From Oikopleura dioica (Eukaryota; Animalia; Chordata): a stretch of DNA of 64,000 bases. This document shows positions 1 through 64,000 of the stretch, piece after piece (positions within the stretch are counted from its first letter, which is position 1; each line of letters begins with the position of its first letter). The stretch lies in contig OU015567.1 in the NCBI GenBank assembly GCA_907165135.1, forward strand, positions 930,001 to 994,000, read 5' to 3'. Both the position numbers and the translations under genes were made by a program. Below the pieces are notes generated by a model. The model was not told the origin of the DNA. It searched no databases and was given only the letters and a program-made list of their open reading frames with translations.

Positions 1-1426
1 CCAAACCTAGCGACATTTTTAGATACTCAAACTGCTTGTCATTAAATATAAAAGAAGTATATTCCCTCTTTCCTTGTCTTAAAGCGAGAGTATAAAAAGC
101 ATTACGAATATCGATGCTGGAAAAATATATTTGTTCCCCTGGAAAATCAGATTTCAACTCCGTAATATATCTCGAAATAGTGGTAAGGATCGTTCTTATG
201 GTCTGAATTGGCCACCTCGGCAGAATTAACCTCTCATTAAGCGATTTTTGTCCCCTCGATGCCCCGCTATAATTTTGAACGATTCTAATTGACCCGTCAG
301 ATTTTGGAACAGTTAGCAGAGGGGCGTTCCATCCAGAATTTCCCAATCTTATTATCCCAGCAGTCTCCATCTCCGATAATTTTCCCTCTACAGCTGGTAA
401 TTGACTATTGTCCATATTATACGGTTTAGCAAAAGTAGGAACCCCTGCATCATCAATAACAAGGTCTGCAACAAAACTACAACTGTATCCACAATCACTC
501 GAATTTCTTGAATAAATCCAATGATGCTTATTGAGAACAACTATAAGCCCCGGTTTATACTCTTGAGGAGCTCCTTCTGCGGCTGCTAGAATTTCTGCTG
601 AAATATCTGACTCATTGACTAATTGATTACGCCGCTCGCGCCAGATTTCGATTTCTTTTTCATGAACAACCCTCTCAAAATTTTCTATTTGTCCCATCTC
701 CCTTAGGAAATTTATTTGATTCCGCTCAACTATTTCTAAAATTGGAAAATTTTCGCTTACAAGTACCCCAATGCCCGTGTGATTTTCAAGTTTAATTAAC
801 GTCCTTGATGAGTCAAGTTCTCGATTTAAGTTCGCGTAAATTCCATTTTCAAGGAGCTCGAAATCTGTATCAGTAAAAACTTTCTTTAATTGATGATTGA
901 TTCTGGCCCATGCGTGACCATGCGGTGGAACATAAACATCTGCCCTCACTAAAATGCACTTTCCTCTCTTGCTCATGTCTGGATTATCTAAAATAACCCA
1001 CGGATACTCCTCATAATCATCTTCGACTATTTGCATATTATTCAAATACAGAACCCTCGAATTCAGAACACGTTTAAGATCAATAAATTTCAGAACATCA
1101 AACCCCAAAATCCCATCATATGAAAGATCATTATTCCAGATGTTAATTTCAACATTACTACAACAAACTGAACTATCCAAGCCTTCAATTCGGATGTCAC
1201 AATCAATTTTCTCTATTACTCTACACATTGTTGAACCCGCCGCGTTTCCGATGCATAACGCACGTTTTCTTGGACAGAATTTAATAGAAGAACCCTCAAG
1301 AAGACCCTTTTTGACAAAACTTTTCTCAGAACCAGTATCAACTAAAAAACAAAATGGCCCCTTCTCGACTTTTGATATCCCTAAAAATTGACATATCGTT
1401 ACCAAAACGGTTGGTAACGAGCTCAT
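1..1426 (-). CDS. pol: Pol polyprotein, N-terminal part (aspartic protease and start of reverse transcriptase); runs off the window edge, so absent from the ORF track
   Basis: Hand translation is stop-free from ATG 1426 to the edge. Motifs: FLVDTGS (D at 1337-1339), YDGILGFD, GIIRLGNSGWNAPLLTVPKSDGSIRIVQNY, LNERLILPRWPIQTI, FSSIDIRNAFY, KQFEYLKMSLGL. Frame is -1 relative to gag. Confidence 0.93.
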   Translation of the reverse strand, partial: MSSLPTVLVTICQFLGISKVEKGPFCFLVDTGSEKSFVKKGLLEGSSIKFCPRKRALCIGNAAGSTMCRVIEKIDCDIRIEGLDSSVCCSNVEINIWNNDLSYDGILGFDVLKFIDLKRVLNSRVLYLNNMQIVEDDYEEYPWVILDNPDMSKRGKCILVRADVYVPPHGHAWARINHQLKKVFTDTDFELLENGIYANLNRELDSSRTLIKLENHTGIGVLVSENFPILEIVERNQINFLREMGQIENFERVVHEKEIEIWRERRNQLVNESDISAEILAAAEGAPQEYKPGLIVVLNKHHWIYSRNSSDCGYSCSFVADLVIDDAGVPTFAKPYNMDNSQLPAVEGKLSEMETAGIIRLGNSGWNAPLLTVPKSDGSIRIVQNYSGASRGQKSLNERLILPRWPIQTIRTILTTISRYITELKSDFPGEQIYFSSIDIRNAFYTLALRQGKREYTSFIFNDKQFEYLKMSLGL

Positions 1427-1434
1427 ATTGCTGA

Positions 1435-3318
1435 TTAATCCCTCTTCTGAGCTCTTTCAGGACATTCTTGAATCCAGTGCCCTGGAACGTTACAAATTCT
1501 ACAAATATATCCGGCTGGTGGGACAGTCGACTTCTTTTCTTCTTTGCGTTCTCCTTGAGAAGAGGAGTCCTTCTGAGGTCTACGTAATGGCTTCGTACAA
1601 TCCTGAACTCGGTGTGATGAATCTCCACATCTGAAACATCCGCTTTTCGACTTATAAAAACACTCTCTCGCCGTGTGATTTGCCCTTCCGCAAACGTAGC
1701 ATTTATTGCGCAACGATTCAATCCCGCGACTCGTTGGTCTGTCACCCTTTTTCTCGCCCCATTTTTTCGCCTTCAGGGCGTTCGTTTCCGAATCAGTTTC
1801 ATCCTTCAAATTATTCACACTTGATTCAGCGGGGGTACTGTCTATTATTTGCTGGGCAAATCGAATGATTTCTTCCGGGTTTCTATCCTCGCACCCGATT
1901 CGGAAAAGAATTTGATTGGAGATCGACTTAGGCAATTTCCCCTTGAACTCGCGTAACGTAATTGCATCAATTGCGCTTTCCCCATTCTTTCCATCAATAT
2001 GATTATTCAAAAGTCCGACCAAATTTCGCAGCTCATGGAATTGTGTCAAAAGTTGCTTTTCTCTGATTATTTGGAATCGATCGATCTCCTGTTCGATGAA
2101 ATTTCTATTGTAATTGAGCAAACGCAAGAGCTCCTGGAGAACATCATTTTCATTCGGTTCCCTTTTTAATTTAAGCGCCTTGGTCACCAATGCCTGGTGT
2201 GGGTCCCCGATATGCGCCACCATGTTTGCTAGTCGCGCTTTCCGCGATGTAATATTTTGAAGATCCATAAGAAAGCAACAATTCATAAACCAGTTATTGA
2301 CATCATGAAATTTATTCTCCCCATCTTTCTTGTCGAAAAGTACTGGCAATTTCAATTTGCTCGAGAGACCCTTTGATCCAAAATCATTTCCTGCCCAGTT
2401 ACCGTATCGATCATAACCATATCTTATATTTTGAGGCTGACTCGGAGTTCTCTCGTAAGCATTCCCGCGGAAATTCTCGGACCCTTGAGCATACTCCGCT
2501 TCTTTGTCACTAGCAAGATCTCTTAACCGCCTTACTTCATCAACTTCATCCCTCATACCTCGCACCTCTTCAAGATCTCGCTCATATTCATTTGACTGCT
2601 TACTCAAATTATTCATTGAGGCCTTCATCAATTTTATTCGAGATTCAGCATTTTTTCGCATTTGCGCGAGGACTTGGTTTTGCAACATTTCAGCCTGTAA
2701 ATTCAACTGTCGCGTCTCTAAAAATTGCTTGCTCTTACGAATATTCTCCCCGAATACTCCCAATTTATCAACTTCATCGTCCCACAGGTACGATCCCTCA
2801 AACGTTGGCTCGATATCATAGTCCTCATTAGTTTTGGCTGGCTCCTCGATAGACACGGTTCCTTTTCGCTTCAAAATTTTTGCGCCATCAAACTTGAACT
2901 CTTTAAATTGATTTGTTGCAGTGTAAAACTCGAGCATGACTGCACGACAGTCTTGATCTGATGTCCCATATTCGCCTTGCTTGATTGAATTCTCGTCAAA
3001 TCGAAAAATTTCCTTTGATTCGCCAATAGCGAATTGTTTACGCGCCTCATCTAAAGTATAATCTGTGGCATATCCTCGCTTTTTCTCACCCTCAAATTCA
3101 GTGATCCCATCAATTGGAATCAAATATGCCTCCCCATGCCGATCCTCAGTAAGCGTAACCTTGAACACAGACCCCAATTCAAGCTCCATGAGCATCGCCA
3201 AAAGAGGCTCCTTATTCACATTACTCCCATTAACCCCGTGCTTTTTCGCGAGCCACTTCAAGTAGGGCAATGTCGCCGTTTCCAATTGAACACATCTTTT
3301 CACTATGCCCGAAGACAT
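1435..3318 (-). CDS. gag: Gag, 627 aa, three CX2CX4HX4C zinc knuckles
   Basis: Intronless ORF directly upstream of pol; knuckles CYVCGRANHTAREC, CFRCGDSSHRVQDC, CRICNVPGHWIQEC. Confidence 0.92.
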   Translation of the reverse strand: MSSGIVKRCVQLETATLPYLKWLAKKHGVNGSNVNKEPLLAMLMELELGSVFKVTLTEDRHGEAYLIPIDGITEFEGEKKRGYATDYTLDEARKQFAIGESKEIFRFDENSIKQGEYGTSDQDCRAVMLEFYTATNQFKEFKFDGAKILKRKGTVSIEEPAKTNEDYDIEPTFEGSYLWDDEVDKLGVFGENIRKSKQFLETRQLNLQAEMLQNQVLAQMRKNAESRIKLMKASMNNLSKQSNEYERDLEEVRGMRDEVDEVRRLRDLASDKEAEYAQGSENFRGNAYERTPSQPQNIRYGYDRYGNWAGNDFGSKGLSSKLKLPVLFDKKDGENKFHDVNNWFMNCCFLMDLQNITSRKARLANMVAHIGDPHQALVTKALKLKREPNENDVLQELLRLLNYNRNFIEQEIDRFQIIREKQLLTQFHELRNLVGLLNNHIDGKNGESAIDAITLREFKGKLPKSISNQILFRIGCEDRNPEEIIRFAQQIIDSTPAESSVNNLKDETDSETNALKAKKWGEKKGDRPTSRGIESLRNKCYVCGRANHTARECFYKSKSGCFRCGDSSHRVQDCTKPLRRPQKDSSSQGERKEEKKSTVPPAGYICRICNVPGHWIQECPERAQKRD

Positions 3319-3816
3319 CTAAAACAAAAACGATTAACCCCTTTCTAAAAATTTCACTCAAAAAAAAATGACAAAAATCACTTGACTCTTCATCTCCATC
3401 CGCTCCTATGCTCATGCACCTCAATGCAAGAACATTCCGACCCGCTCCGCAGCTCTTATGAATTCGCAATCAATGCGACTCCATTTCAACCCGCACCAAA
3501 ATATCACTATAAAGCGCACCCCGATGCGCTTCATCTTCAAAAATCATTGAAATACTACTATTCAATATTTCTCCACCAGAAAATATTTAATAAACATGCA
3601 TGTTAAAAACAATTGAATATTCAAAGCGCAATCGCCAGTAGAATTTAAGTACTTAGTTACTTTTGATTGCGTTGAATTCAAAACCCGCCATTTTGGAGTT
3701 TTCATTTACAATCAGTGTTTGTATTTTTATCAAAATTAACATGATTTTAATGCCTTCAAAACATTAAATTAAAATAAATATAATTGATATTTTAGAAAAA
3801 TATTTTAATTTTTGAA

Positions 3817-4035
3817 GCTTGATTCTTATTGGTCAGATTCTCCTTGGTCGGATTGTTATTGTTCAGATTCTCAATGGTCAGATTCTCATTCTCAGATTCT
3901 CATTGTACGGATTCTCATGACCAGATTCTTATGACCAGATTCTTGTGACCAGATTCTTGTGACCAGATTCTTGTGACCAGATTCTTGTTGGCTTGATTCT
4001 TGAAAAAATATTCTCATTCGATTGATTCTCCTTGG
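3817..4035. repeat. Tandem 14-15 bp repeat (GACCAGATTCTTGT core) in the retrotransposon leader
   Basis: Five near-perfect 14-bp units at 3919-3988, flanked by degenerate TGGTCAGATTCT units. Confidence 0.9.
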
Positions 4036-4725
4036 TCATATTCATTTTGGTTATATGCGTCATCTTTGATGAATCATTTTGGCTCTAGAGTCTCCCCGTC
4101 TCCCAAACAAAAATGTCTCACCGTCTGACCCTCTTCGCGTGAGAACGACACTTTATCTATGACGCGATTGCTTATCGTCTGTCTTATTTTATGCAATTTT
4201 GAAATTCTTCAGAAAAATTTTTTGAAAAATCACAATTTTAGAAGTTTATTAGTTAATCATAAAAAGAATAATGAAATTTGCTATATAAAAATAATGATAA
4301 GATAAATTCAAAATCATAAAAAGGTATAAATAGTTTGCCAAGTTTGTTGGTCTTTGAGCCTTTTGCCAATGAAATTGGTCTTAGAGGCAAAATAATATTT
4401 TATGTTTATAATAAAAATAAATGTAGCTTCTGAAATTATATATGGAATTTTTGGTTTTAGAACATAGAAAACAAGAAAACATTATCGATCTTATAATAGA
4501 GCCATTCAATTTTATTTCAGATTTTTGATTCATATTCACATTCGAGAATTCAAATTTGATTAGCTTCAGTTGATTTTCCCCGATTTCCCTGTCTCACTAA
4601 TGTAAATGAAAATTACCAAAACTGATTATTGAAAAATACTTTATTAAAAATAAGCTTTCAATACTTCATAAAAAATCATCTCTCTCACTCTCTCTCAAAA
4701 ATCTCCAGAAAAATGGGTAAACTAA

Positions 4726-4737
4726 CCTTTGTCACCA
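4726..4737 (-). promoter_or_regulatory. Primer-binding site TGGTGACAAAGG
   Basis: TGG-initial motif 3 nt inside the LTR end on the minus strand. Confidence 0.65.
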
Positions 4738-4740
4738 CTT

Positions 4741-4981
4741 TGTACTAGTGGTTTTTCTCGTCAAACTGCAGTATCGGTGCCGGAAATCAAGGAAGACAAA
4801 ACAACTGTATATATATCTCGGATTGGTATTTTATTTGAGCCTGTGGCTCAGGGACTCAGTGAGTGAAGAGTGAGAGCATGCAGCAAGGGGAAGGGTAGAA
4901 ACGGTCTTATCGGTAAAGGTAGGCGAGCGCTCGCAGACAGAGATAGCTGCAATAGCTGACTGATGAGAACTAACCCTTACA
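4741..4981 (-). repeat. 5' LTR, 241 bp
   Basis: TGTA...TACA termini, internal AATAAA on the element strand, followed by the PBS. The second LTR is not in the window, so the boundaries are unconfirmed. Confidence 0.75.
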
Positions 4982-5029
4982 AAAATCATTTAAATTTGTT
5001 CAATTAAAAATTATATGAATCATTATTAA

Positions 5030-5633
5030 GGACCCACCCGTCAAGATTTTAAAATATCGAAATTTAAAATTTTGACCTCGGATTCGGATTCCCTGTGCCG
5101 AAAAACCATTTTTTCGCGCCATTTAATATCCGCCTCTCTCCACTCTAACACCCTTAATAATCGAGTCAAAGTTTAAGAATTTGTAAGGGCGGTGCGACGC
5201 GCTTGGAAGCAAGTTTTTCACATTAAACATAAAAATCACGTTTTTTTATTTATTTCATAAACGGAAAGTATTTTTTATCAGAAAATTTGTTGTAACAATT
5301 ATTCATAGTGCACAATTAACGAATTTTTTGCTGTTTTTATGAATTCTATATTAAAAAGAAAAAATCACTTTCGAGTGAACCCTTTACCATATCTTTATTT
5401 TTTTTCTGGTACCCACGACATCAACCTGAGCTATATTTTGAGTCTTTAAAAATTTTTGATACTTAAGGTTATCCTAGAAATATCGATGTTTGAAACTTGA
5501 ACGTATTGTTGCGACACCCTTAAGAAGTGCACGAGCGTGCTTTTACTTCTGGTGCCCTAGACCAACTATCAGGCTACACAATCACCTCGAAATCACTTTT
5601 TGAAAAAGTAATTCCCACATGCCGGACGGGTCC
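5030..5633. mobile_element. TTAA-flanked MITE with GG termini (Kolobok-like)
   Basis: TTAA 5026-5029 and 5634-5637; ends GGACCC...GGGTCC. Confidence 0.65.
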
Positions 5634-6172
5634 TTAATGATAAAAATCGAGCAAAAGAGTTAAAGCATTTACCGCAAATTTTTCAACTATTGAGCCCTTC
5701 ATCTTGGTGTTCCGTATCAAAGACTCCGAATGTTAAAATATTAATAAAATAAATTTAACAAACTATGAATAGAGATAATTACCTCCAAAAAGCATAATTT
5801 CAATCATCACTGATACAAACCAGATCAATTGTTTCATCATTTTAAGAAGAAAAATCTCCTTTCTCGTGAAATAAAAAAGGAAATCTCAATAATTCTATCC
5901 GTTTTTAATAAGCATTAAGCGTCGTTTTGGAAAGAAAGTCTGAATCAGAAGAGTCGGATTTTACGATTTTTTGATAACGACCATGAGAAATATCGCCCTG
6001 CTTATTATCAAAAAATGAGCAAGAATGTTTTAGCAACCGAAGAGATTTATAACAATTCAAAATATGAATAAACTCGGAGGCGCTATACATGAGAGTCATG
6101 ATCATGCGAAATTATAAGATATAAAAAGAAGAACTCAAATCAAATTTTGCTAACATCTTTCTTAATCAAAAG

Positions 6173-7563
6173 ATGTCCGACTCAAATCGAGATGTTGCGA
6201 ACGCTTATAGAAGTATCCTCAGAAATATCGGAGAAAATCCAGATCGAGAAGGATTGGTAAAAACACCAGCAAGAGCCGCAAAAGCGATGGAATTTTTCAC
6301 CAAGGGGTACAAAGAAGACATAAACGATATTATGAATGAGGCGATTTTCACGGAAAAAAGTGAAGAAATGGTGATCGTCCGGGGGAACGCTACTCTAAAT
6401 TACCAATTGCTAATGCATTGCCAATTTGGATAATTCATTACCAATTTTAGGTAATGCATTACCAAACTTTCCGAAAATGGCCAATTTTTTCAAGTCAAAG
6501 AGCCAGTTCGCGCTCCGCGCATGTTTGAAAGGATACTTTTGAGATTTATTTACAGTTTGTTTCCATTTTTCCGGAGTCCATTTTTCCGGACACTTTTCCG
6601 ATTATAAAGCATTTAAGTGGGGCACTGCAGAATTGACCTTGGTCCAATTTTCCGGACATTTTTCAAATTTTATTTACAGACCATCATTTTTTAATAAAAA
6701 ATGAACACTTGACGGTTCAATGTACTTCTTTTTGGGCACTCAGTGAGCAAATTTGCGAGGTTTTTAGCTAGAAGTTTATTTCGCGGTAAATCGACTTCTT
6801 GACTGAGAAGTGTCCGTTTCTCGAAAAAATTTAAGTATACTTGGTGGGACATGCATTTTTTTTCAGGGTACCCAATTTTCCGGACATTTTTTGGAAATCT
6901 GGGGACAAAGCTAGTCCGGAAAAATGGAATCATTCTGTACGTATTTTTAAGCAAAAAAATTGAAATTCTTGAAAAAAATTGGTACCAATTTTTGGTCATG
7001 CAGTACCGAAAATCTTTGGTAATTTAGACGAGCGCCCCCGTCGTCCGGGACATTCGACTCTACAGTCTATGTGAACATCATCTTGTTCCGTTTTACGGAA
7101 AGGCGTATGTAGGGTACATTCCAAATGGAAAGATTATTGGTCTGAGGTAAGCCAATTATATGTATGTATTGTCATTTTTGTCATTTAAGCAAAATTGCAA
7201 GAATCGTTGACCATTTCGCGCGAAGACTCCAAGTCCAGGAGCGGCTAACTCGTCAGATAGCCGAGACTTTGGAGAAACAACTTTCTGCTACTGGTGTTGC
7301 AGTTATGATCGAGTGCGAGTAAATATCAAATATGAGTTTTAACAGCGAGTTAAACCGCGTTCGAAATTGATTTTGTAGCATGCGTTTTGCAAAATTTCTT
7401 TTATTGCGGACATCTTTTAACCGATATTATAAGGCATATGTGTATGACAATGCGCGGCGTCGAAAAAGAGGGCTCGAAGACAGCGACATCCTGTATGCTT
7501 GGCTGCATAAAAGAAGATCAGAAATTACGCCAAGAATTTCTCTCGCTGGTGAAAAATAGATAG
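6173..7563 (+). CDS. GCH1: GTP cyclohydrolase I
   Basis: Exons give [60 protein letters not shown] and [15 protein letters not shown] introns at 7147-7189 and 7319-7433. The first interruption (6383-7039) is a TIR element. Confidence 0.95.
6383..7039. mobile_element. MULE-like MITE with 9-bp TSD inside the GCH1 coding sequence
   Basis: TIRs GGGAACGCTACTCTAAATTACCAA / GGGGGCGCTCGTCTAAATTACCAA (20/24). Flanks ATCGTCCGG (6374-6382) and GTCGTCCGG (7040-7048). Confidence 0.85.
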
Positions 7564-8471
7564 ATACTGTCTTTTATTGACACGATTAATTTTAACAATA
7601 AAGGGACACTTAAAATATTCTTTTGAAATTTGATCATCGTTGTTCAATGTTTTCAAGAAAATAACAGAAATTTATAATTTATTTTTTCTTGAAATTTTAA
7701 GCTAGGGTAAATCCCTTATAATTGAGCAATTTTTAACCAGAGGGCAATCCTAAGAGTGTGGGTCTTTATCTTGAATTTGCTCTTAACTTTTGCACGCAAC
7801 AGTGTTGGTTTTCTGAAAATTTAGACAGGGCATTGAAAATTCCAATTGACTCTGCCATTGCAAACAATTTACGAATGGTACCACGGCCCAATAACTCGTT
7901 GTAACGAAAAATTTATTGAAAAAACGAATAATTTGTCGCAGTACTTTTCTTTTTGAGCTTAAATCAGGTCAGTAAATCATACAAAACAAAGTTTTTCAAT
8001 CTCCATGGATACCAAAAGAAGTAATTATGATATTCCTTAGGTTTAAATACGATTGGTTAGGAAAAAGATAAGTCTTAGGGATTAGGGTTAGGCAAAAGAG
8101 CTTTCTGATCCAAGCCCTTTCTGTCCAAAGCCGCCCTTGGTAAGACCTTCGGGGAGGTTGCGGGGGCTTGGCTGTTTCAATGACTTATTTTTTGAATCAA
8201 CAAATTAGCCTGAACATTACGGTTTGGTTTACTACTTGATCAAAGTTTTTCACCTTGACAAATAATTCGTTTTTTAACGATACGACCACAAATACCAACG
8301 ATGCTACAAGCTCAACAAGGGCTAAGCATGATTAATACGATGAATTTGATGATGGGTCAAACTCAACAGAATCAGCAAAATTAGCTGTTGTAAATAGGTC
8401 AGATCCACTTTATTTCTTCAGATAGACATTTTTGGAAATTAATAAAAATTTCACTCATTTTTCAAGGGAAA

Positions 8472-9646
8472 TTAAGCATCGATGAGCATTTTTCCATTTG
8501 GCTGAGATCTTCCAAGGGCGATGAAGCAAAGAGAAAGGACTGATTCAGCGCCATCTCTGGCAGTTTTAGGCTAAATTTTATGTTTTCCTTGAAATACTCC
8601 TTTCTCACCTTTTTGCCAGGAACTCCAGCAGTCATATTAGTATCGCAGAATCCAGGGCAAGCGGAATTTATCAGAATATTTTTTCTCTCAGAAACCGACT
8701 TTTTGCCGTAGAGCCGGGGTTTGCCAAAATGGAAGAGCGCGGAAAGAATATGCACTCGGACGCCCCGTGTTTTTCCCGCCGCAGAAGAGGGTGCTCTAAA
8801 CTTTTGGGACGCAAAAAAAATGGGTTGGCGCGGCGTGAGCGAAGTATTCGGAAGAAAGCGGGCGCCCGAGCGCAAATTCTTTCCGCGCTCTTCCCCTTTT
8901 ACGAACCCCTGCCGTAGAGCCGAACGAGATTGTTAACGAGTAGCTTCGACATGTCGTAACCTTAAAATATAACTGTATTTTCAACAAGTATTTCTTTAAA
9001 AACCGATCATCGACGTTTGTTCTGGACTTGGCCAACCATCAGTTTGAGCCTGAGATGGGTTTTTCTGATCTTCGATGAATCTTCTGGCAATAGTATCTAA
9101 CTCGTCGAAAGTTGTTTTCGCGAGTGAACTTCTAAAGAAAAATTAATGGATAAGGTGATCAAAAACTTACGAAGATAGCTTTTGCCCATAATCAAAGACG
9201 TAATTCTCCTCAAAGATGTTCGGATTCGGGTTCAAATTGAGCATTCCTCGCAGTCCGAAAAAGCTGGAAAGGCAGACAATTCGAGCTCCCTCGCGAGCAA
9301 GAGGAAACAGTGATTTTAGAGCAGAAGAAATTCCAAAATAATTGACATCGATGGTCAATTTGATACTCTCAAATGATTTGTCATTTATTTCTGGCGCAAC
9401 ACCTGCGTTCAAAACCAAAATATCAAAAGAAGACGGTCCCATCTTCTCTGCAAAATTCAGCACACTTTCTTCGTTGCTTATGTCTAGCTTTTCGACTTGC
9501 AATTTACCGCAATTCTCTATTTCCGGGAATCCTTGCGGGTTTCTCGCTGTCGCCACAATTTTTTTAACATCTTTCTCTCCAATTAAAAGTTTGACGCATT
9601 CAAGTCCGATTCCACGATTTCCGCCGACGACGATTGCAGTTTTCAT
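8472..9646 (-). CDS. Short-chain dehydrogenase/reductase, carbonyl-reductase (CBR)-like
   Basis: VGGNRGIG Rossmann motif, LVLNAG, DGWP, catalytic YDMSK, INSACPGFCDTNM. Short GT-AG introns including 9132-9170 and 8571-8608. Interrupted by a TIR element at 8716-8909. Confidence 0.9.
8716..8909. mobile_element. 194-bp MITE with perfect 12-bp TSD inside an SDR exon
   Basis: 34-bp TIRs GGGGTTTGCCAAAATGGAAGAGCGCGGAAAGAAT / GGGGTTCGTAAAAGGGGAAGAGCGCGGAAAGAAT. TGCCGTAGAGCC at 8704-8715 and 8910-8921. Confidence 0.92.
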
Positions 9647-10223
9647 TTCTTTGTATTTTTTGCTTTTGGCTATTGAAAAAGCTCAAAAATCGATGGGCGA
9701 AATGAGAGAAATATAAAAATAAAATCGACGTTTGCCGTGCATCGAAGCTGGTTTACGCAATCATCAACATAAAATAATCGTTAAAAAGTTGATTTCATCA
9801 ACAACAAATTAACTCGACGAGAGTTGAACAGTCGGGAAAATAGTTGATATAAGTTGTGGCTTGGAGTTTTTTGAAAAGCAGAATCGTTAAAAGCTCGAAA
9901 CGCATCTTTTTGGAACTTGACTTTGAGAAGTGAGAATAAAGAGCTGGTTTAAAATTGCGTTAACATCGTTTCATGCATCAAATTTAATTGCAAATGTCAA
10001 GGACATATTTGAAAGTTTCGAAAGAGTTTTGACTGAAATTAACGAAATCGGTCGAAATGCACTTACAAGTTGGGGTTAACATTTCGTCCCTCGGTTTCCG
10101 ATAAATTTCCAAAACTGCCATTTCGCTTTGAAGATCCAAAAAGATTATCCGAATGCTAGCTTGAAATTTCTTAGATACTTCTCAACCAATTATCGCCAAG
10201 CATCCAGAGAAAATAGTTTTTAA

Positions 10224-11291
10224 GGGTACTATCTTCGATTTCCAGAAGAGGTCTTTTCAAAAGATATAAAATAGGTGATGGTCTAAACTTTGAAGTTCTT
10301 ACGTGCGATAAGAACTTTGTGTGGCCTAAACTTTGATTCTTCCCATGTGTGATTCTATGAGAAAGTGGCCTAATCTTTGATTCTTTCCATGTGTGAAAGT
10401 GGTCTAAACTTTGAATTTCTCCTGAGGCGCTCTGACTAGTTCCATGTGTCATCACCTTGAATGAAAACCGTAAACCTAATTGGTCTGCTTAAAGCGTAGT
10501 GGCCTTAGCAGGCAGTGCTCTAGTCACCGATGGCAGAAGCGCCTCCGGGGAAATTCAAAGTTTAGGCCACTTTCTCAAAGAGTCACACATGGGAACGATC
10601 AAAGTTTAGGCCACCCGAAGTTCTTATCGCACATACGAACTTCAAAGTTTAGACCACCACCTATTTTATAAGAATCGGTTATTAGAAATAGTTTCTTCAT
10701 TAGATTTTATGATTATACCTTATTGACAACTATTCGAAATTTCAATATATCTTGAGAAATGGCCCCTAGAAGTTTTTTCGAAAAAAAATTTTGAACTTCG
10801 ATTTCCTCGATCAAGTGCTTGTTCGAAAGCTCAGAGCAAGGGCAGTATGCTGGTAGCTGTATCGATCGCGACATCAAGATATTTTCGATTTTAGAGCCAA
10901 AAATGTGTCGCAAACTTTTAAAAAATGCTAAATTTTCGCAAAATCAGCGAGACACAATTTTCAAAAAATTATTTTTGTTATTTTTAGTTTTTCAATTAAG
11001 AAATCCTTCTGTAATTTTAAAGATTAATGTTCGAATTACAAATAAAAAATAAAATAAGACCAAGTTATCAGACTTGTTTTTGAGTTATTCAACCGTTTAT
11101 ATAGGCCATTTTGGCAAAGATAACCACTTCAAGCCAAAATTTAGCCGCTTTTCGGTTGAGCAATTGATAAACACCTCTGTAATAGTTATGATCTAGGGCA
11201 GATCTATTAAATGAGCCTATATGGACTCATCAATCATTCACAAGCTCCGAGGTATTCAAGGCTCAAGTTGGGGAAATCGAAGATAGTACCC
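10224..11291. mobile_element. TTAA-flanked non-autonomous element, GG termini (Kolobok-like)
   Basis: Perfect 20-bp TIR GGGTACTATCTTCGATTTCC; TTAA at 10220-10223 and 11292-11295. Confidence 0.88.
10265..10670. mobile_element. Nested foldback element with long TIRs built from CTAAACTTTGA subrepeats
   Basis: Arms of over 100 bp beginning TATAAAATAGGTG and ending CACCTATTTTATA. Confidence 0.75.
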
Positions 11292-11900
11292 TTAAGGTGT
11301 TGAATTGAGTGTTGATTTCTGACACGGAAGAACCTGTTTCTTCTATCTGTTTGATATTTTGTCCTGTAAAAAAGTTAAAAAAGATGACTCTCATTTAATA
11401 TAGTTGATTTTAAAGCAAAACTCATAAGAAATGTAATAGAATTGATTAAAGTCGGCTAAGTTGAACTTTCTTCTATCCAAAGCTTTTTATGGCCAGTACA
11501 ATCATTAAAAAGCCGGCTGCTTAATTTTTCGTAATTGACTTCGCCGATCGGGCAGACAAAAGTCGCGGGGACACTGCCTCAAATGCTAACAGGCATAACG
11601 TACAAAAAATAAACTTTTTATCTGTAAGAGATACAAAATTTAAACTTATGTAAAAATGATTTGTGATAATTAATAAATGATAAAATGAGCTTTTACAAAT
11701 TTTTGATGAAAAGTCAAATTTGTGTACGTAACGCCGACAAATGCTCGTTATACCGCCTCATTTTTCCAGATGTCAATATGTCTAATATTAAGATAAGCTA
11801 CACATCGGGAAATATTAGTTTGACACATTTTCATAATGAGAATAAACGAAAATGAGAAGAATAGGATCTCTGTTATTTTCGTCGATAGAAGCAAAGCGAA

Positions 11901-13879
11901 ATGAACACTACGGTATACTCTGATTTTTTGTCGCTTGGAAAGAACATCGAAGAGTTTGACCTGCGACACAATTTCGGCAATGTTGATAAATTTAGACCGC
12001 CATATAAGGTAACAGAAAAGATACTCACAAATCAGAAAAAAAAAATTAACTCTTCCTAGTGAAAATCGTAGGCCAGACTTTGTCTAATAATGAATTCAGC
12101 TTTCTGTCGGAATTGTTGTTTTTGGAGTTATTTCAAATCTCAGGAACTGGTCCGATTTTAAGACAGAAATTTTTAATGATGGATTTTCGAGTTCGCCCAA
12201 AAGTATTTTATACTTCATCTTCAAGGACAGTGGAGTCGTCAAAACAGCCCTTGCTCCGTATTATCTCAACAAGAGCAATCGCTCTCGAATGATCGATTTC
12301 AACTTCTTCTGGCTTTGCTCCTTCAGCCTTTTGGATTTGCTAGCGCAATCGCTGCTTCTTGGCCAGACTTTCCGCGGCGATTCGTTTTCCGGGCGACTTG
12401 AAACTTGCCAGATTGCTTTGAGCCTCACTCATTTTTCAAGAATAATGATCTCGATTCAAATATTTTTGATTGCTTGCTACAGACTCAATATTATGACGCA
12501 AGGACTGACGACGCGTAAACGAATGACGAAAAAGCTTATTGATCAAATTTTCTGCTTTCAGATCTTGGGTGGGTAAGTTTAACCCCTCCCGACTCGATTC
12601 TAGCCCCCCTTGCCTATCAACTTCGAAGATTTTTGTCCACTCTAGGCTTGGACAACCCTAGCCCTAAATTGATTTTAGTCTGCCCTAGAATAGGGTTATT
12701 CTAGCCCTAAAGTGATATTCGCCCACCCTAAGCTTTGGTTGTCCTAGCCCTAGAGTGACTTTTGCCCACCTAGGCGAGGGTGACCTTAGCCCTAAAGTGA
12801 CTCTCACGCACCGTAGGCTGGAGTGACCCTAGCCCTAAAGTGACTCTAGCCCACCCTAAGCTAGGACAACCCTAGCCCTCAAGACTTAAGGCTAAAGTTA
12901 ATTTTGCCCACCCTTGTTTAAGACTTATGTCGCCATGATCATAGCCGGATACGAAGCCTATGAAGCTGGCAAATTTGGATCAAGAGGCTTTTTCGACGAA
13001 ATCGGTACCTTCAGGGCCAAGTCAAAAGCTCTCCTCGAAATCTTCCTCCGTTATTCGGAATATTATTCCGACACTCCTCGAAACCTCTCCAATGATGCGC
13101 TCTTTGACTCCTACTGCTGGCCAAATTCGAAGAAAAATCCTTTGGTTTTCCGAGACTCTGAATATCGCTTCGCTTTCTATACGATTATTCTTCCAATAAG
13201 CGGACTGATGCTTTGCTACTCGAAAATTGTTTTCATGGTCCGAAAGAGCTACAAACTTATCGGTAACTTTTCGTCCTTTCATTTTGCCTAAAAAGTTTTA
13301 AGATAATGCAACTCGATTGACGAGGCAGAACAAACAACGACTCGACGTTGTGCTTACAAAAAAGCTGGTGCTCGTTTTTCTGACTTATGTTCTTACCATC
13401 GGTGCTTTTCGACTGCTGCGAGTGGTTATCGAGTACGAGCTTCCGATCGATTCCAGCACTCGAAATTTTATTATTGAATGGAGCAAGCTTCTTATTCTGA
13501 TCTGGGCTCGGCAACCTGTGTGGAAAACCTGAGTCAGGCTCCAGAGTAACCAAGAAGAAAGCTTCGAATCCTGACTCAGGTTTTAACACAGGTTTTCGAG
13601 CCTTAATCCAGATCGAACCGGCTGTGAATCCGTTTTTGTATCCAATGCTTCCGGGAAGCGACATTCGATACGCCTCAGATTTCTTTGGAATTGTCGGGTA
13701 AACAAGATGAATTCAAATTCTTCCAAAGAATAAATTAAGGAAACCGTTCAGATGGGGGAGTGATAAGATGCTCAAATTTACGAGAATGGTTTCGACGGTC
13801 CGCCGAACTGGATCAGCTCGATCTCATCAGACGTCGATTCAACAAGTCGAGCAACAAATTACTACATAAAATTCATTAA
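11901..13879 (+). CDS. Orphan rhodopsin-class 7TM receptor
   Basis: MNTT N-terminus; TM1 VFGVISNL; TM2 SLLDLL; ETCQ; TM3 IACYRL; TM5 FYTIILPISGLMLCYSKI; TM6 KKLVLVFLTYVL; TM7 EPAVNPFLY. Two introns coincide with TIR elements. Exon joins are inferred. Confidence 0.75.
12567..12913. mobile_element. TIR element with internal ~43-bp tandem repeats forming the TM4 intron of the GPCR
   Basis: TIRs GGGTGGGTAAGTTTAAC / GGGTGGGCAAAATTAAC (14/17); 5-6 copies of an AGCCCTAAAGTGAC... unit at 12642-12913. Confidence 0.65.
13504..13603. mobile_element. GGGCTC-family MITE (short copy) inside the TM7 coding region of the GPCR
   Basis: TIR GGCTCG(GC/AA)AACCTGTGT..AAAACCTGAGTCAGG. Flanks TTATTCTGATCT / TAATCCAGATCG (8/12). 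Confidence 0.82.
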
Positions 13880-14083
13880 ATATTGATTGTTACTGTAAAA
13901 TCGAATTTTTGTGAATAAAAATTTTTTCAAAATTTTTCATTTATTGCATTTTTAATCGACTCATGCGGCGCTTTAAAAAGTCCTCTTCTTTTTATCACCG
14001 AATTCCAGTCGATTTTGTGGTAGTTTGAGTGCTTCACATTCAGTGGATCCGATTGAAAATCGTAGTTGTAGATTTGATCTTAA

Positions 14084-14756
14084 GGGGGAGGTCGACGAGA
14101 ATCGGGATTTTTGTAACCAAAAATGCGGAAAAACCTGCTTAGATAGGCAAATTCTGACTTTTCACGTAGAAAGAAAAGGGTTTCAAAAATACAGCGGCGA
14201 AAACTAGAAAAAAAATTTTCTCGAAAAAATTTTGAAAAAATTAGGTCAAAGTGGGGGTGTCTCGTAACAAAAAAATGTCGAAAACGGGATAATTTTTTCC
14301 CCATCAAATACTGTTGATAGTAAGTTCAAACCCTTAAAAATACAGCGGCGACAATGAAAAAAGGGATGCTCCTCCTGAAAATTTTTTTACTGTTGATCAA
14401 AAATATCCGATTTTCCTAAAATTCATCATTTTTGCTCATTTTTCACTGCGAATTTTACAAAACTCGCAGAGACCCGTAATTTTTTTTTGTGCGTTATGCC
14501 TAATTATGACTAATAAACCATTAAAAATAAATATCTATCAAATAAAAATCGAATAAAGATTGTTTTTGGGTGAGATAGCCAACTTAACAATTTCTTAAAA
14601 TCTCGAATTCCAGACACAAAATCGAAAATTTTGTTAAAAAAAGTTGATCAATGCGCAAAAAGCTGGAGACCAAAAATGCTCCTTGTTTATTGAGGAATCC
14701 AAAAATATTACCAAAATTTTGAAAAAGCGAAAAAAAATTTCTCGTCGACCCCCTCC
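14084..14756. mobile_element. TTAA-flanked MITE, GG termini (Kolobok-like)
   Basis: TTAA 14080-14083 and 14757-14760; TIRs GGGGGAGGTCGACGAGAA / GGAGGGGGTCGACGAGAA. Confidence 0.85.
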
Positions 14757-14991
14757 TTAATCTACATGCATTTTTATATTAAAATGAGCATACCAATATA
14801 TTCATTTATATGCCGAACAACAGCTGGCGTCATCGAGTTCACAAGCGACCCAGGAGGATGAAGGAATCCATAGTGACATTCGCTGACGGTAAATATTTGA
14901 CACTGAGAGCTTTTAAATGCGTTTGTTGGTGAAATATGAATCATCGGTCATATTATATGACTCATATGGGAGAAAACAACAAGATATTTTT

Positions 14992-15282
14992 GGGTTGCGT
15001 CAGGAACCGGCAAAAATTTCGACAAATTTTGCGTAGGCAGCAGATCGGTTCTTGATCGACCGGTTTGCCGAATTCTGGTATCTGATTGGTTGAAAATTTC
15101 GACGCGAGATTTGTCGAAATTTTTCGGGGAGGTGTCTGGAACCGACAAAAAATTTCGACAAATTTTGTGTGGAAATTTTCAACCAATCATAAGCCCGGAG
15201 TCGGCTCACCGGTCAATCAACGGCCAAGTAGCCGCCAACGCAAAATTTGTCGAAATTTTTTGTCGGTCCCAGACGGCACCCC
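14992..15282. mobile_element. Two copies of a ~160-bp MITE family; the second (15126-15282) is inserted into the first in opposite orientation
   Basis: ~45-bp TIRs GGGGAGGTGTCTGGAACCGACAAAAAATTTCGACAAATTTTG. 8-bp flanks AATTTTTC / ATTTTTTC. Same family at 48383-48540 and 63836-63993. Confidence 0.85.
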
Positions 15283-15816
15283 ATTTTTTCTTGGGACCCA
15301 TTTTGTCCGGACCGATAATAATGAAATAATTATTCATCATTTTAATAATTGAAATGATATAGTAAAGGATCCTTTTTATTCTTTTTAAAAAGCCCTTCCA
15401 AAACAAAAAAGAAAGTTTTCATTCGACAAATGTTGTCTCGTTTCTCTTTTCTACTAAATCAGTTTGTCTCTCTATCTGCCTCAAAAAGACAATCCAGCCA
15501 AAGCGATCAAAGACATCGTGGAGCTAAGCGCTTCTCAGTCCACTCCCCGTCAATTCATTCATGCTTATGATCTACTGATTACATTCGAGCACAACAAGCA
15601 TATCAACTCATGCTTTTAAGCTTTTGCTAAAAACAGTTTTATTTTATCAACTTGATGAACCGACGAATTCTTTAAAATAATAATATTATTATATTAAAAA
15701 TATAACAGACGGGTCTTGGTTCTTGAAATCAAGCTGATAAACCCGCCCAATGATAAAATTTTTATGATTTGATTATTTTTTGATTGCTTCGGCAAGAGTT
15801 CTCAAAATTGTCAAAA

Positions 15817-16176
15817 ATGATCTACGAAGTGACTGTCAAAATAAACAGTGAAATACAGAAGGAATATGAAGAGTACATGAAGAAGCATATCCAAGGTAAT
15901 CAAGCATGAATTTACCCTTGAAAGTTTTAAGATGTGGTGAATACAAAATGCTTCACGACCGCCAACTGGTTCACTTTTTCTGAGGACAACAACGACAAGA
16001 GCATCACCTCTTACGTCATCACTTACAAAGCGAAGTCCGAAGATTCCTTCAACGAGTACCAAAAAACCTACGCCAAAGCCCTCCAAAAGGAGCACACCGA
16101 GCTCTGGGCGGAAAAATTTTCCGCCTCTCGAAGATTGCTTTTTGAAAAAATGACCTTTGTCGACTTGGATCTTTAA
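15817..16176 (+). CDS. DUF4286-like small protein (~108 aa)
   Basis: MIYEVTVKINSEIQKEYEEYMKKHIQ|DVVNTKCFTTANW...SYVITYKAKSEDSFNEYQKTYAKALQKEH...KFSASRRLL; one 36-bp GT-AG intron (15896-15931). Family assigned from remembered motif pattern, not a search. Confidence 0.7.
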
Positions 16177-16288
16177 ATTTTGAAATCAACGAAGAGAATA
16201 AATCTTAAAATCAAGGAGCATAGAATTTTTATTGAACAATTATTTACATATACATAAAAGGATCATAAACTGAATGAAATTTGTGGAG

Positions 16289-18570
16289 TTATTTTCCTCG
16301 AAGCGAGAGATATTCTTGATCTCGGCGGTGCTGGTCGGAGATTTCAGCTGCGATCTTTTCTTTTTGGGTCATTTTTGTCGTCCAGAATTTCACTGAAATT
16401 TATGTTATTTTTTCTAGGAAAAGAGATTCACCAGATAGCAAGTGAGTTTTATAATTTTTCTATTATTTCAACAAAAAGATGTTAAAAATATGGGACTTTT
16501 GAAGATTGAAATTTCATTTATGGTCCTTAAAAAATTACAAATGAGCTCACCTTTTCCCGAAAACCCAGTCTTCTTCTTTGGCATTTGCTCCTGCACCCTC
16601 GGAGTCGGATTGAGCGACATCTTCACCGTGTTGATATGGCTGATAGCGTCAGTGCTGATAACCGTTGGTCCAGAAATATCCGCCGCGGTGAGTCGTTTCT
16701 TTTGCGGCTCCGTTTTTATCGCTTTGGCGACTCGTTCCGTTTTCTTCGCTTTCGGAGTTTTGACGCTGATTTTCGAGCTCTGGTTCTTTTTCGCTGGGTT
16801 GAAGAAGCCAAAGTCAGCGTCGGGACGAGAGGCGTCGGAAATCTCCTCGTGGAGGGTCTGGAGAGGAAGAGAAAAGGCAGCGGAGAGGAGACGCTTCTTT
16901 GACTTTCTTTTGATGCTTCCTCCTTTTTTCAAGTCCGTGGATGAAGCGGAAGACCCGGTGTTTTTGGCCGGAAGGGGTTGAGGATCTCCGATCTTGTTCA
17001 AGCCACGGTCCAAGCTGAAGGAAAAGGATGAATAAAGGAGATTTGAAAGAAGGAAAAAAAATGTTTTTTTAGAAATTTTTTTTCGGAAAATTGAAAAATA
17101 GACGAAAATTTGAACCCTTCTGTTCGCTGACCCGTGCAACCGAAAAACCTCGGTTATTTGTACTTAAAATCTTCGAGTGCGAAAAATTCAATCGCGGGTA
17201 TAATCCTCCTCCACGCTTGGCCAATTTTCCAGTGCCCCTTATTTTCTATTTTTTCGTTAATCACATAATCGCCAATTTACGCGAAACAAATGACAAATTT
17301 TCAATTTTCCACGGGGCTAGCGATTTTGGCAATTATGGAGATTTCCGGAGTGGTAAAAAAATGGGCGATAAAAATTCGGGTCGATAAAAAAGTGGATAAA
17401 AAGATGGATCCGATGAATCTACGAAATTACCTGAGTGTGCGAGGCGTGGCTCCAGATAGATCGATGCAAACCAGATCATCGTCTTGGCCAATCTGGAAGT
17501 AATCTGAAAATCTGGGTTAAGAAATTAGTTTAAATTTTAATTTTCGAGAAAACATTTTACTCAAATTTGATTTTAATTTTACCTGGTTTTCGTTGGAAAT
17601 TCTTGACCGAGCTGGTCCTCACTGGCCCAGATCGTCTGATAGACAGACTAGTAGACGGATCGGAGTATGCCTTGAAAATGTCGCTTGAACTAGCCCACTT
17701 CTTGTTCAGCGTCGTTTCGTCGCTCAAAGTCGTCCCACAAGTTCGGCAAGAAGCGTTCAGTCGCGACATTGTCGATCCGATCGAATGCCTTGGCCGGTTG
17801 ATGGTCCGGGAGTTGGATCGCAAGACGGTTCGAAATTCAGAACGAGTTGGATTCTCCGGCGCCTTGACCTCCGTTCGCCGCGCCACGTGACCCGCCGAGA
17901 CATCAGCAGTTCGATGCGGGATGTTCGGCTGGGGATACTCCATCGCTAAAAATACTGTTTTAAAAAGGTCATCGCACAGCTGGAATTCCCAAAAAGCAAA
18001 TGCCTAACTACAGTAATTGCTTTATGTTGAAGATCAATTTGGAGCTTTCTTTATCTTCCTCTTGGATCGCGAAAAAGCTGAACAAAGTCGAACAAAGAGG
18101 GGTTGTGTGATTTTTATAAACGCTTATTATTATCCTCTCATGTGAGGAAGAATAATACTGAAAGGCAGGTTTCACGATTGAGCACTCTTCTGAGCTACTG
18201 TAGTTCAGCAAAAAAGGACGACAAAATCAAAAACCAGGAGAAAAGCCGCTTGCGGCTTTGAATGATTTTTTTCCTGGTTAAAATTATGCTTAAAATAAGC
18301 TCTGTTTTGAAATAGCCGCGCGCGGCTTTTTTGAAAATCGTAAAAAAAATTATCATATCAAATATAAAAGTCGTAAATAGCCGAAAATTAAGGTCGAAAA
18401 GCCGAAAGCGGCTTTTTTTTTCGAGAAAAATTCGAAGTATTCTACCCTTATTTTTTGAACTTACATAAAATTCGCTGAATCTTCTTTCCATAAAACTTGT
18501 TCATCGAGTTCTGCTCCTCCATTGAATCTCGGTTTCTCTCCACTGTTGGAAATTTCCCGTTTCTGCTCTT
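16289..18570 (-). CDS. Uncharacterised Lys/Ser-rich multi-exon protein with a degenerate CRIB-like segment
   Basis: Exon-like ORF blocks at ~16550-17000, 17450-17500, 17580-17940 and 18010-18200 bounded by GT/AG. The 5' end is uncertain. Confidence 0.45.
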
Positions 18571-20031
18571 TTCGTTATTCTCAGTTTTTGAAAAAAAAAA
18601 TCAATTTTGTCCTTGGTCGAAGTTAATTATCTAATATTTCTCCGCTCTTTTTTGAATGAGTGGTGTTGATTGATTTCAAATAATATGGCTCCGGGTTCGC
18701 GTGGAGCCAATTTGCCGCGACGATTTTTTTTTGGCGCTAGATGGTGCGAGAGGGGGCGCCTTGTGGGTGGACAGGGTGGTGGAAATCTCGGAACAGCTGG
18801 GCGCCCCGCTAAGAAGCCGGTTTGATGTCCGGCTGGGGCTGAGAAGGCCTAAGCAGGAAATGGTGATAAGGGCCTTTTCCGGTGAGAATTTACATTGTAT
18901 GGATCCGGAAAGATGTCAGTTGGTCAATGATACTAATTTTAGTATTAATTTATCATGATGCTTACAATTTAATCGGCCTGCAGAGATTCAATATCTTCCG
19001 AAGCGTGTATCAGATAAAGCTTATTCTTAAAATTTTAATAATATAATGAAGAATATAACAATATGATTTTTGAGTAAGAATTCTAGTAAAAAGTCTAAAA
19101 AGCTCAGAGCCTCGTACTAGATGAAGAATCACAATTAATTGATAACTTCTAGAACGGAAAGTCAGATTTCTAGCTGTAAAAACTTCAAATTCACGAATGT
19201 TATTCTTGAATCTAGCCATCCGGAGAAGCAAGAATCAGAAAATAATATTTAGAAGGAATTACAACCTGTATCGTTTTGCGCGACTGAATTTATTGGGGCT
19301 GTTTCCGGTCCGTAATCAACAAAATTTTGAAGATTCAGACGATACGTCAAAGACTAAAGGCGGCATGAACTAGAACTTTCGTTCGGAAGTTGAAAACATA
19401 ATGAAAGTCGTAAATCTCGAAATGTCTTTCTCCAGATAAACCCATTTTTATGCCAAAATTATTGCGATTTCGTCAATTTTAATCAAAATAAGCTACTCTT
19501 GAATCTGAATTAAGCTTGTGAATTTAAGGGTATCAACTTCGAAGACGCAGAAACTCACGGTTAAAAGCGTTTTCTACCTTCATTTTTTCTATGTTTACCA
19601 AACTTTGTCCCCCTTACAAAGGGCCCTTTCAAATCCAAAAACTCCGACATCAATGATCCCTTAGCAAATACTTTTGGGATTTTTCATGTTCCAAATTTTA
19701 AATGTTTCAAAAACACTGTTTGCTTCCCACGGAAAGAATCACCGTTTTCCGTCGCATTTTTGAGCAATCATTTCGTCTGGCCATCGGTCGATAATTCGTG
19801 GTGATTGCGTTTTCCGTTTTTACGAAGAGTGAATTATGAGCGCATAAAAAAGAGGAGCAATTTTCGAGCCAAAAATTGAACCTCTTGACTCAATAAGTGA
19901 TCCGTCAGTCTCATAAACCCGGGGGAAGACAGATTGATAGTTTGAGAAATGAGGCTCTCAGAACTATTTTTGGGACGTAATTACCGTTGATTCAAGGGGG
20001 TTAGAACAAGATGAATAATCACTCTTGATCT

Positions 20032-20216
20032 GTGGTCGGCGACCTGTGTAGAAAATCTAAGTCAGGGTCTCAAAGAGCTGAAAGTGAAAAGCTGCTCAGC
20101 GCTTTTTTTTAACGAAGCAGCTTTGCGGCTTTTTATATAAAAAAAACAGCTGCGCGGCTTTCGATTTCAGCTCTTTGTGACCCTGACTCAGGTTTTTTAC
20201 ACAGGGTGCCGAGCCA
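20032..20216. mobile_element. GGGCTC-family MITE
   Basis: TIRs match the family; internal AAGC(C/T)GC..GCGGCTT hairpins; flanks CACTCTTGATCT / AGTTCTTGAGGT (7/12). Confidence 0.8.
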
Positions 20217-21401
20217 AGTTCTTGAGGTACCGTCAATTCTAAGATTTGGGACATATCGCTTTTTGAGGGGTAAATTAGCATCAAAATATTATTCTTGCAT
20301 TAGGGACACTCATCCCTTCGCGAGAGCGATTAGCAGGGCCGCGTTTGAACATCAAAAGCCCGTGTCAATTGTTCCTCTCATGTGGATTTCGTGGATTTGT
20401 CAAAAAAAAAGGACAGTCGGGGTTCTCTTTTCGATTCATAAATAGAAGAATAAAAGGGCGGGTACTTTGTTGCATGAATTTTTGAATAAACGATTCATCC
20501 TCTTCTTTCGATTTTCGAGAAAAAATGATCGGGCAAATGCTAGATTAATAAATTGTTTATTGATTGTCTATCGTCATCCTGTCTGAAACACTAGAAAACT
20601 AATCCTCTTTTCTCGCATAAACATCACCCCGTGCCCCTTCAGTTGCAACCATTTACAGCTGGCGGATGTTTTTCCTCGAAAAAGTCGATCGAGCGAGGCC
20701 ACAATCCCTATCTGCTTGTTCCCAAAATTCAGTTTTGAAAATGTCGCGGATCAGGATCATCGCGCAGGAATCTGTCAATCCACTTTTTCGGCAAGTGGCT
20801 GAATTTGATTCTGTGGATGATTTTATTTTTGAGAATTGATTTTAAAAATCAGGATCCTGAAAGATTTTAAAATAAAAGCCGCGCAGCGGCTTCTTGAAAT
20901 CGTCATTTCAATCTTTACAAAAATTCCAGCGAAGCCGCTTGTTGAGGATTTTAACATAGCTTGCCGAGCCCTTACTGTAAAAAAAACCCTGTCAAAAAAG
21001 GAGTTACTGAACAAACGACGCAATTATTTCACTCATTGAGCTGTCAAAATCTAACCCCTCCTGATCCGCGAATCTCATCCCTTCAATTATCGCCTTAGCT
21101 GTCAAAGAGTCTGTCCTCGTTTTTAAATTTTCCTTTTTTCCACCTTCCTTGCGTCGAAATCGAAGGCGGGAAATTTCATTACAGCAGAAGCTCGCTAATT
21201 TTGGACATATTGCGAGAGTTGCTCGATGATTTCTATCACTGCGCCACTTCAAACGCGGCGCGTGGAGGGCGTCTTCATCTGGTGCGCTAAATAAATCATG
21301 CCGGGCGTTTTATCTTTGCGCATTTGTTGCCGATTAGGGAAGGCAGGTCAGCCATCGTCAAAGTCAAGATCAAAAAAATAGAAGTGATGAGGGTGATTAA
21401 T

Positions 21402-21817
21402 GGTCGCCACTGAAAATGTAACGAATGTAACGGATGTAACGAATGTAACGAATTTACTGAAAATGTAACGAAGACAGAGACATGTTGTTGTTAATCAGCT
21501 GATTCTAGAAACTTTTTCCAAAAAGCGATATTCTGGAGCATCATTTCAAATGAGATTAGAACACCCCTAAAATAGCATATAAATAAAAAAAAAGTGCACA
21601 GTAGTATTTAAAAAGGTTTATTATCTGATTTAGTTTGTCTCTTAGAGATAAATCCAGTGAAAACGCCCGCTCCGCGGCTGAAATGGTAGGAAACTCAAGG
21701 GGGTGAAATAAGAAAAACAAAAAATCTCTAGAATTTTACTGAAAATGTAACGAGAAAAAGACATGTTTTTGTTGTTTGCGTTACATTTGTTACATTCGTT
21801 ACATTTTCAGTGCCGTC
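21402..21817. mobile_element. MULE-like MITE with perfect 9-bp TSD
   Basis: GTGATTAAT at 21393-21401 and 21818-21826; TIR core CACTGAAAATGTAACGAATGTAAC with ATGTAACGA subrepeats. Confidence 0.85.
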
Positions 21818-23641
21818 GTGATTAATTAATCAATAAGAAAAAGAAGGAGATACCGCAGAGATCGGATCTTTCGACAAATTTCTCTCTAGAGTTCTAGAAA
21901 TTCATAAGGAAATTAAAGGAGGTCTCCTCCTTGATTTCAGAGGGTTAGGGTTAGGTTTAAGTAGAGCAAAATTTCAGGCTCCAGATTTGTTTTTTTCTCA
22001 AATGGAAAGAATCGATAAATTCCTGCGATTGATTGTTTTTTCTAGTTCAAAATAAATCCATCTAAGACCAAAATCAAATAAAACGAGGCGCACCTGTTTG
22101 ACTCGCTACCCTGTCAGGAACAGGTCAACATTGTCACGCCGAGTCTATTTGACCCTCGGCTGGGGGGCAAATAATCGGCTCGCAGGAACAGTTACTGTCT
22201 GCAATACCGGGATATCGTAAGTGTTTATAATGATAACCTGTTGGGATTTTTGTGTATCTTCCAAATATTTTCATTTTTCAGCCTTTTCCGCCCCGTTTTT
22301 CTGTTAAAAATCTCGCGAAACTGAATCCATTTCCTGCTTCGAGCAAAACAGCTGTTCGCAAAATTCTAATCCCTTCTCAGCCGTTGATGAAAAAACACGA
22401 ACTCCCTATCACGCGTAGCGGAACTTTCTAAATCGCGCGAAATTACCGCAAATTATTCAAATCCGATCTCACGGGCACAGAACTTTGCGAAATTCTTTAT
22501 AAACAATTTTTCGTTCAGAAAGGGGGAGAATTTTTCCCACTGAGATAATCTGGCGGAAAATGCACAGATGTTGCTCTGAAAGGGTGAATTCTAATTAATA
22601 AAAGAAAAAAGGGGATTTTGTGGAAATCGGATTGGAGAGTAACGAAGCCTTTGGGATTGCTGCTGCTTCATTTCTCGGAGAACAGAGCGATACCAGTTCA
22701 TTGTTCCATCATCGACCTTTTGAAGGAATCGTCTGAGTCTTTTGATAATTTGGGTCCCCAATTTCGGGGATAGTAGAGCCCCTCCTAACCCTTACCTAAG
22801 AACTCCCTCCTCGATAAGTCTCTTTTATAAAGAGTCCATGTTCATTTCACCCTAAACATGAGAAAGACTCAAAAGAACAGTCATTTTCGGGCGGTAGAAG
22901 GCGATTATCTTTAGAGCTCCTCCTAACCCTATATCAAACAAGGGGGCTAGTCCCCATGATCTTCACTCTAAGGCCTTAACCAGGGGGCATCGCCCCCCCC
23001 CCGGATCCCCCCTTAAGAAGTCCCAATCCCTACCCCTTATTCCTAAAGATTCTAGAGATATTAGATGGCTCGACTGATAGCCCCTCTCTACGTTTTGAGC
23101 GCCCTACTGACCCTCCTTATCGATATTCGGGAGGGTAAGACTCTTCCCTTTCCTTCAAATTTTCAAAGAAAAATGGTCCTTCACTGAGTGGTCTACTCAT
23201 TTGCTTGATGATTTTTCTTCTTTCTTTTTCTGCTTCTTCGTCTAATCTTCCAGTTCTCCTTCAAAAAAAGTATAATTCTCTCTTTTAATTTATCTTTCTC
23301 TGCCGCTCTAGAATTTCTAGAACCGCAGAGCTCACATCACACCTGTATATTCTACCGCCGGCTTCGATCGACATTTCCCACCGACGAGAAACGAAAAAGT
23401 TTAATTTATCTGCTGAGTGTTTTTTTTTCAGTCTGAGAGAATCTTTTATTTGAGATTTGGTGGTTAGCCGCACTCAATTAGAAATAATTGAGGCTCAGAA
23501 GGGTTGAGCGCGATCACCGATCAGGCAGAGCACGGGCAATTTAAAAGATTGAAAAAAGGGGGATGAAGAAATATCTATAGTTATGACTCATTCGTTTTCT
23601 GATGCGGTTGAAATTATCCTCCATGATATCAAGTTATGATT

Positions 23642-24464
23642 TTATATTGAAACAGATTCAAAAGCGACTTTATGCAATTTTATCGTAAAGAGACAAGGCT
23701 TGGCAAATCGACTGAAAATTTTTTTCAAAAAATAAATAGAAAATAAATCCATACTTTGTCATTTTTAGCGCCGCGAAGAAATTCTTCCTTTGATAGCTCA
23801 CCATCTCCGTTCTTCAAATATTTAAAACAAATTTTAAAATAATGAACTTACAATGTCCATTTTTGAGAAAATCCTGTCGACTCGTGATTCGGGGGAAAGG
23901 CTGTTTTGGGCAAACCGCTCGTCAGAACCCAACAAAGAAAAGATCGCTTCGACGATTTCGAGCATTTCTTCTTTTGTTATCGTCCCACTATTGTCCAAAT
24001 CGTACAACTGGAAGGCCCCTAAAGACGGTTTTGGTTTGTCGAAGAAAAGTTCACGTTACATTCGAGCTTTTCTTCTACATTGCCTCTTGAAGTAATTGAT
24101 AGTGCTTGGAGAAATTCACTTTTTGAGTTTTCTCTTTGAAATATTTTCCATTTCTTTTTAGAAGAAAACGCTCCAGAACTCGATAGATCCGTCGCCATTC
24201 TTGTCGAAAACGTTGAATACAAATTTAGCAAAAATTCTAGCGTCGCCATTTGGGAAGAATTTTTGGTAGATTTCTGCGAACTCGCTTTTTGAAAGTTTTC
24301 CGGTGGGGCAATCTCTTTGGAATCCAGCAAACCAGAGCTTTATTTCTTCTTCTGTGACTTCAAAAAGGAAGTTAGAAATAAGACGATTTTTTGAGATTAC
24401 AGGAGGTTTTTTCAGTCAGATCGTTGATTTCTTTTTTGCTCAATTTTGATTTACTCGCTCCCAT
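23642..24464 (-). CDS. NCS1: Neuronal calcium sensor 1 / frequenin-like EF-hand protein
   Basis: MGASKSKL myristoylation start; WFAGFQRDCPTGKL; FVFNVFDKNGDGSIEF; EFLQALSITSRG; WAFQLYDLDNSGTITKEEM; NGDGELSKEEF. One intron (24119-24173) must be GA-AG. The last exon is tentative. Confidence 0.9.
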
Positions 24465-24681
24465 TTTCGTGTTTCTTTGAGAATCTCTCTTTTTGAAAGT
24501 GCAGCTTTAGAATTATTGAGGGTTTCCTAATTGCCTCACAAAAAGAGAAAGTTTCAAAAGTAGTTGGAGATAATTCCTGCCAGGAGATAGTTCAGTCATA
24601 TTTGGGAAGTGAGTATTTTGCTCAAAGAATATTTATACAGCAGTAAAGATTCAGTTGTCTCTGTCCTTCTTTTATGATTCA

Positions 24682-25586
24682 TCAGGATAGCAGGAATCCA
24701 GTGAAACTTGACCACCCAAAGTCGACTTTACCACTTTCTAATCGAACTTCAACCGTGTCATTTTCTTTCAGATTAATCACTGCAGAAGTTGTTATCGTAA
24801 CATAAGCCGGCTTGAAAAGATTTGAATGATGATATTTTATATTTATTTAATAATATGATTAATTTCTATTCACCGAACTTGTTGCAACTGAAACGAACTC
24901 GCGGTTCCAATAAATTGCTATCCTTGTACTGCTCTTTTCAGTCTTGAAGGGGTTTTAATTTTCTCGATTATTGTTGTAATTTTATTTATTCTCAAAAGGT
25001 ACAAAGATTGTTAAAAACCTGTTCATGAACTGACGTACTAAAATAATAAACACCATCAACCGGTGCTATGAATTTGCCACTTGACGCATCCAGTCCACCA
25101 TTATTAGGGTTATATTCATTCAAATTCATCTTAACATCTTTGAACGGAATGACAGTGTTAGCCAAGCAGAAATCGGGGCTTGGGAGTAAAGCTCTAAAAG
25201 CGACTCGTCGCTTTGGCTCATATGGTTCGCCAGGTTCTCCTTTTTTTCCAGTTTTTCCAATCGTGCCTTGTTCACCAGTAATGGCATCTCCCTTCGGTCC
25301 AGCAGGACCAGGTTCCCCGATTCCAATGTCTCCTTTTTCGCCAACAGGTCCCCTCGCGCCTTTTTCTCCTGGGAGCCCAACGAGGCCATCGCGACCATCG
25401 CGTCCATTGCTTCCATCTTTGCCGTCTCGCCCATCTCTTCCTGGATAAAAAGGGCCGACCGAAGAACATTGGGTCTCGTTATTCTTGGGTTCTAAAATTC
25501 GTGGTGTCGACCTCGACAAAACGTCACATTGATCAATCGCTTCAGTGAAATCCGTTCGACAATCTCTAGCGCATTCGAAATTTTCG
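24682..25586 (-). CDS. C1q-domain protein with a short collagen (Gly-X-Y) stalk; 5' end unresolved
   Basis: GRDGRDGKDG...GEPGE; VAFRALL; YNPNNGGLDASSGKFIAPVDGVYYFS; C-terminal SSFTGFLLS. Confidence 0.85.
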
Positions 25587-25739
25587 CTTTTATGGTTTGA
25601 AAATCAGTTAATTTTGTTATCAACACTCATTTCAAATCTGCTTGTGTCAATTGGAAATGCATTTTTTCAAGACTTCTTCGGCTAAAAGATATTTATACAA
25701 CATATATATATGAGTTTGTAAATGACATCTTGTTGATAA

Positions 25740-25874
25740 ATGTTGAGTTTATTAGTAGATTTCGGCAGAACGTTTTCTCTAAGAGTTCAGTAGTTTTCAC
25801 TTTACAAGGCACTGAAGATGGTTACACAAGAAAACCGAAAACGTTCTGCCGAAATCTACTAATAAACTCAACAT
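25740..25874. mobile_element. Small foldback/MITE with 38-bp perfect TIRs
   Basis: ATGTTGAGTTTATTAGTAGATTTCGGCAGAACGTTTTC inverted; related to 45236-45426. Confidence 0.75.
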
Positions 25875-26418
25875 ATATATATATATATAAAATCGCCTGA
25901 ATTTCGAAACTTACTTTGCTCCCTACAGCTGGCCCGTATATTCTGAGAAACAATCGACCGAGCGAGGAAAACAAAAACCAAAAATATCATTCTCTGGACC
26001 CCAGAGTCTGGAGGAATAAAATCTTCAGAGTATGATAAACTTTAAAGTGATTTTATTTGGATAGGACCTACTTCCACAAGATACTCGTTTCCTTTATTTA
26101 AATCAATCAACTATCAGAGGTACTTTCGCCCGAAGGCACCTTCCGCTCTAAATGTTTATACTGAGAACATTTCATTATGTTGCTGTTAGCGGCGAAGACA
26201 TTCAAAGAGAAAAATGGATAAAAACTTTTATTCAATTTCAGGATCAGTTTTTTACAAAAAAATCTATGATATTCGATTAACATTGTGAAAAACAAACAAC
26301 AGTTGTTTATTTTCTTCTATGTTTTCTTCTTTTTTACCTCAATATCTCATTCGCGAGAATTGAAACAGTCCCAAAAGTTTCGGAATTCGTCGTTCCATTT
26401 GTAGATCATAGAGCGTCT

Positions 26419-27485
26419 ATGATGAGAAAGCCAATTATCAGGCCTACGAAAGCGACAAAACATCGTGTGAGAATAGTAGATGCTCCATCAAATAATGTAG
26501 CGGAGTCAAATAAATGCAGCGCTGATGCAAAAGAAGGCGAAGAAGGTCAATTCAACCCGATCATGGTCATGTCCGTCAAGGGTTCTGGAAACACTTGGAC
26601 AAGACAACTGCTACAGGCTATTACAGGCGTTTATGCAGGAAGCATGCTGCATGTATGGCGAAATCGGCGAAGAGATGAATACGGAAGAGAAATTCAGAGA
26701 AGCAGATTGGCCGGGAGGCCATTTTGATCCTCTTTCTGGTCGACTTATCGGTAAGAAAGCTTGTTTTTCCCTTTTTTCAAGGCTTTTTTAGGGATAAAAA
26801 CGCACGCTAAACATCATCTCGAATTAGCATCATCTATCATCTTCATTATTCGAAATCCGTACGACACCTTCAAATCCGAATTCAACCGAAAACGAGGTCA
26901 CGTCCTTCCTGGTGAAAATGCTCACACAAAAGTCGTCGATCCTCGAATGTTCGCTGGTGATGCATGGAGACGAAACGTAGCGAAATTCAGTTCCCAATGG
27001 AATGGCTTTTATGAGACTCTAATCAAAGAAGCAAAAGAGGCAGAAAAGAATTACTACTTGTTGTTCTATGAAAACTTGAAAATCGATCTCGTCGGGGAAG
27101 CACGAAAAATCTACGATTTCTTGCAAAAAGACGCACTCAAAAGTGGAGAAGTTTTTACCGTTGAAAACATAGAAGACAGATTAAAGTGCATCGGAGAGGA
27201 GGATTTTTCAAAGTTCAAAAGGAAGCATCAGGAGCTGTCTTTTGAACTCTATACTGACGGTAAACTTTTAAGAGAAAACCATAAATTTTTCTATCATTTT
27301 ATTAGATGTTTTTCCTTAGAAATTTCAAAATGAAAATTAAATCTTACCATTATCAAATTCTTCTTCGTCAAAGTAATTTAGATGAAAAGCTTAAAATCAA
27401 CCAAAAAATCAACAACATCACTGAATTCTTCCGCGAAAACAATATTGACTATCCAAAAGACATCGTTTCTCGCTGGTTACAGTAG
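26419..27485 (+). pseudogene. WSCD-type sulfotransferase paralog 1 carrying a +7 frameshift (pseudogene, null allele or assembly error); 5' end uncertain
   Basis: SVKGSGNTWTRQLLQAITGVYAG, IKTH, IIRNPYDTFKSEFNRK. The frame shifts at GCATG-CT-GCATG (26642-26653) relative to paralog 2. Confidence 0.65.
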
Positions 27486-27741
27486 ATTTTTTTCTTACTT
27501 CAACAATATCTTCAATAAACATATAATATGTTACATATTCATTGTCGCTTCCCTGATGTCGATTCTCGAAATTAAATCAAATTTCTTAAGAAACAGAAAG
27601 TAAAAATATTCCTTGACAACTTGTATTTTTTCTAATGTCTTAGAGATGAAATACATCATTTAAAACATCTATTTTCTCCGCAACAATTCGGATTCTGTAA
27701 GAGTCGAAATATATTACTTTCTCTTAAAAATATATTATTAA

Positions 27742-28082
27742 GGAACCCCCGTCAACAATTTTCCTCGAAAAATCAAAAATTTCCAAAAAAGCCATATTTT
27801 GGCTTCTAAGCGTGTCTGTAAGTTCAATTTATCTTAAAAACTTGTTCGGAGTACTTTTTGACGAATAAAAATCTGAAATTATAGCAAAATTTAGACTTTT
27901 TCGTCATTTTTCGTCAAAAAGTCCAATTTTCAAACGCGATTTTTAGGGTGAAGGAGTCGAGATAGACCCCCAAAAAAGGAAGCCTCAAAATCGTTTTTTG
28001 GCCCGTAGAGTCCATTTCCGGGGTCAAAATTTTGAATTTCCGAAAATAGTTTTTTCGAAAATTGTTGACGGGGGGGGGGTCC
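27742..28082. mobile_element. ~340-bp TTAA MITE, GG termini (Kolobok-like); sister of 40208-40555
   Basis: TTAA 27738-27741 and 28083-28086; TIR GGA(A/C)CCCC..GTCAACAATTTT. Confidence 0.88.
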
Positions 28083-30008
28083 TTAAAAACGTCTGTTTTG
28101 GTGCTTTTGCAGCATTCATGAAGCATCAGTGATGCAGCATCACCTTAAAATTGAAAAAATCATTTTTTATTGCCTCTCATTTTCGAGTTTGCCACAAAAG
28201 CCCTCAAGAACGCCGACAAGTCAAGTGGCCAAAGATCGCGTGCAACGATTCGGCCTCTTAAAATTCTCACTGAATTTTTCTGTACTCAAAAATACTTCTT
28301 ATGGGCGTTACTGATTCTCTCAGTTTCAAGATTGTTCCACTAAAATTGACCTCTTTTTTGAATTTTTTCGAATGAAAAGGTCTTCTCTCAGCAATTAATA
28401 AGAGAATGAGATCGGGATTGATGTAAGAATTTCTTGTCAAAAACCATTTTCGCTCTAGAATTTCTCTTGTTTAAGCGAAAAGACTAAGCCGCCCTTTGAA
28501 AGCGAAAAAAATAAACAAAATGTACAGAACTCAAATAAATACGCCGAAATACAACCGGTTAAAAGTCGCGAAAAGGCTCTTATCAGTGTTTTCAGTTTCT
28601 TTATCTGCGGAGCGCGGGAACTCTGAAGGGCGCCCTCTGAGCGTTCTCGAGTCGCGCACTTCTAGCGCGCGTTCACGTTATAAGCGCTTCTTTCACAGAC
28701 TCAAGCTCTTCCACCAAAATTTTTTGAACACAAATGAACAAAAAATAAATAGAGAAAAAAATTGAAAAAAATGCAGAGATCTATTTCAATGAGAAGTTTT
28801 AACGAAGATATTTATGGACAAAGAAGAGTTTATGAAGGAAATGATCAAAAAAATTGAAGAAAAAATATTTTCGCCAAATACTTTATTTTGAATTTGGCGC
28901 CCTTTTTAAATTGGGTAATTTAAAAAGAGAAAAGTTTCGACTTGGTTTTTTCTGACTTATTATTATAAAAAAATCGCCTTTTACTCGTTTTTGAATTTCG
29001 CGCATTTATAATCGCGTAATTATTGGTTTAGTTCTTTTTTTATCAATTTTCCCCTTTATTACTTAAATTCTGTATTTCCCGAACTGATTTTTGCCCCCTT
29101 CTATTTTGTATCCACCGTCAATCTTCAAGAACTAATCTGTCTCGAGCATGTTATTCTCCTCCCGCGCATTTCAGAACAAAAACACGCACAGGAAGAATGC
29201 AGGATCGGAAGAATCAACTACCGACGCGTTCTCTAATAACAGTGCCCCGCGGTTTTTGGACCTCTTAGTCGACCTAAGAGCGGGATTCTAGAGAGCGATG
29301 CAAACCCAATTACGCGCTTGTCAAAAATTCCGGTTCTGAACTGCAACTTTCTTTTTTCAGGGTCTTAAGATTCAAAGCTCTTCCTTACTGTTTTTTTTTT
29401 GAAAGACAAAAAATGAGTTGGAAAATGCATGAATTTTCTGAATTTGTTATTGCTCATTTTCAGTTTCTGTGGCGATAACCTCTTATCACGAGCGCGGGTG
29501 ACTGGCAATTATCAGCGAAATTGGCATTCAAGAGTTTTGGCTCCGAAGTTAATGCGATAACAACTCTGCAATTTTCGTACTTTTCCTACAATCATACTTT
29601 TTCGCTCTCAATCTTGTGTTTTTCGAACATGTTTAGGAGGCTAGATAACTAATCGTTTTTTTTTTTCAACAATGATAAATGACCTTTCTTGAGAAAAAAA
29701 ACAGGGTAGAACCAATTTTCGGAACAGATTTTTATGGAAAGGGTTTTGATTGGCCGATAGGCAAAATGTAGGAATCTTATTGGTAATTCAAAAATTCACA
29801 TCTAAAATTTGGTTTAGTCCAAAAAACCTGCATTTTTGATTTTTGACTTTGATTTTGTGCTGTTTTTGACTGTAAAAGACAATAAACAAACAAAATAACA
29901 GGGAAAATTACCCAGTTAGAAGGCAAGATCGCGGTAGAACTTTGGATTTTCGGTCTGTAATCTTCAATTCAAAATTCGCAATGCTGATCATTATGATAAG
30001 ACCACAGA

Positions 30009-33000
30009 ATGCCCCCGAATCTGACTGGTGGATTTGCGCCGCCGGAGCAGCACGGCGGCCGCGGAGTCAACCACAATTTGTCATATCGTCCGATTGATCC
30101 GAGTCAACATCGGATGAGACAACCGCCGCCTAGTTCTTACGGTTCCATTCCTGCTAGTGCCAGTTCCAACCCCGTGCAGGTAATTTTCGCGACAAAGAGC
30201 GTCCTGAGCGCAGGTGTCAAAATATTATCCCTTGAATTTGACAGGCACCGGATGGCCTTTGCAGGATAAGCCGCAGCTTCCCCCCTTTTTGCGAGACCAC
30301 ATGATTAATTTTGTAAATATTAAGGGAACCCTCAGCTTAAAAACATGATGATAGCTTGAACTTGTTTTGCAGGTGTTAATCACTAAAATTATTTTTGAAT
30401 CGATTTTTTGCACGAAACAAAGAAAGCCGCGGGCGGCTTTTTCAGATTTAATTTTTAAAAAAATTTAATTTTTATAAATTTCTATCAAAAAAATTTTTTT
30501 TCAAGAAAATAAATTTGAAAAAAAATTCTGAAAAAGCCGCGAGCGGCTTTTTTGTTTCAATTCACGTGAAGCCGCAAGCGTTTTTTTTTTCTGTTAAAAA
30601 TTAGCTTATTTTATAAAAAAAGTTTTACCGAAAAGAGCGGCCCAAATGGAGCACGTGATATTTAACGTTCATTGAATACACGGATTAGCCAAAAATCACG
30701 TTAGGTGCGCTCCATGCTCCTAATAGACGTGCAAATACAACGCCTTCCTCTTTTTGCAACCCCTGCCAATCTGAATTCAGGACGAACAGCGATTAAAAGA
30801 ACTGGCTGGAAGACTCGGCCTGCTAGAAAATCAGCATCGACAAACAATGGAGATTGTTTTTGGTCTCAAAAATCAGGTAAAAAGCGGAAAGAAATGATAT
30901 TAATTTTTTTCAAAACCTGAGTCAGGGCCTAAAATTACAAAATGAAAAGCCGCTCTGCGGCTTTTTTCAAAATGAAGCCGCGTAGCGGCTTTGCAAATAT
31001 AACTCTTTTGATCTATTTTAAATTCTAGCGAAGCCCCGCTGCGGCTTTTTATTCGAAAAAGCCGCTTTGCGGCTTTTCATTTTAGCTTCTTCAGACCCTG
31101 AGTCAGGTCTTCAACACAGGTTTCCGAGTCCATATTTTGCCCAGGCCTGATTTATTCGGCGAAATATATGAATTGAATATAAAATAAAAATTGTCCGTTT
31201 CCTTGTTTTGGGAAAATATCGTATCCGCTTGGAAATTTAATTGAGGCGGAAAAATATTGATATTAAAACTGCCAAAATGAGCAGCGAAAAAGTATAAACA
31301 GGAAGGATAATTCATTAATTTAAAAAGTGACCTCAGAAAATTGACACGGAGTACGGGACTTAGGGATGCAAATCAGACAGAAACCGCGAAATGAGATTAT
31401 GCTAATGCCCGCAGAAACAAGTTACTTTCAGCTTTTTTTTTTGGAGTTCTCTCTCAGGTTTTTGAGGAGCTTTACACACGTCGAAATTAATTTGGGGGAA
31501 TTAATTTAATTTTACACAGTTCTGAAGCGTCAAAGAAAAGTTACGGTTTTTATTTTGATATTCAATACAGTTCAACACTATTAATCTGTAACTAAAATAA
31601 TAAATTCAGCAATAATGATTTTTTGAATTTTTATCTAGAGTTACAGTGACATTATTGGAATATGATTTATCAACAATTTTATTAAAGTGAGGTTAACGAT
31701 CATATATCATCAGAATTTGAGTTTGCTGAATTTTACGAATTATTCTTTTTAAAAAATGAAGTTACAGTATGTTTAAATAAAAGCTTTATGGTTTTTTGAA
31801 GAAATTATCTAGAATTTTTTTTTTTGTTATCGAAAAATCGATGTCAATAAGAATATAAAAATTCTACAATTAAGCACTTTTTGTCTAATCCCTAAGTTTA
31901 GCTACAAAATTGAGTACGCGCTGAACTGAATTTCAAGAGGAAAAGGATTTGAAGGAAGCCGGAAGAAATCCGGCGCATACATTTTTCACGTTTGTAATCT
32001 TTCCTGTTATCCGTCCTCTTTGAAACTCGATTCTCCGGTAATCTAATAAAAAAGAAGACAGAAATTTAATTGAACGTCTGATTTTTTGTCTGAGAGTCTC
32101 TCTTTTTGACGACTCGGGCAATCGATCAAACTCAAGTATGTCCTCATTTCCGTCCTTGAGAAAATCTGAAATGAGAAAATTTGGACTCTCAATTTTCTCG
32201 GACGAGAAATTAAGAACCCCCGTCAGCTTTTTCGAAAAATCAAATTTCGGAATTTTAGATTGGACTTTTCGCCAAAAATTGACGAAGTTGCCCTAATTTT
32301 GCCAAAAATGTTTATTTTTCTTGGTCGAAAACTCCTCTTATCAAGTTTTTGAAGCAAGTCTAACCTGAGGAATCATTGAGAACCAAAACTATGGCATTTT
32401 TCAAAATTTCAATTTTTCGAAGGAAAAAGCTGACGGGGGTCCTTAAGGGTTCCTCCGCTCATTTCGTCAAATCATAATCCATCCTGATTTTCCTTCGTTT
32501 TTCTGTTGGGATTAACAAGAAAAAATCCGCAGCTACTTTTTTCCCTCTTCCGGCTTACGGGCACAAAGCTCAAACAATCCGGGAGCTTGGATAAACTCTA
32601 AAAGAAAATTTTTCAGAAGTCGATTTCTCAGCAAGAAAATCCAGAAATCGCCACCGCCGTCCGAACAAATGGCGAGCACATAAAACAGCTCCACGCCCGA
32701 TTTCGCGGCTTCGAAGAAGCGATTCAAACGAACCGAGGCCGCGATGAAAAAATTGAAACGCAACTCAATGCAATTCAAGATGTCGTACTCAGCGAGCTCG
32801 GAGATCCGCACAAAATGGAGAGTATGAAGGATTTGTCCAGAGTAAGTTTGGTTTTGAGACTTTGATTTGAGAGGTTGAGAAAGGGCGGGGGAGCAATTCC
32901 GCGCTGGAGGAGGCGTAATTAGCGTGGCACGTGAGGAATGTTTGTTTAGAACCTTTACGTTCTTAGCTCTTGCACTTATTTTGAAGCTTTTTGATTGAGG

Positions 33001-36000
33001 ATTCATGAATCTTATTAATTGGCCTTCTTTACACGAGGTGATCTATTAACACTCAGACTAGTCCTATCGGTCAAAATACTTGTTTCGGCTCGGTTTCAGA
33101 AAATGCGAAAAAACTTCATCCCTATTCAAAAAAATTGCTCTTACGGTCTTTCAATAATTTGAATACATTCTAGAGAATCGGAAGTTTCAGTTGCAGTAGT
33201 TGTCGGTGGAGTATTTCGAAAAAGTCTAAGTAGACACAAATTGTGACATAATTCTGACTGGATTTAGTTATCATATTGTCATTACGATAAGGAGCATAAT
33301 AAATAGAAAATTATACCTAACTAAGGCTGTTTGCTAAATGCGATATCGATGTTTAAAAATTGTTTTCAGATTTCCTTACTCTGTAATTTCTGAACCATTC
33401 TTAAACAAAGTGAGGTTATGGCCCCTGGAAAATACCTCTAGAAAAAAAATTGCATTTTTAAAAAAGACAATAACTACTATGGAAAAAACGCGGAACAATG
33501 AGCATTCTATAAAAATTATAGTAATTCCAGTGCTCTAAATTCGCTTCATAATGATTCCTCTTGACCAGCTCCCCTTGCTCCTCCCTTATCAATATGTATT
33601 AGGCCATTGTAGTAAGTACAAAAACGCTCCATCGTAGTATCCCGCCGAGATAGACATTCTAGTGCCGGCGGCAATGTTCAGAGCGAAACCGCGTTTGGTA
33701 TTTGCGTTTTTCGTTCTCATTGGCCCATGACACCTTCTTTTTATCTTTTCTCAACCCTTTAGTAGTCCGGTAGAAACATTTAGTATATATTTTCGACTCA
33801 AAAAACGATTCAGAATTGCGATAGAATTCATGCAGAGCTAAACGAGCTGAGAACAGAGCTGGACGCGGGAAATTATCAGGTAAAACAAACTTCTATTTTC
33901 GGCTCGAAAAATATTTTTTTCAATTATTAATATAATATAATATAATATAATATAATATAATATAATATAATATAATATAATATAATATAATATAATATAA
34001 TATAATATAATATAATATAATATAATATAATATAATATAATATAATATAATATAATATAATATAATAATATATCAATTCTAGGGACCAAAGCTTCAAATC
34101 CAAGTGATGCCGAACACCGACGATGGCAAAAACTTCGTTACGCTCTCCGAGCTGCGTAAATACATCATGATGGCGGCGGACGAAATGTCATCAACGATGA
34201 AAACCTACCTCGACGACAAAATCGACACGATGGAACACGACTTGTCCGACATCCGGAAAGAGGTCAAATCCGAGCGCAAGCGAAATGAACAGCTTGAGGC
34301 TCGGCTTCATAACTTCGAATCGCAGCAGAATAGTATGAATGGAATGAATAGAAGGACGAATTCGGGGCAATACTCACCTGAGCTCGTGAAAAAGCGTTCT
34401 TTTGACCAGTTGGTCAAGGAAGTCGATCAGTGCTTCTCAGAACTTGGCCGGCAAGTCAAACGAGAAGCGAAAGGAAGAGCAAACATAGAAGAGCAGCTCG
34501 ATCAAATTCAAAACAACGGCAACTTCCCCCAGCCAAGAAACGACCCTGCAATGGATCAGCGAATTGCAAAGGTAGAAGCTGCCCTGGCGGACTTGAAAAA
34601 GGACACGAAGAAGGAACGAAAGAGGATCGAAAAAGCCCTCGAAGCCCAAGCGAATTCCGGACCGGATATGACAGCTGTTGAAGACACCATCCAGTCGATC
34701 ATCACCGATGTCGTCGAAGAACTGACCACCAACGAAGCCCGATTGTACGAATCCGTCGAAAGGAGAATGAAAGACCTGGAAGAAACAGTCCAATCAGAGA
34801 CAACAGCTCGTTCGATTTCCGAACGAAAAGCAAACAGCGAGCTCCGCCGGGTATCAGCTTTAGTCGATGCTGGAAAAACCGGCCTTCGACGAAATTCTAG
34901 CGCTGAAGAGACCACAAAAACGATCGACCTCCCTCTTGGTGTTGATGAGTTACGAGTGACCGTGGCTTCTCTAAAGGAGCAACTGGGCTTGTTTGAGGAA
35001 GAAAGCGCAGAAGCAAAGCGTCAATTCGACACTTCTAGCGCTAGTTTCAAGAAAGACCTCGAAGAATTCCGAAAATCGCTGCACAAAACTGAAAACAACG
35101 AGCGAGAAGTAGCACGAAAAATCGAAAAGATCGAGAAGGGCCTGGTAGGAGCTCAAAGTGCCGCTCCTGGCCGTACGGTCTCTATTGGACCGGATACTGG
35201 CGATGTTATGAGCTTGAAGAAACAATTGAAGGACTTGGAGACGAAGATGGACAAAATCAAGGCGGAAAATGAGGCGAGTCCGAAGTCGAGTCTGAACGAC
35301 AACAAAATTTCACCGGCAATAGCGAAGATGAATGAACAAGTGTTAGATCTAGAGACTTCTTTGACAGCTCTAAGGAACTTGTTTCTTTAAATAATTCTTA
35401 AAACAATAAGTCTTAATAATTTTGTTCGAATATTTATTTTCTATACCACACTTGATTGAGAGAATAACTTAACCCTCAAGACATTTGTCAAGCTTAATAA
35501 TAGATGCTGCCATTTATAAATGAGTCAAAAGAAATCAAGTGGACGCCGACCGAAATCGCCTTGATAATATCCGCACTGAAAGTCTTGGCAAAATCAAAGC
35601 AGTTCGCGAAGAAGTTCGATTAATCAAAACTTGCCAGCCAAGCTCAGAATCCAAGGGGCCTAAAGTCGATGTTCTTGTCTCCCAGGATGTGTTGAAAAAA
35701 GCTGACGCAAGTGAAATCACCAAGGACGATCTCGAACGAATCTTCGCAAAGATTGAAAAGCTCGAAGCAAAAAATATGACTCCTGGCGTTTCTCTTGGGC
35801 AAACTGAACTGATGAGAGAGTTTGAATGCTTGAGCGATGAGAATCAGCGACTTTGGAGAAGTTTGACGAAGCTCGAGGAAGAAATCAAACTCGGCGCGAA
35901 AGCAGGAGAAGAATGTTCTGATGAAAATTCACCCGGGGCCCTCGCGAATGCAATAAATCAGTTCCAGAAGCAAATTGGCACGCCAGATTTGACAGGCGAG

Positions 36001-39000
36001 CTAGAAATCAGGCTCAAAAAGATCGAACGCGAGTTGAGCGAGAAAACCGACCGCGGGACGGATCGTCTTTGGCGCCATCTCTCGAATCTTGAAGAGCAGA
36101 TTACACGACGCCATGGCGAAAATGACGAGCGACTCAGCAAACTTGAAGCGATTCCGAACACGGATTCTAGAGAAAACGCTTCGGAAATCTCCGTCGCTAC
36201 CACTTCCGAAAGCTCTCTAACTGAAAACAAGAACAGCCAATTATGGAAGGAAATCGGAAGTCTGAAGGCAAAAATGTCCGAAATTATAGGTCGCGATTTG
36301 CTGGATTTGAAGAAAAAGCTGAATACTTCCGCTCAACGGGCTGATGTTAGAAGAATTATTCTTGACATCGAAAATCTCAAGGTTGATTCTTTGTCGCCAA
36401 TGGAGGAGAAGATCAAAAACCTGGAGAAGGAAATATCCGATTTGCCGAAAATCAACCCATCTGATCTAACCGCGAAAAAGCAGATCCCAATAGGGGCTCC
36501 AAAAGTTTCAGGGCTGGGCTCGGCAAACTGTTTGGAAAACCTGAGTCAGGGTCGAAAGATCTCTTATGAATTTAATAGCAGATAGGACAGGTCATTATTA
36601 AAAGCCGCTTCGCGGCTTAATTTTCAAAAAAGCCGCTACGCGGCTTTTCACAAGAGAGTTTTTAGACCCTGACTCAGGTTTTCGACACAGGTTGCTGAGC
36701 CCTTTTCAGTCATTTCCGACAGCAATCGCGAAGAATGGGAAAGAACCTTGATCACCAAAGATGATATGAAGGAATTCGAAGAGAAGCTGAACAAGTTCAG
36801 GGATTATTGGGTCGCGGAGAGCTCGAAATATGCGAAAATCGGAATGCTGGAGATATTTACTGACGATTTGAGCGGACTGAAGGCGCAGGTGGATGATCTG
36901 CTCGTGAATGAGAGGGGAACGGTGAAGGCGCTCGAGGATCGAATGGAAATTCTTGCTGAAGATTTGGAAGAAAATATGACCAACGCTAGAACTGAAGGTA
37001 TACTTTCCGCTTACTTCTTTATTTCAACGATTTTTCTAGATCGCAACTACATCGAGCGCCAATTAAAGACCATCGAAGTCAACGGCGTCGCTGCCCATGT
37101 CATGGAAGATCTTGCCAGCCTCCAGCACGTCGTCTCTAGAATTTCCGCCCAGCTTGAAATGCTCAAGGATACTGACGCCTCGCTCACAGAGACTCCTACA
37201 GTTTCCGAGCAAACACCTACTCCTTATTCGGAAGAACAAAGCGCTGAAACCTCTGAAACAGCTTCCACAGTGACTCAAACTGTCAGCCTTCCCAAAGTGC
37301 CGATCGTCCATGCAATCAACAAGGAAGCAGTTATTGCCGAAGTCAAAGCATTCGTCGAAGGAAAACTGAAATACTTCAACCCCGAAAATGGCTCCCAAAA
37401 TGAAGGGTTGCTGAAAATGGTTCGCGAACGAGTCAGTCGATTGGAAGATGAAGTCGCCTTGGCTCGAAAAGAGGATCAAACAAACTGCGACAACTTGAAG
37501 CGTCAAATTTTCGCTCTCCGAGATGACCTGGAAAATCGAAAGCCAGAATTTGCCCTCCCTTCGGTTTCTTCTCAAAAAGCACCGGAACTCGCGCCGATAA
37601 AGGAGAAACTCGCAGCTATCGAAGAAAACAACGCGGTTCTTGAGAAATCGATTCTTTCGCTAGTCACAAAAATGGATTCCAAGATCGACGGGATCGACAA
37701 CAAGTGCGAACGAACTGTCAAGTCTCAAATGGCGCTCGAAGAACATGTGGATAATCTAGAAGACAGAGTTACGGAAAATCAACATGGAGTGACCTCCGTG
37801 TCTACTCCCAGCATCCCACCTGCGTTTTTCGACCTTTCACCTGAAATCTTCGATGATAAGCTGGAACTGCTCACTGATAAGGTCAAGGAGCTCATGTCCG
37901 ACAAGAAGATTCTCTCCGACCGTCTTGATATCGTCGAAGAAGAGCTAGAAACGAACGACCGATTTTTGATCGAATCAATTTCCGCCGAAAAAGCACAAGA
38001 AATTGCCAAAAGAATTGCTCAAAGCGAATCGAAAAAGCTCGAAGAAGAACTGAAATCGATTCATGAAAAGTTTCAAAACTTGAAAATTGATTCAACTAAA
38101 CAAGAGCCGGAGTTGAAGAGAAATGAATCGGAAGAGATTCCGAAGTTTATCAAGAGTGTTTCGATGGGTGAAATTGGTGGTACTGGCAATTTGGATTACG
38201 AAAAGTTGATTGACGAAGTGAAGGAAATTGCCGAAAAAGGTACTGCCAATAACGTATTAAAGAATAAGACTGAGACTAGAAAAGTTGTCGAGAATTAGGG
38301 AACCATAATTTTTTTCTTTCATAAAGAAGTAAATATATTTTTAATGTATACAATCGCGAACATTAAGCTAAAACGTCGTCATAAAAGTGGATGCCATCAG
38401 GAGCAGTAGCTAGACACATCTTTTTTAAATTTTAACAACTAACCCCTAGTCTATTCAGCAACAAAAGACCTGACCTTCCACGACGAGATGTTCGACTTGG
38501 TACAGAAACGTCTTCAAGCTCTAGAAACCCACATTTCCGAGCTCCCCTTGGCCCCTGAATCTTCCCCAACTCAAGCATCTCCCTCATCGGAAGCTCTATC
38601 GTCTCTAGAAGAAAAACTCGGAGACCTAGAAAAGTCCACATCGCAAAATTCCAAGAAATCCGAAAAGATGTCAAAAGAACTCGATGATCTCCGCTCCAAA
38701 TTAAAGAAGAACAACAATTCGCTGACGAGAAAACTCGGAGACGTCGAGGATGAAATTCTGTCAGAACTGGCAAAGACGAAAATTCTCGTCGAATCGGCAA
38801 AAACTCACAAAGAAGTTCAGCGATCATTCGATCAAGTCGGCGCGATGGATCTGCCGAAAATGGCACCCGATGTAAAAACGGGATCGCCGATCAGCATGCA
38901 GGAGAGCTTCAAGCTCAGAAACCAAATTCAGGACATGTGGAAATCGTTGCGACTCGATATTGCCCATCGAACGGCGAATTTGGAAAAATTGTCCAAAAGT

Positions 39001-39762
39001 GAGCTTCTCAATATGCGCGAAAACTTGAGGCAGGAAAGAAAGAGAACGACGAAAGAAATCACAGAGGTAAGAGACCAAAAAAGCGCTAGAATTGAACGAT
39101 TTCAAGGTCGCTGAAATCCTCGAAGGAGTCGAGAAACAAGTGAACTTCCAACGAATCGACTTTGAAAAAGAAAAAGCGAAAGAAACCGCCCGAAGATCGA
39201 TGGAAATGCAAAAAGTGCAGAACCAAATTCGCGATTCTGAGAAACGCGTAAGTCCTCCTTGATCTCAAAAAGTTCTCATCGAAATTCTAGATGAGATGCA
39301 CAACAGATGCCATCGCAAATCTCGTGACAGAAATAAGAGATGAACAAGCTGATGATCGAATTTACATGCGAGCTGAGCTCAAACAGGTTTCCACCAAATT
39401 CAGGCCCTTTTCAACAAAAATTCTAGAGCCAAACAGAAGTTCGGCGCCAGGCAATGGCGTTCGAACGCATTCACGGTCGCCAGAATCGCTGTGAAAACGA
39501 CATGACCGACATGAACTCGAAAATAAAAGACCTTTCAAGATCATTTGTAAATATGGCGACGGATTCTAGAGCAACGATTACCAATTCCTTCGTCAAGCCG
39601 TCTGAATCAAGGTGACTTTCTTCTCTCCTTTCTTCTCCCTGAATGAATTTTTCTAGGTCCGAATTATCAACAAGAGCTGAAAACAGTGGACTCCTCAACT
39701 ACCGCTCCTCATTTACCGAATTTTCAACCGACCGGCTTTCTGAAAATTCTAGCAATGCGTGA
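30009..39762 (+). CDS. Very large coiled-coil protein of unknown family (may be two genes split near 33.6-34.1 kb)
   Basis: Heptad-rich exons at ~30777-30876, 32618-32840, 34083-35380, 35532-36511, 36710-36997, 37040-~38250 and ~38460-39066, plus four short 3' exons; stop 39760-39762, AATAAA at ~39789. Confidence 0.65.
30912..31131. mobile_element. GGGCTC-family MITE, left TIR truncated, intronic
   Basis: AAAACCTGAGTCAGGG ... CCCTGAGTCAGGTCTTCAACACAGGTTTCCGAGTCC; four AAGCCGC/GCGGCTT hairpins. Confidence 0.75.
32214..32442. mobile_element. TTAA MITE, purine termini (Kolobok-like)
   Basis: TTAA 32210-32213 and 32443-32446; TIR G(A/G)ACCCCCGTCAGCTTTTT. Confidence 0.85.
33931..34065. repeat. 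(TATAA)27 microsatellite
   Basis: Perfect pentamer run ending ~15 nt before the acceptor at 34082. Confidence 0.97.
36516..36702. mobile_element. GGGCTC-family MITE forming an intron of the coiled-coil gene
   Basis: GGGCTCGGCAAACTGT...ACAGGTTGCTGAGCCC; flanks GTTTCAGGGCT / TTTTCAGTCAT (7/11). Confidence 0.85.
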
Positions 39763-40058
39763 ACTGCTTCATTTTCTTCTACCGTGAAAATAAACTAACA
39801 ACTAATCAATCATTTATTTGAACTTTTTCTTCTTGAAACACCGTGTTCGCTTCTTTGCTTTTGGTCAAAACGAGGTCCCGAATCACGCGGAGACGGAAAG
39901 AGTGGAAGAGTGAGAAGTTTACAACCTGCGCGGCGTAGCATATTGGCTGAATGTGACCAGCTTTGCCCGCGGCGCCTCGTTGCGCGATCACTTCTACGTT
40001 CGGGGCAATCTCGGCCCATTTCGAACAACACTTAGAGAAATACATATTGAAAGAAAAA

Positions 40059-43000
40059 ATGATCGGAGACGAGCAAACTAAGAATTTCGATGAATTGATT
40101 GAACATGAGGATGTTTTGGGAGATGAAAATGAAGTAAAGAAAGAGTCTTTATTTATTCTCTATCATAATTCGAGATAACGTTCGTAACTTTAGTTTTTTC
40201 TTATTAAGGACCCCCCGTCAACAATTTTTTCTGAAAAAATCGAAAATTTCAAAATAGCCATATTTTGGTTTCTCAGTCTGCCTGGAAGTTTAATACATAA
40301 TAGAAACTTGTTCGGAGCACTTTTTGACGAATAAAAATCTAAAATTTAAGAATTATTAGGTCATTTTCGTCATTTTTCGGTGAAAAGTCCGATTCTCAAA
40401 CGCGATTTTGAGGGTGTTAGAGTCGAGATAGACCCCCAAAAAATGGAGCCTCAAAATCGTTTTTAAAAATCGTTTTAAAATCCATTTCCGGGGTCAAAAT
40501 TTTGAAATTCCGAAAATTGATTTTTCGAAAAGTGTTGACGGGGAGGGGGGGGTCCTTAACGCCGGAACGCATGAAATAGATTTTTCCCGGAACGCATATC
40601 GACCCATTTTTGGGTGAGAGCCCGTAGACCCGTTTTCTTGTTTACATCAACCAATATTTTATCATAAATATGATCTTCAGACCCCGAACTACAATAAATT
40701 ATTAGATACATGAAATATCTCTCATGTGTTGTTTTAACACTAGAAAATGACGATGTTTGAAGCCATATTTCAGCGCCTTACCCAGAAATGGGTCGATATG
40801 CGTTCCGGCGTTAATTTTATCAATATAATCCAATGAATATTATTCAAGAATTTCTTGTTTGAAGATGCGAACAGAAGTATTAATTATTCACACAATAAAT
40901 ATAAGCAAAAAAATAAATTTCTACGATTGAAATCTCAATTATGGTTTCGAAAATTTTCGATAATATATTGTCAATTTACTCTTTATATATAAACATGAAT
41001 AAAATCTCCGGAAAAGGTCGAAGTAAAAGAAGAAACAAAGTCGCCAACTCCCGAAACAGCCAAAACTGACGTCCAGATTTACCAAGAAAAGCTGATCCGT
41101 CTGGAGCGTCACTTTTCCGAAAAGGTCAAAAAGCTGCAGTCGAAGATCAGCGAGTTCATTCCCGAAATACTGAAGACGCAGTTGGACGACTTGCTTCTCA
41201 AATTCCACAACGAGATCTCAGAAGAGTTTCAAAAGCTTAAAAATCCGATTTCAGGCGACATGGCGCCGCCGGCTACTCCGACTCCCACAACGCCATCTCC
41301 CAAATTGGGTAAGCCCAGTTAGTTTGTAAATAGAAACAGCTTCCAAAATTAAATCAGTGCGATGATTCTTTTTTATTTGCCGTTTGAGATAAATATACTT
41401 TCATTGTTGGAATTATCTTCTTCGTGTTCCTCGTGAACTGATTTCAGATGGCTACGGTACTATTTTTGCCTTATGAAAATAGAACAAAAAGAAAAAATGA
41501 ATCCTAGTTAGGTTAAACTCTAGAAATTAGTTTGAGAGGGGAGAGCACTTGTTGGGGCATCTCTTAGCCAATCAAAAGCCTGTATTTTCTCAATTGACCA
41601 ATAATTGACCAGCTCCCCTTTCAAAGAAAGATACTCTTGTCCCTCCTGTATAAAATGGCTCCGAAGATAGTGGCCCTCCTTAAAATCAGTAAAAATAAAA
41701 TTTCAAAGGCATTCCTTTCGAATAAATCGGATAATAACCCGATCGCATTGCGCTTCCATTTCTTCAAAGTCCATTTCATAATCCCTCTTTATTCGCATGA
41801 TTATTTGTCCTAAACAGATTCAATCAAAATATCCTCGTTCGTTTTCGAGCTCTCTTACTTGACATACACATCTTGTAAAGCTCCTGAAGATTGTAAATCG
41901 TAAACGAGCTGCTGAATAAAAAGAAAGAAAAAGCAAGAAAACACGCATCGTTTGAACTTCTTTCTTTTTTTTTCTGATTTTAATTAATTTGGACTTGAAA
42001 TCTCGGCTAGTCGAATGATGCATTTTTTATTTTGTGGATGGATATGAATTTCGATTATCTCTCACACTTTTGCGTAAATTTTTAAATCTGTGAATAATGT
42101 TGGCACTCAGCCTCTCTTAAAAACTCACCGTAGCAACAAGTTCAGTTGAGACCGCAACCATCGCCGCTGAAGTACCGATCCTCACCGCTCCGACGCTCGT
42201 CTGTCCCACCATCCAAGCTGCTCCGATCATTCAGCAAATCCTTCCAACAGCATCGGCGATCAACGCTAGTCAGCAAAAAGTGGTGATTCCCCCGCCCCAA
42301 GTCGAAAAAATCATCGTCAACGGACAGGCCGGGCTCGGCAATCTCCGTAAAAAACCTGAGATACAGTCAAAAAGTCTTGTATGAAAAGCCGCATAGCGTC
42401 TTTCTTAAAAGAAAAGCCGCGAAGCGGCTTCGCCAAAAATCAGTTCAATTCAATTTTGGCAAAGCCGCTTCGCGGCTATATTTTTTGAAAAAGCCGCTAC
42501 GCGGCTTTTTAGTCAAGACTTTTGGCCCCTGGCTAAAGTTGGTGAGCCCAGTTGATAGGAAACAAATGTTGTTGTCCAGCCAAATGCTGTTCTCGTCCCT
42601 AAAGACACAAAAGTCCTTAGCGTACCGAAAGATGCTAAGGTCGTGGAGCCCGTTATGGCAACTTTGATAAGAAAGCGCGATCCAAAAGGTGGAGGCAAGA
42701 TTACGAAAATTTCGAATGCAAAGGTGGCGCAAGTAAAAGTTGTGCCGATAAGAAAAAGTGCTCGAATCCCGAAGCCAAGGGATGATACTGAACAAGAAAA
42801 GACAGGTAGAATATATTTTCGCCAAGAGAATGACCAGTAGATGTTTAAATTCTTTTTCTATTGTAGAGGATGAAATAGCCTACTAATCAAAAATAAGGAG
42901 AGATAAGCACCCCGGAAAGAAGTAACCCTGAGCCGCCAAAACTTGACCTGCCACCGGAAGAAAGTACCTTCGAAGTCGATTATGACTGTAAGTAAAAAGT

Positions 43001-43709
43001 CGCCGGAACAGAGAATCAAATTCTAGATTGGACTTACGAACGAGTAAACAAGGAATACGAACGCGTCTCAAAACTCGCCGATGATGACGATTTCGACTGT
43101 TTGATTTGCAGAAGAAGTTTTTCAACAAAAGCCTATCTCAAATCGCATCTTCGGGCTCACAGAGCCCCTCTCAAGTAGGCACTAGAAAATCATCTCTCCG
43201 TCAATCAATCAAACCATAGGTGCAAGATTTGCAAGGCAGAATTTCGATTGCAAACGAAACTCGAGAAGCACGAGTTGACCCACCGATCGGATGACAAGCA
43301 AATGTGCGAAGTCGCCGGGTGTGGCGAGATTTTTGATACAAAGAAGCAGCTAAATGAGCACAAGAAGAAACACAAGCCAAAGTGGGCCTGTAACATTTGC
43401 GGAAAACTTCTTGCTACTGAAAAGGTACCTTTCATTTCCGATTCGATACCTCCTTAATGATTCAAGTCACGTGACGAGCACAAAGTCACCTTCCACCTCG
43501 GCGGCTCCTCCCACAAATGCGATACTTGCGGCAAAGCATTCTCCAACCGGTCAACCCTCAACCGCCATAAACTCCTTCATTCGGTAGAATTTCGAAAGCC
43601 CTACCCATGCAATATCTGCAAGCGCGCTTTTATCGACCTCAAAACGCTCAAAAATCATGAAAAAACCTGTGCTAAGCATTTTTTCTCTGTCATCAAAGTC
43701 GACAAATAG
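40059..43709 (+). CDS. C2H2 zinc-finger protein (about six fingers) with Pro/Thr-rich N-terminal region
   Basis: CLICRRSFSTKAYLKSHLRAH, CKICKAEFRLQTKLEKHELTH, CEVAGCGEIF...HKKKH, CNICGKLL, CDTCGKAFSNRSTLNRHKLLH, CNICKRAF...HEKTC. The 5' exons are tentative. Confidence 0.85.
40208..40555. mobile_element. ~350-bp TTAA MITE, GG termini (Kolobok-like)
   Basis: TTAA 40204-40207 and 40556-40559; collinear with 27742-28082. Confidence 0.88.
40560..40810. mobile_element. TTAA-flanked MITE with C termini (piggyBac-like)
   Basis: CGCCGGAACGCAT...ATGCGTTCCGGCG between TTAA 40556-40559 and 40811-40814; inner CCGGAACGCATATCGACCCATTT also inverted. Confidence 0.75.
42331..42549. mobile_element. GGGCTC-family MITE (older copy) forming an intron of the zinc-finger gene
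   Basis: GGGCTC...GAGCCC ends, four hairpin motifs; flanks AACGGACAGGCC / AGTTGATAGGAA. Confidence 0.75.
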
Positions 43710-43998
43710 TCACTCAATAAAATCCCCTATAAAAAAATTTTGGTGATGATGGTCCTTTGCCGCGTCAAAAATCAGCTCTAGAAAATCTTTAATGTCAAAC
43801 AATCAACTCAATTATGTCCCGCGATATTCATGAAATTTCGCAGCTTGATCTAATCCCGATATAATCCGACCTTATCCGAAAGCCTGTGGTAACAGTGGCC
43901 CCCTTAGGCACCGCTAAGATAACAAGATTACTATCTGAGGAGAAGGGATGACTTTTGAAACTGTCCATTTTGAAAATTCCATTTTCAAATTTCAAAAA

Positions 43999-45150
43999 AT
44001 GGAGAGAAAAATTGTCGTTTTCGCCGCTTTTATTTTGCCGATTTATATTTTTGTCGCTTATCGCTCAATTGACAAAATTGGCGATTTGGCGGAAAATCTT
44101 GAAATCAACGAAGAGAACCAGAAGAACGAATTATACGACTGTTCTAGAGATGTGAAAGTCGGAGAAGAGGGCCAGTTCAATTTTATATTGATTTTGTCAG
44201 TGAAGGGATCGGGTAATACTTGGACGAAACAGCTGTTTCAGTCGCTCACGGGTTTTTATGCTGGAGGAATGTATCATGAAATACCAGAGTCGTTGGACAC
44301 GGATGAACTGTATGAAAACTCAAGCTTTCCTGGTGAACACTTTCTTCCTGAATCTGGACGCGTTCTGGGTAAGTTTGATTAGGGGCCAATATCTGTCTTG
44401 GCTCAGCAACCTGTGGAGAAAGCCTGACTCAGGGTTTTGCTTGAATAAAGCGGCTATTCATCGATACTTTCTTCGGACCATGAGTCAGGATTTTCACATA
44501 GGTAGCTCCGGCTAGATTTTTGTTAACCATTCAAATCGTAGGTATAAAATCACACAACACACATCATGTTTCCCGATGCCACGCAGCTGTCCTCGTGATT
44601 CGAAACCCTTACGACACGCTCAAAGCCGAATTCAACCGCCGCATCTCTCAAATGAAAACTGGCAATGGTCAAGCTGCCCATACAGACACCATTGACCCGG
44701 AATATTTTCGCTCTGATAAATGGCGAAGATACGTTCGAGGAACGTCGAAGACTTGGAGTAATTTTTATAAAGGAGCGATTACTGGATTGAAAAATCAAGG
44801 AAAGGGCTTTCATCTCCTCTTCCACGACTTGTTGAAAACGCAGAAAGTAGAAGAAATGCGAAAATTGTACGATTTTCTCGAAGAAGAAGCATCAGAGGAT
44901 TTCAAAGTCGACAATGTTGAAGAACGATTGAATTGCATCGAGAATCAAAAATTAGACAAATACAAAAGAAAGAATCAAGAGTTCGACTTTGATCTGTTTC
45001 TTCCAGGTTTGGCAGGATTAAAAATTCAAAAATGAGTGAACTCTAGATGAGATTAAAGCGATCAACGAGTTGGTTGAAGGATACAAAGAGTTTTTCAAAA
45101 ACAACAGCATCGAATTTCCGGAAGAAACTGTACATAATTGGCTAAAATGA
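43999..45150 (+). CDS. WSCD-type sulfotransferase paralog 2 (type II membrane, no WSC domain)
   Basis: N-terminal anchor IVVFAAFILPIYIFVAY; SVKGSGNTWTKQLFQSLTGFYAGG; IKSH; VIRNPYDTLKAEFNRR. Confidence 0.8.
44399..44513. mobile_element. Degenerate GGGCTC-family MITE inside a pre-existing GT-AG intron
   Basis: GGCTCAGCAACCTGTG...GAGTCAGGATTTTCACATAGG; the paralog has a ~41-bp intron at the same position. Confidence 0.65.
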
Positions 45151-45235
45151 AGTAAAACATGGCCCTTATAGTCTAGAAGTTATAGATAAGAGAATCTGCG
45201 TGCTAAATTTCCATTTTTTCTCATACAAATTAACA

Positions 45236-45426
45236 AAATGTAGGAGTTTATTGCAGTTTGCTGAACGTTTTCGGTCGGTGACCCATCATCAGAGCTTCTT
45301 TGTAAGACTGCAGAATTCAGCACAAAGTTTTGAGTCTTACCAAACAGTTCTGCAGTCTTACAAAAAGCTCTGATGATGGTCTACCGACCGAAAACGTTCA
45401 GCAAACTGCAGTAAACTCCTACATTT
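45236..45426. mobile_element. Near-perfect 191-bp palindromic element
   Basis: AAATGTAGGAGTTTA(T/C)TGCAGTTTGCTGAACGTTTTCGGTCGGT arms continuing for ~85 bp. Confidence 0.85.
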
Positions 45427-46207
45427 ATTTATACCGTATAAATCGTCGATGTCAATTATCAATCACGAAATTAACAAAGGTTTAATACTCTTTTCACAAT
45501 TTTTCTAAACAAAAAGATGAAAAACAGAAGAGACCCGACATCATTATGGTTTCTTTGAAAATATTCCTCAAGAGAAAGAGAAAAGTGTTACACGCTACAG
45601 TAGCGATCAAGTTCACATTGTAATTTGCAATCAACGAGGAAAAATGTTTTATTCGACTGCAAGGCCCGCCTCTTGTATTTTTGATGAAATGATATTGATT
45701 TGAATCAACTCAAATAACTGAGCAAAACTACTGAGCAAGTTCGAACTCCCCTGAGGCGAGTGCGCGCATGAATCTCCGATATCTTTGTCCTCCTTCATTC
45801 TGACAGGATGATTGGCGTTACAATTAAAAAACCTCCTAAATCATTCATCGCTTTCTGCCTCCGATCATCTGACGAGGGATCATCCCTTTCTCGGAACAGA
45901 GAAAGAGCCTTTTTCAAATTGCCGGAAAATAATTAGCCCCGCTGTCCCATTCTCTTTTTTTCATCCATTATTATTCAATAGTAGCGAAAAATGACAAACG
46001 ACGAATAAATCGGGAAATATGGTAAGAACAGGAGCAAGAGGATTGAAAAAATGAGATTTTTTCGTTCAGAGATGTCCTCATTTGTGAATATTTCAAATGC
46101 CTTGAGAAGAGATACGGAGAAGAATGTCCCTGAAAGCATTGTTTATGTCCTATCATCAGGTACTCCCACCTTTACTTTGAATTCTGCGGTCCTTAATTGA
46201 TTTTTAA

Positions 46208-46266
46208 GGGGTTCCCCAACGAATTTTCCGAAATGGGCGATTTTTGCAAAATCGTTGGGGATCCCC
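46208..46266. mobile_element. 59-bp minimal TTAA element
   Basis: TTAA-GGGGTTCCCCAACGA...TCGTTGGGGATCCCC-TTAA (14/15). Confidence 0.75.
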
Positions 46267-46777
46267 TTAAGTTTCAAAGTAAGGGCGCCTTAATTTCAAA
46301 TTATATACCCTTAAATCTCTTATAAGGTTAAGGGTCAATCGAGCAGGATAACTGATGCTAATGTGGCATGAGCATGTCATCTGATGACATTATATCATCC
46401 TACTTATACCTTACACTGTTCTATTCTCTTCCCCCTGGTGAAGAGTAATGCCCAGACATGCATTAGCAAATGCATATGACAGTGAGCAAGTAATATCATT
46501 TCACGCCCTATCTATAGCTCATTGTACCAATATCGAGTAGAAAAAGGTGGAACAAGGGTTTAAATCGACCTTTTTTGCGAAAACCTAGTACAGTCAGAAA
46601 CACTGAAAGTGATCAAAATTGATTTTAAAGATTCACTTTTTTGACAAAAACGATTAGTAAATAAGAAATGAGACTTGTTAGAGAAATTGACACTCATATG
46701 GCCAAAGGAACAAGTTTGAAAGAGAAGCTAAATCGCTAAGTAAATTTTGCTAACCAAAATTTTTTGATGGGTTTTAA

Positions 46778-47510
46778 GGGACCCGGTTAGGTAGCGCCGC
46801 GCCGAACTTCAAGCGCTCGCCGTTATTCTTGTGAATGAGATTTTTTTAATTTTCTTTTTGCAAATGATATTTACAGCTCTTCAGCTTTCTCATTCAGTTT
46901 TCGGTTTTTCTTTATCACCACTCATACATGAGCTAGATCAAAAAAGGGGAGCGCAACTTCAAAAGGCATCAAGTCCTGCAAATTTTATTTTATCTTTCAG
47001 AAACCTACCCCATAAAAAAGCCCATTAAATTCTCTACAGGTTCCACCTAATGCGCAAAACTGAAACTGTAGTAATAAGTGATACAGGTCATGCAAACAAA
47101 AATTCCTAGCGCGCGCCCTTCTGGAATCATGTCTCGGGAGCCTAAAATAGCGTCCTGCCGCGCCGCGCCGTGCTGAGCGCGCTAAGATCTCTGGTTTATC
47201 AGCCTTTAATCCGAAATAAGTAATGTTTCAGTTTTGCGCATTAGGTGGAATCTGTAGAGAATTTAATGGGCTTTTTAATGGTGCAGGTTTCTGGAAGATA
47301 AAATAAAATTTGCAGGACTTGATGCCTTTTAAAGTTGCGCTCCTCTTTAATGATCTAGCTCATCAATGAGTGGTGATAAAGAAAAACCGAAAACTGAATG
47401 AGAAAGCTGAAGAGCTGTAGATATCATTTGCAAAAAGAAAATAAAAATCTCATTCACAAGAATAACGGCGAGCGCTTGAAGTTCGGCGCGGCGCTACCTA
47501 ACCGGGTCCC
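46778..47510. mobile_element. 733-bp foldback element with ~290-bp TIRs, TTAA TSD and GG termini
   Basis: Arms 46778-~47066 and ~47225-47510 are near-perfect reverse complements; TTAA 46774-46777 and 47511-47514. Confidence 0.92.
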
Positions 47511-48382
47511 TTAAGGTTCTCCCACCCTTATTTGAACTGAAGCTAGGGTTAGGGTTAGGTTTATACTTAGCGGCTTAAATTGACAAAAAACTGCGTCAAT
47601 TTTGACCGGAATTTTGTGTTAAATTAACATCGAATCAAATTTGCGCATTTAGTCGGTAGAGAAATCAGATTTTCCAAAAACGGTCGCCAAAATCGATTTT
47701 TTTGTCGCAGTCCTTAAAAACCTTTTTATAAATCTTTTTCTTCAAATTTCTTACAAAGCCAGTCCCACTAACATGAAAAACATTGAAGAAGTCGTCCTTG
47801 GATATGCCTTCCTGATCATCTTTTTCGGCTTTCTTTGGTTCATCAATCGATGCGTCATTCAAAGAATATAAAAAAAAATCCACTGTACAGTTCTTTTTCT
47901 TGTGAATACAGAGAAGAAAATCTTTTAGCAATTCATTTGATCGGCGTTAGTTTTAAAAAGAAACTTGCGCCCGATGTAGATTAATTAAAACACGATTTAT
48001 TTGGGAATCAAAATTCGCCTCCCCTAAATCGTCCTCACTCACAACACTGAAAACAAACATGGCTGGATCCGTTGGGCCAGCTTCTCTGAATCTAGCGCGG
48101 CGCAAAATAAACATATTCAACTCAAACTCACTTTTTTTTAATTATGTCAGCTTGATTTTTTAAAAGAAAAAGAAATCCCTTTTTGAGACCAGAAAGATTG
48201 TTGTTTTTGGTATTTCAAGATAATGAGTATAGTGTTTTCTTCGTTAAATTTGTCAATTTTTCTATATAAAATTTTCAAATTTTAGAAAATAATGGTTTCT
48301 ACTTCTGAAAAGCTCTAGAAACAAGCTTGTTGTTTGATAGCTGAGTGTCGAGGACAACAGGGAATCAATTCCCGAAAATTAA

Positions 48383-48540
48383 GGGGATTGTGTCTAGAAC
48401 CAACAAAAAAATTTCGACAAATTTTGCGTGGGCGGCTACTCGGCTGCTGATTGGCTGGTTTGCCGAATCCAGGCTTCTGATTGGTTGAAAATTTCCACGC
48501 AAAATTTGTCAAAATTTTTTGTCGGTTCCAGACACCTCCC
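48383..48540. mobile_element. ~160-bp MITE with perfect 8-bp TSD AAAATTAA
   Basis: TSD at 48375-48382 and 48541-48548; same family as 14992-15282 and 63836-63993. Confidence 0.88.
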
Positions 48541-48619
48541 AAAATTAAGGGGGGGGGGTCCTTAAACTAAAAATTTTTTTTGTCCTTTTAACTGAAAAAA
48601 TTCCTGGTCATTTATTTCC

Positions 48620-49276
48620 GGAAATGGCGAAAGCGTTGAATCATATCAAGCGGCTCAATTCTCGATTGAGCGGCGCTTGAATTTTGCAGTGACATCAGGG
48701 TCGGCGAAGAGAGCGAACCTGTCAGAAGCTGCGAATAAAACCTGAATTTTTGCATTTTTCGCACTTTGAGACTTCTTTTTCACGCTTTTTTTTTTCTCAA
48801 CAAACACTCAACAGGAACAATTAAGCCAAATTGAGTTCATGTCGAAAGTGGTAAACAATGAATACTTTGAAGAAAAAGATCGTTTCTTGCTCATTAATTA
48901 TTGCAGAACAAAGGGTCGCCGTGACGAAAAAACTCATCGAAGGACAATTTTTCTTGGCATTTTCCTTGAGGACATTTGAGCCAAATCTCATCGGGACTTC
49001 TCATTCTTTTTCTTCCTCGCAGTCCACATAGAACGCAGGGTGAATGAATCACCAAATATCTAAAATAAACGGTAAAAATATTCTTTGAGAAAAGAAAACT
49101 TATGCTATCCGTCGACAGTTAGGGTTAGGGTTAGGCCCTAACCTAAGGGAAAAAAGTTAATCGTACCCGCAGGAACAAACTGTCCAGAAAATTTTATTTT
49201 CAGGGTGTAAAAATCTCGCTGGAACAAGTTTTTTCTCTTCATCGATTTTCAGCATCCCAAGTCGAATTTTACTCAT
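48620..49276 (-). CDS. Putative small Cys-rich (zinc-finger-like) protein
   Basis: Exon-like blocks joinable by GT-AG: TVCSCG|YLVIHSPCVLCG...CPQGKCQEKLSFDEF. Confidence 0.3.
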
Positions 49277-49715
49277 ACATCAAACAAAAGCAACATTGAC
49301 TAATGGTCCAATGGAAGGCAAAATTATTTTTGTACCTTTTGAGCTAGCGGTTTTTCGCTCAAAAAGACGCTTAAATTTGCCAAAATTTGCGACTTATCTT
49401 GCATTAGCCACCTCCTGAACAGCTCAAGCCCTCACAACGAGGCTATTATTTCGCATTTTGAATTGAGCCGTGTCTTTACTAACGCATAATTTCAACTGCA
49501 AACGCTTCCTGAAAACACGCGGCTCCTCTTCTCACGTTGGTACTTCTTGTTTTTCGAAAATCAACAACTGTCCAAAAAATTGACCAAATTCCGCCCTCCT
49601 TTCACACGAACACACATTTCTAACTGATTCAATTAAAATATTTACTTGCACATTCTTCTTTTTTCACGTAGCCCGCGAATTTGCCAAGCAGTCAGAAAAA
49701 ATGCCCAGAAATGCG

Positions 49716-50013
49716 TTCTACTGATGGGGTGTTTGATAGCGAAATTTCCATCAGAGCGCTGTGGCGAATCAGAGTGCCTATCTCAAGCGGGCCTGAGTTA
49801 GGCTTGTGAGGCCAGTTACCACACATTTTCTTGGTCGGCGCTCTGATTCGTCAGATGTTGGAAAAACGGGTTACGTGAATCTTATGGAAAATTCGAGAAA
49901 AATTAAACGGACGAATCAGAGCGCCCATCAGTGGGATGTCTGGTTACTAGCCTTACAAGCCCAACCCAGGCTCCGATGAGATTTTTCCGCTATCCAACAC
50001 CCCATCGGTAGAA
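49716..50013. mobile_element. ~300-bp palindromic MITE
   Basis: TTCTAC(T/C)GATGGGGTGTT(T/G)GATAGCG inverted at both ends; no clear TSD. Confidence 0.65.
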
Positions 50014-50107
50014 ATCCGACTCGAAAACTCAATTTCAATATCGCGCTTATCGAAATCCCGTCTCCCGCTGAGTAGGCGTTATGAGCGACGTCGGAGCTTT
50101 CTTACTC

Positions 50108-50745
50108 GACCTAGCTATGCTGAGCTAGCTGAGCTGAGCTGGCTTTCTTCAGAAAAAATGAAAGTGTTATTCGAAAAGAGCCAGCACAACTTAGCCAGAG
50201 TTCGAAACCTGGTAGAAAATCCGTGCTCCCGCTCCCTCCCTGCTCCCTCACCCTGAAAAAAGGGAGCTCCCTCGTCAAACTTAAAAACTTAAAGTCAAAC
50301 TAGATGTTATTTTGGCTAAATATTATTATGAAATTTTAAAAGAGACGTTTATAAATATATATAGTCAAAAAAACGTCTCTTCTAAGAAAAATACTAAAAA
50401 GTTAGCGTTTCTCATTTTTCGGTGCGCAGATTAGATTCTAGACTAAAAATTGTTGATTTTCAAAAAATTTTTGAAATTGGGAGCAAATTGGGAGCTCCCA
50501 ATTTACTCCCAGTACTGTAAACCTGTGCTCCTGCTCCCTCCGTACTCCCAAAAAAGGGAGTACAATTTTACTCCCATAGATTTCGAACTCTGAACTTAGC
50601 TAGCTCAATTTTGACCTCAGCTCAGCTAGTTTGAGACATCGTCAGCTCAGCTCAGCTCAACAATTTTCAAAAAAGCCGTAGCTTAGCTCAGTTCAGCTCA
50701 TTTTCTTTGAAGAAAAAACCAGCTCAGCTCAGCTCAGATAAGGTC
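50108..50745. mobile_element. (CAGCT)n-rich TIR element, host of a nested hAT MITE
   Basis: ~50-bp inverted ends GACC..CTGAGCTGAGCTGG..TTCTTCA..AAAATGA. Confidence 0.6.
50196..50592. mobile_element. hAT-type MITE
   Basis: CAGAGTTCGAAA...TTTCGAACTCTG termini; perfect 8-bp TSD AACTTAGC (50188-50195, 50593-50600). Confidence 0.88.
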
Positions 50746-51777
50746 AGTGGTTTTTAAAATGAGGCCAGCTCAACTCAATTTCACCTCAGCTTAGCTAGCT
50801 CAGCTCAGAAAAAAAAAATTCAAAAATTTGCAGCTTCTCCTTCATCCCTAAAATCAGCCTATAAGAATTGAAGCTTTGTTTTTCTAACGTCCTCACTTCT
50901 TGTTGATAAATATATTGATGCCCTTGTTGGACAAGGTCAAAAAAGCAAACCCTTGAAAATACACACTTAGTCGCCCAAAAACATACAAAAGTTCTTTTTT
51001 GGCGGAGCTTTATTTTTGTTTGATATGCGAGAAAATATTGTTGTTGTTCCAGTTTCACTTTTTTCAGATGATAAGAATCAGAAAAATTCATAATCGGGGA
51101 GCAGGACAGGAAGTTAGATAATCTCCGACGTAACTTTATATGGAGCGAAATTGGAGCTCTTGGGCAGAGATATCATCTGAATTCGCGCTTTATGTTGACG
51201 GAGAAATGTTTGAGCTTACCCTTAGTTGAGAATAATTATATGAGTCCGAGTGAAGAATGGCGCTCTAACTGAAAAAGCTTGAGTGTTTAATCCATCGAGA
51301 TTCGTTTCTTTCCATTCAGTTGTAAGTTGTTTTTCCTTCCCGTCATAATTAAAGACTTCTGTTCTTGCCAAGAACATAATCATTTTGCCTGAGTCAAAGA
51401 ATTAGCAAAGAACAGAAAATAGAATTTCTAACCATCTATGCAGATGGTAAAATCTCCTCTGACATAAGTATAGCCATTTTCATCGTACCGACTCTCCGTC
51501 CCTCCAATTTTTAGATATGAATCCTCAGTATAAATTTCAATATTCGAAGCAAACTAAAATTTTTCAAATAAAATCATAATCTTCGTACTTACTTTTATTG
51601 TAAAATTTCGCATCCCATTTCGATAAGCCGTTATAAGGGAGGAAAATGCGAATTCGTCAATAAATTTTTTGCCTCCTTTATATCCAGATTTATCCTTTTC
51701 CTTGTTATGGCCAAGAATTCTTTAACTTTTAAGAATATTTTCATTTTTAACTATATCCTTAAAATCTAACTATATCC

Positions 51778-52295
51778 TCAAAAAATAACAACTTTCCCAT
51801 ATTCTTCCAAAGACTTCATTTCGGCATCAGTCAGGCCAAAATTTCTTCTTTTCTGTTCATTTTGACTAATTCGCTCTTCTATCATTCTCTGAATATGTTC
51901 AATATTCAAATCTTGTTTTTTTTTCTTCGAGTATTCTCTTCCTTTTTCGTTTTGAATAATTTTTTCTTCAATCATATTTTCAAGCTGTTCAGCTTTGAAC
52001 TCTTGATTTTCAACCCGATTTTCAAGGTCTTCAACTCGTTTTTTTAGCTTGTTTTTTTCCTCTTCGGCGTCAATGATTTTCATTTCAGCATCAGAAAGTT
52101 TCAATTGCAGATTGCGAACTTTATTTTCCAGCATATAATCATTTTTCCTCATTACATCTCTTTTTTCTGAACAAATAAATAAAAAAACGTAAAAAAGATT
52201 ATTCAGCTCTATTCTATTCTCATACCTATGGGATTTAACTCTGACTCGATAACGGCCGTGTCCGCAGATATTAAACTCTCACTGTAGTCGGACAT
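51778..52295 (-). CDS. Uncharacterised coiled-coil protein (partial; further 3' exons likely)
   Basis: Heptad ORF 51778-52152 with an internal repeat MIEEKIIQNEK / MIEERISQNEQ; candidate first exon MSDYSESL. Confidence 0.5.
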
Positions 52296-53525
52296 TTTTG
52301 CTGTCCGAATTGAGTGCTTATTCTTCTTTTCAAAACTACTAAGAGTGCGGTCAATAAAACGGATTTTTACAACCTTGCTTCGTAATTTCCATTTAATCAC
52401 CAATTAATCACCAATTTACCGTTCCATAAAAAGTGAGCAGATAATAATTATACTCACGCTGAATAAATTTATTCAATAATGAGACGATGGCTATAGGAAA
52501 AAGTTTCCTGTAAATATTACGCGTTTCATATTTCTAAAAGCATTTCATTCTCAGATTCTGATGATCTCTTCCCGAGTTTTAAACAGTCCCTCTTATTCCC
52601 TTTCCTCGCTCCAGCTTTTCGTAATCGTGCCGAAAAAACCCTTAGCTTTGTGGCAAATGAAATAACAGAACACGTGAAAGATTTTTGCTCGGGTAATCTA
52701 ATGCTTCATCTTAGTAGAAACAGGTTCCAAACGCAGCTGCTCTTCCAAAATTTCCCCCAAAACAGCTCAAAAAGTTGAGCGCGTATTTCCAACGCCCCAA
52801 ATATTAAATGTCGAAACTTAGCGGATTTTTGCGGTAACTGAAAAATCGACGAAATGAGAGGAATTTCCGCCACGGTTTCTTCTGGAATGCAGGTTTTCGT
52901 AAAAATTAAATGATAAGGAGAAGGTAAGATGTTCAATGGAATTTTTTATTTTTTGATTTTTTGAGAAAAATGCCTTTTTTATGAATTTTATGGCTTAAAA
53001 TAAAAATAAAATAATAAAATTTTTGAAAAAAAAAGAAAAAAAGGTTCAAAAAATGCGAATAAATGTGGAAAATTTTTTTTCAGAATTTTTAACGAAAAAA
53101 ATTTATTTTGAAATTTCTTCTGGCCTGTTATTTAATTATTGACTCGTCCGCAAAAAACCCCTTTCCCTTGAAAACCTTTCTTGAGGCCCGAATTCTTCCC
53201 ATACTTGCGTGAATATGCGCCCAAATTAAGCAATTTCCCTTCAGCTGGCTCAATTCTAGCGCGGCGCGGAAAAAAATGGTGGCGCTGTCGGAAAACAACT
53301 ATGAGCGCTCATGATTATGGCGCGTATAAAACGTGAAGGGATCCAGGAAAAGAATCATCCTTCGTGACTTTCTGAGATTAAGAGAGAAGCAGCTCAACAG
53401 GTAATTTTTAAATCAAGGGGTTAGGGTTGTCAAATTTTTGCAAAAGAAATTTTTCAGTTAGGGTTAGGGTTATCTTTGGATTTTTTTTGCAAAAGTTTAT
53501 TTGATATTTTAAGATTCTGAAAAAT

Positions 53526-54544
53526 ATGAAAACTGTTGGAATTTTCTCCGCACTTTTCGGCTTTGCTGCAGCTCAAGCTCCTCGGCCTACAATGCCTGGA
53601 ACTGTCGATACAATGAGCGAATTCCGTGAAGAATTCGGCACCTTTGTTCCCGAGTCCATCAAGGTAAAAATCAACTACTCTATTCAAAATCTCACTTTTC
53701 TCTAGCTCTTCTCGCCCTTCCGAGACAACGTCATCACGATGGTCTCCCTTGGTCTCAAAGAAAACGGCTTCACCAGACGAGACATTAAAAATGCCTTGGA
53801 AGACATCTTCACCCACGGATGCCACTGCGGATGGAACAAGGGCCGACGTTAGTTTTCCTGACTTTTTCGTTCCAAAATTTTCATGACTCGTTTAGATGCT
53901 TTGGAAAAAACGAAAGTTGTCGTTGATGACCTTGACCAGGACTGCCTAAATTTTGACCACTGCGTCGATTGTCTTAAAATGGACCAGTGTAGTATTGAAA
54001 CTCTAGAATTTTCTCCACTTGTCGAGAAAAATAAGCCAGTTTCTTGCGATAATTTGGCCGGCGACTCTTGTCAGGAATCGTGCTCTTATGATTCATCAAA
54101 AAATTTTACAAAAAAAAAATTAAAATATGTTAATAAAAATTTCGATATCTCAAGCTAAGAGCCTAAAAAGTACAATACCTGCCTTTGCTCAAAGAATCTT
54201 GCCGACAAGATTTTAGAGAAAATCGTCGGATCAGGAGAATACCCCTTCGTTGGCCTTTCCTTCACTGAATTTCACGATCAATGCATGAAGCGCGACCCGG
54301 TCGATGTCAACACTCAACTCAGAAAACCAAAAGTCAATGTAAGCCGAGATTTTTCCTTGCCTCCTTTCATCCCTTTTCCTAGTCGGATGCTGAGAGACAA
54401 TGCTGCGGCGCCTACCCTAACCGAGCTCCTTTCACTTACAAACCAAACGGCCTAGCTTGTTGCGCTGGAACCACCCTTTACGAGCAAAAAGACGAAACTT
54501 GCTGCTCAAGCGGCCAGATTTTCCCGATCGGCGAAGTTTGCTAA
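53526..54544 (+). CDS. Secreted phospholipase-A2-like protein with Cys-rich CC-repeat tail; probably inactive
   Basis: Signal peptide; HGCHCGW; DDLDQDCLNFDHCVDC; tail CCGAYPNRAPF...CCAG...CCSSGQIFPIGEVC. Confidence 0.7.
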
Positions 54545-54731
54545 TTTCAAAATTTTGATTTGAAATTTCTATCTTCTGCCTAACTTCAGATTAACTAACT
54601 AGACAACTAACAATTGTTTTTAAAAATTTTGTGAAAAGCTGTACAACTAAACTTGTAAATAAATGTCTCAATCGATTGAAAAATATCTCATAACTGTACT
54701 GATGAAAAAATGAAAAAAACATTTTGACAGT

Positions 54732-56509
54732 TTAATATGGGATCCAGGCGGTTTCGTGAAGCCAGTCGTTGATGTCTTCTTGGGTGATGTCAGTGAAAAC
54801 AACTAAAAAAAATAATACTTGATTCTAGTTATCCTAAAAAACCTGGAAGAGAAGCATCACAAGAAGGATCAGCGAAACTCATGATTCCGGTTATTTTCGC
54901 CTCGTCGTTCTCATCGATTGTGACTAAAGCTCCACCAGCGTCTTCATCACAGGCTCCAATTCGAACAGCATTCTTTCGGAACGGACAGGGGTCGAAGGGC
55001 TTGAGCCAGGAGTTCTCGTTGTTTCCAGGTCGGAACTCAGTGCTTCGACGAAGCTGGAACTTTGAGTTGTTGTTGACACTCGTGACTCCACCGCAATCGT
55101 TCGTCATCAAGCACGTGATCTAAGAATGCATCTTCTCAATTCAGAAAATTGTGAAACCAACCTGAGCTTCTTCGAGAGTATCTTTTTCAACCAATCCAGT
55201 ACTCGGCGGATATCCTCCCAAATACATGCCCTCTCCGTAGATCCACTTGTCAAGTGGAGTACAGAGCTCGATATCTCCCGGTTCTCGGCAATATCGAGCT
55301 GGCTTCAAAAAGACATTGACGCCTTGGGAAGGAACTCGGAACTGGCCTTTTCGAAGAGTGTAGCTGCCATCTTTTTTAATGTTTTAAACACCATAAAGGA
55401 TTTGGTAATTTGATTGGTAGATAGTTTTTTGGTGAATCTTAATTGACTTATTTCGAAGAGCTCCAGGTACCCCTAGACTGGTCATAAATTCTTGCTTTAA
55501 AAACTTAGGACTCTATTAAACTACTCAAAAAACATTTCCTTTGAAAGCGACGCCAGTACAGAACGGCTCCTGAATGCAAGCATCTTTTGCCAAATTCCCA
55601 TTATCAAACTCCTCAGATCCTTCAACAACGCCAGCAAGTTCTTCATTCGAGACCATTTCCCACTCATTGAATTGGGCGCACCACTCTTGATCCGATGGAG
55701 TCGCGCAAAAGTGAGTAGAAGTCATGCCAGGAGCGAATGAACAGCCGGTCTTGTACTGTGTCAGTTGAAGATTTGTGACTTCCGACCAGCCGCCGAGTTG
55801 GGCTAAAGCATTGTCCTTGTAACTGCCGACTTTGGCAAGGCGAATCGGCTTGGCGAACTCGGACGGGGTGAATGGAGAAGAGACCTTGACAGCAGCGACA
55901 TCGTATTCTTGGGTTTCAGCGTTGTACTTTCTGTCGGGTAATGAATCACATCACAAATAATAGCCTCATTTCTTTTATAAATCAAAATGGCCCGATCCTG
56001 GGGCATGTTGAATTTCTCTCTGATTCCGACTTGAATTCCTCGTTGCCAGCTGACATTTCCGTAGAGAGCCAAATAATTTGTACTTTTTTTGTTCAATTTT
56101 TTTGTACAGAACAGTTTAATAACTCTCTCAAAAATTCATCATTTCATTATATCAGAGATCACGAAGCTACAACTGTTTTTAATAAATAATCATTTAAAAT
56201 TGCCAAAGTTAAAATATTTGTAATTTGAAAGGAAATAAAAATTATGGTCTTTCTCTGATTGATTTTTTGCTTACAAACTGTTTGTAAAGTATCTTTTCTT
56301 TAGAAAAAATTTGAATCAATCCTCAAGTTACAAGCAGCACTAGTGACAAACCATTCTAGATTGACCATATTTCCGGAGCAGAAAACCCTCTCATTCGCCA
56401 TTAGAGCGAGTCTGTACGGCACCTCTCCATTTACCGCGTCATAACCTTCGGTCAAAAACTCCGAGGCAAGTCTCAAGCCAATTTCGGTCACTCTCATTTC
56501 GTCACTCAA
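54732..56509 (-). CDS. Trypsin-fold pseudo-protease with a ~180-aa two-repeat insertion; 5' end unresolved
   Basis: GEVPY, FCSGNMVNLEWFVTSAAC, EYDVAAVKV, PIRL, GGWS, THFCA, GACDEDAGGALV, TGIMSF, VFTDI...WL. Confidence 0.8.
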
Positions 56510-57043
56510 AGTTCAGTAACTCAATGATTCTGAATTCGGAAGAACCAACACTGATCTTGAATCATGGCAGTTGGCCTTCTTCTCATGCTGCATCGCATTC
56601 TTTTCTGTTTCATGAGTTTATTTATTCAAGTTTTATTCAGATAAATAAGGGTTCTTGAATTTTTATTTGTCAAGTTTCATGCTAAAATTAAATGCCTAGG
56701 GAGATTTTTAATGAAAATTCGACTTGTTTTGATTTTATGACGATAATTGGTCATGAGAAAGTGACAACAACGAGGATTTGAAGAACTGATTAACAAGAAT
56801 CCCTGGTCTTGATGAACGCTTTGAAAATAGTTGATAAATAAAAAACATATACTAAAAATATTTGCTTCCCGGCTTGAAGTTGCCGGTTTCATTTGGCAAT
56901 CTTCGCATTTTTTCTTTCTTGACAGAGCCAGTCTCTATTTGTTGCAGATTATTTGTCAATGAAACGTCAGCCCTTTTGCTTTGTATATATTTGCATTGAA
57001 AATCATAGAAGCCGGTTGCTTTCCCTTTTTGAAGCCATTCACG

Positions 57044-60000
57044 ATGATAATAAGATATCAGAGAGGTACTCAACGAAAAATCTCGAATTCTTTGAAAAAG
57101 TCTTTTTTTAAGTATTCATCTTCTTATCTGCATGCGACGCATGGCAACTGAGTTCGACAGAACCCATAGTCTACAATGTTGGTAACCCTCGAATCGAATG
57201 TAGAGAAGGCGATGATTTCACCGGAACTTGTGAAGATTTGCAAGTTTGTATTGACCAAGGACTCTGTGATCACGGACAAGATCCATGGGAGAGCGCGATT
57301 TGTGCAAGCTACAATGAAGAATTGAGGTGTTTTTATCAAACTGACTTAAGATGGACTTGGGGATGGGATCCAAATATTCATCAAATAATATGCGATAAAG
57401 GTTTATTTGAAAAAAAAAAAATCCCCTCAAACGCGGTTTTTCTGAAATTCGCATTTAAGGGTACTACCTTCGATTTCCCCAATTTTAGCCTTGAATAACC
57501 CTTAACATGGTATCGATAGCGGGTATCATATGGCCTCTAAAAGTTTAACTATCTTAGATCTTTAATCTGTCAGAGGCGTTTTCGAATAGCTCGATGAAAA
57601 GTCGGCGAATTTCTAGCTTAAAAATATCATTGTTGCAAAAATAGACTGAATAAACGGCGAAATAGCTCGAAAAGTAGCTTGATAACTCAGCCTTATTTTA
57701 TTTTTTATGTGTTAATTGAACCCTCATCTTAAAAATGACAGAAGGTTTTTTTGATTGAAAAAGGGAAAATACCAAAAATTTTTTTTTGAAAATTGTGTCT
57801 CTATGATTTTGCTAAAATTCAGCATTTTTCAAAATTTGCGGACGCATTTTTGTCTCTAGAAGCTAAAATATCTAAGTTCAAGAATTAATGAAGTCACCAT
57901 AATCCGCATCTTGTTCTGAGCTTCAAAACGAGCCCTTATTTGGAAGAATCGGACACCAAAAATTTTTTCGGAAAAAATACTTTCTAGTACAGAAATCAAT
58001 TAAAACTCTAATTATTATGAAAACGCTTGACGTTATGAATGAAACGTTCGGTCCTTTTTTGGTCAAAATTTTATGAGGAATTCATTTCCGATGAAAAATT
58101 TAACATAACCGGTCATTGGGGTAATTGACGGTAGTACTCTTAAGGACCCCCAGTAGTTTAGACGACGAGGAAGAACTTTTATTCAGAAAATTTTTTTGCT
58201 CTTATAGAAAATTTTGTCAGAAATTGGCTCCGAAATTTGAAAATTTGCGTTTTAATTTTCATAAGAATCTTGAGTTCGCTATTTTTAGTGATAATTAAGG
58301 GTATACCCATCATAAAAACTATTTAATAATAAAAAAGAGTACAAAAAATAATTCGGGGCAAGTTAGGGAATAAAAACTGCAAATTGAAATCTGGAAATTT
58401 GCCTAAAACTCGACTGAATTTTAAAGAGGCTTTCCTCCTTAAGTTTGTTGGCCAAAAACTCTCAAAACGGGAACGGTCGTAGCTTAGGGCCTTAACTTTA
58501 TCCTGAAAAAAATTAAGGGTATACCCCAATTAAAAACACGAAAAAAACCTTCACTAAGCAACCTTACCTTTAACAGCCTGTATATCCTTACGTTTGATAT
58601 CGAGATATCACCATAAGGGGAACGGTTGCAGGCGAGGGTTTGATCTAAAGCTTGCAATTGAAATTAAGGGTTTACCTAAGATAGTTTTCGAGACAATCGT
58701 TCACTAAAGAGACCTATTTTCATTCTAGTGTTTTCCTCTTTCTTGCTCTTGTTTTTCTTCCATGCGCGCTTTTTTGGGTCCAACCAATCAGAGCGCTCTT
58801 TCAAACGCGCAGTTTCTCTCGGGAAAGAGGAGTCGAGAGATTGAGCACCCAGCGCAGCGCTTTTTTCACTATCCACGCGCCGAGGAAGCCTCACGGAAAT
58901 GGCTCTTAAATCGGTTTTTGTCGGAATTAGAGAAAACCGAACCCACAATTTTGTAGATAAGGGTCTAGATTACTTTTCTATCAAAAAAACTCGACCGATT
59001 TAATGTAAAAATTTCGAGAAATCGCGATCGTCAGATTTCAAAACTCTTTACAGAGAAAAATTGAAATGAAAATTTTTAGATAGGATTGCTTTTAAAATAA
59101 AATGATCCGACGTCGCATTTGGGCGCTATGAAAGTTCAATTTCATAGGCTAAATCCTTAAAAAGAAAATTTTAGGATGTTCTACTTATCATAAAAAGCTT
59201 AAGCTGCGCTTGAATTGCAATATAGCAATAACCTTACAATTTCGATTCAAATCATAAAAATCAATATAAGAGACGAAAGTTATTTCAACGTGAAGTTGGC
59301 GATTCCGGGGAAGGATCCCTTTTGTTATTTTCTCACGGAAAATTCCGATAAAAGACAGCGTATTTTAGGGCTTAAAACGAGTTGGCAAATCGACGATAAC
59401 AATTTCTTTACTAAAATTATATGTGAAGGCATCGATGAGTGCTCACCAAATCCGTGCGGTGAAAATTCATATTGTTATGATTTTTATGTCGGATATGAAT
59501 GCGAATGTGATTATGGATTCAAATATGATGAAATCGAAGAAAAATGTGTTGATATTAACGAGTGTGAAATTGGGGATTTTGATTGTGGCTTATTTCAAAA
59601 TTGCATAAATACAGATGGATTTTACGAGTGTGAATGCATGGAAGAATATATATGCTTTTGTGATTCGGTATTTTCTTTAATTTTTCTGATTCGAGAAAAA
59701 ATTCAGAAACAGGAAATTGATGATGAACATAGCGATTGCGAGGGAAAACCATTTCCAGAAGTAGTTTGTTATGATAACCACCCGAAAAATACCAATAATG
59801 TTACATGCTTGGATATAAATTATTGCTTTGATCATGGTTCTTGTCATGAAATGAATAGAACTGTGGCTGAAACTTCTGCAATTTGTGCTCATACTAATGA
59901 CAACTTCCTCTGTATCGGGCCTTTAGAATGTGAAAAAGGTAATTGAGGCTATTCTTATTAATTGGAAAAATATGTAATTTTTCAACAAAGTTGATTATGA

Positions 60001-60370
60001 AACTATCCTTTATTCAGGCTTTCTTCCAGCGGTTCATTTTGAAGGCTCGAATGCCATCAGCAGTTGCCTCAACATTGATGAATGTGCTTATAACTTAGAC
60101 GATTGTGGAGGAGGCTCAAAATGCGTTGACACTGATGGAAGCTTTGAGTGTGAATGTAGCGGGAAACCATCACTTCCGTCTGATTATTCTGACCAAGATG
60201 CCTGGGATATATTCGAGCAAGAATTCCTCTACGATTCTTTATATCCGCAAAGATACAATCAAACAACGAAGACTTGTCAGGAATACGATCACTGTGCATC
60301 GTCGCCATGCACGAACGGTATTTGTTCAAACACGGGTTCAAAGACGGAGCCATATTTTGAGTGTTCATGA
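57044..60370 (+). CDS. Secreted calcium-binding EGF-repeat protein
   Basis: GIDECSPNPCGENSYC, DINECEIGDFDCG..CINTDGFYECEC, NIDECAYNLDDCGGGSKCVDTDGSFECEC, DHCASSPCTNGIC. A ~2-kb repeat-filled intron lies at 57401-~59368. Confidence 0.8.
57459..57501. mobile_element. 43-bp TTAA-bounded remnant of one end of the 10224-11291 family
   Basis: GGGTACTACCTTCGATTTCCCCAATTTTAGCCTTGAATA matches the reverse complement of the 11291 end; TTAA on both sides. Confidence 0.65.
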
Positions 60371-61001
60371 TGAAATTCAATAAATTAGATTTGTAACTCC
60401 CTTTTGCTCTTGTCTTTCATTTTAATTTTATTAAGGGTATAGTAATCGCACTTGGTCATTTGACGCTTGAATTCCTCAGTGACTAATAAAGCTAGAGTTT
60501 CCTGTGATGACTCGGAATTACTTTCAGGGAACATTAAGAAAAATAACAAGAGCTTTTATCGAATTACCCACAAGAACTGATAGTCATAGTGCAAATGAGG
60601 ATCCTTGAAAGTCACGAAATTTCGCGTTTTCGGCCGAGTTGCCAAATTTGACGGGCTAGAAAAAATATTTCTACTTTGAATTTCGAAAAAAGCTCTTGTA
60701 AATAGTAAGAACTAGGACGGATCTTAAACATAAGCATAATGCCATATTACATACATAGCGATTTTAGTATCTGCATAAAATGAAATCCTCCCACACATAC
60801 GAATAGAACATGATCCGGAATTGGATAGGTTAAAAGCCGGTCACTTGGATCAAATTATATTTGAAAAAAAGATAGTGCACCGATCGGACGTCATTGGAGC
60901 AATGGTGCTCTCGACGCCTTCTGACACTTGAAAAATTATATTTGCTCATACATACTATTAAATATAATATTTCACGAAGTGAACTTATTTTTATTCAAGA
61001 T

Positions 61002-63749
61002 TTATGAGATTAATGGGAATTTATAAATTAGGGTGATGAATTTAATTTTGTCTAGTTTTTGGTAAAAATAAAAAAGTCTAGGGAGAGTTTCAATCAAACT
61101 TCGGCAGTTGCGATTGGTTTCTTCGTTCACGATTCGTTCTGGATTTGTTGGCGATATTTCGTCACTAGAACTCGTCAAGGTGTTCGATGAGTAACACGGA
61201 AACGTACCTGAATCGGGGGTTCGACAGAGCGCAAATTTGATTTCCGTCAATAATCTTGCACAAGTAAGTTTCAAGTCGGCCACTGCGCCTGGTTCTCCTA
61301 CCCCAAATTTTTCTCCCTGAAATTGATCATGAAAAATCATCAATATTTTCCTTGACGGACCTGTTCAACTGTGTCTGGAAGAACCTTATCGAGAGTTTCC
61401 TCCAATAAAAGCGTCAAGAAAGCACCGGTCAATCCCAAAACACCAAAAATGATGTAGGGCAAGGAAGGGTTGACAACAGCGAGGAGGGCGACTATCGGCG
61501 CGCAGATTCCACCAATTCGAGCGACTGATGAGCAGAGGCCAATTCCAGTGTTTCTAATTAAAAAGGGTTAAAATCCAAAAAAAGTAAAAAACGAGTGATT
61601 ACCTGAGAGCAGTAGGGAAAAGCTCAGCTGAGTAAACGTAGATCCCACCATAAGCGCCTTTAATTATTTGATTCATTATCAGACATGCAGAAAGAGATTA
61701 ACAAAACTAGAAATTCTTCAATTAATGCAACCTTGAAAGATGATGAAAATTACATTTCCAAATTCTTTCATATAAAAAATTCTTGTGCTGCGAATTTTTA
61801 AACTTAGTTATGGTTTCTTGAAAATAAACTTTTTACCTGTGAGAGCAAATTTTCCCGCTAGTGGGAGAACAATCGACATTTGTCTGTGAAAATCATCTTG
61901 TTCTGGGTGAATAAACATCATTGCAAGGCAAGAGACTCCACCGAGAATGTCAAAGAAGAACATCGACCTTAGTTTTGTCAACTTGTACTCAATATGTTTT
62001 TCCTCCTTACCATCTTCTGCCAACGGTGACAAACAAAAAGCCAGCAAGAAGTTCCGCCGGGACTTCAAGCATTCCCGAAATTGCCAAGTTTACAAATGGA
62101 TTGCCCCCAAGAGTAGTTGCCCCCATCGAAAGACCGTAGTAAACTCCAGAAAGCATAAACCACTGGTAGAAGAGATTGAGGGTCCTCATTCGGATTCGAG
62201 GCGTCGCGAAAAAGTCAGAAAGCGACGATTCAACAACAGCTTCTTTTTCGGCGGATTGAGTCAGGCCGTATTTTTCAAGACCGCCAAATGTCTGAAAGAA
62301 AATAAATTTTACGATTCATTGGTGGTAAATTTACTCTTCCGTTGATCTTCGCTATAATTTCTAGCGCCGCATTTGCCTCGGCAATTCTTCCTTGTGAGAT
62401 GAGCCATCGTGCCGATTCTTGAAAAATCTTCGGGATGAAAAAGCCGATCGCAGCCGGAAGCGACATAATCACAGCCAACACTCGCCAGGTCGGAAACCAG
62501 TAGGCCAAAAGCGCCATGATTGCCTGCCCAACGCCGAAGAGCGCTTGGGCCACCTGCAATGCCATAACACGGGTCTAAGGAGAAGTGTTAAGAATCGACA
62601 GTGTCAGCAGGATCTGCAAAGTGATTAGCAATTTAAGCGCTTAGCGATTTCAAATTCCTTAACAGCGCGCTAGAAAACGAGTTTCTTTGATGGAGAAAAT
62701 TTGTACCTTTGGTTCAAAAATTTCTGAAGTCATGACAAAAGCTGACGAAATCGCACCGATCGATCCAGCACCACTGAACATTCGCCCTTTGACAAATTTT
62801 GAGTCATCTTGTCTTATTTTATTCTTACCAAGAAGAAGAAGATAGAAGCCAGTTTCGGATTTTGGGACAAATGCGCAGCTGACGAGGCCGAAAAAGGCAG
62901 TGATAAGGGAGACCGTGACAGTTCGCATTCGGCCCGAATTGTCGGACATTTTGCCAAAGACGACGGCGCCGAAGAAGACTCCGATCATGACGAAGATTTG
63001 GATGATTTGGATCTACAAATCATATTGAATGAGAGAAATGAGCCTAAGGCCGATAACTATGGAATCTTTTCTACTAGGTGAAAGTTAATCTTCAGACTAT
63101 GAAGACTCTGAAGTTCAGAGTAGGAATCCCGAGCAAAAACGGGTTTTCAAAAACTTGAAAATATTTTATGGTATTTCATTCGCATTCTTAATTTACCTTC
63201 CATGCGTCTTCACAAACAAGACCGAAGTCGGTAACAATCGTTTTTTGGTAATAAGTCTGGTTGAAAGTCCATTTCGAGCAGGCGGTGTAACGGTGATAGT
63301 CAGAAATATTCGTTCTCGTGAATTCTAGCGTCGCAATTTTTATTAAATGTTAATTCGATTTAATTACCGGAAGAAGAAAGAGGTGTTTGGTAGTCGAAAA
63401 AATCTGGAATAAATGATTCGATAATCTGCGGCGAGCTCCACATTTTACTCTCCGAAACATATTCAGACGAGTCGTTCGAATTTGCGATGGTTTGGAACAT
63501 CTCGCAAACGGCTGATCTCAAGTTCAAATACAAAATCTAAATCGCCGCGCTTCATTCTTTTTGAACTCTTTCTTGGCTTCGTTTTCCATTTCTCCAATTG
63601 TCAGTGTACGAGTTGTAGTTCACCTGCCTGCATTCTTTCGCCGAAGTGGCGTTGTTGAAGACGAAGAGTCTTCGGAGAGCTTGAAAGCTGACGTCGTCGA
63701 GGTTTTTGTGCGCTTCGGCGGTCAAGGAATGATTGTTCAGGGCGCATTG
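61002..63749 (-). CDS. SLC22-family organic cation/anion transporter (MFS); 5' end lies toward or beyond the window edge
   Basis: TIVTDFGLVCED, GAVVFGKMSDNSGR, ESARWL, YYGLS, GNPFVN, GRR, YVYSAELFPTALR, ARIGGICAP, ETLDKVLPDT. Confidence 0.9.
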
Positions 63750-63835
63750 CTATAATTGAAAAGAGAATTAATGTTGTTTTTTCAACGAATAATCGACAAA
63801 AAATAATCGCAATTATTAATGAATCATCATTTTTT

Positions 63836-63993
63836 GGGGAGATGTCCGGAACCAACAAAAAATTTCGACAAATTTTGCGTGGAAATTTTCAACCAATCAG
63901 AAGCCTAGATTCAGAAAACCGGCCAATCAGCAGCCGAGTAGCTGCCCACGCAAATTTTGTCGAAATGTTTTTGTCGGTTCCAGACACCATCCC
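63836..63993. mobile_element. ~160-bp MITE upstream of the SLC22 exon acceptor at 63750
   Basis: Family TIRs; flank CATTTTTT repeated (7 nt visible before the window end). Confidence 0.85.
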
Positions 63994-64000
63994 CATTTTT

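Follow-up and report, generated by a model that had tools for sequence, protein, structure and literature searches.

Inverted-repeat transposons in coding exons of Oikopleura dioica and their probable removal as mostly non-GT introns

We found that five of the six candidate intervals in the window studied here (the whole stretch of DNA that was analysed, 64 kb, Oikopleura dioica OKI2018_I69 (Okinawa) chr2, 930,001-994,000; coordinates below are those within the window) were real inverted-repeat elements breaking otherwise intact open reading frames, namely in the genes for GTP cyclohydrolase I (GCH1), a short-chain dehydrogenase (SDR), a coiled-coil protein, a zinc-finger protein and, in its TM7-coding part, a putative 7TM receptor (GPCR). 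The reading that we favour, with moderate confidence, is that these elements are non-autonomous DNA transposons that inserted into coding exons in the O. dioica Okinawa lineage and that are likely to be spliced out as introns. All five had the short non-coding form of MITEs with terminal inverted repeats (99-658 bp), the inverted ends being clear in the SDR, GCH1, GPCR-TM7 and coiled-coil elements and weaker in the zinc-finger element; the TM4 interval of the receptor gene was excluded from this set. An earlier sequence-only reading of the same DNA had counted six such elements in conserved reading frames, which stood for these five but not for GPCR-TM4, a minisatellite-expanded older intron. 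Its observation that every interval begins with a G-run and that none can be read through in frame held for 6 of 6, each giving an in-frame stop.

The elements had also been assigned to four MITE families, where we could instead distinguish one multi-copy family and two single-locus elements (SDR and GCH1), the fourth being no transposon. The TM7, coiled-coil and zinc-finger elements belonged together, starting with GGGCTCGGCAA (five matches versus 0.5 expected) and cross-matching each other. This GGGCTC family was represented by 6-7 copies within the 64-kb window, located at coding junctions in three genes and otherwise in non-coding DNA or within an existing intron. The latter copies, given as all elements here without strand, included one at 20032-20215 outside recognised exons with a flanking repeat of 7/9 to 7/11, one at 30912-31131 with its 5' end missing and one at 44399-44513, which lay in an intron (GT-AG, 44369-44541) of a sulfotransferase-like gene. 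No further copies of the elements from SDR and GCH1 were present in readable DNA besides the duplicated gene copies, and contig depth hinted at a few additional copies of the GCH1 type. JGI metagenomes scanned for the GGGCTC-family inverted end gave 0 matches, an exact sequence look-up of three reading frames of the window gave no match, and neither a transposase nor an autonomous partner was seen.

The SDR gene (8472-9646, minus strand, exons 9646-9171, 9131-9004, 8960-8910, 8703-8609 and 8570-8472), which a homology search matched to O. dioica g4123/g4124, carried a 194-bp element at 8716-8909 (53-nt arms, 83%) directly after the YxxxK motif. Removal of this element together with one copy of an exact 12/12 duplication (8704-8715 and 8910-8921) gave a frame of 282 codons including the stop. 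The exon was uninterrupted at this site in two relatives (L003, L004), and an element-free form found in DNA contigs left out exactly 206 bases, 11-12 letters being assignable to either side; the copies in L001 and L002 held a version of the element that was 171 bp longer. The GCH1 gene (6173-7565, plus strand, exons 6173-6382, 7049-7146, 7190-7318 and 7434-7565) was interrupted between exons 1 and 2 by a 658-bp element at 6383-7040, with the direct repeat TCGTCCGG(G) at 6375-6383 and 7041-7049, exact over 8-9 bases (permutation p ~0.002). Once the element and one duplicate were removed, an intact 188-residue frame resulted, the spliced frame being intact in three paralogous copies, and the Pfam profile PF01227 ran without a gap through positions 2-63 before the element and 64-95 after it. 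The element was present in DNA contigs from two other samples, with no empty form among the contigs listed, and its copy in L001 had 396 internal bp missing. The uninterrupted relatives at SDR and the continuous profile at GCH1 thus bore out the view that both elements had entered once-continuous exons.

We then compared three paralogous GCH1-SDR copies, all carrying both elements, and found their exons open throughout, with changes at 0.55% of the non-synonymous sites against 3.6% of the non-exon sites (p 2e-11) and at 1.9% of the synonymous sites. In exons downstream of the elements the non-synonymous change was 0.47% (p 2e-5), and overall, including these downstream parts, non-synonymous changes were ~7-fold fewer than non-coding ones; the differences in GCH1 alone numbered two synonymous versus five non-synonymous. 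Such selection on element-bearing copies speaks for removal of the elements from the mRNA. A rival view, which we regard as unlikely but still a real possibility, is that the insertions are knock-outs, the elements being tolerated in genes that are redundant or dying, above all in the tandem GCH1, SDR and receptor copies. In line with this view, the public RNA-guided annotation ends its SDR model before the element in 4 of 4 copies (203-208 residues) and models neither GCH1 nor the receptor within the window, although reads multi-mapping to near-identical copies could explain these truncated and missing models. The region is moreover a pile of segmental duplicates that does hold dead members, as seen in L001 and L002, whose receptor copies had decayed (1-bp deletion, truncation), and the same DNA samples contained a ~13% divergent contig without the SDR element, so that a spare SDR copy may exist. 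Neither GCH1 nor SDR offered an exact canonical junction, and older runs with the same species label, presumed to be RNA, contained none of the sampled words. Two further RNA runs, compared with 6100-12099 (GCH1 and SDR) only, matched at <90% identity, and thus came from another lineage, and gave no junctions. Against knock-outs, however, speak the strong deficit of non-synonymous changes in element-bearing copies, which extends to the exons downstream of their insertions, the open state of all exons in three copies and the very long reading frames around the coiled-coil element, with 353 and 541 codons on its two sides.

That coiled-coil element (187 bp, 36516-36702, 42-nt arms, 88%) lay at a site where a related protein (P0017) reads ...GAPKVS|VISDSN... 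and where the genomic contig L006 was continuous, and a candidate GG-AG intron at 36512-36709 would restore the sequence of the relative exactly. The zinc-finger element (219 bp, 42331-42549), with C2H2 fingers encoded downstream of it at 43248-43457, similarly lay at a site that was a continuous exon in marine-metagenome contigs (L007, L009), and a candidate GC-AG intron at 42328-42558 was collinear with these relatives and would restore their coding sequence. The relatives being uninterrupted at both sites, insertion into once-continuous exons was supported here as well, and the idea that GG or GC donors combine with an AG from the target-site duplication was supported, since a G-start donor and the AG of the downstream duplicate restore coding in both cases. 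It is improbable that the elements instead landed in pre-existing introns and so created none. That is true of the TM4 interval and of the 44399 copy in its GT-AG intron, and no empty relative was found for TM7, but for SDR, coiled-coil and zinc-finger the exons were continuous in relatives, and the candidate introns there hold only the element and the flanking repeat; at the latter two sites they consist of the element with 3-4 bases before and 7-9 bases after it, and nothing else.

The receptor gene, for which Pfam did not confirm a 7TM family and whose label is based solely on an NPxxY-like motif, differed between its two intervals. At TM4 (intron 12568-12922, plus strand, the interval starting from 12567), where only GG-AG junctions kept the frame, the inverted match was only 7-8 nt and fell within a 43-nt x 5.8 minisatellite at 12637-12883 (Tandem Repeats Finder). 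At this very codon boundary the relative L005 had a plain GT-AG intron of 46 nt. The TM4 interval is an old ordinary intron enlarged by the minisatellite and not, as had been proposed, a transposon-born one; that proposal was to fall if a relative already had an intron there, as L005 does. A canonical GTAAGT inside the interval was considered as donor and rejected, as it was out of frame and GCAAGT in a 95%-identical relative. The TM7 element (99 bp, 13504-13602) allowed two in-frame options, GC-AG at 13506-13611 and GG-AG at 13504-13600, and its RNA was predicted to form a hairpin of -60.7 kcal/mol (z -8). In L005 a decayed element of the GGGCTC family directly followed the matching exon end, with the upstream exon still open, and the TM7 element must therefore be old, being common to the window and this relative. 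L005 had been considered as an empty TM7 site and was rejected as such, its decayed element carrying a nested 1.4-kb insertion and the contig being possibly chimeric beyond; among the relatives no empty TM7 site was found.

Only the SDR and GCH1 duplications were solid, whereas those of the GGGCTC family were weak. TM7, coiled-coil, zinc-finger and the copy at 20033 had duplications that ranged from 7/9 to 7/11 and were singly near chance (p 0.04-0.27), with a Fisher combination of these four at ~0.015, and at the coiled-coil site the sequence of the relative fitted a duplication of 6-7 bp equally well as one of 11-12 bp. The claim that all elements are flanked by a duplication of coding sequence therefore applied to SDR (12/12) and GCH1 (8-9 exact) but only weakly to the GGGCTC-family sites. 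Duplication identity was also an unreliable guide to an age series: the TM7 element is older than a lineage split, and those of SDR and GCH1 arose after that split and before the local segmental duplications. An undescribed transposase, put forward on account of a target-site duplication of ~12 bp, must be regarded as a guess, as that length was seen at one element only (SDR).

The U2 spliceosome of O. dioica accepts G-start donors other than GT, and most likely it would remove each element as an intron, the genes thereby surviving. Because the interrupted genes stay under selection, we believe that the elements in their coding exons probably leave the transcript as new introns, mostly of the non-GT kind; from the observed insertions, empty sites in relatives, frames and selection, we infer the splicing and its exact junctions. 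For the coiled-coil and zinc-finger sites, the donor would be a G located 3-4 bases ahead of the G-run of the element and the acceptor an AG 7-9 bases past its far end, within the downstream duplicate of the target, which would bring the mRNA back to the sequence before insertion. The rule that the AG of the duplication stays in register and serves as acceptor fitted these two sites but missed the two youngest elements, GCH1 and SDR, which have no in-register AG, so that their removal would alter a few residues or need unusual borders. Enumeration of junctions accordingly gave no G-start/AG pair restoring the original protein at either gene, and G-start/AG pairs that keep the frame at the cost of small protein changes existed at both; at SDR an in-frame GG-AG junction would change GKK to GR. 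Hairpin-guided excision at RNA level using borders other than G/AG, as in Fritillaria or in euglenid non-conventional introns, would be exact even at GCH1 and SDR, and would agree with their being under selection without an exact G-start/AG solution and with the very stable element RNA hairpins that join the two ends. We consider it very improbable, however, in view of the in-frame solutions at both genes and since the non-canonical introns of O. dioica are reportedly of the G-start/AG kind.

Transposon-born introns in larvaceans are already published, and transposon insertion is a recognised way in which this animal gains introns: ~11% of the introns in the OKI2018_I69 assembly are non-GT/AG (PMC8008620), and transposon insertion is listed as a source of Oikopleura introns (PMC3443670, Table 1, citing Denoeud 2010). 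What is gained here thus lies in detail rather than in kind. The elements resemble the transposon-derived introns of O. dioica (Denoeud et al. 2010) and the MITE-derived ones of Fritillaria borealis (Henriet et al. 2019; both per PMC11282704, PMC13326754) in being MITEs in coding sequence, with lineage-specific positions and non-GT termini, and share with these systems a permissive U2-type spliceosome and no minor spliceosome (PMC11282704, PMC13326754). Most Fritillaria introns, however, have AG/AC or AG/AT termini and a YAY triplet at each border, whereas the candidates here are GG/GC...AG with flanking repeats of 8-12 bp. As in the introners of Micromonas, Aureococcus and other eukaryotes (Huff 2016; Gozashti 2022, PMC9860276), one splice site would coincide with the element end or adjoin it, the other coming from the duplicated target, and the sequence allowed such a scar-free junction at the coiled-coil and zinc-finger sites but not at GCH1 or SDR. 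Unlike introners, which are overwhelmingly introns and have hundreds of copies, the GGGCTC family also occurs in non-coding DNA and in an existing intron, and its splicing here is proposed. If spliced, the elements of the window would provide dated cases of introns arising through transposon insertion in a chordate and would link transposon-end sequence to the class of non-canonical donor used, with the tandem GCH1-SDR copies as a natural test, holding young elements yet evolving like working genes. Rather tentatively, and with less than even expectation for the whole, one may suggest that transposons ending in G-runs are a standing source of the ~11% of G-start non-GT introns, that fresh insertions with no in-register GT or AG, as at GCH1 and SDR, are still removed in frame, that splicing, perhaps helped by hairpins, neutralises exon insertions almost at once and that the 12-bp duplication at SDR might indicate an unclassified transposase. 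Mutator-like elements make duplications of 9-11 bp and hAT elements of 8 bp, both with long inverted ends. By these customary lengths the 8-9 bp repeat flanking the GCH1 element would fit either group, and the 12-bp duplication at SDR was longer than their usual range.

At all six sites, direct reading of the sequence showed that the interval opens with a G-run and meets an in-frame stop upon translation, as the sequence-only reading had claimed. Its further claim that all six are inverted-repeat elements stood for most of them, with clear inverted ends in the elements of GCH1 (6383–7040), the short-chain dehydrogenase SDR (8716–8909), receptor TM7 (13504–13602) and the coiled-coil gene (36516–36702), and weaker ends in that of the zinc-finger gene (42331–42549), but the receptor TM4 interval was found to be a minisatellite-expanded intron. 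A relative (L005) already has a 46-nt GT-AG intron at this codon boundary, with a 3′ end homologous to the supposed inverted end in the window, where the extra length is a 43-nt minisatellite; by the criterion set in the sequence-only reading itself, the TM4 site is thereby refuted.

A single family (GGGCTC), starting with GGGCTCGGCAA, comprises the elements of TM7, the coiled-coil gene and the zinc-finger gene, with further copies at 20032–20215, 30912–31131 (5′ end missing) and 44399–44513 (within an ordinary GT-AG intron) and an isolated end at 20971. For the SDR and GCH1 elements, no additional copies were found among the DNA read, duplicated gene copies excepted. Within the GCH1 element, an inner stretch of 396 bp (6566–6961) is absent from the copy at another chr2 locus (L001) and from one contig of another sample; this stretch either arrived as a nested insertion or was deleted internally after the duplication. 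A small element at 15126–15282, flanked by a T-rich repeat of ∼7–8 bases, also has G-run ends (GGGGAGGTG...), making such termini common among local elements. A short GC hairpin (AAAGCCGC, 3–4 bases, GCGGCTTT) is repeated within many small elements (30939–31083, 42380–42520, 20090–20170 and 20870–20895).

That the interrupted exons were once continuous was borne out for three genes by relatives that read straight through: the SDR site is uninterrupted in a syntenic relative with 80% nucleotide identity (L003) and in the more distant L004, both of which also share the three GT-AG introns of the gene; the coiled-coil site is continuous in a genomic contig, where the protein across the site reads ...GAPKVS/VISDSN...; and the zinc-finger site is continuous in two marine-metagenome contigs. 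For GCH1, continuity would follow from its Pfam profile, with positions 2–63 on one side of the element and 64–95 on the other. An element-free relative was looked for at receptor TM7 and none was found; L005 carries a decayed GGGCTC-family element immediately past the same exon end, making this insertion an old one. Nested within that decayed element is another of ∼0.8 kb (L005 ∼1720–2556, ends CTAGGGTCGGCACCGACC), beyond which the contig may be chimeric.

Long flanking duplications, as first proposed, were upheld for SDR (12/12 identical) and GCH1 (an exact repeat of 8–9 bases, its boundary blurred by the G-run), but those of the GGGCTC family (7/9 to 7/11) are each close to chance alone, and at the coiled-coil site a duplication of 6–7 bp and a longer one fit the relative's sequence equally well. 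Long duplications are thus supported at two elements only, and a length of 12 bp at a single one. A form without the SDR element was seen in contigs of two other DNA samples, which skip exactly 206 bases with 11–12 letters fitting either side. An SDR contig ∼13% divergent and lacking the element, found in the same DNA samples at a depth near single-copy in X4 and roughly half in X1, is probably a paralogue.

The reading that we favor, with reasonable rather than high confidence, is that the genes tolerate these exonic transposon insertions because the elements are spliced out, a step that we infer. The GCH1-SDR module is tandemly duplicated, with four SDR models (g4116, g4121, g4123 and g4124; the 159-residue SDR exon matches g4123 of OKI2018_I69 chr2 at 99%), and all three alignable copies carry both elements at identical sites, the insertions hence being older than the duplications. 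Upon removal of each element and one duplicate, frames were complete in all three. Change among these copies was 3.6% at non-exon sites, 1.9% at synonymous sites and 0.55% at non-synonymous sites (P = 2e-11 versus the non-exon rate), with 0.47% non-synonymous change in exons downstream of the elements (P = 2e-5). Short-read contigs from other samples contain several of the same differences, which are therefore not assembly errors. Such low non-synonymous change is what selection on the full-length protein would give, which would imply in-frame removal of the elements from mRNA. The signal derives mainly from SDR, GCH1 alone having 2 synonymous versus 5 non-synonymous changes. The main rival, insertional knock-out of redundant duplicates, appears rather unlikely; counting against the favored reading are the decayed receptor copies at L001 and another chr2 locus (L002), the divergent SDR contig that lacks the element, and the RNA-seq-guided public annotation, where all SDR models end before the element and GCH1 and receptor models are absent from the window. 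This annotation is weak counter-evidence, since multi-mapping reads from near-identical copies may have been discarded. Two RNA runs labeled Oikopleura dioica (X10 and X11), mapped to 6100–12099, matched only conserved GCH1 pieces at <90% identity and gave no junction-crossing read; that identity places them in another cryptic lineage, in line with deep cryptic lineages within the species.

Short GT-AG introns predominate in the window, as usual for Oikopleura dioica, whose non-GT/AG introns reportedly are mostly of the G-start/AG type. With non-GT/AG introns at ∼11% in the OKI2018_I69 assembly (PMC8008620), G-start/AG junctions are plausible for the species. Removing the candidate intron 36512–36709 (GG...AG) recovers the coding sequence of the coiled-coil relative exactly, and removing 42328–42558 (GC...AG) makes the zinc-finger gene collinear with its relatives, gapless. 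TM7 has two in-frame candidates (GC-AG, 13506–13611, or GG-AG, 13504–13600) and TM4 only a GG-AG option. For SDR, no junction of G-start/AG type gives back the original protein, the mildest in-frame option changing GKK to GR, and in GCH1 any AG acceptor inserts at least three residues into a conserved strand. The first observation was confirmed, and its interpretation supported, in part.

The elements are a fresh example of a known phenomenon, transposon insertion being listed as an Oikopleura intron source in Table 1 of PMC3443670 (citing Denoeud 2010); one useful addition is the selection test using duplicated genes that bear them. Non-canonical introns, linked to MITEs, make up the majority in Fritillaria borealis (PMC11282704; PMC13326754), with AG/AC borders and YAY, unlike the G-start/AG candidate borders seen here. 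Algal Introners likewise divide splice sites between element and target, but the window elements also occur outside genes.

At 10265–10670, TA-type flanking sequence borders an inverted-repeat element of 400 bp that is missing in contigs of two other DNA samples, whose joints skip 400 bases with 1–2 letters shared. This insertion is therefore polymorphic and of another type than the elements above, Tc1/mariner-like; there is also a larger form, in which 1081 bases (10215–11297) are skipped. GCH1 and SDR share one segment (window 5000–13400; L001, L002, L010; chr2 ∼871–940 kb), which in L001 also holds two PTPS genes. This segment has undergone at least three to four tandem duplications, its copies being 96–99% identical. 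SDR is possibly sepiapterin-reductase-like, and the segment looks like a clustered, amplified pterin (BH4) pathway, unusual in an animal. Finally, a 627-residue ORF at 1435–3318 (minus strand) with terminal CCHC zinc knuckles, not in the public annotation, may be a gag-like retroelement gene.

Follow-up and report, generated by a model that had tools for sequence, protein, structure and literature searches.

Host gene and its interruption

The window analysed here is the whole stretch of 64,000 nucleotides; positions without a prefix are window positions, and those prefixed C5 or C1 belong to the Oikopleura dioica OKI2018_I69 genome, in which C5 is chr2. An SDR gene with four exons (9646-9171, 9131-9004, 8960-8609 and 8570-8472) lies on the minus strand. 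Exon 1 starts with an ATG at 9646 and encodes the cofactor motif GGNRGIG, exon 2 covers 9004-9131, and the coding part of exon 4 ends with the stop codon TAA at 8474-8472. Exon 3 is interrupted, its first part (8910-8960) encodes G-YDMSK-LLVNNLVRLYG, which includes the YxxxK motif, and its second part (8609-8715) begins with a repeat of the sequence at the break, followed by KSVSERKNILINSACPG. The host protein is a classical SDR of the carbonyl-reductase type: both GGNRGIG and Y-D-M-S-K are present, the Pfam adh_short family matches with 55-73 bits against a cut-off of 26.6, and among proteins of solved structure human CBR1 (1WMA, E = 6e-21) is the closest relative. The profile and structure searches were run on the exons singly, the joined coding sequence was used only for site and frame counts.

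The interruption is a 194-bp non-autonomous element with terminal inverted repeats (TIRs), found at 8716-8909 from its inverted ends and from comparison with its sister copies; its GC content is 56%. A perfect 12-bp target-site duplication (TSD) borders the insert; one copy is at 8704-8715, towards the 3' end of the gene (plus-strand sequence TGCCGTAGAGCC), and the other is at 8910-8921, towards its 5' end. The repeat is 13 nt if the next G is included (8704-8716 and 8910-8922). On the strand of the gene the TSD reads GGCTCTACGGCA, which covers the codons R-L-Y-G-K. The inverted arms at 8713-8765 and 8860-8912 are 53 nt long and 83% complementary, of which 3 nt in each arm are flanking sequence; a second comparison gave 50 nt at 84%. 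Within the element proper, the arm alignment places the low-coordinate TIR at 8716-8765, starting with GGGGTTTGCC, and the high-coordinate TIR at 8860-8909. The latter starts the insert on the gene strand and contains a candidate GT donor at 8902 and a TAA stop codon at 8901-8899. A perfect 12-mer bordering inverted repeats is far above the chance expectation. Folded as RNA, the element and its flanks form a single long hairpin (-107.6 kcal/mol, z = -6.9). A scan of 8400-9300 against Rfam gave only sub-threshold chance matches, the element therefore contains no known RNA gene.

The TSD lies eleven codons past the K of Y-D-M-S-K. In the alignment with human CBR1 this position is at the end of helix aF, before the loop preceding strand bF, and the loop is variable in length (a 2-residue gap relative to CBR1). 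When the element and one copy of the TSD are removed in silico, an 849-nt reading frame encoding 282 amino acids plus a stop is restored, with no internal stop codon, and the exon sizes of the restored coding sequence (476/128/146/99) are those of the uninterrupted paralog g4727. In the interrupted gene LYGRGS is followed by the TAA at 8901-8899, and the frame closes three codons into the insert. The earlier note on this DNA, made from its letters alone, had described a 194-bp element with a perfect 12-bp TSD in an SDR exon, at the codons RLYG/K about ten codons after YxxxK and between intact flanking exons. This description is accurate, the spacing being eleven codons as measured here and the flanking exons forming the open 849-nt frame once the element and one repeat are omitted.

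The insertion is shared by a tandem array

The SDR gene belongs to a tandem array of GCH1-SDR units at C5:877000-943000, the right end of which is window 1-13000. In each unit a GTP cyclohydrolase I (GCH1) gene is convergent with the SDR gene. Both might act in pterin (BH4) metabolism, a guess from the two enzyme families. Self-comparison of chr2:850-994 kb reveals a mosaic of duplicate blocks with 95-99.9% identity. The array holds five SDR copies, three of which are intact apart from the insert (at 881 kb, at 922 kb and in the window). In the copy at 903 kb (C5:903315-904152) exon 1 lacks 160 nt and exon 3 has gained an A, which causes a +1 frameshift; this copy is plainly a pseudogene. The fifth copy, at 912 kb (C5:911719-912437), is truncated by a duplication breakpoint within intron 2. 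This dead copy is nonetheless annotated as a 208-amino acid protein, g4121.

All four array copies that retain exon 3 carry the insertion, at the same site, with the same 12-bp TSD and in the same orientation (C5:880873, 903315, 921502 and 938716). The last of these is the 194-bp copy in the window; the sister inserts are 366 bp (C5:880873-881238), 261 bp (C5:903315-903575) and 367 bp (C5:921502-921868). The exon 3 sequence next to the insert does not vary among the four carriers. Between these invariant exons the centre of the element differs by three distinct deletions or replacements and several substitutions. Relative to the 366-bp version, the window copy is missing about 171 bp from the middle, with a deletion junction between 8850 and 8851, and the 261-bp insert has a central replacement unlike that of the window copy. 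By this comparison the 194-bp version is an internal-deletion derivative of an element of about 366 bp.

Because the insertion and its TSD are shared by four tandem copies, the insertion predates at least three duplications. A transposon insertion common to the array is almost certain. It is most simply explained if the ancestor of the array was hit once and at least three duplications came later. The earlier note had called the insertion very young and offered two alternatives, an intron caught at birth or a fresh null allele. Of this the exonic transposon insertion stands. The age does not, since the insertion predates the amplification to four copies and has been internally deleted since, and neither does a single fresh allele, since an identical insertion is found at four tandem gene copies.

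Two distant paralogs, g4727 (C5:3.135 Mb, 282 amino acids) and a gene at C1:1.743 Mb, have a contiguous exon 3 of 146 nt; these empty sites are paralogous, not allelic. Comparison of the array gene with g4727 gives dS = 0.34 and dN/dS = 0.20, purifying selection has therefore acted on the lineage over most of its history. The array copies differ from each other at 0.6% of exon sites and at about 3% of flank sites. Judged by these divergences, the insertion is a late event in the SDR lineage.

The GCH1 gene is also interrupted by a transposon. Its coding exon (window 6173-7090) is split after ..EMVIVR by a 658-bp MULE-like element at 6383-7040 with a 9-bp duplication (TCGTCCGGG). We considered this element as a relative of the SDR insert and rejected it, it belongs to a different family with a 9-bp duplication. 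The GCH1 insertion is common to all four units, with sister copies at C5:879362, 900439 and 919163. An uninterrupted GCH1 paralog at C5:3953276 is 72% identical over 69 amino acids of the first exon searched.

The element family

The 64-Mb genome contains one other locus with these ends, a 1043-bp element at C1:13007702-13008744, whose ends share 80-89% identity with the ends of the 366-bp element. Its flanks, TAGTTATTGTCA and TGGTTATTGTTA, are identical at 10 of 12 positions and only a length of 12 gives register; the chance of such a flanking repeat is P about 5e-5. The 12-bp repeat at an independent locus therefore makes the 12-bp TSD a property of the element family. A search of the 64-Mb genome with a 21-mer of the element end, allowing 3 mismatches, found no further copies and no autonomous partner, nor was a transposase-bearing partner with these ends found. 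The weaker genome matches to the end motif were rejected as elements, they are chance matches to purine-rich coding DNA. The family thus consists of two independent loci, and not of the many dispersed copies expected of a MITE-like family. A metagenome contig scan for the junction between exon and duplication gave no match. A metagenome scan with a 19-mer of the inverted end gave 32 matches, in soil, sludge and similar samples, which we judged to be due to chance because they are single and unpaired.

To our knowledge, the described eukaryotic TIR superfamilies have TSDs of 2-11 bp. The 12-bp TSD at two independent loci lies outside these lengths and is the one unusual feature of the family.

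Splice options across the insert

The TSD contains no AG, so exact removal of the insert at an AG acceptor is impossible, as the earlier note had seen from the repeat. The note had also proposed two in-frame options. In option 1 a GG donor at 8907 is joined to an AG ending at 8699, with the loss of one amino acid. In option 2 a GT donor at 8902 is joined to an AG ending at 8685, with the loss of four amino acids, to give LYGRGSKNIL. Both options are real, but neither is special. All G[N] donors between 20 nt ahead of the element and 45 nt inside it were paired with all AG acceptors between 45 nt ahead of its end and 40 nt past the second TSD copy; 33 of the 100 pairs are in frame, which is the third expected by chance. 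Thirteen pairs are also free of stops, these change the length of the protein by -11 to +18 amino acids and include no exact solution. In-frame splice options were therefore rejected as evidence of splicing, since their frequency is the chance rate.

TC|GTAAAA at 8902 is the sole good GT donor; joined to the first AG of GAGAG it would shift the frame, and only the second AG preserves it. GTAAAA is closer to the donor consensus than GTTTTT, the donor of the SDR gene's own intron 2. The sequence flanking the in-frame, stop-free options is identical in all carrier copies. The candidate intron would be at least 209 nt long, 56% GC and strongly folded, whereas the gene's own introns are 38-43 nt long with 19-29% GC. 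On the minus strand an open frame without an ATG runs for 137 codons (8462-8875), from the interior of the element into the second part of exon 3; with this frame open, internal acceptors (an AG ending at 8755) would add 13-18 residues and not remove a few.

The public models of the three intact copies, g4116, g4123 and g4124, are all 203 amino acids long and end by reading into intron 2. The public OKI2018_I69 models were built by AUGUSTUS with RNA-seq hints (PMC8008620). That these models end after exon 2 is weak evidence against splicing, because the reads of near-identical copies are often dropped as multi-mappers; the truncated models may only reflect such discarded reads. Protein word searches found no transcript-derived protein of the SDR gene, the matches were the genome's own models and relatives with 67-87% identity.

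In O. dioica 11-12% of introns are non-GT-AG (PMC8008620), non-canonical introns are tolerated (PMC8008620, PMC7072748), and the species is credited with transposon-derived introns in Table 1 of PMC3443670, which tabulates Denoeud et al. 2010.

Signs of constraint

The three intact copies have five exon differences, of which four are synonymous and one is non-synonymous (P about 0.016). There is no indel in 3 x 849 coding nucleotides, compared to two in the nearby UTRs (P about 0.016), and the synonymous bias and the absence of indels combine to P about 0.002. The exons downstream of the insert's stop codon have one change, which is synonymous. Variable sites are as frequent in the introns and element termini (2/279) as in the exons (5/849; P = 0.68). 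With introns and termini no more variable than exons, the small divergence of the exons can be explained without selection at the level of the protein. The pseudogene carrier copy likewise has few exon substitutions.

Exons are less variable than flanks (5/863 versus 43/1444 variable sites, P = 3e-5), and the gene body including its introns is 2.5-5 times less diverged than the flanks. We rejected the contrast between exons and flanks as evidence of selection, the introns and termini being equally conserved and the duplication blocks of mixed ages. The evidence is therefore mixed: there are weak signs of constraint, offset by the equally conserved introns. Gene conversion, or recombination with insert-free functional alleles, could be a source of the same pattern.

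Origin and fate of the insertion

A small non-autonomous DNA transposon, with TIRs of about 50 nt and a 12-bp TSD, entered exon 3 of a carbonyl-reductase-like SDR gene as a single insertion in the ancestor of the GCH1-SDR tandem array. Segmental duplication then spread the insertion to at least four gene copies, in which the hairpin-prone centre of the element lost DNA separately, to give the 366/367-bp, 261-bp and 194-bp versions. If the insert is not efficiently removed in frame, translation would meet the stop three codons inside the element and the carriers would be disabled, redundant copies. On balance we favour this outcome, in which the carriers are disabled amplified copies. A shared exonic transposon in the GCH1 gene of every unit is what is expected of a decaying duplicated segment, and two exonic transposons in every unit, the sparse annotation and two dead SDR copies all fit a redundant, decaying, amplified segment. 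Splicing would still be compatible with this context in a genome where 11-12% of introns are non-canonical.

Another possibility, to which we give some credence, is that the insert is spliced imprecisely at cryptic sites in the end of the element and the downstream exon, and that the three intact copies still encode working reductases. The insert would then be a young intron of transposon origin, already multiplied by duplication and varying in length from 194 to 367 nt. Such splicing has in-frame, stop-free options with flanks identical in all copies, and a GTAAAA donor better than that of intron 2. The 4:1 synonymous bias, the lack of coding indels and the intact exons past the stop with their one synonymous change point in the same direction; the length-variable loop at the insertion site, a hairpin that draws the two ends of the insert together and the tolerance of O. 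dioica for non-canonical introns (PMC8008620, PMC7072748) would also suit it. However, in-frame pairs occur only at the chance rate, and with the GT donor the first AG of GAGAG leads to a frameshift. The candidate intron is rich in GC, folds back on itself and has five to nine times the length of the introns native to the gene, the annotated models do not span it, the introns are as conserved as the exons, and the element family of two loci has no record as an intron maker. The fuller version of this history, a TIR transposon of an undescribed 12-bp-TSD kind that is spliced inexactly (perhaps by GG-AG or hairpin-aided GT-AG) in a gene that was amplified after it had gained the intron, is in our view less likely than not.

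Two other origins of the shared insertion are less plausible than these. The array could have formed first, the insertion then spreading by gene conversion or unequal crossing-over, or some of the copies could be uncollapsed haplotypes; either would allow the insertion to postdate the duplications. The low divergence of the gene body and its introns relative to the flanks would be expected from conversion, the four carriers do not differ in exon 3 next to the insert, block identities are a mosaic of 95-99.9%, and the assembly is from one animal (PMC8008620); some array copies may be misplaced haplotigs. Five structurally distinct gene copies nevertheless exceed what two haplotypes can give, and a recent conversion tract across the element would have erased the divergence of its centre between invariant exons. 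We regard this order of events as improbable. The insert might otherwise be filler DNA captured in the repair of a staggered double-strand break, as has been proposed for some new introns; it is bordered by short direct repeats and has a very low copy number. The inverted ends of about 50 nt, together with a second locus with 80-89% identical ends and a 12-bp flanking repeat, disfavour filler DNA and make this origin extremely unlikely.

Comparison with known systems

Several known systems resemble the SDR insert. MITE introns in Fritillaria have reportedly been described by Henriet et al. in 2019, and Huff et al. are said to have described introners, intron-generating transposon families, in 2016. 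In maize, Ds and dSpm insertions in exons (wx, adh1, bz) are reported by Wessler and colleagues to be spliced imprecisely via cryptic sites in the ends of the element. The non-autonomous Mutator-like elements (MULEs) have target duplications of 9-11 bp.

The maize insertions are the best analogue of a spliced SDR insert: an exonic transposon is removed inexactly, with small in-frame changes and partial function. They differ in that splicing was shown by cDNA and for single alleles, whereas the SDR insert has been amplified in a gene array. The MULEs share with the SDR insert their long inverted ends and long target duplication, but the SDR insert family has a duplication of 12 bp at both loci instead of 9-11 bp, and no transposase-bearing partner of the MURA type was found. 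The larvacean transposon-derived introns occur in the same group of organisms, where 11-12% of introns are non-GT-AG (PMC8008620), and likewise involve a small inverted-repeat element within coding sequence. They differ from the SDR insert, which belongs to a family of two loci and has no exact excision; splicing here is only a candidate.

Introner families are defined by copy number, with tens to thousands of nearly identical elements that form introns in mutually unrelated genes (Gozashti et al. 2022, PMC9860276), and by TSDs of 3-9 bp, which usually supply a splice site. In some of these families splicing leaves the coding sequence a few codons longer or shorter (PMC9860276). The SDR insert resembles them in its TIR and TSD architecture and in candidate splices that would likewise change few codons. 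It differs in being one genic insertion event, with a 12-bp TSD that has no AG and apparently without a matched donor and acceptor pair, and segmental duplication is its only multiplier, not the presence of numerous copies as introns of unrelated genes. With two loci the family falls outside the published definition of introners (PMC9860276).

If the insert is spliced, three near-identical paralogs would carry differently sized versions of one transposon-born intron, with an uninterrupted paralog as a control, in an animal noted for its fast turnover of introns and its relaxed splice-site requirements. This would be a compact natural experiment on the tolerance and reshaping of a new intron, in which intron birth is directly followed by intron diversification. 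If it is not spliced, it would be an ordinary disabling insertion in a redundant amplified gene, with the lesson that a perfect target duplication does not imply a unique or fresh event. The exonic transposon insertion is itself an already known kind of event, its one unusual feature being the 12-bp TSD.

Two other repeats were observed in the course of these comparisons. At about 42333-42549 the window contains an element with GGGCTC...GAGCCC ends that is unrelated to the SDR insert; a 12-bp duplication around it is unconvincing, because the flanking 12 nt match at only 6 of 12 positions. In the 1043-bp element on C1, positions 320-621 correspond to another repeat, about 300 bp long, with at least ten loci on several chromosomes, and the copy in the centre of the C1 element is probably a nested insertion.
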